DNA of 64,000 nt, from contig NC_091284.1 of the NCBI RefSeq assembly GCF_032444005.1, positions 37,386,001-37,450,000 on the forward strand. The letters are read 5' to 3'. How positions within the stretch are numbered: position 1 is the first letter of the stretch; every line of letters begins with the position of its first letter. Made by a program: the position numbers and the translations under genes. Below are positions 1 to 64,000 of this stretch, one piece after another. The notes beneath the pieces were generated by a model. That model did no database searches. It was not told the origin of the DNA and saw nothing but the letters and a program-made list of their open reading frames with translations. Source of the stretch: Ranitomeya imitator (Eukaryota).

Positions 1-3000
1 CATCAACCCTTTTCCCCAACAATCCTTCACCGCTCATATCACAGTCACTCCCAAATCTAGGAAAGATCCAAATTCCTGTAGTAGTTATGGCCCAATTTCA
101 CTCTTAAACATCGACGTGAAACTTTACCGTAAACTAATTGCTAATGGAATAAAACCCCACCTCCCTGGCTTGATTCACCTAGACCAGGTCTGTTTTGTAC
201 CAGGTAGAAAGGTGTGTGATAATACGCTCAAAACATTGGATATTATTAACCATGCACATATACATAAAAGTCATTTGTTGATTCTGTCCTTACATGCCGA
301 AAAGGCCTTCGACAGAGTCTCATGGTCGTCCTTTGCTCTAACTTTAGAACACGTTGGCTTTGGTCCAGTGTTTAGAGCCAAAATACTAGCTCTATATTAA
401 TCCCCCTCTGCTAAGTTAAAAGTCAATAATATGTTGTTGGATCCCTTCTGCATAAAGGACGCCACCCGACAAGGTTGTCTTCATTCCCCCTGCTGTACAT
501 CCTGATTATGGAACATCCCATGGAGGCTATACGTACCAATGCGAACATTAGAGGGATTAAGATTGAAGGTCATGGATATGAATGTTCAGCCTTTGCTGAT
601 GATCTATTGGTCTATCTTACTAATCCTAATATATATTTGCCTTCATTGATGTCCGTGTGGATGCGTTTTGGTAACTGGTCTGGCTTTAAAATATATGTAG
701 ATAAATCTGAAGCCCTAAATATCTCCTTACCCCAACATTTGGTAGACACTCTGACAGTCAATTTCCCATTTAAATGGCCTCCGAATAATATTAGCTATCT
801 TGGTGCTCGTATCCCCTCTGATCTTTCAAAACTGTTTTCTCTTAAATTTTTGTCCAGATTAGGGGAGGATCTCAATTCCTGGATCCGGAAATAATTCTCG
901 TGGTTTGGTAGGATACGTATTCTTAAAATGACAGTACTACCCAGATTATTATATCTTCTGCAAACCATTCCAATACATATACCATCCTCCTTCTGGGTCA
1001 AATACAATACAGTTTCAGTCAATTTGTCTAGCCATCAACCGCCCAAAGATTAGGAATAGCATTCTTGTGCGTCCTAATAACACTGGAGGGGTTGGTCTCC
1101 CTGAGTGCTGCCGATATTATCGAACATCCTCTCATGCAAGGAATCTGGACTTGTTACATGGCTCCAAGCCTAAATTATGGTTCCGTATCTCACAAGATAC
1201 CTGTTCTGTATCATGCTCCATTCTGTCCTGCACCTGGTCCTCCTTGACCCGTAATAAAGTCTTGGTGTCCTATAGTGTAAAACAAACACTCAAAACAATA
1301 TACATTCCTAGTGTGAGAGGCATACTAACCGATCCAAGAGGACCGATGTTGCCTATAACTGACGACCCTGAGTTCCCTCAAGGAGGTTCTGCAAACCTTT
1401 TTCTAGGCAGCTCAAGGAACATCCATTGGGGTCTCTTTCAAGGGCCCCAGGGGGGACTCTCCTGCCTCTTTGTGAAATTCTAGGGGACCGGTCTCCAAAG
1501 CCACGCCATATCATTGAATATACACAACTTTCGACAAGCACTCAGGCTTCATGCATCCATTATGTCCTTTTTTTTTTTTAAATTCGTTTATTAATTTCAG
1601 AATAGACAAACATTGCACATATTACATTTATCATTATTAAACATACCATCAGATACAAATGATTACAAACATCATCGCATCCAAAGTTCAGAGGCAATAG
1701 ACTGTGCATGTTGAATCACTAGTACCTACAAAATACCTACTATACAACTTAAACAACTTTAACCTTTAGTAATAAGTCGCCAAAAGAAAACAGATTCAAG
1801 TTTGCTCTGCAACGATGTCCCCAAACCCCATGCCCTCCTCCCCGTGCATATATCTAATCCACGCAGACTACAGAGTATGATGAGATGAGTTCCATCTACC
1901 CCAAATTTTTTCGAATTTACCTGGGCATCCTCTATTATGGTACAGTGTTCTTTCATATGGGATAACCGAGTTCACCAGGTCAATCCAAGCTCTGAGAGAC
2001 GGGGAGGAGCCACCCATCCACCTTAATGCCAGTACCTTTCGTGCTAAGAAGAGCGTTTCTCGAAGGAAGATCCCAGTATGGTGATCCCAGGTCTCTGTAT
2101 CCCACACCCCAAATAGGCAAGTCAATGGTTCAAGTGGGACAGGGATTAACAATAAAGACGTTAACAATGTCGTGACTTCTTTCCAATAATGAAGGATTAC
2201 CGGGCACCGCCATATCATGTGGGTAAAATCCGCATCATGTGCGTGACACCGTAAGCAGTCTGACGTCTGAAGGCGGCCCATTTTAAAAAGTCGTGTCGGA
2301 GTCAGATAAGTCTGATATGTAATATATAGCTGGGTCATCCTATTGTTAACTGAGGGAGAAACTTTAGTTGGAGATTCCAAAATATCTTCCCACTCCTCTC
2401 CCAGTGTATCGGGAAGGAGTCCCTCCCATTTCTTTTTTAAGGTGTTAATAGTGAGCCCATCTCCCACGGATAATAGGTATGTGTATAAAGAGGAAATGAG
2501 CCCCTGAGGACCCTGTGATTTGAGAATGCCTATAAGGGGTAAAGATGAAATTGCTCGACCTGCACCTGCATTTCGCATATGTGACTGGAAAGCTGACCTC
2601 AGCTGTAAATAACGGAAGAATTCATTATGTCCTTTTGAAGAAATTTGTGTAGCCCCATCTGGTCCCGCACATGCTATTTCAGTTATTTCTGAATTGTTGA
2701 TACATTCGGATATGGGGGCACTTCCATCTTTTTGCAGAGCATGAACTTCAACAAACATTTACGCAAGGACAATGGGACAAATCCTTTCACCTCTCATAAA
2801 TCTATAATGGCTACTAAATTCCAAGAGTCAAGCTACAAAATAGTTTCTAGGTGGTATTGGGTCCCTTCTGTCCTGCATGGATAGTTCCCAGAAGTCTCTG
2901 ATCTATGCTGGCGCTGTGAGGCTCATGAGGGTACAATGTCACACATATTGTGGTCCTGCCCAGTTTTAGGGGCCTTCTGGAGGAGACCATCAAAGCCACT

Positions 3001-3300
3001 AAGGAGATGACCGTCATGACTATCCCTAAAGTTCCAGAAGCTGTTCTTTTATACATGTCCAAAAATGTTGATAAAAAAAAATCATTGCTAAGACACATAC
3101 TTCAAGCTGCAAAAATACTAATCCCACGTCATTGGAAGAAATCAGAGTCCCCGTCTATAGAAGAGTGGTTTGCAGACATAGCAATCTCACATCGTATGGG
3201 ATCTCTGATAGCCCGAACGCATGAAGAAATTGTTGCAGTTGCTTCCATGTAGTTTCACTGGGAAACTTTTCTCTCTTCTCCAACTTATAGAAGTATGACA
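1..3300 (+). mobile_element. Degraded L1-clade LINE, ORF2 (RT to C-terminal CCHC region), split by a younger antisense L1 at 1572-2622; runs off the left edge
   Basis: ORF fragments 116-400 (PGLIHLDQVCFVPGR, AEKAFDRVSW) and 475-894 (SAFADDLLVYL) are L1 RT motifs. Homology resumes at 2637 (APSGPAHAIS..., CWRCEAHEGTMSHILWSCP) and continues in 2950-3252. Multiple stops and frameshifts. Confidence 0.9.
1572..2622 (-). mobile_element. 5'-truncated L1-clade LINE (ORF2 C-terminus, 3' UTR, poly-A) with 14-bp TSD
   Basis: Poly-T at ~1568-1579 on + (poly-A on -) preceded by AATAAA on -. Open frame FFRYLQLRSAF...CLRCHAHDADFTHMIWRCP...KFEKIWGRW to 1868. TSD CATTATGTCCTTTT at 1558-1571 and 2623-2636. Confidence 0.92.
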
Positions 3301-4571
3301 AGATGACTCGGGGATCGCCATCTTCTCATGCTTTAGCTACTAATACAATATTTCCAAATTTTATATGATTGGTCTTTCTTTTCAGATAGTATGACGCAGG
3401 TTGTTTATTGATCTGAGAAGTTGTCTTGGTCTCCCCTGCCCCCATCACCCTTTTTTTTTCTCCTTCTCTTTTCTATCTTTCAATTTGCATTTGCATTTAT
3501 ATTTAACAAAAAAAACACATTCATTTGACACTATGTTTATATCGACTATCATTACCTATCTTATGGTATTGCATTTTCTTATCTTCTGATAATGGAATAT
3601 TATTTATTTGTGATTTTCCTATACTAAAATCAATACATTTTGAATTTGAAAATACGGTAATTATCGATCAATAAATAGTATAGTTCCTTCTTAGTACAAT
3701 GTGTTTTTAATAAATAGGGTCCTCCTGTTATTTAACAATATGAACTAAAAGTTATGTTTTATTTGGGTCTTTAGTTAGAGGACTTTATTTGCCTATGGCA
3801 ATTTGTGGGGGTAATGTATTAAAGGCAGGGACATGACATATGACGTAAATGTACGTCATATATCAAAAAGGGGTTAAGTTGTAAATAGCAAGGAGAAGCC
3901 GCCCGAACAAGGAACAGGTTATGTCTTTTAACCGCTTAACAATTTCAAAACCCTAAGCGGTTAAAAGAAGTAGGTGCGCTATGTTTCATTTTTGCAGCAA
4001 TTTTTCACGTGGAATCTGCCTGAAAAAGACGTTATGGGCAGCATGAATCAGGGCCTCGCTGCAAAACTGCAGATAGGAGTATAGTTCTGTAAGACGTTGC
4101 AGTTTAGTTTGAAGAGCACTTCAGGCAGAGACCTGTCAATCAAGTGGAATGGAGCCGGCAAAAGCCGTCCGGGGCTGCATCAGACAAGTCACCAAAATGA
4201 CAAAGAAATTGAAGCAAACAACCATAGAGTATAAAAAATATATTAAATTTTATTAAATTCCATTATATAAAATATTAGACAGTATTCCGAACAGAGCAAA
4301 ATAAGGGGTTAATGGTGCACCTTGAATGATGGCACCCCCAGGACAAGAACATAAGACCACTATTCCATATATGGTCCACACAAGGACCCAAATACCATAA
4401 AATGCCCAGTGCATGTAGTCACAAAACTAGCTCCATGCTGTCTCATAGGTCACGGGTAAAGGAATCCCTCCATATCAAACAGCCTAGTGGCTATATAGTA
4501 AAATTTACCCAGAGAGACCCCAGACTATTAGTGGAACTTACCCATGCTCTTGTCCATAGGGATACCCACGC

Positions 4572-4609
4572 GCCCCTACGCGCGTTTCACAACAGCTTCC
4601 TCAGGGGGC
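4572..4609 (-). ncRNA. Minimal type I hammerhead ribozyme in inverted pLTR
   Basis: Minus strand reads GCCCC-CUGAGGA-A-GC(UGUU)GU-GAAAC-GCGC-GUA-GGGGC: 5-bp stem I, canonical core, palindromic GCGC loop III, GUA cleavage triplet. Confidence 0.8.
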
Positions 4610-6337
4610 AAAGTGATAGTCCATGTTCCCCATCTCCTTCCTTAAATAGCCACCTGGTAATCACCATCAGCGGCGCATGTGGCCGAGGCAGGCGCAGCAG
4701 AGCCGCAATCCCATTGTTGATTATACGTGGATATGAAGCGAATAGCTCCCTCACCACTTTTTTTGTTTTTACTATTCTTTTGCCCAGCCAAAAGGACACT
4801 ACGGTTTGTTTCTTTTGCTCTTCTAATACTCCTGTTACTATATCCCCGATCTCTGAATCTCTGCCCAAGGTCCATAGCCTGTTTCTCAAACAATAAATCT
4901 GAAGTACAAATTCTCCGTGCCCGGAGAAATTGACCAGTAGGGATGGCATTAATTGTAGACAATGGGATACTATGAGGAGAATCCTCACTAAACATTGGCC
5001 AATCCTAATGACCGACCCTACTCTGTGCCAGCAACTCTCGACTGTACCTCTTATGACGTCACGTAGGGGCAGAAACCTGAAAGACGAATTGGTGGTTAGT
5101 CACTACGTCCCCAAAAAGACATTTCTTTTCAATTCTGGGGGAAAACGGAAAGGTTTCTTCCCTTGTGGAAACTGTCTGGCATGTAAAAATCATTTCAAAT
5201 CCACGTCCTTCACATAATCGAACGGCCTCAAAACATTTGAGATCAGAGAATATATAACTTGCACTACCACACATGTGGTGTACTATGCTAAATGTAGTTG
5301 CAATTTGGTATATATTGGATTAACATCTCGGGAATTACGTGTTCGCACTCGCGAACACGTCAGAGATATTGAGGCTGCACGTGATGTGGACGACGTGGAT
5401 TCCTTGAAAACAATCCCCAAGCACTTCAGGTTGAAACATAAATGTAACCCGGGTGATTTGAAAATATGGGGGATTGATTGTGTCCATCTGGGTACACGTG
5501 GTGGAGACAATGTGCGCATCCTTACACAAAAAGAGTGCCGTTGGATTGTGACTTTAGACACAATGACACCAGCGGGTCTTAATGAGCAATTGAGCTTTTC
5601 ATCATTCTTGTAATATCACACGTCATCTCTAGACCTATGACCTCTTCCCCTTGTTTTTATTTTATTTTATTTTTATTTATTTTCTTTTTTCTTACTCTTT
5701 TTCTTTTTCCTTTTTTATTGCATTAACATTATTTGTTTTCACTTTATTTAGTATCACACCTGAATAATATTTATTGTTGGAGGAATGAGTCTTCATCATC
5801 AAACTTGAATCACAATTTTGGAAGCACCATATGGATTCGGCAACACTATATTTTATTATTGTACTATATTCTATATATTTACATGCATTGTATTTATTCT
5901 GCTTTGTTAGCACTAATGGTTATATTGCGATATGACATATGTATATTTCATGTCACTTTGTGCACTGTCACTTTGTTATATTTTGATTTATATTCGTTTT
6001 TATTTGGCTTTTTGTATGTATCTTAATTACCATATTTCCGGTACTTGCTAAGCCGGCGTAGGATATGGTAAAACTCCGTACCGTTCTTATGGGAGGGTTG
6101 CAGTATCTGTTGTCACTGGTGCGCATGTCTCCGGTGTGGTCGCGGCATCATCGCCGGCGCCTGGTAATGACGTGTGCGGGTCACTGACGTCATCGGGGCT
6201 TTCCCCATGACCCGCAGCGCCATGATAGCGCCGGAGTGATGCGGCTCTGCTGCGCCTGCCTCGGCCACATGCGCCGTTGATGGTGATTACCAGGTGGCTA
6301 TTTAAGGAAGGAGATGGGGAACATGGACTATCACTTT

Positions 6338-6375
6338 GCCCCCTGAGGAAGCTGTTGTGAAACGCGCGTAGGGGC
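6338..6375 (+). ncRNA. Minimal type I hammerhead ribozyme in pLTR
   Basis: GCCCCCTGAGGAAGCTGTTGTGAAACGCGCGTAGGGGC; identical to the minus-strand copy at 4572-4609. Confidence 0.8.
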
Positions 6376-7972
6376 GCGTGGGTATCCCTATGGACAAGAG
6401 CATGGGTAAGTTCCACTAATGGTCTTGGGTCTCTCTGGGTATATTTTACTATATAGCCACTGGGCTGTTTGATATGGAGGGATTCCTTTACCCGTGACCT
6501 ATGAGACTGCATGGAGCTAGTTTTGTGACTACATGCACTGGGCATCTTATGGTATTTGGGTCCTTGTGTGGACCATATATGGAATAGTGGTCTTATGTTC
6601 TTGTCCTGGGGGTGCCATCATTCAAGGTGCACCATTAACCCCTTATTTTGCTCTGTTCGGAATACTGTCTAATATTTTATATAATGGAATTTAATAAAAT
6701 TTAATATATTTTTTATACTCTATGGTTGTTTGCTTCAATTTCTTTGTTGTTTTGATAGCTTGTAGGAGCTCCAGAAGATACCATTCATCTTTGTCCCGGG
6801 TACTGCTTTCTGGGCCTGATGTGTGGTATCACATTATGATATCTGTATTTGAGATATTGTTTCTATCAGACCAGTCACCGGCTTCTCAACTTATGTTTTC
6901 TTTGCAATGTTGCCGATGTTCTGATGTCCGATGCGTTGAACAGCATGAATCTAGTGACAGGTTCTATTTAAATATGTTTGGACCGAGTGGCGACTTAATT
7001 TACGCTTCTTGCTGGACCTGGTTGTCTTCACAGTATATGGACTGGCTTATTCTTTTCTTTTATCTTAGGCTCCTGGATTTACCAATTACACAAGTGCCCC
7101 CCAAAATCTCAAATGGCAGCAGCAATCTAAAATACTAAATATGTAGGCGCTATATAGAGGCATAATGTGAGCTGTATTTATTATAAGAGCTATTTATGGC
7201 GGCATTATATGGGCTACATATGGCAGTGTGGTCTAGGCAGTGTATGGTGGAATTATGTAGGTTGTAAAGACTAGAATAAGATTAGAACAAGGTGGTGACT
7301 CTTTTTTAGCTCGCTGCCTAAGGCCCTGATCGTTCACTCAATATTCATGAAGAAATATGCATTTTAATTAAAAATATTTAATTACGGTATATTCAGGAGA
7401 AAAAATAACTTGTGAAAGCAAAGTATTGGAGACATAAGTGCACTGGAAAATAGCCTCTAAAAAGATGTATTATTTTTTCTACCAATGCTTTTCTCTGGGG
7501 TTAACAAGTCAAAATGTTCTTCTTGCTGACCAGCTCCCCAAACGATGAATCTACTGAAGTAGGGAGAAAAGCCAAATATACTGGGGTAATGACACCTTCA
7601 TCTTGGGACTTGGTGGCATGGGGACCTGTCATATCCTCAGAATGCGAAACCCACAATGAGATTTTTTCATTGAGCACTAAAACATTGGAACACAAATTGT
7701 TTAACATCGCTGAAAGGGAAGTCAATTTATTTTGGACCAACAATTCCTTAAAATCTTATATGGACTGTGGGAGCGTGCCTCGTGGACTCCGTGTTTGCAA
7801 AGAAATGTTATTGCGATTTTCGCAAGATTTGTTGGCCCTTGTTTTTCAACAAAATGTACCTAATTATGAAGTCACCAAGATGGATCTGGCTAAAACCAAA
7901 GAGGAACTTAAAACTAGACTATCTGAGAGTCAGTGGTCTGCTTTTGAGAAAAGACTGGACAGTAGACTGGTT

Positions 7973-8068
7973 AAGAGGGGCCCCGACGCGCGTTTCGCAA
8001 ATGTTGCTTCCTTGGGGGGCGCCCCCCGAGGAAGCAACGTTTGCGAAAAGCACGTCGGGGCCCCTCTT
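7973..8068. ncRNA. 96-bp palindrome formed by two divergent, core-variant minimal hammerhead motifs
   Basis: Arms of 48 bp with 4 mismatches, centre GGGGGGC|GCCCCCC. Plus arm CCCC-CCGAGGA-AGC(AACGTTT)GC-GAAAA-GCAC-GTC-GGGG; minus arm CCCC-CCAAGGA-AGC(AACATTT)GC-GAAAC-GCGC-GTC-GGGG. Confidence 0.7.
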
Positions 8069-10136
8069 TCCACGCACAAGCAGCAGGTTGGTTCATTGCT
8101 CTTAGTCTTATTCATTCTCCACCTCCATTCTTGCCACCATGTTGGAATAACTTTGGCCTTACTTACCATATATATATGGGACGTCACTGAAAATATTAGA
8201 ACATATACTGTTGTTAATGGGCTTTATGGGGTTCCTCATGGTATTAGGATTGTATTAAACCCTCTGCTTATATGTTCACACTTTTATCCTCCTCATAGAT
8301 GTATAACGCTTTGGAGCCCTTCTTTGTTGGTGTGGTTGCTCCTATGCCCTATTATTTACTGGCACAACTATTTAATATAATCTGATTGTATGTGGAGTAA
8401 CCAGTTCACCTATTTGTGTCACCCATAGGTATTTACAAATATATACATATATATCCTGTGTACGTCCAATTCTTATTGATTTGCTCCTTACTTGATTATT
8501 GTGTTTGTGCGTGGCACTAGTGTTGCCTTTCTTTTTTCATTGCATCTGTTTTACTGTTGTCTGTATTATTGTATTTATATACTCTTTTAGATTTCGTTTG
8601 TTATTAAGCCTTACTGACTCTATTCCATCCTCTGTCGACACTGAGATTTCTCCAAGCACAATTTTTGGGGAGGGGTGAAGTCTACCTTTATGCCCCCAGT
8701 CTCTTCGGGTAGTATTATTGACATCTTTAAGTCCCAAATTAATAAAGATATGGAAGCATTGATTTATGACAAATTTCCCCCTAACTTGAAACCTATTGAG
8801 CAGTCTGCCCTTAAAGAAATCAAAAGCTGGTCAGATTCAATCATACGAGCAGCAGATAAAGGGGGTAATACGGTACTTTGAAGTAAAGAATACTATGTAG
8901 CAGAAGCTCTTAGGCAATTGACAGACAAGAATACCTATATGGAACTAAAAAAAGACCCCACACCAAAAATGAAAGATGGTTTGCGTTCTTTTTTAAGAAA
9001 ATATACTGATATGGGGGTAATGTCAGTAAAGCAAGCAGTTAAACTCTTTCCTGAGTTCCCGTTAAAACCTTATTGGTATCATATACCGAAGTTACACAAG
9101 TCTTTGACTTGTCCCCCAAGTCGTCCCATCGTGTCGGAGGTAGGCTCTGTCACGGAGCCGCTATCCCGGTATTTAGACTGGTTACTTTGACCGTTGTTAC
9201 ATGATGTCCCATCCAATGTAAAGTATACAAAAGACTTTTTGCGTATAATCAAGGGTTTTGAGTGGCAGGAGAGTTTCCGTTTAACCTCCATCGACATAGA
9301 GAGCCTGTATACCAGGATCCCACAGGATATGGGGGTGGCAGCTATAAGGGATATTTTAACAAATACACCCACGGATACTAATACTGTTGATTTTATTTGC
9401 GAGGGTCTTTCCTTCGTGTTAAAACATAATGCCTTCAAATTTGATAAGACCTGGTATACGCAATTAGAAGGGACCGCGATGGGGACGCCAGTGGCGTGTA
9501 CCCTAGCAAATCTGTTTTTAGCGGTCTTTGAAGAAAGATGGATTTATTCATCAAGCAACCCCTATCTTAAGCATCTAAAACTCTATTTGAAATACGTGAA
9601 TGACATTTTTGTGGTGTGGGATGGTCCCCAGGATGTCTTCACACAATTTGTGGAGTTCTCGGACCATTCCAACACCATGAATATGAAATTCACATTGAAA
9701 TTTGGGGGTGATGTGTTAGATTTTTTAGACATAAAATTAACGGTCCAGGAGGGGGTAGTCCACACTGAAGTCTTTCGCAAACCATCAGCATCTAATGCGC
9801 TTTTGCATTTTAATAGTGCCCATCCTTCCTATACAAAACAGGCTCTCCCGTACAGCCAGTTTCTAAGAGTTAGGAGAATCAATAGCAAAACCAGCGGATT
9901 CATTAAACAGTCACAAGAACTATATAAAAGGTTTGAGGAACAGGGTTATCCTCGCCCACTTCTAGATACAGCGTTAAAAAGAGCTGTTGATAATAGTTGC
10001 ATTACTTCTCCCACCGCTAAAAAGAAAGGAAAGGGTAATCAATTTGTTTTTTCTTTCAAGTTTGGTCCGATGGATAGTTATATCAGGTCCATCATCTGAA
10101 AAAACTGGTACATTTTAGGCAAAGATGCGGCTCTAA

Positions 10137-10883
10137 AGGTACCGTCACATTAAGCGACGCTGTAGCGATATAGACAACGATGCCGATCGCTGCAGCGTTG
10201 CTGTTTAGTCGTTGTGTGGTCGCTGGAGAGCTGTCACACAGACAGCTCTCCAGCGCCCAAAGATGCCGAAGTCCCCGGGTAACCAGGGTAAGCATCTGGT
10301 TACTAAGCGCAGGGCCGCCCTTAGTAACCCGATGTTTACCCTGGTTACCATTGTAAATGTAAAAAAAAAAAACACTACATACTTACATTCCGGTGTCTGT
10401 CGCGTCCCCCGGCGTCAGCTTCCCTGCACTGTGTAACCGCCGGCCGTAAAGCAGAGCGGTGACGTCACTGCTGTGCTCTGCTTTACGGCCGGCCGGCGCT
10501 GACACAGTGCAAGGAAGCTGACGCCGGGGGACGCGACAGACACCGGAATGTAAGTATGTAGTGTTTGGTTTTTTTTACATTTCCAATGGTAACCAGGTTA
10601 AACATCGGGTTACTAAGCGCGGCCCTGCGCTTAGTAACCCGATGTTTACCCTGGTTACAAGTGAAGACATCGCTGGATCGGCATCACACACGCCGATTCA
10701 GCGATGTCAGCGGGAGATCCAGCGACGAAATAAAGTTCTGGCCTTCTAGCTCCGACCAGCGATGTCACAGCAGGATCCTGATCGCTGCTGCGTGTCAAAC
10801 ACAACGATATCGCTAGCCAGGACGCTGTAACGTCACGGATCGCTATCGTTATCGTTCTAAAGTTGCTCAGTGTGAAGGTACCT
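10137..10883. mobile_element. PIF/Harbinger-type MITE (TIR AGGTACCGTCACA), TSD TAA
   Basis: TAA at 10134-10136 and 10884-10886; internally palindromic. Removing it restores the Penelope frame GKDAAL|TRMVEHG. Confidence 0.88.
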
Positions 10884-11680
10884 TAACACGGATGGTAGAG
10901 CATGGTTCCTTATTTGCATCTTGTCGTAGCAAAAATATGAAGGACTTATTGGTCCATAATTGTTTTGTGAGTGAGCGAGAAAATTGGTTGGACACAGCAG
11001 CCCCAAAAGGCAACTATAAATGTGGTCACTGCAATTTTTGTTCCTTCCAAATAACAGGTAACAGGGTACATCTTGGTGCAGTTTTCCATCAGGTACGACA
11101 ATTTATCTCATGTAGGACTACACATGTAGTTTATGCCATTATCTGCCCATGTGGTTTTTCTACATCGGGAAAACCATTCGCCCGCTTTTCCTTAGAGTGA
11201 GGGAGCATTTTTATTCAATTCGGACAGGGAAAGGAGCTCCACGGCTTATTGAGCATGTGAGAAAGGCTCACGCAGGTAACACGAATGTGCTGCGGTTTGT
11301 GGGCCTAGAACAGGTTAGTTTACCTCAACGGGGCGGGGATCTCCACAGGCTGCTTCTGAGGAGAGAAGGAAAATGGATTCTGCGCACGGAGTCAATGGGT
11401 CCATTGGGCATAAACGAAAAAATCGATATGGCAGTTTTTTTTATAAACAATTTTCTCCGTATATTTACCTGCTGTGAATCCTTTTCATGAATCATGTTTT
11501 GTTCATTTTAAGTGCTCTAAGTTTGATTATCTTTAACTGTTTTTTTTTTTTGTTTTCTATTTCATTGGGTGTTTAGTCACATGTTGGTAGGTGGGTTATC
11601 GTATTGTTATGGCGTCAGGAGATGGGCGGTCCCTTGGATCACGGCAGTTTAAGGGTGCCTGCCCACTTCCTTTCACTATT

Positions 11681-11722
11681 AGGACCCGTGGAAGCGCAGC
11701 CGCGCGAAACGGCCGTCGTCCT
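11681..11722 (+). ncRNA. Minimal hammerhead-like motif with variant core in the 3' pLTR of the Penelope element
   Basis: AGGAC-CCGTGGA-A-GCGC(AGCC)GCGC-GAAAC-GGCC-GTC-GTCCT: stems I and II pair perfectly and loop III is palindromic, but the core is CCGUGGA instead of CUGANGA. Confidence 0.6.
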
Positions 11723-11723
11723 C

Positions 11724-12157
11724 CTCAAGCACAGCGGCCGGAAAGCACAGCGGTGACGTCACTGCTCTGCTTTCCTGCCGCTGTGCTTACACAGGGCAGA
11801 GAAGCAGAGCGCCGAGGGACAGACAGCGGAAGGTAAGTATGTAGTGTTTGTTTTTTTTTTTGCTTTTACGCTGGTAACCAGGGTAAACATCGGGTTACTA
11901 AGCGCCGCCCTGCGCTTAGTAACCCGATGTTTACCCTGGTTACCAGTGAAGACATCGCTGAATCGGCGTCACACACGCCGATTCAGCGATGTCAGCAGGA
12001 AGTCCAGCGACGAAATAAAGTGCTGGACTTTCTGCAGCGACCAACGACATCACAGCAGGATCCAGATCGCTGCTGTGTGTCAAACTGAATGATATCGCTA
12101 GCGAGGACGCTGCAACGTCACAGATCGCTAGCGATATCGTTCAGTGTGACGGTACCT
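11724..12157. mobile_element. Right half of an AGGTACC-TIR MITE (same family as 10137-10883) inserted in the CBR pseudogene exon 2 splice donor
   Basis: Matches the 3' half of the 10137 MITE and ends GTGTGACGGTACCT followed by TTA (12158-12160). The left half is missing and the remainder is fused to the Penelope pLTR. Confidence 0.85.
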
Positions 12158-12316
12158 TTACTATTTGGCCTTATCAGTGGCATCAGTTCACGGCAAACAT
12201 CCCTTGTCGCAAAAAAAAAGTTGGTTTTCAGAATTACTTCTGCTTGGAATGCCAATAAAGTTGTGTCAGCAGCTGATGAGGATAGACGTGGAAACATATT
12301 AGATGTTGAGCTTGTT

Positions 12317-12730
12317 ATTGGCAAAGCAGCTGGGCCCGATGGCCTCAGTCCACGTGTCCTCAGAGCGTGTGCAAACCAACTGTGCACTGTCTTCCAGGAC
12401 CTGTTGAACTGGAGCCTTCAATCACAGGGGGTACCAGGACTGTGGAAGACCACCTGCCTGGTGCCGGTTCCCACTTTTCCAACTTCCCTACAAGACTATC
12501 GTCCAGTGGCCTTAACATCACATGCTATGAAATCCTTGGAGAGAATACTCGCCTACTTGTGTCCGAGGGTGAGGGCCTACACTGATCCCCTACAGTTTGG
12601 GTACCAGCAGAGATTGGGGGTGGATGATGCTGTAGTTTCTCTGTTACATATAGTACATTCATTCTTGGACAATGATGGAACTGCAGTGTGCGCCATGTTT
12701 TTTGACTTATCAAGTGCTTTCAATACCTTT
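12317..12730 (+). mobile_element. Rex1/Babar-like non-LTR RT fragment
   Basis: GKAAGPDGLSPRVLRACANQLC...WKTTCLVPVP...DYRPVALTS...DPLQFGYQ...VDDAV...MFFDLSSAFNT. Confidence 0.8.
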
Positions 12731-13439
12731 TTTCCCCCCGTGATCCATAAAGTGTATCGTATAACCAAAGTAAGAACGTCAGATATTGGATACTGCTGCC
12801 ATCAATATATATAATTGTCAAAGGGGCACTTCTGTCTGTCTGTCTGTCACGGAAATCCCGCTTCGCTGATTGGTCGAGGCCGCGACCAATCAGCGACGGG
12901 CACAGTCCGGCCAAGAATTAGTCCCTCCCTACTTCCGTCCAGTCAGTGCCCAGCACCCGCTCCATACTCCCCTCCAGTCAGCGCTCACACAGGGTTAATG
13001 GCAGCGTTAACGGACCTCGTTATGCCGCGGGTAACGCACTCCGTTACCGCTATTAACCCTGTGTGACCAACTTTTTACTATTGATGCTGTCTATGCAGCA
13101 TCAATAGTAAAAAGATCTAATGTTAAAAATAATAAAAAAACAAAAAACCTGCTATTCTCACCTTCCTTCGTCCGCCGATGCGTGCGCAGCTGCTGCCAGC
13201 TTCCGTTCCCAGTGATGCACTAATAATCTTTATTTTTTATTTTTGTGAAATTACCCAGAAGACTTAGCGGTCTCGCGAGACCGCTAAGTCATTCGGGTAA
13301 TTTCGCAATGCATCGCTGGGAATGGAAGCTGGCGGCAGCTGCGCACGCATCGGGAGAGCTTCGCTGGATGCCGGAGGGTGAGTATATAACTAGTCTGTAT
13401 TTTAATTTTTTTTTTTTTAAACAGGGATATGGTGCCCAC

Positions 13440-14022
13440 ACTGCTATATACTATGTGAGCTGTGTTATATACTGCGTGGCTGCTATACACTACGTGGGCA
13501 GTGTTATATACTGCGTAGGCAGTGTTATATACTGCGTGGGCTGTGCTATATACTATGTGTGCTGTTATATACTGCGTGGCTGCTATATACTACGTGGGCT
13601 GTGTTATATATTACGTGGGCTGTGTTATATACTGCATGGGCTGTGTTATATACTGCGTGGGCTGTGCTATATATTGCGTGGGCTGTCCTATATACTGCGT
13701 GGGCTGTGCTATATACTGCATGGGCTGTGCTATATACTACGTGGGCTGTGTTATATACTGCATGGGCTGTGCTATATATTATGTGGGCTGTGTTATATAC
13801 TGCGTGGGCTGTGTTATATACTGCGTGGGCTGTGCTATATACTGCATGGGCTGTGCTATATATTATGTGGGCTGTGTTATATACTGCGTGGGCTGTGTTA
13901 TATACTGCGTGGGCTGTGCTATATACTGCATGGGCTGTGCTATACATTACGTGGGCTGTGTTATATACTGCGTGGCTGCTATATACTACGTGGCCTGTGC
14001 TATATACTATGTGGCTGCTATA
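13440..14022. repeat. 21-bp minisatellite (CTGCGTGGGCTGTGTTATATA), ~27 copies
   Basis: Period of 21 seen directly (e.g. 13801 vs 13822); produces the repetitive ORFs at 13245-14098. Confidence 0.92.
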
Positions 14023-14044
14023 TAAATACATACATACATACATA

Positions 14045-15656
14045 CAGGTCCTTCTCAAAAAATTAGCATATAGTGTTAAATTTCATTATTTACCATAATG
14101 TAATGATTACAATTCAACTTTCATATATTATAGATTCATTATCCACCAACTGAAATTTGTCAGGTCTTTTATTGTTTTAATACTGATGATTTTGGCATAC
14201 AACTCCTGATAACCCAAAAAACCTGTCTCAATAAATTAGCATATTTCACCCATCCAATCAAATAAAAGTATTTTTTAATAACAAACAAAAAAACCATCAA
14301 ATAATAATGTTCAGTTATGCACTCAATACTTGGTCGGGAATCCTTTGGCAGAAATGACTGCTTCAATGCGGCGTGGCATGGAGGCAATCAGCCTGTGACA
14401 CTGCTGAGATGTTATGGAGGCCCAGGATGCTTCAATAGCGGCCTTAAGCTCATCCAGAGTGTTGGGTCTTGCGTCTCTCAACTTTCTCTTCACAATATCC
14501 CACAGATTCTCTATGGGGTTCAGGTCAGGAGAGTTGGCAGGCCAATTGAGCACAGTAATACCATGGTCAGTAAACCATTTACCAGTGGTTTTGGCACTGT
14601 GAGCAGGTGCCAGGTCGTGCTGAAAAATGAAATCTTCATCTCCATAAAGCATTTCAGCCGATGGAAGCATGAAGTGCTCCAAAATCTCCTGATAGCTAGC
14701 TGCATTGACCCTGCCCTTGATGAAACACAGTGGACCAACACCAGCAGCTGACATGGCACCCCACACCATCACTGACTGTGGGTACTTGACACTGGACTTC
14801 AGGCATTTTGGCATTTCCTTCTCCCCAGTCTTCCTCCAGACTCTGGCACCTTGATTTCCGAATGACATGCAAAATTTGCTTTCATCAGAAAAAAGTACTT
14901 GGGACCACTTAGCAACAGTCCAGTGCTGCTTCTCTGTAGCCCAGGTCAGGCGCCTCTGCCGCTGTTTATGGTTCAAAAGTGGCTTTACCTGGGGAATGCG
15001 GCACCTGTAGCCCATTTCCTGCACACGCCTGTGCACGGTGGCTCTGGATGTTTCCACACCAGACTCAGTCCACTGCTTCCTCAGGTTCCCCAAGGTCTGG
15101 AATCGGTCCTTCTCCACAATCTTCCTCAGGGTCCGGTCTCCTCTTCTCGTTGTACAGCGTTTTCTGCCACATTGTTTCCTTCCAACAGACTTACCATTGA
15201 GGTGCCTTGATACAGCACTCTGGGAACAGCCTATTTGTTGAGAAATTTCTTTCTGTGTCTTACCCTCTTGCTTGAGGGTGTCAATGATGGCCTTCTTGAC
15301 ATCTGTCAGGTCGCTAGTCTTACCCATGATGGGGGTTTTGAGTAATGAACCAGGCAGGGAGTTTATAAAAGCCTCAGGTATCTTTTGCATGTGTTTAGAG
15401 TTAATTAGTTGATTCAGAAGATTAGGGTAATAGGTCGTTTAGAGAACCTTTTCTTGATATGCTAATTTATTGAGACAGGTTTTTTGGGTTATCAGGAGTT
15501 GTATGCCAAAATCATCAGTATTAAAACAATAAAAGACCTGACAAATTTCAGTTGGTGGATAATGAATCTATAATATATGAAAGTTTAATTGTAATCATTA
15601 CATTATGGTAAATAATGAAATTTAACACTATATGCTAATTTTTTGAGAAGGACCTG
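14045..15656 (-). mobile_element. Full-length Tc1 (DD34E) transposon, 200-bp IR/DR-type TIRs, TA TSD
   Basis: TA|CAGGTCCTTCTC...GAGAAGGACCTG|TA. TIRs 14045-14244 and 15457-15656 are nearly identical, with the direct repeat AAATTAGCATAT at both ends of each TIR. Confidence 0.95.
14323..15327 (-). CDS. Intact Tc1 transposase, 334 aa
   Basis: MGKTSDLTDVKKAIID... paired-like HTH with GRK motif; FSDES, FQHDLAPAH and SPDLNPIE with 34 residues between the second D and the E; no stops or frameshifts. Confidence 0.93.
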   Translation of the reverse strand: MGKTSDLTDVKKAIIDTLKQEGKTQKEISQQIGCSQSAVSRHLNGKSVGRKQCGRKRCTTRRGDRTLRKIVEKDRFQTLGNLRKQWTESGVETSRATVHRRVQEMGYRCRIPQVKPLLNHKQRQRRLTWATEKQHWTVAKWSQVLFSDESKFCMSFGNQGARVWRKTGEKEMPKCLKSSVKYPQSVMVWGAMSAAGVGPLCFIKGRVNAASYQEILEHFMLPSAEMLYGDEDFIFQHDLAPAHSAKTTGKWFTDHGITVLNWPANSPDLNPIENLWDIVKRKLRDARPNTLDELKAAIEASWASITSQQCHRLIASMPRRIEAVISAKGFPTKY

Positions 15657-17614
15657 TACATATTCTAGAATACCCGATGCGTTAGAATCAGGCCACCATC
15701 TAGTCTCACTTATAATAGGATTTCTCTGGTTTGGCCATGGGTTCTATCATTTTGATTCTTCCTGTTAAATCTATGGAAACTGTCAATGGAGGTTACGAAT
15801 GGAGCCACAGATGGCAGCATGAAAAAAAGGCTAAGACGTTGTTCACACTTGTTTTTTTTTAGGAGTTTTTTTTAGGTGGAAACTCTCCAAAATCCTCATT
15901 AAGGATCTCTTGAAGAGTATATACACATGGCGTCATTTAGACATGGAGCAGCTGTTGAACTTTTCCAGGTGAAACCGCTTCTGGAAAAGCTGGAGGTAGA
16001 ATGTGCACAGCAATGTCATTTTGTTGTTGCCTTGTCGTTGGCTGCTGGGCATACATGAATTGGCCAATTTATGAGCAAAATATCTTCATATTTTTCCTAT
16101 TTCCTAGAGCTGTAATGCAATTCCAATTTCATGCTTGCATAGCATAGTGTTATAGTGCTATTTTATTAGTTAGAAATAAATGGAGATGGCTACTCTTAGT
16201 ACCTGTACACACCTGCTTTTTGGTTGAAAGTGACAGTCAGCCTTTGTTACTTTCATACCCGAAAGTTGGCTTTGGAGTCGATCTCTTGTCTCAAAGGTCT
16301 TTCTCTCTTTTTTTATGGCTTATACCCATGTAAGAGCTTAGTCACCACTGCTGATATGATCTATGTGTGCAGTGACAGTGGATTTTATACACCGTATCGC
16401 TATAAATTGTGTAATGATTTCCTGCTCCAGTAAGACGTACCGTACCTCTAAATGCGATTCCAGCATTATTGACCAGAACATCCAGACCACCATACCTTTC
16501 ATCCAAGTAATTACACAGAGCCCAGATGCCGGTCACTTTGGTAATATCCAGCTGATGGGACAACCCTTCATTGTTTAGGGTCTTGACAGCTTCTTCTCCA
16601 AGTTCTGTCTCCCTGGTTGTCAGATACACGTCTCCCTCGAACTGTTTGCACAGATCCCTGACCACAGCCAGTCCGAACCCTTTATTGCCCCCTGTGACTA
16701 CTGCAACCCTCTCTCCGGCCAAGCTCAAAGTCCCAACGGCATATGTAGAAGACCTACGTAATATGTTGACATCAGGTTCAGTTAAGGACACCAGGAATTT
16801 ATTACAAAAGCTCCCTCCGCAGAACAGAAAGACACGACAGCAGATTAGACTTGAGCCTCACATATATTGACATCCAGCGTTGGGAACGAGTAAATGATAA
16901 CATCACTGGTGGTCTAGAGCAATAATGGAATTATTAGCAGTTAGTCCTTTTTAATATAACCTTCTAAATTATACATCTCGATATAATAACCATGAAACCA
17001 CTTTATCAAGGGTGTGTGTCATTCAGGTAACAAAAAAAACAATTATTTGACAAAAATACATAAAAATTATTATTAAAATAGAAAGGTGCTGAAAATGAAA
17101 AAGGGAACAATTGACAACGTTATGCAAAGTATTCAGTAACCGTTCATGTGGTATTATTCGATCACTATGTGGTGGTAACATGTAGTCCGGCCATAGTGTG
17201 GCGGTATTTATTTCTTGTATGTGGTATTATTCAATCACTGTGTGGTGGTAATATGGTGTCTTGTCATGATGTGGCAGTATTTGTCCCTTGTATGTGGTAT
17301 TATTCGGTCACTATGTTGTGGTAATACACGGTCTGGTCACGTTGTGATGGTATTTGACCTTGTCATGGTGTCGTTTTAATAAATCTTTTGGCCAAAACAA
17401 AAGGTGGCTGTATATGTGACATGGTGCTTGATGGGATCTGTTACTGTGTGATTGTTGAGGATGAGGTACATAAGTGGAGCTGGTATGTGGGACTGTGGAA
17501 GGTGGGTGGGTGGAATCAAAGCTGAGGTGGAGTCTAGGGAGAGTCTCAAGGGGGACCAAAAATGTTTCTAATATGTGGCCCTGAAATTCCTGTGGGCAGC
17601 CGTGCCTGGTGAAC

Positions 17615-17760
17615 TGTAGCAGTCATGGAATAAATAATAACATCTCTGGTGGTCTAGAGCAGTAATGGAATAAATAATAACATCTCTGGTGGTCTAGAGC
17701 AGTCATGGAATAAATGATAACATCTCTGGTGGTCTAGAGCAGTAATGGAATAAATAACAT
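17615..17760. repeat. 40-bp minisatellite (~3.5 copies) with related monomers near 16890 and 17790
   Basis: CATCTCTGGTGGTCTAGAGCAGTAATGGAATAAATAATAA repeats at 17641, 17681 and 17721. Confidence 0.8.
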
Positions 17761-17957
17761 CCCTTGCAGTTTGAAACACAGTAATCCCTGGTGGTCTGGA
17801 GCTGTAATGTGAGGAATAAGAACATCACTAGTGTTCTGGAGCCCTATAGAATATGTCACATTTCCTTTGGGACCTGCACTGGAGACTATGGCTTCTATCA
17901 TCAGGTGCCACAGTATTAATTCTGCTAGCTGTGCGGTGATGGGGAAGATGTCAGGAC

Positions 17958-18663
17958 TAGGGTTGAGCGACTTTTACTTTTATAGGATCGGGTCGGGTTT
18001 CACGAAACCCGACTTTTTCAAAAGTCGGGTCGAGTGAAATCGGCCGATCCTATAAAAAAGTCGGGGTCGGCCGAAACTCGAAACCCAATGCAGTGCATTG
18101 GGTTTCCAATGGTTCCCAGGGTCTGAAGGAGAGGAAACTCTCCTTCAGGCCCTGCGATCCATATTTAAGTGTAAAATAAAGAATTGAAATAAAAAATATC
18201 GCTATACTCACCCTCGGACGCGCCCTGGTACTAACCGGGAACCTTCATTCCTTCGAATCAGCGCTTGCAGGACCTTGCGGTGACGTCGCGGCTTGTGATT
18301 GGTCGCGCGAGCGGTCACATGGGCGGTCGCGCGACCAATCACAAGCCGCGACGTCACCGCAAGGTCCTGCAAGCGCTGATTCGAAGGAAGAAAGGCTGCC
18401 GGTTAGTACCAGGGCGCGTCAGAGGGTGAGTATAGCGATATTTTTTATTTTAATTCTTTATTTTACACTTAAATATGGATTCCGATACCGATTTCCGATA
18501 TTGCAAACATATCGGAACTCGGTATCGGAATTCCGATACCAGATTCAGAAGATCGCCGACCTCATGGCCGACCCCACACAGGGGTCGGGTCGGTTTCATG
18601 AAACCCGACTTTGCCAAAAGTCGGCGACTTCTGAAAATGGCCGACCCGTTTCGCTCAACCCTA
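17958..18663. mobile_element. hAT-type MITE (TIR TAGGGTTGAGCGA), 8-bp TSD
   Basis: TSD GTCAGGAC at 17950-17957 and 18664-18671; long internal palindrome centred near 18320. Confidence 0.88.
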
Positions 18664-19750
18664 GTCAGGACCAGAAGGTCTGGGCGCCGCAGGCTCTGTC
18701 CAGCCACTGACTAGGGTGGCTCAGACCTGTAGTGCCATCAGCTGGAGTAATCAGTTCCCTACCTAGGCCAATTGGACAGCACCACACCCTATAAAAGGCT
18801 CCCAGTTCCCTGCTGGAACCTGCCAGTTATTGTTCTGCTTGCCTGGTTCACACAGCCGGATTTCAGCTCCTGGGCTCTAGTGGATTTTTCCTATTTATGA
18901 CCTTTTTTGCAGACCATTCTGTTGTCTGACGCTTTGTACTTTGCCCTCCTGGTTCTGACTAAGCAGCCGACCTGGTGGCACCAGCCCTGGGGTCCCTGGA
19001 TCAGTCCAGACTCCTGTACAGGTTTTAAAGCGTGAAGGCCAAGGCAACCCCTCTCATCTGGTAAATAGAAGGTCTAGAGCATATATACTGTCGTCCATAT
19101 CATGAGTTTGAGACTATTAATACCAGAAGATTGTGGTCGGTACAAGGACACTTTTTATACATGAGATCTTCTGTGCAACGAAGGATGAACGTCTATTACA
19201 TACTTGGAAAGGGCGTTATACTTTTAGCCTTGTAGATTGTGATCTGAGAAGGCCAAAGAACATTTTTATTGGGTCCGTTCCAAAATAGCAGACCAAGTAG
19301 GGCCCGAGGTATTAAGATCGGCTTTGTTCATGTCAGTATTAATGAAGGCAGCGATGAAGATGCCTAATTCACTAAGAGCAGCTCGCCACTTAAAGGAAAC
19401 CTGTCACCAGGTTTGGCCGCTCTTATTCTCTCCTGAATGCTTAAGAACGTTACATTCCACAAATTATAATTTCATTAGATTTAATATGATTAGATTTTAG
19501 CCAGGGCCAGATGATGACGACTTTGGCTTCGACAGCCGTCATGCTAGCACAGTTCGAAGTGTACTGGTTCCACTGCTACATCGCAGTTCTATAGCAGTGA
19601 ACGGGGTCACATTGTGGCATCTAAACTACTGCTACAAATACGAAATGAAGCCAAGTTTGATTTTTGGGAATTTTTTAACAGTAGTGACCCCAGTGGCACC
19701 AAGTGAACTTCGGCTTTTGCGGCCAAAGTTGCTGTGTAGCTCTAGCCTTA

Positions 19751-20067
19751 GGCTACGTTCACATTTGTGTTGTTGGGCGCAGCGTCGTCGACGCAACCAA
19801 CAACGCATATACACAACGCTGCGTTTTTTGACGCATGCGTTGACATAAACTAGTAACGCTCATGAATTTTGGCGCAGGGAAAACGCTACAAGCAGCATCG
19901 TCCGCACCCTGTCTGGTGCGTCAAATTGACGCATGCGTCGTAAAACGCAATACAACGCATACCGGCGCATGTCCATGCGCCCCCCATGTTAAAGATAGGG
20001 GCGCATGACGCATGCGTTGGTATGCATCGACGACGCTGCGCCCAACAACGCAAATGTGAACGTAGCC
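19751..20067. mobile_element. PIF/Harbinger-type MITE (TIR GGCTACGTTCACATTTG), TSD TTA; copy-A specific
   Basis: TTA at 19748-19750 and 20068-20070; the empty site CTAGCCTTAATTAG is present in copy B (~32905). Confidence 0.92.
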
Positions 20068-20489
20068 TTAATTAGTCTTCAGAAGAGGAGACAGAGGTGC
20101 TGGTGACTGAGCCAGAAGGCCATCTTTGTGTGGACTTGACACTGAACAGCTTGCACTGTATTTTAATACATGCAAACAGAAGACAAAACAGTTAAAAGTT
20201 TATAATTAAAATCAATTGTTTTAATCACAAAATTATGTAAAATGCGCTTAATAAAACATGCAAAGGTGTTTAACTATAACTGTATGGGGAAAAGTGCAGT
20301 GTTTGGTTGAAATGTGTTTTTCAGCTCCAATTTCAAATAAAATATACTAATAAGTAGATAAAGACAAGATTTTGGAATTATTCAGAATAAAAAAAAAAAT
20401 TATGATAGGTACTAGGGGTGTTGGCTACTACTAAAAAAATTAAAAAAAAAAAAATACGCCCCTGGCAGAACTAAAATGAAAAAGACTTG

Positions 20490-20538
20490 AATACACTAAT
20501 AGATCACAGACTGCACATCAGTCAACAGCGTGATGCAG

Positions 20539-20573
<35 letters not shown>

Positions 20574-22003
20574 GCAAACAGTTCTAGGATGTATTAACAG
20601 AAGCATAAAGTCTAGATCAGGGATCTCAAACATGTCAAGGAGCCCCCCGTGATATTGCGGCCCAGTCCTGAAGACTGCCGAAGTCAGAGTTTATTTTTCA
20701 ACTGAATGTGCGTCAGCTCTCTGCGCCGCAATACCAATATTAGTCACCGGCCAATTAGTGGCCTGTAGCTGACGTCAGGAAGTCGGCACGGGCAACGTGT
20801 GACGTCACTGCTGTGCACCACCCAGGCTGCTGTGGAGGACAGGGTGCAGTTCGCTGAGGGAGTAGAGGTCAGGGGAGAAGGATTTTTTTTTTGTAATGTG
20901 TATGTTAAGTGTGACAGAATTGGGGAAATTACTATACAATGGTGAACAGGTTGGGCTCATTACTACAAGATGTAGACCAGGAAGGGGGAAATGACTACAA
21001 GATGTTGGTCAAAATTACTATATGGTGCGAATTGTAAAAATAAAAAAATAAAAAAAATCACTGTATATGGCCAATTAGGGGGCAAAAAAAGAAAAATTGT
21101 AAAACAAAAGTTCAAAATAAAGTATGAAAATGTGTTTTGGACACTAAAAATGCTGTTTTATCTATACACTAAAGTAAACAAAAATAATGCACATTTGTCA
21201 TCGCCGCACTCTTAACGACCCAACAATAAAACTGTACCATAGACCAGGGGGTGTCAAACTGCATTCCTCGAGGGCTGCAAACAGGTCATGTTTTCAGGAT
21301 TTCCTTGTACTGCACAGGTGATCATTTAATCACCTACACACATAATGATTGCAGCACCTTATGCAATGCTAAGGAAATCTTGAAAACACGCATGGTTTGC
21401 GGCCCTCGAGGAATGCAGTTTGACAACCCTGCCATAGACCATACGATAAATGCCATTTAAAAGAATAAAAAAAAAATAAAAAAAAAATGTTTTTTTAAAA
21501 AAAAAAAATTATTCCCCTCTACTCCTCTTTGGTTAGGCGTCATCTGGAATACTGTGTCCAGTTCCGGGCACATTTTAAAAAAGGACGTTGAAAAACAGGA
21601 GCAAATTCAGAGAAGAGTGACCAGGATGGTGAGCAGACTGCAAACTATGCCCTACGAGGAACGGTTAAAGGATCTGGGAATGTTTTGCTTGCAAAAAAAG
21701 GCGAAGAGGAGACTTAATAGCTGTCTACAAATATCTGAAGGGCTGTCACAGTGTAGCGGGATCATCATTATTCTCATTTGCACATGGAAACACGAGAAGC
21801 AATGGGATGAAACTGAATGGGAGAAGATAAAGATTAGAAAAAATGTTTTGACAGTGAGGGCGATCAATGAGTGGAACAGGCTGTCACGAGAGGTGGTGAG
21901 TTCTCCTTCAATGGAAGTCTTCACACAGAGGCTGGATAGACATCTGCCTGAGATGGTTTAGTGAATCCTGCACGGAGCAGGGGGTTGGACATGATGACTG
22001 TGG
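20490..22003 (+). mobile_element. CR1 LINE 3' end, interrupted by a hAT-like element (~20619-21510)
   Basis: Degenerate CR1 RT C-terminal text (EYCVQF..HFKKDVEKQEQIQRRVTRMV..L..MPYEERLKDLGMF, RAINEWNRLSREVVSSPSMEVFTQRLD) and a CR1-type 3' UTR. Duplicated in copy B at ~33330-33437 and ~38740-39237. Confidence 0.8.
21245..21431. mobile_element. hAT-type MITE (TIR CAGGGGGTGTCAAACTGC), 8-bp TSD; copy-A specific
   Basis: TSD CCATAGAC at 21237-21244 and 21432-21439; a single CCATAGCC at the matching site in copy B (~38682). Confidence 0.88.
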
Positions 22004-23014
22004 AGCAGGGCCGGCTTCAGGTTTTCGTGGGCCCTGAGCGAAAGAGTGTCAGTGGGCCCCTTTAGCACACACACCGCAATTCATGATGCACAGATACGGC
22101 AGAGATAAATATAAGTATAGCACAATGCCAAAGATTTCACTTACATTACATGAGTGACATCAATAGCTCAGAATGTGGACAGTATAGTGCTCCATACAGT
22201 ATTATGGGCACCACATAGTCCTCCATACAGAATAATGAGCCCCGTAAAAGTATATGATGAGCCCTCGCTGGAAGAAGAAACCAGGAGACCTTGGGGCTTT
22301 AGGACACAGGCAGCAGTATGGATAAGTGCCGAAGGTTCCATTAGGGGAGAATGTTTTTTTTTTTAACTTTAGCAGCACCAGGGGCCTATTTTTAATCCTT
22401 GGTGGACAACCTATTTACTTAGAAGAATTGCATTTTTTGTGGCCTAAGGGTTTTTCTTAATTTGGTAAAGATCAACGTTGATTTATGAATTATTGTTGAT
22501 CTTTACCAAATAAAGAAAAACCCCTTAGGCCACAAAAATGCAATTCTTCTAAGTAAATAGGTGAGTAGTCGTATGTGACTAGTCTGTAGGAGCGCTTAGG
22601 TCCTTATAGAGAGAACCATACAGGTGGCTCTAGGACAAATTGTTTTGGGTGACTGTTTATAGCACGACTGAATTTTACATACTGAGGCAATTCCTGCATC
22701 TTTCTGTGGTGACAGTGGGACAATCCACAACCACCCAACAGTTGACCTGAACGAATGAGACTTAAGGAATAGGAATCAGTCTTTGGTTCCTTCAGGATCA
22801 TATTGGAGTGATATCTTCGATGCTACAACTGTACAAGACCAGGAAAGAAAACCAGACACTTTAGGTAAAGTCATTGTTTATTTTTAAGTGCAAAACGACA
22901 TTTTACATGAGACAAAGAAAGGTCACCATATCAATGAGTGCGAATCTTAAGGCCAAGAGCTAATATAAGGGCATCGCGGCTTAGGAATTACACCGAATCA
23001 GAGGAATTTTACAT

Positions 23015-25643
23015 TTACCAGGTGACGGCTTTCTTTTCTATTACCATCTCCCCATTAGGCGAATCCACTGAAGTAGGGAGAAGAGCCAAGAAAACTGGGG
23101 TAATGGCACCTTCATCCGGGGACTTGGTGGCATTAGGACCTGCCATATCAGTCCTCACCCACCCCGGGCAGCAGGCATTGAGAAGAATGCCCTCCCCTTT
23201 CCTAGTCTCCTTTATTTGCCGTGCGTGAATTCTGGACAACACTGTCACCCCGACTTTGGACACCCCATAAGAAGTGTTTGGCCAGCCATTTTTTTCATGG
23301 ACTCCATTTTTGGCATCTTCCACAAACTTCTCCATCAGTTTCGTCAACTCGTCCTCCGTGATGGTGTCACTGCGGAATTTCTCCTGAAGTTCGGGGCTGC
23401 ACTTCGCGAGAGCGGAGACGCTGACCATACTGGATACATTGACGACTCTTCCTGTACGAGAAAAATACATGACGTCCACTCCAAAGAAGTAAAGCTAAGT
23501 CGGACCCCTTACGAAATAAAAAGATAGACAGACAATCTCCTTCAAGGAGGTCACTAGTAACGTGCCAACCACCGAGAAGGGAGAGGAGAATCTCTACAGT
23601 GGCAGCGAGTTATTCTACTGAAACAAAGTCATCGGTGGAGTTTTACGATTAAAGTAGATTAGTTTAATCAATTTCCATTTGAAAACTTTTTTTTATGTGA
23701 TTGAACCCCTTAAATAAACCCCCCCCACCATCGATGTGTACTTACCGTTTGGTTTAATAATTGGAAGAAGCTCTCTAGAAACATCTTGTGTGCCAAAGAA
23801 GTTGGTCTTCAGAGTGACTTCTGCTTGGGTAGCAAATGGGGCCGTGTCAGCAACTGGAAAAAGAGGTCACGTTACTGACGTAATAGGAATGAACGGAGAA
23901 TAAGTGAGCATGTGTGACGAATCTTCTACCAAGGAAATGGGGGGCAAGGCTGAGCCCCTGGCCTAGGGATCAGAGGGTGTCCGAACAACCAAGATATTCA
24001 TGGCACATGAAGTCGAACTTGTTAACCCATAAAAGAGGACAATCAATAAACGTCAGCTTACTTAGTAGGTGATAACTTCCTGCTACCGAGGAACCGGCCA
24101 CAAAAATGCTCATTTTCAGTGGGAAGACGGCCTCATGTGCGCTAAGTACAACGCTCAGCTATATCTAACAGATATATAGATTGCCTTGTGCAGGCGTGTA
24201 CTATGGAGGACAGAGAATGAACTTCAATCCAATATTGCAGCCAGCATGCAGCCAGCGGGTAAGGAAAGGGTGAATCAAACACCCGAAAACCCCGCCCCTA
24301 TGGCTGAAAATTGTTCCCTCCAAATTCAGGTGACAGAGTCCCTTTAACCCTTTCAATAACTCCCCCCTCTTCAGTGCCCACTTTTGTGCCAGTTTTAATC
24401 TTTTTTTTTGTAGCCATTTATATGTGTATTCACATCAGGGTGCCTCGCTGTATTGTATTTTATTATTGTGTTTTTTTTTTTTTGTTTTTTTTTTTACTTT
24501 TGTTGTTAAACCTGTAAAAAAATAAAATAAATCAAAAATTGCTGAATAAGAAACTAAGTTCAGCAGTGTCTTTTTTGAGTGTCCGTAAACCAAAAAGGAA
24601 GCCGGATGCATTATTTCTTACTCCAGCCAGTCATTGTGACTTATTATTTTTACGGCTCAGGGTAAATATCCCGATGTTAGAAACTAACAAAAGTAGATTA
24701 AAAGGGTGAAAAATGCACCAAAATCATCATGGACGTCCATGGAGAAGAAGAAGCATCACTGCATAATTCGGCATAACATGCCCTTCAGGAGACTGGGAAA
24801 GCGGAGTGACATTCGGAATCACTCACATTTAGTGAGACCCTTATATACAGTGTGCAAAATTCAGAGAAAAAAAAAAAAATACAATAAACAGAAACCCTTC
24901 ATAATAAAAAAAAAAAAAGTAGGAAAATAAAACTAGACATACAGGTCATACAGGTCAAAGGGAAAAGCAAACTCAGCATGACTGTGCATTTATGGCGCTG
25001 CAGAAGCGAGCGGAGACTGGTACAAGCTGCTTTACCCTGCAGAGTACTACAACCCCCAGCATGAAGATGATAAAAGCACTACAATATGTGATTATTATAA
25101 AGGGGGCTCCCTGCTGCGGACAATCCCTTGACTGCAATAAACTATATGCGGATTATTCTGCAGCGGAGACCCCCATAGATCACCTGTGATCCCCAGCGAT
25201 CAATGAAGGAACCCAGTAGCCAAGTGTTCATTCCCCTACAGCGCCACCACAGGAAAGATGAAGTATTACACCATTCTCATTTAAATCAATGTGAAATATA
25301 TGGACATGGTGGGTCCCAAAATTGCCCTCTAAGGACCTGCCGCCCCAGTAGACGTACCTTTAAATGCGATTCCGGCATTATTGACCAGCACATCCAATCC
25401 GCCATACTTTTCCTTTAAGAAATCCCGCAGGGTCCGGATACTGGACAGGTCATTAATGTCCAGCTGATGGAAGTGCGGGGACAAGCCCTCTGTAGTTAGG
25501 TCCTTGACGGCTTCTTCTCCAAGTTTGGGGTCCCTGGCTGTCAGATACACGTCTCCCTGGAATTGTTTGCACAGGGCCCTGACCACAGCCAGTCCCACAC
25601 CTTTATTACCGCCTGTGACTACTGCGACTCGCACTCCGGCCAT
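23015..25643 (-). CDS. CBR1: Carbonyl reductase [NADPH] 1-like, copy A; exons 25643-25358, 23853-23746, 23451-23015; 276 aa
   Basis: Exons of 286+108+437 = 831 nt with GT-AG introns. TGGNKGVG, LTARD, NNAG, VSS and YGVSK SDR motifs. ACCPGWVRTDMAG matches CBR1, not CBR3 (PGPVKTDMDG). Adjacent to SETD4 as in human chr21. Confidence 0.95.
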
Positions 25644-25805
25644 GCTGACAGCTCTATGTGCAGAAGAAGAGGGAAGGAAGCAAATATGAGGTGCAGACAC
25701 AGACAGAACCTCTTGTTACTGGAGGAACTGGTGCAAAAAAAGCAGCTGAGCTCCTCCCTGCAAGGACTGAGAGCTGCCCCCTGCTCATAGACCTGTGTGA
25801 CCCTG

Positions 25806-25819
25806 CTGCCATCTAGTGG
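25806..25819 (-). promoter_or_regulatory. Candidate CTCF site upstream of CBR1 copy A (copy B at 43035-43048)
   Basis: CTGCCATCTAGTGG (reverse CCACTAGATGGCAG) matches the CTCF core consensus; ~165 bp upstream of the ATG. Confidence 0.5.
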
Positions 25820-26831
25820 GCAGAAAGGAGCACTACACCGCTGCATTACATAACACTTATTACAGCGCCACGGTCACACCTTCAGTCTTTTACAACAGAG
25901 GAAAAGTATCATAGAAACACATCAACATTTCTGCATTCCTGATTTTGGCTTACAAATACTGATGTAAAATGCTGACCAAATACTGAACGTGTCCTAAGAT
26001 CTGTTTTTTTTTCTCGGAAGTGAAAAAAAAAAACTAAACAACCCGTCCAATTTCCATCAAGGTTTTGGATCAGATTTCCATCGCTGCTTGTTGTCCGTAT
26101 GTGAGTTTTTACCATCAGTATTTTAGCACTTTTTCTTCTAGGCTAAAAAAATAAATAAAAATGGACGGATGTTTTTCAATCTTCTTGCAAAGGGTTATTG
26201 AAAAATGGACGGCACTTGGATGCAACTAGGAGACCATCAATGAGCTGAGGGAGGTTTTCATGGACCTGTAAGCGTGAATGGATGAGTTTAGTTCATAAAT
26301 CGGGTCAAAAGTCGACACGTCTCCGTTTTGCAAAAACAAAAGAACAGATAGGAGACCGTGACATTGACCGTGATCAGTGCGTGCTGGAAAAAAATGGATA
26401 GTTCAAGTATGAGAAGGATGGATGTCTACCATTCATCGGGATTTTCTCGACATTCTAGGTAAAATTGCAAAGTGCTTGTAAGAACAAATAACTTTGCAAT
26501 GTACTTGGTTGTTTAGGTTACTGACCACCTCTGAAGCTAATCAGCGGTGGCCAGTCTCCAAGGCAAGGAGCACAGCGCTAACAAGCTGTTTCCAATATAG
26601 AGCTTGTAAGTGCTGCTCTGATGCCGACTGTATCCGTACAGCCTCGGTGTCCCTGAACTGTCTTAGTCTTGGAGTGAGAAAGTGTCTAAAATGCACCGTG
26701 CGCACATGCCCTAAAGAGATTTTTAGGTTTCGGAAAACCAATGCATTTTTTTTTAAAGAAAAAAAAAGGGTATTTACTCACCCTCCCCAGGTCCGGGGCT
26801 GAGTCTCCACTGATGGTCCTGGTATCAGTAA

Positions 26832-27161
26832 GGGTATGTGCACACGATGCGGAAAACGCTGCGGAGCAATTTCCCATGAGTTTACAGTTCAATGTAAAGC
26901 TATGGGAAACCAAAAACGCTGTGCACATGCTGCGGAAAAAAACGCAGTGGTTTACATTCCGCAGAAAGGTCACTTCTTTCTGCGGATTCCGCAGCGGTTT
27001 TACAGCTGCTCCTATGGAAAACCGCAGTTGTAAAACCGCAGTGAAATCCGCAGAAAAACCGCGGTAAATCCGCCGCAAAAATGCAGCGTTTTTGCCCTGC
27101 AGAGTTATCAAATCAGCTGCGGAAAAATCCGCAGTGGCCAAGAATACGTGTGCACATAGCC
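26832..27161. mobile_element. PIF/Harbinger-type MITE (TIR GGGTATGTGCACACG), TSD TAA; present in both duplicates (copy B 44052-44392)
   Basis: TAA flanks on both sides; internal GCGG/CCGC inverted repeats. Confidence 0.85.
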
Positions 27162-28279
27162 TAATTGTCTGCAGCACTGACGTCATCTAGGCCATTGTCA
27201 GACACAGAGAGAAAAGAGGCCCTGTGCAAGAACAATGTATGGGCCAGGTCCAAGGGCTCGCCATAATGCAACATTCCACGTTTGGGATGTGGCCCCCTTA
27301 CCTTTTGGGCCCCTGTTACACCAATGTTATGCCTGTCCGTGCTGCAGACAATCAGTGAGCGGTTTGTGTAGTCAACATGGGCAGAGCGGCTGAGCTTAGT
27401 GATTGTCTGAAGTGCTGTCGTCAATGACAGGCACCAGGAGCAGTGGCAAAGACTCAGCGCCGGACCTGGGGAGAATGAATAAGGCAAACACACATTGTTT
27501 TTTTTTTTTTTTTAATAAACTGCAGCTGTGCATTTGTAAAAGTAGAAAACCCCTTTAATAGACCTTTTTTCCCCCATAGATTCCATGGGAAGCTTCAAAA
27601 GCTCATGCAAAATAGTAAATTGTGTTTTTACGTGCAGAAACACGGGATTTCTCTCCAAATAAAAGATGCATTAGAAAAAGTCGTCAAATCTGAGAAAAAA
27701 AAGTGAAAAAGCATAAAATAAATCAGTGCGGATTGTGCATTCTGGTGTTTATATGTGGGAAAAACGCAGCGTTTCCGCTACGTGTGAACACGGACTACGT
27801 GGCTTTCCAACATGGGGGTCGTTCTGGTTCCTTTTTTCTGCAGTCGCTGTGGCTGAGGACTGGGGCCCGAGTCTCTGACATAAATGCTGGATAAAATTGC
27901 GCTGTTTTACGAGGTAAAATGGCGCCACCACATTTTTCTGTTTCTATAACTGGACAGACAAAACCTAAGATCAGATTTGAATGATGCCGCCGTCACTAAA
28001 TGCGTTTCCAAAAATGTCACCTTGCAGTTATTCCTCACCTACACTCATTTTTGGTAAATTACCTCATATAGCGCTACATAACACCCCACCATTTTTGAGG
28101 ATGTTTTTGCACTAGGTACCACTTCTAAGTCACAGTCCACATTATAAAAGCATTCCCACATTTCATTAATGGTATATTTGACTAGCATACAGCATACAGA
28201 GCAGCTAACAATGCCGTCTGACAACAAAATGTGTCATATTTTCTACATACGCCACTTCATGCCGTTGTGAGAACTAGAC

Positions 28280-28478
28280 GCCGGCAAGATGGCGCCCGTA
28301 AACAGCGGACATACTGAAAAGAACAGGGGCACACAAGCTTTCACACTTGTAACTCTTTGTCGGTGACGTCATACAGCGTTATCCAATGAGACATCGCGGC
28401 GGAAGAGGCAGACCCGGAAGTGAAGGGTGTGTCTCCCCCACGTGGAGTCCTTACCTTCAGATTGCAGCGGATGTAAGC
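28280..28478 (+). promoter_or_regulatory. Duplicated SETD4-type housekeeping promoter and putative non-coding exon 1 (copy A)
   Basis: YY1-like CAAGATGGCG 28285-28294, CRE TGACGTCA 28364-28371, CCAAT 28383, ETS CCGGAAGT 28414-28421, E-box CACGTG ~28439, donor-like GAT|GTAAGC at 28473; locally CpG-rich. Confidence 0.6.
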
Positions 28479-29679
28479 TTTGTTTCTTGCATTAATGTCC
28501 TGCCATGTTCTTGTGTTGTGTAAATAAGATAGTGACCACAGCTGAGGATTTGTTACTTTGTTACAGTCTGTAGATTCCAGGCTGATTGCCTGGAATACAA
28601 AATAATGCGTTTGCTGCAGAAAACTGAATACATTGAGACAGAGTGCAGCTGTGTAAGCAGGACTGGGGTCACAGGTGTGATTACAGGGGGTGCATGAGAT
28701 AGAGGGGGCTTGGAGCACTGGTGGGTGGTGCTGTCCATGTGCCAAACGGAGCGCACGTACCAGCGCAAGTGAATGACTGGCCCGTTCATGTCATGCCAAT
28801 CCTAAGGGCTAATTCACATTTGTCACATCCGTATTTACCTGCGGACACGACTGGACCTGTGTCTGTAACATGGGCGACCGTGTGTGAATCTTTCCCAAAG
28901 CCGGGTTCTGACAGCCGTGTGAAAAATTGTCAATTTTTTTTATATCCAGAAAAAAATATTCAACTTTTGATCTGTATCGTGCCGTACATCCATTTTTCAC
29001 CTATTTTTGGTATTTTGTTTTTATACAGTCTCCATTCTTAAGAAAAAAAAGGTGGGCCGCTGTGTAAAATGCAATGACTTGGAAATCTTATCGCCATATT
29101 TTATTCACAGCAGAACGTAGATCGGAAGGTGAACGTTGGACATCTTTTCCATTTCGTTTGAAAAAAATAAATCCTTTAGAGATTGATGGCGGCGACACGT
29201 CTGAAACGTTGATACAGGGTTGACAGAAGGCTGAATATGTAAGTGGCAGTGGCGTAACTACAAAGTGAGGGGCCCCGATGCGAACTTTCAAATGGGGCCC
29301 CCCCGCGCCAAAATATTTCCCACCGAAATTCACATTTTCCCTATTCATTTCGCACACTATAGTCGTGTTGCAATGTTGTGTAGTCTGACCTAATACTGCC
29401 CTGTACTCGCTGAGAAAAATGATTTTATAACTAACATGTCCCTATAGTAATATGTCCTCCCTCGCTCTAATTCCAAGCGCACTCCCGGCGTTTGAACTCT
29501 GTGTGCTGTTTCTTCCTGGTATGACTGCAGTGCGTCATTTCCAGACCTGTGCAGTGTGGGGGTGTATTGGGTGTACTGGTTGGCTCTGGAGCATACGCAC
29601 TGCACATTCTGACACTGGCAAGTACACGCAATACTCCCCCACAGTGCACATGCTGGGCTCTGCCCACAGCCGTGTACAG

Positions 29680-31340
29680 TCCGTACACACACGGCTTCGC
29701 TCCGAGAACCCGTACACACACGGCTCCGCTCCGTACACCTTGTACACACACGGCTCCGCTCCGTACACCTTGTACACACGCGGCTCCGCTCCGTACACCT
29801 TGTACACACACGGCTCTGCTCCGTACACCTTGTACACACGCGGCTCCGCTCCGTACACCTTGTACACACACGGCTCTGCTCCGTACACCTTGTACACACG
29901 CGGCTCCGATCCCTACACCTTGTACACACGCGGCTCCGATCCCTACACCTTGTACACATGCGGCTGCGCTCTTTACACCTTGTACACACGCGGCTCTGCA
30001 CCGTACACCTTGTACACACGCGGCTCCACTCCTTACACCTTGTACACACGCGGCTCCGATCCCTACACCTTGAACACACGGCTTCGCTCCGAGAACTCCG
30101 TACACCTTGTACACACGCGGCTCCGCTCCCTACACCTTGTACACACGTGGCTCCACTCCCTACACCTTGTACACACGCGGCTCCGCTCCGTACACCTTGT
30201 ACACACGCGGCTCCGATCCCTACACCTTGTACACACGGCTTCGCTCCGAGAACTCCGTACAACTTGTACACACGCGGCTCCGCTCCCTACACCTTGTACA
30301 CACGTGGCTCCACTCCCTACACCTTGTACACACGCGGCTCCGCTCCGTACACCTTGTACACACGCGGCTCCGATCCCTACACCTTGAACACACGGCTTCG
30401 CTCCGAGAACTCCGTACACCTTGTACACACGCGGCTCCGCTCCCTACACCTTGTACACACGTGGCTCCGCTCCCTACACCTTGTACACATGCGGCTGCGC
30501 TCTTTACACCTTGTACACACGCGGCTCCGATCCCTACACCTTGAACACACGGCTTCGCTCCGAGAACTCCGTACACCTTGTACACACGCGGCTCCGCTCC
30601 CTACACCTTGTACACACGTGGCTCCGCTCCCTACACCTTGTACACACGTGGCTCCGCTCCCTACACCTTGTACACATGCGGCTGCGCTCTTTACACCTTG
30701 TACACACGCGGCTCCGATCCCTACACCTTGAACACACGGCTTCGCTCCGAGAACTCCGTACACCTTGTACACACGCGGCTCCGCTCCCTACACCTTGTAC
30801 ACACGTGGCTCCACTCCCTACACCTTGTACACACGTGGCTCCGCTCCCTACACCTTGTACACACGTGGCTCCACTCCCTACACCTTGTACACACGCGGCT
30901 CCGCTCCCTACACCTTGTACACATGCGGCTGCGCTCCCTACACCTTGTACACACGTGGCTCCACTCCCTACACCTTGTACACATGCGGCTGCGCTCTTTA
31001 CACCTTGTACACACGCGGCTCCGCTCCCTACACCTTGTACACACGTGGCTCCGCTCCCTACACCTTGTACACACGTGGCTCCACTCCCTACACCTTGTAC
31101 ACACGCGGCTCCGCTCCCTACACCTTGTACACATGCGGCTGCGCTCTTTACACCTTGTACACACGCGGCTCCACTCCATACACCTCTTACACACGCAGCA
31201 CCACTCCATACACCCCATACATACACGAATCCGCTCACCTCTTTCACCCACGGCTCAGATTTGTACACACCTGACTCCGCTCCGTACACCTTGCTCCACT
31301 ACATACATACACGGCTCCGCTCTGTACACCTTGTACACAC
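29680..31340. repeat. 30-bp minisatellite (GTACACACGCGGCTCCGCTCCGTACACCTT) with a 157-bp higher-order repeat
   Basis: Period of 30 at 29761/29791. A variant unit containing CGGCTTCGCTCCGAGAACTCC recurs every 157 bp, as reflected in ORF starts at 30063, 30220, 30377 and 30534. Confidence 0.92.
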
Positions 31341-31431
31341 ACGGCTCTGTTACATAAACATCCCCTCATTCAGCACCATGACAATCAAGCACAGCAGAGT
31401 CCTGCATAGTGCATACACTGAGGCCACTGAT

Positions 31432-31650
31432 AATAATATAATAATAATAATAATTTTTATTTATATAGCGCCAACATATTCCGCAGCGCTTTACAAATTA
31501 TAGAGGGGACTTGTACATACAATAGACATTACAGCATAACAGAAATACAGTTCAAAACAGATACCAAGTGGAGTGAGGGCCCTGCTCGTAAGCTTACAAA
31601 CTATGAGGAAAAGGGGAGACACGAGAGGTGGATGGTAACAATTGCTATAG
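31432..31650 (-). mobile_element. L2/CR1-group 3' end with (TTA)n tail nested in the hAT element
   Basis: Minus strand ...GTAAAGCGCTGCGGAATATGTTGGCGCTATATAAATAAAAATTATTATTATTA, a typical L2-type terminal stem-loop plus short tandem tail. Confidence 0.6.
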
Positions 31651-32316
31651 TTATCATGTGATCATGTTATCATGTGACCCCTGACTCCTCCCCTCCTGTG
31701 ACCTCATCACAGGTCCTGTGCGCATAGTACAGGTAGGTGTGTGTGTGTCAGGTGTAAGCAGCACATCACTCACCAGCTAATGCCTGCCATCTCTCCAGCT
31801 TCAGTCAGTGACACGCACAGCCCTTCTGCTAGGTCACATGTCCTTCACGGACACGCCCACTCGCCGCACACTGCTGAAAGTCTGGGGGAGCTGTGGGCGT
31901 GGCCAGCAGGATGCGTGCGTGACTTGTCTCCTTCCCCTGCTACTTGTTTGCTGGACTGGGCGGGCCCTGAAAACACTGTGGGCCCCGTCGCAGTCGCGAC
32001 CCCTGCGACCGCAGTTGTTACGCCCCTGGTAAGTGGTACTAATGAAAAAGAGCAGGAAGGTCCATCTTCACCTAAGTCACAGACTGTATAAAATGAGCTT
32101 GTTAGAGAGGCAGAGTCTCCCAGAAGCAAAGATGGTCAGAGGTAACTGATCTGTGCACGACTGCGTCTGGACATAGCCCCCCCAAAAATGGTGTATATGG
32201 GGACTTGGCAAAGGCCAAATCTATAAACAGGGCTGCGGACTTCTGCACATGGGACATAAGCTGATATTTGTCTTCTGCATTTTAATAAAGGCGCAAAGAA
32301 GTATGAAGACTGAAAA

Positions 32317-32380
32317 ATGAATCCTAAACGAGGGCGAACGGGCAGACGGAGGAAGAAAAAGGTTCTAGGAACATCCACAG
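32317..32380 (+). pseudogene. SETD4: Orphan duplicate of the SETD4 first coding exon (truncated by the duplication breakpoint at 32840)
   Basis: [21 protein letters not shown]+G|GTAAGC, identical to 46773-46836; no downstream SETD4 exons in copy A. Confidence 0.88.
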
Positions 32381-33766
32381 GTAAGCGATGCTTATGTAGA
32401 AAGACCCCATTCCTGGCCAATGGGGGAAGTACAGACTAATTCCCCCTACACCGACTGGTGACCTGTCCGTAATAAGTCACCTGTGTAGTCATACTGGTGT
32501 CTGAGTCCAGATCCTACAGGGGAACACAAAGCCCACGAGGCTCAGATCAAGTGTGAACCGAACTGAACAGGGAACTATCGAAAGCCCTTGTAGAGTACTT
32601 ACGCCCCATGTACCCCTTTATCAAGTAGCAAGGTCATCAGTGATGCCATATAATGTACTTCCTCCACAAGTGCCCCCTTATCAAGTACTTTGCCCTCAGT
32701 GCCCCCCCATATAAAGTAATAATGACCCTTGTGGCCCCTTATTAAATACTTCTGCCCCAAGTTCCCCCTTATCAAGTATTAGTGCTGCTAGAGCCCCTTA
32801 TGATGGGATAATGGCCAGGTGCCCCCTTATGATGGGATAACATTAGTGACCCCAGTGGCACCAAGTGAACTTCGGCTTTTGCGGCCAAAGTTGCTGTGTA
32901 GCTCTAGCCTTAATTAGTCTTCAGAAGAGGAGACAGAGGTGCTGGTGACTGAGCCAGAAGGCCATCTTTGTGTGGACTTGACACTGAGCAGCTTGCACTG
33001 TACTTTAATACATGCAAACAGAAGACAAAACAGTTAAAAGTTTATAATTAAAATCAATTGTTTTAATCACAAAATTATGTAAAATGCGCTTAATAAAACA
33101 TGCGAAGGTGTTTAGCTATAACTGTATAGGGAAAAGTGCAGTGTTTGGTTGCAATGTGTTTTTCAGCTCCAATTTCAAATAAAATATACTAATAAGTAGA
33201 TAAACACAAGAATTTGGAACTATTCAGAATTAAAAAAAAATGATGATAGGTACTAGGGGTGTTGGCTACTACTAAAAAATTTTAAAAAATACGCCCCTGG
33301 CAGAACTAAAATGAAAAAGACTTGAGTATACTAATAGATCACAGACTGCACATCAGTCAACAGTGTGATGCAGCAGCGAAAAAAAAAAAAGGGGCAAACA
33401 GTTCTAGGATGTATTAACAGACACATAAAGTCTAGATCAGGGATCTCAAACATGTGGCCCTTGAAGCTGCTTAATGCGACCCACAGGCCAAGGAGTCCCC
33501 TGTGATGATTGCGGCCCGGTCCTGGAGACTGCCGAAGTCAGAGTTTATTTTTCAACTGAATGTGCCTCAGCTCTCTGCGCCGCAATACCAATATTAGTCA
33601 CCGGCCAATTAGTGGCCTGTAGCTGACGTCAGGAAGTCGACACGGGCAACGTGTGACGTCACTGCTGTGCACCACCCAGGCTGCTGTGGAGGACCGGGTG
33701 CAGTTAGCTGAGGGAATAGAGGTCAGGGCAGGGGAGAAGGTTTTTTTTTTGTAATGTGTATGTTAA

Positions 33767-33960
33767 GGCCACGTTCGCACGTTCAGTATTTGGTCAGTAT
33801 TTTACAACAGTATTTGTAAGCCAAAACCAGGAGTGGGTGATAAATGCAGAAGTGGTGAATATGTTTCTATTATACTTTTCCTCTGACTGTTCCTCTCCTG
33901 GTTTTGGCTACAAATACTGATGTAAAATACTGACCAAATACTGAACGTGTGACGGCAGCC
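33767..33960. mobile_element. PIF/Harbinger-type MITE, TSD TAA; copy-B specific, abutting the autonomous Harbinger
   Basis: TAA 33764-33766 | GGCCACGTTCGCACGTTCAG...CTGAACGTGTGACGGCAGCC | TAA 33961-33963; the empty site in copy A is GTATGTTAAGTGTGAC (~20902). Confidence 0.85.
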
Positions 33961-34365
33961 TAAGGCCGGCGTCACACTTGCGAGATTTACGGACGTAAGA
34001 GCGCAGAAACTACGTCCGTAAAACTCGCCAAACATACGGCACAATGATTCTCAATGGGTCTCGTCCTATCAGGCGTATATTACGGATCCGTAATATACGT
34101 CGTTCTACGGCCGTACAAAATCGCAGCATGCAGCGTTTGTCAGCGTATTGCGCAAAAAATGCGCCAATGCAAGTCTATGGGAGAGCGTATAATACGGAAT
34201 GCATACGGACCATGCGTGTGTCTTGCGAGAAATACGCTACTCACTGGCAGATGTCCTGAACTGTCCAAAGCCCTCAATCAGGCCGGTGAGACATGCAAAT
34301 TAGCTGAAAAAGCCAGACAGTGAACCCGGAAGTCTGCTGCACGCCTCCACGGAGTGAGATTCAGC

Positions 34366-36135
34366 ATGGCCCGCATAATTAATGTAGACATGCTGATCAT
34401 TTTGATACAGGAGAGGCCAGAAATATGGGACCAAAGAGACCCCAACTACGCCAACAGGGCAGTCAAACAAGCAGCATGGAGGAGCGTGTGTGGGTCCCTC
34501 TTCCCACAGTATGACCAGCAGCCACGTGCGGCCCAGCGACAAATAAGTAAGTACACCCATGTTTGCAATGTAATTTTCTTTGTAAACAGCAGGCCCTTAC
34601 TACTTTGAATTGCTAAACCTTAATTTATTAATTTATCCTGAAAGTATTAGAAATCCCAGCAGTAAATACATGGTGCTGGACATGATAAATGTATTTCATG
34701 AAGTTTTTGACCAGGTGTGCCCTTACTAACATTGTTTTCCAGTAATTGTGTTTTCTGGGATAGAGGGTAGCTGTCCTTGTGGCCTTGCTTCATAATTTTT
34801 TTTTTTAGTTAAATTTCTTGCTTAATGTGAGCCACAAATGCCTCTTTCTATGCTACCCGTAAATCTGTGTCCTCCATTACACCTTGTGTGAGCACTCTGC
34901 ATATAATGGTCTAAGCAATGTGTGTATTTTTGTTGTTTCAGTGGATGATGTTACAACAAGGTGGCGGAGTATACGTGACCAATACAGGAGGGAGAGGCAG
35001 CAGCGGGAGAAAAGTGGAGCAGGGGCACCTCCAAAAAAGAAGAAATATATTTATTTTGACCGCCTAACGTTTCTCAACCCCAGCATGGACCTCAGGCCGT
35101 AAGTTACAAAATCTCAAACTGGGTTAATTTTTTAATGGGGAGAGATGATTCCAAAAAACATATTAAATGTAAAAATTTATCTTTTGCAGAACTCAGTCTA
35201 ACCTCACTGACAGGGAGACAGGGTCTGACTCAGAACAGGTCATTGACCCAGTTGGAGACGGTGAAGAGGTGGCTGGTCCATCTGCTGCTCCCTCAATACC
35301 TCCAGGATGTTCCTCATCGGGCCACCCAGCTCCAGCTGCAGCAGAAGAAAACACAGAGGCCCCACAGTTCTCATCTTCAGCAGCAGCACCTAGCCAGGAT
35401 GACCCTGGAAATAGCAGCAGCCCAACTGTTGCCCTTGACCGATCCCCACAGGCTGCAGTCAGACGACAGCGTGCACGACGCAGGAGAGAGCTTCTCCAAA
35501 GCAGGAGAAACGTGGATGCTGGGGTCATGAACTATATGGCCCGGGTTCGAGAGGATGATGGGGAGGAGGGATTCACACGGAGCCTTGCACAGTATTTACG
35601 CTCCATAGAACGGGAGTTGAGGCTGCGTTTGAGAGGGTGTTTTCAGATCCTTATTGACGCATGCACCCCCCCAAATAACCCATACAATCTGTTGCAGATG
35701 ATTGAACAGTGGCAGATGTCACCTGAAAATATTCTGCGGCCTCAGAGATTACAAGGCCTGCATGCGCAACAAGGATCTGAAGCACCCCCTCCACGTCAGC
35801 CAACACCTCCACCCCAACCCACAAATAACCAACAATGGCAACCTCAGCACCATATTGCAGGATATCAGCACCCATCCCAATATGGCCACTTGTCCACACC
35901 CAGTGCTGGAGGCTGGACCCAACCTGGGTTTGGACAATATGGTCATTTTGGTTTGGGGTATGATTCCCGCACATATGGGCAGCAACATCTGGGTTATCTC
36001 CCAAATCCTGGCCCCACTCATCAAAGTGGCCAGCATCAGAGCAGGCAGAATTTCCCTCAGGCCACTATAACATCCACACAGGCTGCTGGACAATTGGGCC
36101 TACAAAGGCCACCTGATGCAGACCCAGACCAATAA
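34366..36135 (+). CDS. Harbinger Myb/SANT-like (MADF) DNA-binding protein; exons 34366-34546, 34942-35098, 35190-36135; 427 aa
   Basis: Exons of 181+157+946 = 1284 nt, GT-AG, open throughout. MADF motif LIILIQERPEIWD...KQAAWRSV...RWRSIRDQYRRE, basic NLS-like PPKKKK, and a BESS-like segment (DDGEEGFTRSLAQYLRSI). Confidence 0.88.
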
Positions 36136-36510
36136 ACTTCTCCACTTCCTACCTACCAGGACTTGTAATTTGTTTGGCTACATTTGGTTTTATTTTGGTT
36201 TTCCAAAATTAGGTTTTGATTGTGCTGAAAAAGCAAGCTGTAATGTTTATTTTTGTGTTTGTTTGATTTCCAAAAAAAAAAGGGGCACTTAATTTGTCCA
36301 GATTTATTATGCTAAAAAATAACTAAATCTACAAACAAGTTTCAAAAGTAAATTTGCCGTTAGTAAGAAACAAACTCTGGATGCACTCTGTTCATTCTTA
36401 TTAACTCACACACACATGATATGATCATAAACATATGTGAACAAGTTAAAATCAGCAGACATATTGTCAAATTTGGTAATGCAAAAATTTATAAAAAAAA
36501 AAACAAAACA

Positions 36511-38004
36511 TTACACATGCAAAATTGCATAGTCTTGCCAGGGAGTGGCACCCTGAGGACTTAAAAAATAATTGGTGAACACATCACGAACTTTGAGGCC
36601 AGAAAGGGGACGTCGCGGAGGAGGGACATATGGGGTAGGCCTACTATGATTGGTCATGACGTGATCTTCCAAATTTGTAGACGAACAATCATGTATTCTG
36701 GTAAAATTATGTAGAATTACACAGGCTTTGATAACTTCATTGATTGAAGCCTCACTCAGCTGAATGGCAGACTGAAGAACCCGCCATTTGGCTACAAGAA
36801 TACCAAAGGCGCACTCAACCAGTCTCCGTGCCCTGGAAAGTCTCAAATTAAAGACCCTCCGCCGATGGTCAAGGTTGCGCCTGGGGTAAGGCCTCATGAC
36901 GTGCCTCGTCAGTTGGAAGGCCTCATCTCCAACCAAAACAAAAAGGCACTGCTTCCGCATTGGAGCCTGGGAGTTGTTGTGGTGGTGGGAGGTTCAACTG
37001 GTTGTCACGTAGTCGCCGACCCATTATGGACGAATTGAAGACCCTAGAGTCTCCAGTTCGCCCATAGGCCCCAATGTCTACAATTATAAACCTGTAGTTG
37101 CTGTCAGCAACTGCTAACAGAACTACAGAGAAAAACTGCTTATAATTGTAGAATTGGGAACCAGAGTTCGGCGGCTTACGCACCCTGATATGTTTCCCAT
37201 CAACAGCTCCAATGCAGTTAGGGAAGTCACAATTATTTTTGAAACCAGTGGCGATTTTGAGCCAATCCTCCATTTTTGGCTCAGGCATCACAACTTCATT
37301 AAGTTGCAGCCATATTTGGGAACAGGTTGTCCTAACAATGCATGAAATTGTCGAACGCCCAATGAGAAACTCCAGGTGTAGACCCGCATAGGACAAGCCT
37401 GTGGACAGGAAGCTGCAAAACAAGAACAAAAAGCACAAACAAAACATGAGGAATATGAAAACAGGAATAAGCACAAGTGTCTATTTAATTTTCTCAGTCA
37501 TTATTGACTAAGCAAAAAGGGACATTTCACATTATTACGATACTCTAATATGACCCCCATTTTTAGAACGGTGCTTGTGGCTTCATGCCTAAGTAAAGTA
37601 CCTGAAACATATTAGGACAAAACACATTTGCAAACCAAAAAAAATATAAAAGGTAAAAAGACATACCGTAAGGTTAGGAGCAGACGCTCCTCAGCAGAGA
37701 TGGATTTTCTCATCCAGGTGTCCTGATAGGTGAGCCCAGGACGTAACATCTCCATCAACATGTCAAAAGTCCTGATGGACATGCGAGTATACAGGTAAAA
37801 TTTGTCTGGATGGGCCCTCAAAGCTGAATATAGTCTCTGGAAATGTCCTTTACTCTGGCGTTGGGTCAATAGAGGATGCACCCACAATCTTCGTCTCCTC
37901 CTTCGCGGATCTACATTGACCGGATATGGCTGGCCAAAGCGACGAGACAACACCCAGTGAAGCAACACCCGCTGAGTTGTGCTTAAATACACATGGTCAG
38001 ACAT
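36511..38004 (-). CDS. Harbinger (HARBI1-like, DDE_Tnp_4) transposase; exons 38004-37667 and 37412-36511; single +1 frameshift in the A5 run at 36940-36944
   Basis: WVHP...FYLYTRMS...ISAEERLLLTLR|FLSTG; AVDGKH, (VLV)GDEAF and VECAFG DDE motifs. Removing one base gives 412 aa. Confidence 0.88.
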
Positions 38005-40248
38005 GTTTGTAAGGTCAAAGTAACACAGCCAAAATATGCTAGAGAACATATAGGGCAGATGGGAGGGGTACACCTGTTGTCGAGGGCTTAAATAGGGTTG
38101 TTAATGATGGTTTAAATGATTTGCAGGCCTGAAAACCGTTAAATGTCCATTTTGTGATGGTGCGTGTCAAAAACGCAATACGGATCACATACGGATTACA
38201 CACGGACCAGTACATGCGCAAAATACGCGACCACACCTAGGCTACGCAAGAACTACGGAAAGAGATTACGGAGACATTTTGGCGTATTACGCGCGTACAA
38301 TACGTTCCGTAATGTCTTACGCCGAGTGTGACGCCGGCCTAAGTGTGACAGAATTGGGGAAATTACTATATAATGGTGAACAGGTTGGGTTCATTACTAC
38401 AAGATGGAGACCAGGAAGGGGGAAATGACTACAAGATGTTGGTCAGAATTACTATATGGTGCTAATTGTAAAAAGAAAAAAAATTATTAAAAATAAGAAA
38501 ATCACTGTATATGGCCAATTAGGGGGTAAAAAAAAGAAAAATTGTAAAACAAAAGTTCAAAATAAAGTATGAAAATGTGTTTTGGACACTAAAAATGCTG
38601 TTTTATCTATACACTAAAGTAAACAAAAATAATGCACATTTGTCATCGCCGCACACTTAACGACCCAACGATAAAACTGTGCCATAGCCCATACGATGAA
38701 TGCCATTTAAAAGAATAAAAAAAGAAAAAGAAAAAAAAAATCCCCCTTTACTCCTCCTTGGTCAGTTCTCATCTGGAATACTGTGTCCAGTTCTGGGCAT
38801 ATTTTAAAAAAAGACTTTGAAAAACAGGAGCAAATTCAGAGAAGAGTGACCAGGATGGTGAGCAGACTGCAAACTATGTCCTACGAGGAACGTGTAAAGG
38901 ATCTGGGAATGTTTTGCTTGCAAAAAAAGAAGGCGAAGAGGAGACTTAATAGCTGTCTACAAATATCTGAAGCGATGTCACAGTGTAGAGGGATCATCAT
39001 TATTCTCATTTGCACATGGAAACACGAGAAGCAATGGGATGAAACTGAAAGGGAGAAGACAAAGATTAGAAAAAATGTTTTGACAGTGAGTGCAATCAAT
39101 GAGTGGAACAGGCTGTCACGAGAGGTGGTGAGTTCTCCTTCAATGGAAGTCTTCACACAGAGGCTGGATAGACATCTGCCTGAGATGGTTTAGTGAATCC
39201 TGCACGGAGCAGGGGGTTGGACATGATGACTGTGGAGCAGGGCCGGCTTCAGGTTTTCGTGGGCCCTGAGCGAAAGAGTCTCAGTGGGCCCCTTTAGCAC
39301 ACACACACCACAATTCATGATGCACAGATACGGCAGAGATAAATATAAGTATAGCACAATGCCAAAGATTTCACTTACATTACATGAGTGACATCAATAG
39401 CTCAGAATGTGGACAGTATAGTGCTCCATACAGTATTATGGGCACCACATAGTCCTCCATACAGAATAATGAGCCCCGTAAAAGTATATGATGAGCCCTC
39501 GCTGGAAGAAGAAACCAGGAGACCTTGGGGCTTTAGGACACAGGCAGCAGTATGGATAAGTGCCGAAGGTTCCATTAGGGGAGAATGTTTTTTTTTTTAA
39601 CTTTAGCAGCACCAGGGGCCTATTTTTAATCCTTGGTGGACAACCTATTTACTTAGAAGAATTGCATTTTTTGTGGCCTAAGGGTTTTTCTTAATTTGGT
39701 AAAGATCAACGTTGATTTATGAATTATTGTTGATCTTTACCAAATAAAGAAAAACCCCTTAGGCCACAAAAATGCAATTCTTCTAAGTAAATAGGTGAGT
39801 AGTCGTATGTGACTAGTCTGTAGGAGCGCTTAGGTCCTTATAGAGAGAACCATACAGGTGGCTCTAGGACAAATTGTTTTGGGTGACTGTTTATAGCACG
39901 ACTGAATTTTACATACTGAGGCAATTCCTGCATCTTTCTGTGGTGACAGTGGGACAATCCACAACCACCCAACAGTTGACCTGAACGAATGAGACTTAAG
40001 GAATAGGAATCAGTCTTTGGTTCCTTCAGGATCATATTGGAGTGATATCTTCGATGCTACAACTGTACAAGATCAGGAAAGAAAACCAGACATACTAGGT
40101 AAAGTCAATGTTTATTTTTAAGTGCAAAACGACATTTTACATGAGACAAAGAAAGGTCACCATATCAATGAGCGAGAATCTTAAGGCCAAGAGCTAATAT
40201 AAGGGCATCGCGGCTTAGGAATTACACCGAATCACAGGAATTTTACAT

Positions 40249-42872
40249 TTACCAGGTGACGGCTTTCTTTTCTATTACCATCTCCCCATTAGGCGAATCC
40301 ACTGAAGTAGGGAGAAGAGCCAAGAATACTGGGGTAATGGCACCTTCATCCGGGGACTTGGTGGCATTAGGACCTGCCATATCAGTCCTCACCCACCCCG
40401 GGCAGCAGGCATTGAGAAGAATGCCCTCCCCTTTCCTAGTCTCCTTTATTTGCCGTGCGTGAATTCTGGACAACACTGTCACCCCGACTTTGGACACCCC
40501 ATAAGAAGTGTTTGGCCAGCCATTTTTTTCATGGACTCCATTTTTGGCATCTTCCACAAACTTCTCCATCAGTTTCGTCAACTCGTCCTCCGTGATGGTG
40601 TCACTGCGGAATTTCTCCTGAAGTTCGGGGCTGCACTTCGCGAGAGCGGAGACGCTGACCATACTGGATACATTGACGACTCTTCCTGTACGAGAAAAAT
40701 ACATGACGTGCACTCCAAAGAAGTAAAGCTAAGTCGGACCCCTTACGGAATAAAAAGATAGACAGACAATCTCCTTCAAGGAGGTCACTAGTAACGTGCC
40801 AACCACCGAGAAGGGAGAGGAGAATCTCTACAGTGGCAGCGAGTTATTCTACTGAAACAAAGTCATCGGTGGAGTTTTACGATTAAAGTAGATTAGTTTA
40901 ATCAATTTCCATTTGAAAACTTTTTTTTATGTGATTGAACCCCTTAAATAAACCCCCCCACCATCGATGTGTACTTACCGTTTGGTTTAATAATTGGAAG
41001 AAGCTCTCTAGAAACATCTTGTGTGCCAAAGAAGTTGGTCTTCAGAGTGACTTCTGCTTGGGTAGCAAATGGGGCCGTGTCAGCAACTGGAAAAAGAGGT
41101 CACGTTACTGACGTAATAGGAATGAACGGAGAATAAGTGAGCATGTGTGACGAATCTTCTACCAGAGAAATGGGGGGCAAGGCTAAGCCCCTGGCCTAGG
41201 GATCAGAGGGTGTCCGAACAATCAAGATATTCATGGCACATGAAGTCGAACTTGTTAACCCATAAAAGAGGACAATCAATAAACGTCAGCTTACTTAGTA
41301 GGTGATAACTTCCTGCTACCGAGGAACCGGCCACAAAAATGCTCATTTTCAGTGGGAAGACGGCCTCATGTGCGCTAAGTACAACGCTCAGCTATATCTA
41401 ACAGATATATAGATTGCCTTGTGCAGGCGTGTACTATGGAGGACAGAGAATGAACTTCAATCCAATATTGCAGCCAGCATGCAGCCAGCGGGTAAGGAAA
41501 GGGTGAATCAAACACCCGAAAACCCCGCCCCTATGGCTGAAAATTGTTCCCTCCAAATTCAGGTGACAGAGTCCCTTTAACCCTTTCAATAACTCCCCCC
41601 TCTTCAGTGCCCACTTTTGTGCCAGTTTTAATCTTTTTTTTTGTAGCCATTTATATGTGTATTCACATCAGGGTGCCTCGCTGTATTGTATTTTATTATT
41701 GTGTTTTTTTTTTTTTTTTTGTTTGTTTTTTTACTTTTGTTGTTAAACCTGTAAAAAAATAAAATAAATCAAAAATTGCTGAATAAGAAACTAAGTTCAG
41801 CAGTGTCTTTTTTGAGTGTCCGTAAACCAAAAAGGAAGCCGGATGCATTATTTCTTACTCCAGCCAGTCATTGTGACTTATTATTTTTACGGCTCAGGGT
41901 AAATATCCCGATGTTAGAAACTAACAAAAGTAGATTAAAAGGGTGAAAAATGCACCAAAATCATCATGGACGTCCATGGAGAAGAAGAAGCATCACTGCA
42001 TAATTCGGCATAACATGCCCTTCAGGAGACTGGGAAAGCGGAGTGACATTCGGAATCACTCACATTTAGTGAGACCCTTATATACAGTGTGCAAAATTCA
42101 GAGAAAAAAAAAAAAAATACAATAAACAGAAACCCTTCATAATAAAAAAAAAAAAAGTAGGAAAATAAAACTAGACATACAGGTCATAGGGAAAAGCAAA
42201 CTCAGCATGACTGTGCATTTATGGCGCTGCAGAAGCGAGCGGAGACTGGTACAAGCTGCTTTACCCTGCAGAGTACTACAACCCCCAGCATGAAGATGAT
42301 AAAAGCACTACAATATGTGATTATTATAAAGGGGGCTCCCTGCTGCGGACAATCCCTTGACTGCAATAAACTGTATGCGGATTATTCTGCAGCGGAGACC
42401 CCCATAGATCACCTGTGATCCCCAGCGATCAATGAAGGAACCCAGTAGCCAAGTGTTCATTCCCCTACAGCGCCACCACAGGAAAGATGAAGTATTACAC
42501 CATTCTCATTTAAATCAATGTGAAATATATGGACATGGTGGGTCCCAAAATTGCCCTCTAAGGACCTGCCGCCCCAGTAGACGTACCTTTAAATGCGATT
42601 CCGGCATTATTGACCAGCACATCCAATCCGCCATACTTTTCCTTTAAGAAATCCCGCAGGGTCCGGATACTGGACAGGTCATTAATGTCCAGCTGATGGA
42701 AGTGCGGGGACAAGCCCTCTGTAGTTAGGTCCTTGACGGCTTCTTCTCCAAGTTTGGGGTCCCTGGCTGTCAGATACACGTCTCCCTGGAATTGTTTGCA
42801 CAGGGCCCTGACCACAGCCAGTCCCACACCTTTATTACCGCCTGTGACTACTGCGACTCGCACTCCGGCCAT
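40249..42872 (-). CDS. CBR1: Carbonyl reductase [NADPH] 1-like, copy B; exons 42872-42587, 41086-40979, 40685-40249; 276 aa
   Basis: Same exon sizes and splice sites as copy A; the only coding difference I noticed is a synonymous GTT/GTA (Val) in exon 3. Confidence 0.95.
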
Positions 42873-45529
42873 GCTGACAGCTCTATGTGCAGAAGAAGAG
42901 GGAAGGAAGCAAATATGAGGTGCAGACACAGACAGAACCTCTTGTTACTGGAGGAACTGGTGCAAAAAAAGCAGCTGAGCTCCTCCCTGCAAGGACTGAG
43001 AGCTGCCCCCTGCTCATAGACCTGTGTGACCCTGCTGCCATCTAGTGGGCAGAAAGGAGCACTACACCGCTGCATTACATAACACTTATTACAGAGCCAC
43101 GGTCACACCTTCAGTCTTTTACAACAGAGGAAAAGTATCATAGAAACACATCAACATTTCTGCATTCCTGGTTTTGGCTTACAAATACTGATGTAAAATG
43201 CTGACCAAATACTGAACGTGTCCTAAGATCTGTTTTTTTTTCTCGGAAGTGAAAAAAAAAAACTAGACAACCCGTCCAATTTCCATCAAGGTTTTGGATC
43301 AGATTTCCATCGCTGCTTGTTGTCCGTATGTGAGTTTTTACCATCAGTATTTTAGCACTTTTTCTTCTAGGCTAAAAAAATAAATAAAAATGGACAGATG
43401 TTTTTCAATCTTCTTGCAAAGGGTTATTGAAAAAAATGGATGCAACTAGGAGACCATCAATGAGCTGAGGGAGGTTTTCATGGACCTGTAAGCGTGAATG
43501 GATGAGTTTAGTTCATAAATCGGGTCAAAAGTGGACACGTCTCCGTTTTGCAAAAACAAAAGAACAGATAGGAGACCGTGACATTGACCGTGATCAGTGC
43601 GTGCTGGAAAAAAATGGATAGTTCAAGTATGAGAAGGATGGATGTCTACCATTCATCGGGATTTTCTCGACATTCTAGGTAAAATTGCAAAGTGCTTGTA
43701 AGAACAAATAACTTTGCAATGTACTTGGTTGTTTAGGTTACTGACCACCTCTGAAGCTAATCAGCGGTGGCCAGTCTCCAAGGCAAGGAGCACAGCGCTA
43801 ACAAGCTGTTTCCAATATAGAGCTTGTAAGTGCTGCTCTGATGCCGACTGTATCCGTACAGCCTCGGTGTCCCTGAACTGTCTTAGTCTTGGAGTGAGAA
43901 AGTGTCTAAAATGCACCGTGCGCACATGCCCTAAAGAGATTTTTAGGTTTCGGAAAACCAATGCATTTTTTTTTAAAGAAAAAAAAAGGGTATTTACTCA
44001 CCCTCCCCAGGTCCGGGGCTGAGTCTCCACTGATGGTCCTGGTATCAGTAAGGGTATGTGCACACGATGCGGAAAACGCTGCGGAGCAATTTCCCATGAG
44101 TTTACAGTTCAATGTAAAGCTATGGGAAACCAAAAACGCTGTGCACATGCTGCGGAAAAAAACGCAGCGGTTTACATTCCGCAGAAAGGTCACTTCTTTC
44201 TGCGGATTCCGCAGCGGTTTTACAGCTGCTCCTATGGAAAACCGCAGTTGTAAAACCGCAGTGAAATCCGCAGAAAAACCGCGGTAAATCCGCGATAAAT
44301 CTGCCGCAAAAATGCAGCGTTTTTGCCCTGCAGAGTTATCAAATCAGCTGCGGAAAAATCCGCAGTGGCCAAGAATACGTGTGCACATAGCCTAATTGTC
44401 TGCAGCACTGACGTCATCTAGGCCATTGTCAGACACAGAGAGAAAAGGGGCCCTGTGCAAGAACAATGTATGGGCCAGGTCCAAGGGCTCGCCATAATGC
44501 AACATTCCACGTTTGGGATGTGGCCCCCTTACCTTTTGGGCCCCTGTTACACCAATGTTATGCCTGTCCGTGCTGCAGACAATCAGTGAGCGGTTTGTGT
44601 AGTCAACATGGGCAGAGCGGCTGAGCTTAGTGATTGTCTGAAGTGCTGTCGTCAATGACAGGCACCAGGAGCAGTGGCAAAGACTCAGCGCCGGACCTGG
44701 GGAGAATGAATAAGGCAAACACACATTGTTTTTTTTTTTTAATAAACTGCAGCTGTGCATTTGTAAAAGTAGAAAACCCCTTTAATAGACCTTTTTTCCC
44801 CCATAGATTCCATGGGAAGCTTCAAAAGCTCATGCAAAATAGTAAATTGTGTTTTTACGTGCAGAAACACGGGATTTCTCTCCAAATAAAAGATGCATTA
44901 GAAAAAGTTGTCAAATCTGAGATAAAAAAAAAAGTGAAAAAGCATAAAATAAATCAGTGCGGATTGTGCATTCTGGTGTTTATATGTGGGAAAAAACGCA
45001 GCGTTTCCGCTATGTGTGAACACGGACTACGTGGCTTTCCAACATGGGGGTCGTTCTGGTTCCTTTTTTCTGCAGTCGCTGTGGCCGGGTCCACGTCTGC
45101 GCTGAGGACTGGGGCCCGAGTCTCCGTCACAGATTCTGACAGAAATGCTGGATAAAATTGTGCTGTTTTACGAGGTAAAATGGCGCCACCACATTTTTCT
45201 GTTTCTATAACTGGACAGACAAAACCTAAGATCAGATTTGAATGATGCCGCCGTCATTAAATGCGTTTCCAAAAATGTCACCTTGTAGTTATTTTTCACC
45301 TACACTCATTTTTGGTAAATTACCTCATATATCACTACATAACACCCCACCATTTTTGAGGATGTTTTTGCACTAGGTACCACTTCTAAGTCACAGTCCA
45401 CATTATAAAAGCATTCCCACATTTCATTAATGGTATATTTGACTAGCATACAGAGCAGCTAACAATGCCGTCTGACAACAAAATGTGTCATATTTTCTAC
45501 ATACGCCACCTCATGCCGTTGTGAGAACT

Positions 45530-45735
45530 AGACGCTGGCAAGATGGCGCCCGTAAACAGCGGACATACTGAAAAGAACAGGGGCACACAAGCTTTCACAC
45601 TTGTAACTCTTTGTCGGTGACGTCATACAGCGTTATCCAATGAGACATCTCGGCGGAAGAGGCAGACCCGGAAGTGAAGGGTGTGTCTCCCCACGTGGAG
45701 TCCTTACCTTCAGATTGCAGCGGATGTAAGCTTTG
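45530..45735 (+). promoter_or_regulatory. SETD4 promoter and putative non-coding exon 1 (copy B, native)
   Basis: YY1-like CAAGATGGCG ~45539, CRE 45618-45625, CCAAT, ETS CCGGAAGT 45668-45675, donor-like GTAAGC ~45726. Confidence 0.6.
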
Positions 45736-46772
45736 TTTCTTGCATTAATGTCCTGCCATGTTCTTGTGTTGTGTAAATAAGATAGTGACCACAGCTGAGG
45801 ATTTGTTACTTTGTTACAGTCTGTAGATAATCAGCCTGGAATACAAAATAATGCGTTTGCTGCAGAAAACTGAATACATTGAGACAGAGTGCAGCTGTGT
45901 AAGCAGGACTGGGGTCACAGGTGTGATTACAGGGGGTGCATGAGATAGAGGGGGCTTGGAGCAATGGTGGGTGGTGCTGTCCATGTGCCAAACTGAGCGC
46001 ACGTACCAGCGCAAGTGAATGACTGGCCCGTTCATGTCATGCCAATCCTAAGGGCTAATTCACATTTGTCACATCCGTATTTACCTGCGGACACGACTGG
46101 ACCTGTGTCTGTAACATGGGCGACCGTGTGTGAATTTTTCCCAAAGCCGGGTTCTGACAGCCGTGTGAAAAATTGTCAATTTTTTTTATATCCAGAAAAA
46201 AATATTCAACTTTTGATCTGTATCGTGCCGTACATCCATTTTTCACCTATTTTTGGTATTTTGTTTTTATACAGTCTCCATTCTTAAAAAAAAAAAGGTG
46301 GGCCGCTGTGTAAAATGCAATGACTTGGAAATCTTATCGCCATATTTTATTCACAGCAGAACGTAGATTGGAAGGTGAACGTTGGACATCTTTTCCATTT
46401 CGTTTGAAAAAAATAAATCCTTTAGAGATTGATGGCGGCGACACGTCTGAAACGTTGATACAGGGTTGACAGAAGGCTGAATATGTAAGTGGTACTAATG
46501 AAAAAGAGCAGGAAGGTCCATCTTCACCTAAGTCACAGACTGTATAAAATGAGCTTGTTAGAGAGGCAGAGTCTCCCAGAAGCAAAGATGGTCAGAGGTA
46601 ACTGATCTGTGCACGACTGCGTCTGGACATAGCCCCCCCAAAAATGGTGTATATGGGGACTTGGCAAAGGCCAAATCTATAAACAGGGCTGCGGACTTCT
46701 GCACATGGGACATAAGCTGATATTTGTCTTCTGCATTTTAATAAAGGCGCAAAGAAGTATGAAGACTGAAAA

Positions 46773-49700
46773 ATGAATCCTAAACGAGGGCGAACGGGCA
46801 GACGGAGGAAGAAAAAGGTTCTAGGAACATCCACAGGTAAGCGATGCTTATGTAGAAAGACCCCATTCCTGGCCAATGGGGGAAGTACAGACTAATTCCC
46901 CCTACACCGACTGGTGACCTGTCCGTAATAAGTCACCTGTGTAGTCATACTGGTGTCTGAGTCCAGATCCTACAGGGGAACACAAAGCCCACGAGGCTCA
47001 GATCAAGTGTGAACCGAACTGAACAGGGAACTATCGAAAGCCCTTGTAGAGTACTTACGCCCCATGTACCCCTTTATCAAGTAGCAAGGTCATCAGTGAT
47101 GCCATATAATGTACTTCCTCCACAAGTGCCCCCTTATCAAGTACTTTGCCCTCAGTGCCCCCCCATATAAAGTAATAATGACCCTTGTGGCCCCTTATTA
47201 AATACTTCTGCCCCAAGTTCCCCCTTATCAAGTAATAGTGCTGCTAGAGCCCCTTATGATGGGATAATGGCCAGGTGCCCCCTTATGATGGGATAATGCC
47301 CGAGTGCCCCCTTATGATGCGATAATGCCCGAGTGCCCCCTTTTGATATGATAATGCCCGAGTGCCCCCTTTTGATGCGATAATGCCCGAGTGCCCCCTT
47401 TTGATGTGATAATGTCCGAGTGCCCCCTTATGATGCGGTAATGGCTCGAGTGCCCCCTTATGATACTATAATGGCCCGAGTGCCCCCTTATGATGCGGTA
47501 ATGGCTCGAGTGCCCCCTTATGATACTATAATGGCCCGAGTGCCCTCTTATGATGTCATAATGGTCGGGTGCCTCCTTATGATGGGATAATGCCCGAGTG
47601 CCCCCTTATGATGGGATAATGCCCGAGTGCCCCCTTATGATGGGATAATGCCCGAGTGCCCCCTTATGATGGGATAATGCCCGAGTGCCCCCTTATGATG
47701 GGATAATGCCCGAGTGCCCCCTTTTGATGCGATAATGCCCGAGTGCCCCCTTTTGATGCGATAATGCCCGAGTGCCCCCTTTTGATGCGATAATGCCCGA
47801 GTGCCCCCTTTTGATGCGATAATGCCCGAGTGCCCCCTTATGATGCGATAATGTCCCGAGTGCCCCCTTATGATGCGGTAATGGCCCGAGTGCCCCCTTA
47901 TGATACTATAATGGCCCGAGTGCCCTCTTATGATGTCATAATGGCCGGGTGCCTCCTTATGATGGGGTAATGCCTGAGTGCCCCCTTATGATGGGATAAT
48001 GCCCGAGTGCCCCCTTATGATACTATAATGGCCCGAGTGCCCCCTTTTGATGTGATAATGTCCGAGTGCCCCCTTATGATGCGATAATGGCCCGAGTGCC
48101 CCCTTATGATGCGGTAATGGCTCAAGTGCCCCCCTTATGATACTATAATGGCCCGAGTGCCCCCTTATGATGCGATAATGGCCCGAGTGCCCCCTTATGA
48201 TGCGGTAATGGCTCGAGTGCCCCCTTATGATACTATAATGGCCCGAGTGCCCTCTTATGATGTCATAATGGTCGGGTGCCTCCTTATGATGGGATAATGC
48301 CCGAGTGCCCCCTTATGATGGGATAATGCCCGAGTGCCCCCTTATGATGGGATAATGCCCGAGTGCCCCCTTATGATGGGATAATGCCCGAGTGCCCCCT
48401 TATGATGGGATAATGCCCGAGTGCCCCCTTATGATGGGATAATGCCCGAGTGCCCCCTTATGATGGGATAATGCCCGAGTGCCCCCTTATGATGGGATAA
48501 TGCCCGAGTGCCCCCTTATGATGGGATAATGCCCGAGTGCCCCCTTATGATGGGATAATGCCCGAGTGCCCCCTTATGATGGGATAATGCCCGAGTGCCC
48601 CCTTATGATGGGATAATGCCCGAGTGCCCCCTTATGATGGGATAATGCCCGAGTGCCCCCTTATGATACTATAATGGCCCGAGTGCCCCCTTATGATGCG
48701 GTAATGGCTCGAGTGCCCCCTTATGATGGGATAATGCTCGAGTGCCCCCTTATGATGCGATAATGCAGAGTGCCCCCTTATGATGCGATAATCGCTCGAG
48801 TGCCCCCTTATGATGCGATAATGCAGAGTGCCCCCTTATGATGCGATAATCGCTCGAGTGCCCCCTTATGATGCGATAATGCAGAGTGCCCCCTTATGGT
48901 GCGATAATGCTCGAGTGCCCCCTTATGATGCGATAATGCAGAGTGCCCCCTTATGATGTGATAATGCTCGAGTGCCCCCTTATGATTTATAATTATAATT
49001 TAAATCAGACCACCTTTATTTATCTCAAATAATAAAATGTAAAAAATAAAACCGCATATTCTATATTGCTACGCATGTAATTGTTTTATTCCAAAGTGTG
49101 AATGCTGAAAAAAATCAGAATAGCAGAATATCAAAATATTTTTTTATTTACGTAATTAAAAAAGAAATGAAAAATAATCAAAAAGTCATCTAGAACCTAA
49201 AATGGTATCAATAAAAACTACAGCCGGCACAGGTAAACACAAGCCCAATGTCTGTGAATAAAAAAGTTATGGCTCTGATAATATGGGGAAGGTTTTATCA
49301 TTTTTTTTTTATGTAGTAAAACATAAAGACCCTATAGAAATGTGGTATCACCAAAACCATAGTGTTATTTGTTCTGCACAGTGAAAGTGGTAAAGACAAA
49401 ACCCAAAAGACAACTGCAAAATTGCATATTTTCTTGTTTGTTTTTTTTTTTTTTTACACTATTTTTATGTTACCTTTAGGGAACCCGAGTCATGAAAGGC
49501 AGTACGTCCGGCTGATGAGGTGGATGAAGGAGAGAGGGTTTCGGGACAAGCGACTGAGGACGGCACATTTTCCAGGTAAAAATTAAGAAGATAATAAACA
49601 TAAGCCGACATATTGGAGTGGAGGTCCTTTGTGTGCCACTGATCTACCCCAAATGATGGCGGTGCCCAGAGAGCTACTTGCCACCCAATTAGTCACAGGG

Positions 49701-52700
49701 GGAGTTATATCAATTTCGATCAATTTTTAGGACTTTTTGAAGACAAGCTATTTATCTCGTATATTAGGACATATGGATGTCATAGTGTTGGCAGGTTTCC
49801 TATACGAGGCTGCCGTTCTTCAATTCCTTAGAAAAGCAAATGCCATGGCTACTAGTTTCCAACTCCTTTCTGAAAGGGGGTTGTCTCTGATCTGACCGCA
49901 AGCTTATATCACTTTGCGTATGCATCTCCTAGGTAGTGCATTGTGTCTCCATGGTTACAGACTACAAACAAACCCTGCGTAGTCTGATCCTCCTCTTCTT
50001 GCTGGCCTTCCTCTGCTTCTTCTCGGATTTCACTGTTCACACTTTCTAACTCCTGATTTTCCTTGTCTTCCAGATACGGGGAGAGGACTGATGAGCGCTC
50101 AGCGGCTGCAGGTCGGTGATAATTCTCTTACAGTAATAATATAGAGTTTTGAATTAAAGGGGTATTCCAGCCTAGATAAATATTAGATCAGTGTGGGTCC
50201 CACCACTAGGAATATCTCTAACCGCCAGAACCTTGTGTCCAACGTTCTCCCCTGTCGACAATCCCAGGAGGGATTGAATGAAGGTGTAGTCGCATGACCG
50301 GCTTAATTCAACCCTTCCTAGTCATGATCGATGAGAACATTGGAGACAAGTCCGCCATTCTGACGATCAGTGGGGAGCGTAGTAGTGGGACATATCTGAC
50401 AGTTATCAGTGGATAGGGGATAATTTATGTAGACCGGAATATTTAACGGCTGTCCAGTTATGGGGACTTTATTTTTATATGGGCAAGAGATAAGGTTGAT
50501 AAATAGCGGCACTCACCACTACTTTAGAATAACATTATTGGAATAACATGTGCAAGACATAGACCTAGGAGAACGAGCGGCCCTTGTTTCGCATAAAATG
50601 AGCTTCTTCCAGCTCATGCCTCATAGAGGAGAGAACCTCCTTTTTAACGAATCTCCAATAAACTAATCAGGTGCGCAAAACTTTACAAAAAAAAAAAAAA
50701 TAAACAAACCATACATTCACAAGGAAACAATAACACATATCGAAAATACAGAATACCTATTCACATGATTATAATCAGTGCAAGAATGGACTAAGGCTAC
50801 GTTCAGACTAGCGTTGTGCTAGTGTGCGTCGGGTTAGCGTCGGGCGACGCAGCGGCGACGCACGCGTCATGCGCCCCTATGTTTAACATGGGGGACGCAT
50901 GCGTTTTTGTTTGTTGCGTTTTGCGACAAATGCGTCTTTTTTGCCGCAAGCGTCGGACCAAGAAAACGCAACAAGTTGCATTTTTCTTGCGTCCGATTTT
51001 CGGCAAAAAACGATGCACGCGTCGCAAAACGCAGCGTTTTTGCATGCGTTTTGCCGTGTTTTTGCGTGCGTTGCGTCGCCGACGCAGCGGCGCACAACGC
51101 TAGTCTGAACGTAGCCTTAGATCATGTCGTTCATTGAGTCCCAACCGACCCAGAGATTCTGTTTTCCGAATAAAATAAATAAATAGAGCCCTCGATTATA
51201 TCTATCTGGACATCCATAAACTCGATAAAATTCGTTCCTATTCAGCTTGTGAACTTCATGTTCACCTGATTGTCATTAAGATAAACCACAAAATCCTAAA
51301 ATAACTGTGGGGTGCCCTCCCATAGAATCAAAATGTAATCAATGAAATGTAAGTAGGTCTTTATATTAATGGCAAAAGGATTGGACACACTAAAAACCTT
51401 ATCTATCTCAAACTGGCCAAGAAAAATATTAGCAAAACTTGGTACAACTGGCGTGCCCATCGCGGTGCCAGCTAGTGACTACCACCTTACTATACCATAC
51501 TGGGATATAGGTCTCCATTCTGTCGGCAGCACGGAATATTGTCCACTAACTCCCGTTTCAGTCTGATCAAAGCAACCTGGGCTTCCATAACCCCTCAGCA
51601 GTGCCACAGGCTGATTGCCTCCATGCCACGCTGCATTGATGCAGTAATTGATACAAAATGAACCCCGACCAAGTATTGAGTGCATTTACTGAACATACAT
51701 TTCAGTAGGATAACATTTCGGATTTTAAAATCATTTTTCAAGCTGGTGTTATAAAGTATTCTAATTTACTGAGATAATGACTTTTGGGTTTTCATTGGCT
51801 GAAAGCCATAATCATCAACATTAACAGAAACAAACACGAAATAGATCACTCTGTGTGTAATGTCTATATAATATAGGAGTTTCACTTTTTGTATCCAAGA
51901 ACTGAAATAAATTATGTTTTTGATATNNNNNNNNNNNNNNNNNNNNNNNNNNNNNNNNNNNNNNNNNNNNNNNNNNNNNNNNNNNNNNNNNNNNNNNNNN
52001 NNNNNNNNNNNNNNNNNNNNNNNNNNNNNNNNNNNNNNNNNNNNNNNNNNNNNNNNNNNNNNNNTCAGGTTTCTTTACTACTCTTTCGCCGTTTGGCTCT
52101 AATGAGCTTTGCACATTCGGCTTTGATGTGGATGATTAATCTGCTTGGAAACAGACAAGAAGAGTTAGAAACTTTCTCATTACGTCGTCAGAATGAGCTC
52201 ACTGACATATTCTCAGTTAACCCTTTCTGCAGCCAGTAATAGACGCTCTAACTATGGAAGGCAAACGGTGCAGAATTTCTAATGATGCCTAATTGCAAAA
52301 ATGATTTTTAGCCAAAATACCGTACATGCATATAAGAAAAAAAGACCTCAATGGTGTCCAACCCTATAACTTGTTGTAAACTGTTGCCTTACTTTTAGGA
52401 AAGTTACTTTAAAAGAAAAAATATGAAACCTAAGACTCCATTTCCTCTGTTTTCTGTTCTTAGCCGGGAGAGATAATTATTTCCCTACCAGAGTCTTGTC
52501 TGCTGACCACCGACACTGTCCTCTCCAGTTACCTTGGCAAGTATATCCGCGGGTGAGGATTTCATGACTCCATGTTGTTTTTGGTGCCTGTTCTGGGGAC
52601 TGGACCGCTGATGTCCACCATCGACTTGGATGAGATGTGTCATCTTTCAGAGCTAATTGTTTTCCTTCCAAGGCGTCTACCGTTTTGTTTCTGCAGCGCC

Positions 52701-53787
52701 AATGCAGAACTATGTGTCTCCATAGTAACAATGAACAAACTAGTCTGACTCTGCTATCGTAATCCTTTCTGTTCATCCCCTTATTTTATCTGTACCGTAG
52801 AAAGAAGTAGAGGACAGATGGAAGAAACTGTGTCTTTGGGATCAGACTACATAGTTTCTGTTTGTAGTCTGTTACCATGGAGACACAAAAGCATTCATAG
52901 GAGCAAAAGACGCAAAACGAGGCACAGTTACATCAGTGTTTACGTCCAGCGAGCGCTATTGCTTCGTATAAAGCGTTTTTGTGTTTCTGGCTAGGTGGCG
53001 CCCCCCTGTGTCCCCGTTGCTGGCTCTGTGCACATTTTTGGTCCTGGAGAGGTACTTAGGAGCACAGTCCCCATGGCAGCCGTACTTGGATGTATTACCC
53101 AGAGCCTACGACTGTCCGGTGTACTGGGAGGCTGACACTGTGAATTTTTTGCCCGATCCTGTTAAACAGAAAGCCATGGAGCAGCGGCGCACCGTTCAGG
53201 AACTCTTCTCTTCAGCGCGGCCGTTCTTCCGGTCCCTGAATCCCTTGTTTCCTGACATCGTGGAGGAGATCCTGACCTATGAAGCCCTGCGGTGGGCCTG
53301 GTGCACGGTGAATACCAGGACGGTGTATAAGAAGCACGCCCAGAGAGAATGTTTTACTGCAGAGCCGGATGTGTACGCTCTGGCGCCATATTTAGATCTA
53401 CTGAACCACAGTGCAGGGGTCCAGGTAACCCATAAATGACGACTGCTGTGTATAGGGGTGGTGTACGGACGAGGGCCGTGTTTGGGGGGTGTACTAAGTC
53501 ATTTCAGCTTCTAACACCTTTCTGGATATTTTTGTCTTCACTTTGATCTTATTTTTCTGACTTTTTTTAATTTACTTTTTTTGTGAGGTGGAAGCAGCTT
53601 TCAATGAGAAGAGTCGGTGCTACGAGATAAGGACAATGGTCCAGTATAAGAAATTTCAGCAGGTGTTTATATGCTACGGACATCATGATAATCAGCGCCT
53701 CCTCCTGGAGTACGGCTTTACTGCAGCTAATAATCCTCATCAAAGTGTGTATGTGACAAAAGGTGAGAATAATGTCAGTGTAACTGC

Positions 53788-53818
<31 letters not shown>

Positions 53819-56800
53819 ATCTATTATCTATTTCAACATTGAAAATTGGAATATACGAGAGTAGACGTTCAGCTCCTAAAACGATTTCTTTATTCTTCCA
53901 AAAATTTAAAACCTAGTGAACGGCAGACTCCTCTAGACATGTGTATGAGCACACCAGGCACTGGCGACCGAGAGACAGCTTTGACAAAGATCCACATTAG
54001 GATCGAAACGCGTTGCTCGGTCGCCAGTGCCTGGTGTGCTCATTCACATGTCTAGAGGAGTCTGCCTGTTGTGAATTCAGCTTTTGGGCTCCCTCCGGTG
54101 GTTGTAGAGGGTAATGCAGTTGTGCCTGGACTGCAGGATTGGACAGGTGTATCTACTAATTGCAAAACTGACTGGGGTATATAGCTTTGCAGTACTCTTT
54201 AGTCCCTGCCAGTTGTCCATTGTTTTTGGAGGATTCACTTCCCTGCTGGTCTCTCCTGTTTGCGGTGCTTTTCTTTAAAGATAAGTCCTGGTTTTGTTTT
54301 TGCTGTCCACCTGCTGTGGACCTTATAGTTCTGTGCATATTCATGTTTTTGTCTTGTCCAGCTTTGTCTGTGAAGGATTTTTTGCAGCCAAGCTGTGTCT
54401 CTGGAGATGCAGATATACCCCCCATGTCTTTAGTCAGATGTGGTGTTTCATATTTTCTGCGGTGGATATTTTCTAGTGTTTTAATACTGACCGCATAGTA
54501 CTCTGTTCTATTCTTTCTTTTTAGCTAGAATGGCCTCCTATGCTAAATCCTGATTTCATATCTGCGTATGTTATTTCCCTCTCCTCTCGCAGTCAATATT
54601 TGTGAGGGCTATCTATCCTTTGGGGATTTTCTCTGAGGCAAGATAAGTTTCCTGTTTCTGTCTTTAGGGCAAGTTAGTTCTTAGGCTGTGTCGAGGGGTC
54701 TAGGGAGTGTTAGGTACCCCCCACGGCTACTTCTAGTTGCGCTGCTAGGTTCAGGGTTTGCGGTCAGTACAGGGACCACCTTCTCCAGAGTCCGTCTCAT
54801 GCTGCTCCTAGGCCACCAGATCATAACATCTGCCGTTCACTATGTTTTAAATTTTTGGAAGAATAAAGAAATCGTTTAAGGAGCTGGAACGTCTACTCTC
54901 GTATATTGCTGAATAACGTCAGATCCTGACGGGAGTTCTGTGCACCTGGGGCAGTCGATGAGCTGGCTAGGGTGTTAAGCCCAAACTCTTTTTCTTATAC
55001 ATAGAAAATTGGAACAGCACTTTACCAATAGGCAGCACTCCATAGTTTAAAGGTGAAAAAAAATGTGGTTTTATTTCAAACCCACAGCATATGGGTTTGA
55101 AATAAAATCAAAATTTTTTTCACCTTTAAACTATGGAGTGCCAGCTGCATTTTTNNNNNNNNNNNNNNNNNNNNNNNNNNNNNNNNNNNNNNNNNNNNNN
55201 NNNNNNNNNNNNNNNNNNNNNNNNNNNNNNNNNNNNNNNNNNNNNNNNNNNNNNNNNNNNNNNNNNNNNNNNNNNNNNNNNNNNNNNTGTAGATACAATT
55301 CTGCAGTTTGTGTCCATAAATGATAAACAATTACAGAAGAAGTGGTCACTGCTTAAAGAAAATGGCTTTTTAGAGTAAGTTCCTATTGTCCTCTTTTGTC
55401 ATATGAAAGTTTCCTATTGCTGCAAAAGGTTGTTTCATGTTAAATTTACTTTTTTGATTTGTAATACTATTTTTTTTTTTTCATTAAAAAAAAAAAAAAA
55501 AAAATAACATTTTGAAATCTTGCCCACTACACTCATATTTCCTATTGTATACAGAAGATTTTTATGTCATTATCACCACAGATAGAATTACATTGACTGA
55601 TAACACCTCTATATACAGTAGATAGCACAGGATCCACCATTCACAATAGGTGATGTCACAGCTCACCTCCTCCTCCTGTACAATGACTGATAGCACCTCT
55701 ATATACAGTAGATAACACAGGATCCACCATTCACAATAGGTGATGTCACAGCTCACCTCCTCCTCCTGTACAATGACTGATAGCACCTCTATATACAGTA
55801 GATAACACAGGATCCACCATTCACAATAGGTGATGTCACAGCTCACCTCCTCCTCCTGTACAATGACTGATAATACGTCTATATACAGTAGATAACACAG
55901 GATCCACCATTCACAATAGGTGATATCACAGCTCACCTCCTCCTCCTGTACAATGACTGATAACACCTCTATATTCAGTAGATAGCACAGGATCCACCAT
56001 TCACAATAGGTGATATCACAGCTCACCTCCTCCTCCTGTACAATGACTGATAACATCTCTATATACAGTAGATAACACAGGATCCACCATTCACAATAGG
56101 TGATATCACAGCTCACCTCCTCCTCCTGTACAATGACTGATAACATCTCTATATACAGTAGATAACACAGGATCCACCATTCACAATAGGTGATATCACA
56201 GCTCACCTCCTCCTCCTGTACAATGACTGATAACACCTCTATATACAGTAGATAACACAGGATCCACCATTCACAATAGGTGATGTCACAGCTCACCTCC
56301 TCCTCCTGTACAATGACTGATAACACCTCTATATACAGTAGATAACACAGGATCCACCATTCACAATAGGTGATGTCACAGCTCACCTCCTCCTCCTGTA
56401 CAATGACTGATAACACCTCTATATTCAGTAGATAACACAGGATCCACCATTCACAATAGGTGATATTACAGCTCACCTCCTCCTCCTGTACAATGACTGA
56501 TAACATCTCTATATACAGTAGATAGCACAGGATCCACCATTCACAATAGGTGATATCACAGCTCACCTCCTCCTCCTGTACAATGACTGATAGCACCTCT
56601 ATATACAGTAGATAACACAGGATCCACCATTCACAATAGGTGATATCACAGCTTACCTCCTCCTCCTGTACAATGACTAATAACACCTCTATACAGTAGA
56701 TAACACAGGATCCACCATTCACAATAGGTGATGTCACAGCTCACCTCCTCCTCCTGTACAATGACTGATAACACCTCTATATACAGTAGATAACACAGGA

Positions 56801-59800
56801 TCCACCATTCACAATAGGTGATGTCACAGCTCACCTCCTCCTCCTGTACAATGACTGATAACACCTCTATATTCAGTAGATAACACAGGATCCACCATTC
56901 ACAATAGGTGATGTCACAGCTCACCTCCTCCTCCTGTACAATGACTGATAACACCTCTATATACAGTAGATAACACAGGATCCACCATTCACAATAGATG
57001 ATGTCACAGCTCACCTCCTCCTCCTCTTCACAATGAACCTTGCCTTGATTAGAGCAAGAAGCGTCTTACTCAGTCTATCGCTGCTATTATCCATGTGAAG
57101 AACAGGAAGAGGAGTCTGACCTTAGGCCCCGTGCCCAATGATGATATTTTTTTTTAATAGATCTGAAAAATTTAGCTAAAACATTCCTTTTGGTTGGGTA
57201 GCAGATCGCCCTTTCCCTCACACAGCTGTCTCTCGGCTGTGTTTTTTCGCATCTGCACTGTTTCATTAGGGGATTCCACTTTATCCGTATTCTGCCTGCA
57301 CAATAGGTGCTGGAACATCCTTTTCCTAACTTCTCATAAGCCAATGGTTAGCTTGTCCAAAGCGGATAGCCTGCCACTCTAAGCATCCAACGACCTTTTA
57401 TTTTTTTAATCTCCAGGAGGTATTTTGTGATGGAAGCAATTTCTTATTATCCGTTAGTGACTGCCATACTGTTGTCTGCTTCCAGGAATCTGACGTTTGG
57501 ACGGGATGGTCCCTCATGGAGGCTGCTGACAGCGTGCCGGCTCCTGTGCCTCGGAGCTGATGAATTGTATGAAATGTGTTTTGTTTTCAACCATCAGTAT
57601 GAATCCCCCTCCCTATCCGGCCTATGAGATGTCTGTGTGCTTTGTGAACGTTGTTCCAATGTCTCACTATCTGCTGCAGAACCTCTTTAAAACAAGACGA
57701 ATGGCTGTTACTTCAACCAGTCAATGACTAACATAAAAATGTATCTTTTCTATTTTCAAAGAGGTTCTGCAGCAGCTTAAGTGCACTGTGAGGACAATAA
57801 TTATTTGATATACTGACGATTTTGCAAGTTTTCCCACCTACACAGAATGGAGATTTCTGTAATTTTTATCGTAGGTACACTTCACCTGTGAGAGACAGAA
57901 TCTAAAAATAAAACCAGAAAATCACTTTGTAGGATTGCATGCAATAAAATGCAATTTAATTATGTCAAAATAAGTATTTGATCACCTACCAACCTGCAAG
58001 AATTCTGGCTCTCACAGACCTGTTAGTTTCTCTCTAAGAAGCCTCCTACTCTGCACTTATTACCTGTATTAATTGCACCTGTCCACATAATCAATCACAG
58101 TCCAACCTCTCCACCATGGCCAAGAACAAAGAGCTGTGTAAGGATATTGGGGGCAGAATTGTAGTCCTGCCCAAGGCTGGGATACAGGACAATAGGCAAG
58201 CAGCTTGGTGAGAAGGCAACAACTGTTGGCACAATTATTAGAAAATGGAAGAAACACAAGATGACTGTCAGTCTGGGGCTCCATGGAGAATTTCGGCTCG
58301 TGAGGTAAGGATGATTCTGAGAAAGGTCAGGAATCAGCTCAGAACTACACAGGAGGACCTGGTCCATGGCCTGAAAAGAGCCGGGACCACAGTCTCAAAC
58401 ATTTCCGTTCGTAACACACTACGCCGTCATGGATTAAAATCCTGCAGGGCACTCAAGGTTCCCCTGCTCATGCCAGCACAGGTCCAGGCACGTTTGAAGT
58501 TCACTAATGACCATCTGGATGATCCAGAGGAGGCATCAGAGAAGGTCATGTGGTCGGATAAGACCAATATACAATTTTTGGTTATCAACTGCACTCGCCG
58601 TGTTTGGAGGAAAAAGGATGAGTACAACTCCAATAACACCATCCCAACCGTGAAGCATGGTGGGGGAAACATCATACATTGGGGGTGTTTATCTGCAAAG
58701 GGGACAGGACGACTGCACCGTATTGAAGGGAGGATGGATGGGGTCATGTATCGTGACACTTTGGCCAACAACTTCCTTCCCTCTCTAAGTGCATTGAAGA
58801 TGGGTCGTGGTTGGGTCTTCCAGAATGACAGTGACCCAAAACACACAGCCAGGACAACTAAGGAGCTGCTCCGTAAGAAGCATCCCAAGGTCCTGGAGTG
58901 GCCTAGCCAGTCTCCAGACCTGAACCCAATAGAAAATCTTTGGAGGGAGCTGAAACTCAATGTTACCCAGTGACAGCCCCGAAAGATCTGGAGAAGATCT
59001 GTATGGAGGAAGGGGCCAAAATCCCTGCTGCAGTGTGTGCAACCCTGGTCAAGAACTACAGGAAACGTCTGACCTCTGTAATTACAAAGGTTTCTGGACC
59101 AAATATTAAGTTCTGTTGTATCAAATACTTATTTTATGTAATAAATGCAAATTAATAATGTAGAAATCCTACAATGTGACTTTCTGGTTTTTATTTGTAG
59201 ATTCTGTCTCTCACAGGTGAAGTGTACCGACGATAAAAATGACAGACCTCTCCATTCTTTGTAGGTGGGAAAACTTGCAAAATCGTCAGTATATCAAATC
59301 CTTATTTTCCCCACTGTATATTGCAACAGCCGAAGTAATGCACCGTCTAATATTCACCCCGGCTATTGCAGAAGGTAACCTTTCATGAAGCTACTGCTCC
59401 TCAGCCACAAAGAAGTTCTGCAGCATCTATAGTGTGCAATATTGGGAGCTTCACGGTAACCACTTCAAGACTGATGATGACGAATATTTACATCATCGAT
59501 CGTGTCCCTGCCTTTGACGCGGACTCCAGTACTGAGCCCGCACTTGAAGCTGTGATCTAGTGTTAAATCAGCTATCAAGTCCCTAAGGGGTCTGTTAAAA
59601 GCAGCAAAAAGTGTAAAATAAAAAAAAAAAAAAAAATTAAATAATAAAAAACACAAAAGTTGAAATCATCCCTCTTAAAAATAAAAAAATAAAAAAAAAC
59701 AAAAACACATCTTTGGAATCGCTGCATTCTGAAATTCCCAACCTATGAAACTATAAAGTAAATTAATCCAATTAGTAAAGAGCGTAACGAGAATGACCTT

Positions 59801-62800
59801 TTTTTGGGTCACCACAACATTGCAATAAAATGCATTAAGTGGCGATCAAAACATCATATTGACCCCAAAATCGTATCAGTAAAAACTAAAGCTCAGGGCG
59901 CAAAAAAACAGTCAAATCCCAAAAAATGAAAACGCTACAGGTCTTCGAAAATGGCGACAAAATGGCGTTTTTTTTAAAGAAGTTTTGAAATCTTTTTTAA
60001 TGACTTCTCTAAATTTTACCGTATAATGTACTGAAAAAAATTATTCAGAACTTTGTAATAGAAAATCTTTGTTTTTTCACTTTTTTTTTTTTACATTCTA
60101 AGCGTTTTTTTGTTTTTTTTTTATCCAATATCCAATGATGGAGACAAGTAGTAGCTGCCGGTACCCGCCATGGATGGGAACGAACGCCGCCCCTGAGCAT
60201 AGTCATTAGACCTACCCCAAACTGGAAAGAGTTAAAGGATGAGGAAAATTGTATTTTTAGTTTGCATTTTTGGATAAAAATGATTTATGCAATAGTTTCA
60301 TTACAAGATTCTACAGCCTCGATTTATCACAGCTTTCCTGCCAGAAAAGTGGCATAAAAGCTTTAAAAAGTTGCAAATTTGTTTGCACAAATGTTGCTTC
60401 TTTTTGCCATTTTCTCCTCTGAAATGGGTGGAGCTGGCGAGGAGTCGAGGGCGGGGCAGGGTGTGTCTAAAAGATGCGCTAAATTCATGAAGCAGTGTGT
60501 GCCTCTTAATTAATGTGCCGCCTTGATCTCTATCAATGTTGGCGTAGTCCCCGCAGCGTGCGCTACATCAGTCTTGATGAATCGGCCCTTCTGTGTTGCA
60601 CAGAACATAGTTGACTGCAGAATGAGTTTCCTGGGACTCCATCAGTGAGCTAATTTTCACGGCAGAGTTTGTATCTTGATGTCACAGCTCACCTCATCCT
60701 CCTCCTGTACAATGACTGATATCACCTCTATATACAGTAGATAACACAGGATCCACCAATCACAATAGGTGATGTCACAGCTCAACTCCTCCTCTGTATA
60801 ATGACTGATAACACCTCTATATACAGTAAATACAGGATCCACCATTCACAATAAGTGAGGTCACAGCTCCCCTCCTCCTCCTGTACAATGACTGATAACA
60901 CCTCTATATACAGTAGATAACAGGATCCACCATTCACAATAGGTGATGTCACAGCTCACCTCCTCCTCCTGTACAATGACTGATAACACCTCTCTATATA
61001 GTAGATAACACAGGATCCACCATTCACAATAGGTGATGTCACAGCTCACCTCCTCCTCCTCCTGTACAATGACTGATAACACCTCTATATACAGTAGATA
61101 ACACAGGATCCACCATTCACAATAGGTGATGGCACAGCTCACCTCCTCCTCCTCCTGTACAATGACTGATAACACCTCTATATACAGTAGGTAACAGGAT
61201 CTACCATTCACAATAGGTGATGTCACAGCTCACCTCCTCCTCCTCCTGTACAATGAGTGATAACACCTCTATATACAGTAGATAACACAGGATCCACCAT
61301 TCACAATAGGTGATATCACAGCTCACCTCCTCCTCCTGTACAATGACTGATAACACCTCTATATACAGTAGATAACACAGGATCCACCATTCACAATGGG
61401 TGATGTCACAGCTCACCTCCTCCTCCTGTACAATGACTGATAACACCTCTACATACAGTAGATAACACAGGATCCACCATTCACAATAGGTGATGTCACA
61501 GCTCACCTCCTCCTCCTGTACAATGACTGATAACTGATCATTGTTGCTAATGTGCGTGTGTTTCCTCAGGAAGCTTCAGTCTAAACAAAGTCCCTTTAAG
61601 TGCTGCCCGTGGCCGCCATCTTTGTACACCACATTGTTATGTTAGCTGTATACCGCAGTGGTACTATATGGCGGTATATAGTGATCGCTGGATGGCAGGA
61701 TACGGGGAATTATGCGGTGATAATTGGATACGTCTGGCTGTGACTCCTCCCCTGTGTCCCCGGCTCGTCCGTTCTCTGCAGCCTGGCTGTGGGTGAGGTT
61801 CATTAGAGATTATTATTATTACTGGAACGTGTCACGTTTTCTGCAGAGAAAATACAAAACTAATGAAGTGAAAATAAATTCAGTCATTTTTTTCCCCCCG
61901 TGTCATTTTCTCCCCTCCATGTTTTGATTTCAGCACATGCTGGAAAAAAGTTCTGCTGGGAAGTTTTGTTTCCGAGTCCAATGATCGGACCTCCATGGAG
62001 CTGGTGAGGAAAATCTGCCTCCATTTACTAGAACAGACGTCCCGGGCTGTGGACGAGGTGAGTCCGGGAAATGTGGAAATAAAGCTACATGGGAGTGATA
62101 GGGGGTTTTTTTTTCTGCCAAATTAAAGGGATATTACACTTTTGAAAAATGTAATTTTTTTTTGACTTTTTAAGGATTTCTATGAGATTAACCCCTTAAA
62201 GGGATTGTCCCTTGTGAATGCTAGTGATTACCTTTACACAGGATATTGGGTAACTTGCTCATTGGTCGACGTCTGACCACTGGGACCTGCACCGATCGAT
62301 AGATCGGGGAAGTTTTATTCCCAAACGTGCACTTTTATCCCCATTTAAGGCGTCATAGACAGGATGCCCGACCACCCTTACATTGGATCCCTACAGATCT
62401 GCCGGAAAAAGCTCTGCAGCCCCATAGGGAATAAAGAAAAATCACCCACCGATCAATAATAGATAGGAGATAACTCATTTTTTGCCAAATAGTCCCTTTA
62501 AGACCTAAACACATACTATGTACTTATTACTACATGGGTTAAGAGTAGCATAATGTAGAGGCAGAGACCCTGATTCCAGCTATGTGTCACTTACCAGGCT
62601 TGTAACCATAGTTTTGATAAAATCCCGGTTTTCTCTCCTGCATATCTAACAGTTCTCAAAATGCTGAGCTCTGCATAACCCCGCCCACAACTCTGATTGG
62701 ACGCTTTCTGTGCATAGGCAGAAATCTGCCAATCAGTGGTGGAGGCGTGGTTTGACTAGGAGGCACAAGACAACTAGTCCTCTAGTGATAATTTCCTGCT

Positions 62801-63317
62801 GATAAAACACTTATTTTATGTACAAGTAGCCAAGTAAGTCACAGATCGCTGGAATCGGGGTCCAAACGCCCAGCAGAAGATTAAGTAAAATACCTGTGAC
62901 TAAAAAGAGGAAAAAAAACACAATATTTTTTATGTGTAATACAATATATTTTATAACCGGTACCAAAAGAGAAAATAAAAATTTGGGAAAAACTTAATTG
63001 CCAGAACTTTTAAGGGGTTAAAAAAAATGGTTTACTTTATTTTTGTGCGATCAGTCTTACAGGTCTACCTTATTCAAGTGAATGCAGCTGAGCCGCAATA
63101 CCAGACACGGCCTGAGGGCTAGAGCGGCGCTGTTTGCAGTATTCCCGGTTGCAGCAGTAATGTGTCGCTCTCACAACGTTTGTCTTTTCAGATCTCATCT
63201 CAGAAGAGCGAGAAGAGCGCAGATCCTCACCTTGTTTTAGTGGAAGCTTTAAGACGAGAGGAATCTGAGATTCTGACCTCATCGGCCGATGTCCTACAGA
63301 AAGAGGACGCGATATGA
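46773..63317 (+). CDS. SETD4: SET domain-containing protein 4; coding exons 46773-46836, 49480-49575, 50074-50111, 52464-52552, 52995-53424, 53588-53762, 55293-55374, 57486-57566, 61934-62057, 63192-63317; 434 aa
   Basis: Exon phases all join into a 1305-nt open frame. FP(D)[76 protein letters not shown] and [10 protein letters not shown] match vertebrate SETD4; head-to-head with CBR1. Confidence 0.95.
47262..48985. repeat. 29-30-bp minisatellite (GAGTGCCCCCTTATGATGGGATAATGCCC), ~58 copies, in a SETD4 intron
   Basis: Period of 29 at 47581/47610; variant units occur in blocks; degenerate precursor units at 47060-47260. Confidence 0.93.
50795..51116. mobile_element. PIF/Harbinger-type MITE (TIR GGCTACGTTCAGACTAGCG)
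   Basis: Long terminal inverted repeats flanked by TAA and TTA; related to the 19751 MITE. Confidence 0.8.
51555..51926 (+). mobile_element. Tc1 3' fragment (transposase C-terminus + partial TIR) ending at an assembly gap
   Basis: [28 protein letters not shown] resembles the C-terminus of the 14323-15327 transposase. Confidence 0.7.
51927..52064. other. Assembly gap (138 N)
   Basis: Run of N. Confidence 1.
53854..54903. mobile_element. Tc1/mariner-type MITE (TIR TACGAGAGTAGACGTT), TA TSD, split by a solo LTR
   Basis: TA at 53852-53853 and 54904-54905; long palindromic arms on either side of the LTR. Confidence 0.8.
54067..54828. mobile_element. Solo LTR (762 bp), TG...CA, 6-bp TSD
   Basis: TGTTGTGA...TCATAACA terminal inverted repeat; TCTGCC at 54061-54066 and 54829-54834. 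Confidence 0.8.
55155..55287. other. Assembly gap (133 N)
   Basis: Run of N ending 5 nt before a SETD4 exon acceptor. Confidence 1.
55590..57030. repeat. 90-bp tandem repeat, ~16 copies, in a SETD4 intron
   Basis: Period of 90 (TGATGTCACAGCTC at 55651 and 55741). Confidence 0.93.
57786..59316 (+). mobile_element. Degraded full-length Tc1 transposon (second family), ~200-bp TIRs
   Basis: TIRs at ~57786-57985 and ~59120-59316. Transposase from ATG 58116 (MAKNKEL...) has frameshifts and includes [16 protein letters not shown] and SPDLNPIE. Confidence 0.88.
60676..61535. repeat. Second array of the same 90-bp repeat, ~9-10 copies
   Basis: Same unit as 55590-57030, with CTC-number and AC-deletion variants. 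Confidence 0.92.
62200..62497. mobile_element. Kolobok/T2-type MITE (AGGGA...TCCCT), TTAA TSD
   Basis: TTAA at 62196-62199 and 62498-62501. Confidence 0.65.
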
Positions 63318-63388
63318 GGGAGTGACACCGCGGGAACAACCTGAAATTCCCGCCGCAGTCGTGGAGCGCTTGTGCTTACACACGGCCA

Positions 63389-63576
63389 CCACTAGGGGAG
63401 CTAGCAAACAATTGGGTCATGGCGATAATGCGTCTATCCTTAATTAAAGGGCTTCTCCACTACTACACAAGCCCAGAGAGGCGTAAAAAAAAATCCCATA
63501 CTCCCCTTCCAGACCAACGCTTGGCCCTAGGCGCTACATAATGTGTCCCCTCCCATTAGCATCCAGCAGGGGGCGT
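63389..63576 (+). promoter_or_regulatory. Two co-oriented candidate CTCF sites just 3' of the SETD4 stop
   Basis: CCACTAGGGGAGC 63389-63401 and CCAGCAGGGGGCGT 63563-63576. Confidence 0.45.
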
Positions 63577-63952
63577 CATGTGACCACTTCAGCCAATCAG
63601 CGGCCACCATGTGATGCCTCCCGCTAGATATTGGTGCCAGGTGACCAGCCAGATACACAGATTATTTTGCCTTTTTTTTTTTCAAATTTACTGAAGACAT
63701 TTGTGTGTTTGTATATTGTTTATATATTATGTTTTATCACTTTTATATATATATAAAAAAAATGATTTACTTAGAACCTTTGCATTTATAGTATTTTTTT
63801 TACCTTCCTTTTTTTCTACATTTTAACTTTTAGTCTCAAACTTCGGTTTTAGCATAATTATTTATTTTATCGCAAGTTTGATCTGTGTATAAGGCCTTTA
63901 GTCACACCGATACCGTGGGACAGGTGTGACCGCACCGTCATAATATACTTAA

Positions 63953-64000
63953 CCCCTTCATGACCCAGCCTATTTTGACCTTAATGACCTGGCCGTTTTT
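63953..64000. mobile_element. Start of a piggyBac-like TTAA element, runs off the window
   Basis: TTAA|CCCCTTCATGACCC at 63949-63966. Confidence 0.5.

What the first reader, a model, noticed from the sequence alone, without database searches (positions are those of the whole stretch)
19676..47296. Recent 13-14.5 kb tandem duplication of CBR1 with a resolvable TAA microhomology breakpoint
Seen: copy A starts TAACAGTAGTGACC (19676). The junction reads GGGATAACATTAGTGACC (32834-32851), joining the first unit of the SETD4-intron minisatellite to that start through a shared TAA, with no N-gap. Inference: a microhomology-mediated duplication (MMBIR/FoSTeS-like) seeded at a minisatellite edge doubled CBR1 dosage.
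Basis: partly seen in the sequence, partly recalled or inferred. Interest (0 to 1): 0.7.

Follow-up and report, generated by a model that had tools for sequence, protein, structure and literature searches.

The report
Unfixed CBR1 tandem duplication in frog
One mimic poison frog assembly carries two head-to-tail copies of the detoxifying enzyme gene CBR1, but a second assembly and another animal's reads have only one, so the second copy is either an old, unfixed duplication or an assembly error.

Summary
Copy A (19676-32840) and copy B (32838-47296) lie head to tail. They meet at GGGATAA|CATTAG with a shared TAA and no N gap. Each copy holds an intact three-exon CBR1 gene.

"Recent" is not supported.
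- Four transposon insertions separate the copies. The original unit was about 9.8 kb.
- The first ~2 kb differ by 4.5%, about 40% of the distance to Dendrobates tinctorius. The rest differ by 0.64%.
- A and B are nowhere each other's closest relatives.

The duplication is not fixed. A second Ranitomeya imitator assembly (GCA_958301615.1) and contigs from another sample carry one copy. That copy is A-like at its start and B-like over the gene, with no junction. D. tinctorius and Phyllobates terribilis also look single-copy.

My best reading (about 0.5) is an older Ranitomeya-lineage duplication made by a non-homologous join. Gene conversion then homogenised most of it, and recombination between the copies can remove one. 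False joining of two haplotypes remains possible (about 0.25). No reads of the assembled animal covered the junction.

The scan has noted other tandem duplications elsewhere in this genome, but not this locus. This is an ordinary kind of event, of modest interest.

The parts
19676..32840 (.). Copy A of the duplicated unit (13,165 bp; about 9.8 kb without its three transposon insertions)
   Evidence: Self-BLAST and MAFFT alignment against copy B
32838..47296 (.). Copy B of the duplicated unit (14,459 bp; about 9.9 kb without the Harbinger element)
32838..32840 (.). Junction TAA, shared by the end of copy A and the start of copy B. The same TAA stands at 19676-19678 and at 47294-47296.
   Evidence: No homology beyond these 3 bp on either side.
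23015..25643 (-). CBR1 copy A. Coding exons are 25643-25358, 23853-23746 and 23451-23015. The CDS is 831 nt with GT/AG splice sites.
   Evidence: Exons 1 and 3 each match human CBR1 (1WMA) best in the PDB. The 276-aa R. imitator protein P0001 matches exon 3 at 100%.
40249..42872 (-). CBR1 copy B. Coding exons are 42872-42587, 41086-40979 and 40685-40249. It encodes the same protein as copy A, with one synonymous difference (40327 versus 23093).
32317..32380 (+). SETD4 coding exon 1, the extra copy inside unit A (ATG at 32317, GT donor after 32380). It is separated from the rest of SETD4 by the whole of unit B.
   Evidence: The SETD4 CDS ranges annotated in three other assemblies all end at this homologous point (with mapping). 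Read directly.
46773..46836 (+). SETD4 coding exon 1, the copy contiguous with the gene. It lies 3.9 kb head-to-head from the CBR1-B start codon.
49480..49575 (+). SETD4 coding exon 2 (AG acceptor, GT donor, frame continues from exon 1). With exon 1 it places the minisatellite and the breakpoint inside SETD4 intron 1.
   Evidence: A later SETD4-like exon at 52981-53439 matches the SETD3/LSMT class of SET-domain enzymes in the PDB.
47125..48986 (.). Minisatellite in SETD4 intron 1: degenerate 30-bp units at 47125-47234, then 59 copies of a 29-bp unit at 47250-48986. Copy A keeps only its first part, at 32669-32840.
19751..20067 (.). 317-bp Harbinger-type MITE in copy A only (TSD TTA, 29/30 TIR). 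Also present in the single-copy haplotype L001 and in sample S1.
21245..21431 (.). 187-bp hAT-type MITE in copy A only (8-bp TSD CCATAGAC). Also present in L001.
29247..32028 (.). 2782-bp non-autonomous hAT element in copy A only (8-bp TSD GTAAGTGG). It carries a 30-bp minisatellite at 29683-31214. It is absent from copy B and from L001.
33767..38339 (.). 4573-bp autonomous Harbinger transposon in copy B only (TSD TAA; DDE_Tnp_4 and MADF reading frames). It is absent from copy A, L001 and S1.
32838..39100 (.). The deeply diverged start of copy B. Excluding the Harbinger element, it is about 4.5% from both copy A and L001 and lacks the two MITEs they share.

Best explanation
The most likely reading is a real tandem duplication that arose once in the Ranitomeya lineage.

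The unit contains:
- all of CBR1;
- the 3.9-kb region between the divergently transcribed CBR1 and SETD4;
- SETD4 coding exon 1;
- 460 bp of SETD4 intron 1.

Shown:
- The two ends were joined without homology. Only TAA is shared, inside the proximal units of a 29-bp minisatellite.
- This is the signature of a microhomology or end-joining type event, not of unequal crossing-over between repeats.

Inferred:
- After the duplication, the first ~2 kb of the two units diverged to 4.5% and collected three transposon insertions.
- The remaining ~8 kb, including the gene, was kept about 99.4% alike by gene conversion or unequal exchange.
- With 8-10 kb of near-identical direct repeat, recombination between A and B readily removes one unit. 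The product must have an A-type start and a B-type end.
- The second assembly and sample S1 carry exactly such a single copy.

Both CBR1 copies are intact and encode the same protein, so carriers probably have extra CBR1 dosage. They also have a second upstream SETD4 promoter and first exon. Expression was not tested.
For: Structure and junction:
- Coordinates, homology and the 3-bp junction.
- No repeat or TIR at either breakpoint.
- Chance of 3 bp or more of microhomology is 0.05.

Genes:
- Intact gene models with one synonymous difference.
- CBR1 identity.
- SETD4 exon 1 lies inside the unit.

Divergence:
- Two strata, 72/1595 versus 52/8150 substitutions, 2dLL 112.6.
- Four insertions with clean TSDs.

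The second R. imitator assembly (L001) is single-copy:
- One 12.5-kb alignment at 99.0% runs from the gene through 19676 into the left flank. The other side runs into the minisatellite and SETD4.
- L001 equals A at about 70 sites in the first 2 kb and shares both MITEs. It equals B at most sites over the gene.

Sample S1 contigs show the same picture:
- One contig joins 284 nt of left flank to the A-type start.
- A 735-nt contig runs from the unit end into the minisatellite.
- There is no B-start sequence.
- Depth inside the unit (7.9-15.4) is no higher than on the boundary-spanning contig (15.4).

Age of the B-start lineage:
- B-start is 0.037-0.047 from A and L001, while A versus L001 is 0/475. 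R. imitator versus D. tinctorius is 0.105-0.118.
- Derived changes fall on both branches (6 versus 10).
- B-start is thus 5-10 times deeper than ordinary allelic differences here, which fits a paralogue.

Outgroups:
- In D. tinctorius and P. terribilis the gene side continues directly into the left flank within the 10 kb fetched on that side.
Against: - No read or contig independent of this assembly shows the junction. The only other well-covered sample and the only other assembly lack it.
- S1 and L001 share the same private variants (32533, 32779). They may be one animal and so count as one witness.
- In the 0.64% stratum A, B and L001 are related like three alleles (private sites A 38, B 17, L001 14). 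This needs conversion or exchange to be invoked.
- The junction sits at the edge of a 1.8-kb minisatellite, a place where assemblies fail.
- L001's switch from A-like to B-like falls at the very left edge of the high-identity zone. That is a mild coincidence for a simple single-crossover loss.
- B-start sequence has not been shown in any other Ranitomeya.
Confidence: 0.5

Rival explanations
1. Assembly artefact. The sequenced frog is heterozygous for two single-copy haplotypes. One is A-type (two MITEs and the hAT element). The other is B-type (Harbinger element and a divergent start). The assembler laid them one after the other, so there is no duplication in any animal.
For: - The junction, and B-start next to it, are absent from the second assembly and from S1.
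- A and B are never sister sequences. In the shallow stratum A, B and L001 look like three alleles.
- The first A/B mismatch is 5 nt inside copy B, and the junction is at a minisatellite edge.
- Any end-to-start joining of two haplotigs mimics a clean tandem duplication.
- Earlier notes of this scan list other unverified duplications and a palindrome in this assembly.
Against: - There is no N gap at or near the junction.
- The join is a sharp 3-bp overlap with no duplicated flank. Overlap-based long-read assemblers do not create this without a read that contains it (inference).
- It needs an allele 3.7-4.7% diverged with three transposon differences in 2 kb, where other allelic comparisons at this locus give 0-0.9%.
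Confidence: 0.25
2. A real but younger duplication made between the two homologous chromosomes of a frog that carried divergent haplotypes. Copy A descends from an L001-like haplotype. Copy B descends from a haplotype with an ancient or introgressed first 2 kb. The differences between the copies then pre-date the duplication, and single-copy haplotypes such as L001 are ancestral.
For: - It explains why A and B are not sisters and why L001 matches A on the left and B over the gene, without conversion or secondary loss.
- The junction signature is as in the main explanation.
- Both outgroup species look single-copy.
Against: - It needs the same unusually deep allele as the artefact model.
- No single-copy B-start allele was seen in S1 or L001.
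- Exchanges between homologues are, by general knowledge, rarer than exchanges between sister chromatids.
Confidence: 0.17
3. One reading: a recent duplication within one chromosome by MMBIR/FoSTeS, with all differences between the copies arising afterwards. These would include error-prone synthesis near the breakpoint.
For: - The 3-bp microhomology at the junction.
- The most diverged stretch starts right at the junction.
- The coding sequences are nearly identical.
Against: - A single-copy haplotype (L001) shares with A two derived MITE insertions and about 70 base states that B lacks. It shares with B most states over the gene. This is impossible if A and B split after L001's lineage did.
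- Against the D. tinctorius outgroup, derived changes lie on both branches (6 versus 10).
- Error-prone synthesis cannot remove MITEs cleanly.
Confidence: 0.04

Closest known systems
Non-recurrent tandem duplications or CNVs with microhomology junctions (FoSTeS/MMBIR or microhomology-mediated end joining), as described for human genomic disorders
   Same: Head-to-tail orientation. One novel junction with 3 bp of microhomology. No long repeat at either breakpoint. One breakpoint lies in a tandem-repeat tract that is hard to replicate.
   Different: There is no templated insertion or complex junction that would point specifically to template switching. The copies are not young and are not sister sequences. 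The junction is not yet confirmed outside one assembly.
Concerted evolution and gain/loss by NAHR in tandem gene pairs (for example globin or opsin arrays)
   Same: A long, nearly identical direct repeat beside a diverged edge. There is a single-copy haplotype with the outer halves of the two copies, as expected from recombination between them.
   Different: Conversion was inferred from divergence strata, not observed. Only three haplotypes were compared.
False heterotype (haplotype) duplications in genome assemblies
   Same: The two copies differ at roughly allelic level over most of their length. The second copy is absent from another assembly of the species.
   Different: There is no gap at the join, and it lies inside a contig of a long-read chromosome-level assembly. 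One segment is far more diverged than other allelic comparisons at the locus.
The vertebrate CBR1/CBR3 cluster next to SETD4 (human chromosome 21) and the multi-copy 'CBR1-like' arrays annotated in many anurans
   Same: The same neighbours and head-to-head arrangement with SETD4. Repeated tandem duplication of this gene is common: several CBR1-like proteins lie on one chromosome in Dendropsophus, Engystomops, Leptodactylus and Eleutherodactylus. An older decayed paralogue lies at 7507-16722.
   Different: This particular copy pair was seen only in one R. imitator assembly. The human arrangement is quoted from general knowledge, not tested here.

Membership tests
Microhomology-junction tandem duplication (MMEJ / FoSTeS / MMBIR class) | Direct head-to-tail copies with one novel junction | tested here: met
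   Searches show collinear direct homology of 19676-32840 with 32838-47296.
Microhomology-junction tandem duplication (MMEJ / FoSTeS / MMBIR class) | 2-5 bp of microhomology and no extended homology at the breakpoints | tested here: met
   Exactly 3 bp (TAA) are shared. No similarity between the flanks. Chance expectation is 0.05.
Microhomology-junction tandem duplication (MMEJ / FoSTeS / MMBIR class) | Templated insertions or multiple template switches, which would single out FoSTeS/MMBIR | tested here: not met
   The junction is simple, with no inserted bases. The replication-based mechanism therefore cannot be told from end joining.
Microhomology-junction tandem duplication (MMEJ / FoSTeS / MMBIR class) | Junction present in real molecules, independent of the assembly | tested here: inconclusive
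   No contig of S1 (X1, X2) crosses 32838. X23 matches the assembly but leaves 32714-33218 uncovered. Reads of the assembled animal were not available.
NAHR-generated duplication | Homologous repeats at both breakpoints of the original event | tested here: not met
   Sequence 19400-19675 has no match near 47297 onwards, and the unit start is unique in the window.
Transposon-mediated duplication (alternative transposition) | Transposon termini or TIRs at the junction | tested here: not met
   The Harbinger and hAT TIR motifs are not at 19676, 32838 or 47296. The nearest element (the MITE at 19751) is missing from copy B.
False haplotype duplication | Gap or contig end at the join | tested here: not met
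   The only N runs are at 51927-52064 and 55155-55287.
False haplotype duplication | Half depth on each copy and no spanning reads in the assembled individual | not testable with these tools
   The single read-laying run returned only contigs from other samples.
False haplotype duplication | Second copy absent from other assemblies or individuals of the species | tested here: met
   L001 (GCA_958301615.1) and S1 are single-copy. This is equally expected for a polymorphic duplication.
Carbonyl reductase 1 (classical SDR, CBR1/CBR3 group) | adh_short fold with the glycine-rich cofactor motif and the catalytic Tyr-x-x-x-Lys | tested here: met
   Pfam PF00106 matches exons 1 and 3. TGGNKGVG lies in exon 1 and YGVSK in exon 3.
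Carbonyl reductase 1 (classical SDR, CBR1/CBR3 group) | Closer to CBR1 than to CBR3 | tested here: met
   Exon 3 scores 225 bits to human CBR1 and 171 bits to CBR3. Exon 1 scores 139 and 130 bits.
Carbonyl reductase 1 (classical SDR, CBR1/CBR3 group) | Carbonyl-reducing activity, and expression of both copies | not tested
   No RNA run was laid and no assay was done.

The most novel reading that the evidence does not exclude
A several-million-year-old CBR1 tandem pair persists in Ranitomeya as a gain/loss polymorphism. Its gene-bearing part is kept identical by conversion. Extra dosage of this xenobiotic carbonyl reductase, or the added upstream SETD4 promoter and first exon reading antisense across CBR1-B, is under selection in an alkaloid-sequestering frog.
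Probability: 0.08. Interest if true: 0.55.

Novelty: new member of a known kind. Interest (0 to 1): 0.3.

Why it matters
If real, this is a clean natural example of three linked processes at one locus:
- a non-homologous join creates a gene pair;
- gene conversion keeps most of the pair identical;
- recombination between the copies removes one again.

The copy number of a drug- and toxin-metabolising enzyme would then vary between individuals of a chemically defended frog. The unit also duplicates the SETD4 promoter and first coding exon. That could add an alternative SETD4 transcript start reading antisense through one CBR1 copy.

If it is an artefact, it is a useful warning. A gapless, microhomology-like junction in a chromosome-level assembly is not proof of a duplication. 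Gene-gain counts from this assembly would need checking against reads.

Either way the kind of event is well known. The full-text search found no paper naming both carbonyl reductase and poison frogs.

Tried and rejected
Steps that led nowhere:
- Exact look-ups of exon-sized ORFs in public assemblies found nothing. The route that worked was the stop-to-stop 159-aa frame of exon 3. It reached full-length proteins and their loci.
- Pfam gave no SET-domain hit for the SETD4-like exons. The PDB sequence search and the annotated CDS ranges in other assemblies settled that gene's identity instead.
- Literature searches for CBR1 tandem duplication and for carbonyl reductase in poison frogs gave nothing relevant.
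- The 2020 R. imitator genome preprint reports 23% duplicated BUSCO genes, which its authors suspect are partly uncollapsed heterozygosity. That concerns a fragmented 77,639-contig assembly, not the chromosome-level record this window comes from, so I used it only as context.

Explanations I rejected:
- The unit start as a transposon end. The 22-mer at the start occurs only at the two copies.
- NAHR as the origin. There is no flank homology.
- Breakpoint-associated hypermutation as the cause of the diverged B start. B lacks two MITEs that A and L001 share, and the changes are symmetric against the outgroup.
- Short B-state pieces of about 32 letters in S1 and organism C at 32988-33003. I did not take them as evidence for copy B, because they have the same short length in two species and neighbouring sites show only A states.

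Limits on what was run:
- I did not build or search a joined, spliced CBR1 model. Exons were searched separately by reference, and the full-length protein used (P0001) came from the database.
- The N runs were left untouched.


Full report
**Observation**

- Copy A begins TAACAGTAGTGACC at 19676.
- The junction GGGATAACATTAGTGACC is at 32834-32851.
- Copy B ends GGGATAA at 47296 and runs on into a minisatellite.
- Self-BLAST shows collinear direct homology between 19676-32840 and 32838-47296.
- The only N runs in the window are at 51927-52064 and 55155-55287, far from the junction. I left them untouched.
- The left flank (...TTTTTTAA) and the unit end (...GGGATAA) share exactly TAA and nothing more.
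- For a random blunt join, the chance of 3 bp or more of microhomology is about 0.05.
- The 22 bases that open the unit occur only at the two copies, and neither flank resembles the other. Neither a transposon end nor repeat-mediated crossing-over explains the join.

**Gene content**

Each unit carries a three-exon gene on the minus strand.
- Copy A exons are 25643-25358, 23853-23746 and 23451-23015.
- Copy B exons are 42872-42587, 41086-40979 and 40685-40249.
- The CDS is 831 nt with canonical splice sites. The two copies differ by one synonymous base.
- Exons 1 and 3 match Pfam adh_short.
- Both exons score best against human CBR1 in the PDB, ahead of CBR3.
- The database holds a 276-aa carbonyl reductase of Ranitomeya imitator that is 100% identical to exon 3.
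- I searched the exons separately by reference. I built no joined model.

- The SETD4 coding ranges annotated in three other assemblies all begin at the point homologous to window 46773 (mapping).
- The window there reads an ATG, 64 nt of open frame and a GT donor. The frame continues in an exon at 49480-49575.
- The 29-bp minisatellite (47250-48986, with degenerate units from 47125) is therefore in SETD4 intron 1.
- The right breakpoint lies 460 bp into that intron.
- The duplication copies CBR1, the 3.9-kb head-to-head intergenic region and SETD4 exon 1. A spare SETD4 exon 1 sits at 32317-32380 in copy A.

**How alike the copies are**

Four insertions with clean target-site duplications separate the copies.

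| Element | Position | Copy | Target-site duplication |
|---|---|---|---|
| 317-bp Harbinger-type MITE | 19751-20067 | A | TTA |
| 187-bp hAT-type MITE | 21245-21431 | A | 8 bp |
| 2782-bp hAT element | 29247-32028 | A | 8 bp |
| 4573-bp autonomous Harbinger | 33767-38339 | B | TAA |

- Without these insertions the units are 9812 and 9884 bp.
- Substitutions fall into two strata with a change point near 21862. There are 72 in 1595 aligned sites (4.5%) to the left and 52 in 8150 (0.64%) to the right, with 2dLL 112.6.
- 'Recent' therefore does not describe the whole unit.

**Independent DNA: sequencing runs**

I laid four runs on 31300-34300.

Sample S1 (runs X1 and X2) carries the same organism label as X23, at word depth 8-15.
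- A 385-nt contig joins 284 nt of non-matching sequence, taken to be the left flank, to the 75-bp unit start and then to the MITE.
- A 735-nt contig runs from 32114 to 32840 and 8 nt further, without branching. It carries the B-type base at 32779.
- Every contig over 32905-33767 carries copy A's states and lacks the Harbinger element.
- No contig crosses 32838.
- Depth inside the unit (7.9-15.4) is no higher than on the boundary-spanning contig (15.4).
- S1 also has a homozygous G at 32533, where both assembly copies have C. It is therefore not the assembled animal.

X23 matches the assembly perfectly over 32352-32700 but leaves the junction uncovered. The tool warns that contigs show presence, not absence. 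The unbroken boundary contigs and the depths nevertheless point to a single copy in S1.

**Independent DNA: a second assembly**

The look-up of the R. imitator protein returned two loci.
- L002 is this window itself (GCA_032444005.1, CM064361.1), matching at 100%.
- L001 comes from a second R. imitator assembly, GCA_958301615.1.

L001 is single-copy.
- The order is SETD4, minisatellite, a B-type unit end without the hAT element, a private 2.3-kb insertion, and the gene.
- One 12.5-kb alignment at 99.0% then passes straight through 19676 into the left flank.
- It has both MITEs and no Harbinger element.

L001 shares S1's variants at 32533 and 32779. The two may be the same animal and should be counted as one witness.

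**Three-way comparison**

I aligned A, B and L001 and classed each variable site by which sequence differs.

| Site class | Count |
|---|---|
| B alone differs | 83 |
| A alone differs | 40 |
| L001 alone differs | 14 |

- From 19681 to about 21750 nearly every site has B as the odd one out.
- From about 21757 to 26948 A is usually the odd one out.
- Further right the pattern is mixed.
- A and B are therefore nowhere each other's closest relatives. This excludes a simple recent duplication within one chromosome followed by mutation.
- It also excludes error-prone synthesis as the cause of the diverged B start, because B lacks two derived MITE insertions that A and L001 share.

**Outgroups**

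- The loci of Dendrobates tinctorius and Phyllobates terribilis show SETD4 head-to-head with one CBR1. The gene side then continues directly into the homologue of the left flank. Both look single-copy within the 10 kb fetched on that side.
- R. imitator differs from D. tinctorius by 0.105-0.118 in three sampled segments.
- In the segment of the unit start that aligns with D. tinctorius (20074-20548), A versus B is 0.037 and A versus L001 is 0/475.
- The A/B differences there are derived on both branches, 6 and 10.
- The B-start lineage is thus roughly a third or more as old as the split between the two genera. It is 5-10 times deeper than the other allelic comparisons at this locus.

**Interpretation**

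Three scenarios fit the data.

X. An old Ranitomeya-lineage duplication (my preferred reading, about 0.5).
- The edge next to the junction, broken up by transposon insertions, escaped homogenisation.
- The remaining 8 kb was kept alike by gene conversion.
- Single-copy chromosomes arise by recombination between A and B. They must then have an A-type start and a B-type end, as L001 and S1 do.
- It explains the deep B start without needing an exceptional allele.

Y. A younger duplication between two homologous chromosomes carrying divergent haplotypes (about 0.17).

Z. No duplication at all: two haplotypes of the sequenced frog laid end to end by the assembler (about 0.25).
- For it: the allele-like relations in the shallow stratum, the minisatellite-edge junction and the lack of any independent junction read.
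- Against it: the gapless 3-bp join inside a long-read contig and the depth of the B-start lineage.

The mechanism of the original join is a non-homologous, microhomology-type event. The simple junction does not distinguish FoSTeS/MMBIR from end joining.

**Context and value**

- Tandem CBR1-like arrays are annotated in many frogs.
- An older, decayed CBR paralogue lies upstream in this window at 7507-16722. Duplication at this locus is recurrent and ordinary.
- The full-text search found no paper naming both carbonyl reductase and poison frogs.
- Earlier notes of this scan list other tandem duplications and a palindrome on other pieces of this genome. At least one of these the only deeply sequenced sample lacks. 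I did not test those notes beyond confirming the species name.
- Interest is modest: either a probably real but unfixed gene duplication of a known kind, or an instructive assembly error.

Noticed in passing
window 7507-16722, minus strand: A third, older CBR-family copy that looks decayed. Exon 1 (16722-16447, 70% identical) starts with Leu instead of Met and has a 3-residue deletion. Exon 2 lies at 12270-12163. Only the last 56 residues of exon 3 were found (7680-7507), so the catalytic Tyr-x-x-x-Lys part is missing. P. terribilis and Anomaloglossus have a second annotated CBR1-like protein at 76-77% identity that may be its intact orthologue.
   Followed up: partly
window 32317-32380 and 46773-46836: SETD4 coding exon 1 and its promoter side are duplicated with CBR1. 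Transcripts from the upstream copy would run antisense through the whole of CBR1-B before reaching SETD4 exon 2 at 49480.
   Followed up: partly
L001:6082-8382: The second R. imitator assembly has a private 2.3-kb insertion. It lies at the point homologous to window 27248/27250 (44479/44481 in copy B), upstream of CBR1. I did not classify it.
   Followed up: no
window 29683-31214: The hAT element specific to copy A carries its own 30-bp minisatellite of about 50 units. It is unrelated to the SETD4-intron array.
   Followed up: no
window 55589-57036 and 60677-61534: Two arrays of a 90-bp tandem repeat, about 94% alike, lie 3.6 kb apart in the SETD4 region.
   Followed up: no
window 58245-58973, plus strand: A Tc1/mariner transposase reading frame (HTH_Tnp_Tc3_2 and DDE_3) inside the SETD4 region.
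   Followed up: no
window 32029-32208 and 33219-33420: These short stretches inside the unit are high-copy repeats. Word depths reach the thousands, up to about 100,000, in organism A and in a related organism C. Public-run contigs break there.
   Followed up: no
window 32352-32700 (run X23): A small run of unknown library type from another study matches the assembly without a single difference, including at 32533 where S1 differs. It may come from the assembled animal or its population, but it does not cover the junction.
   Followed up: no
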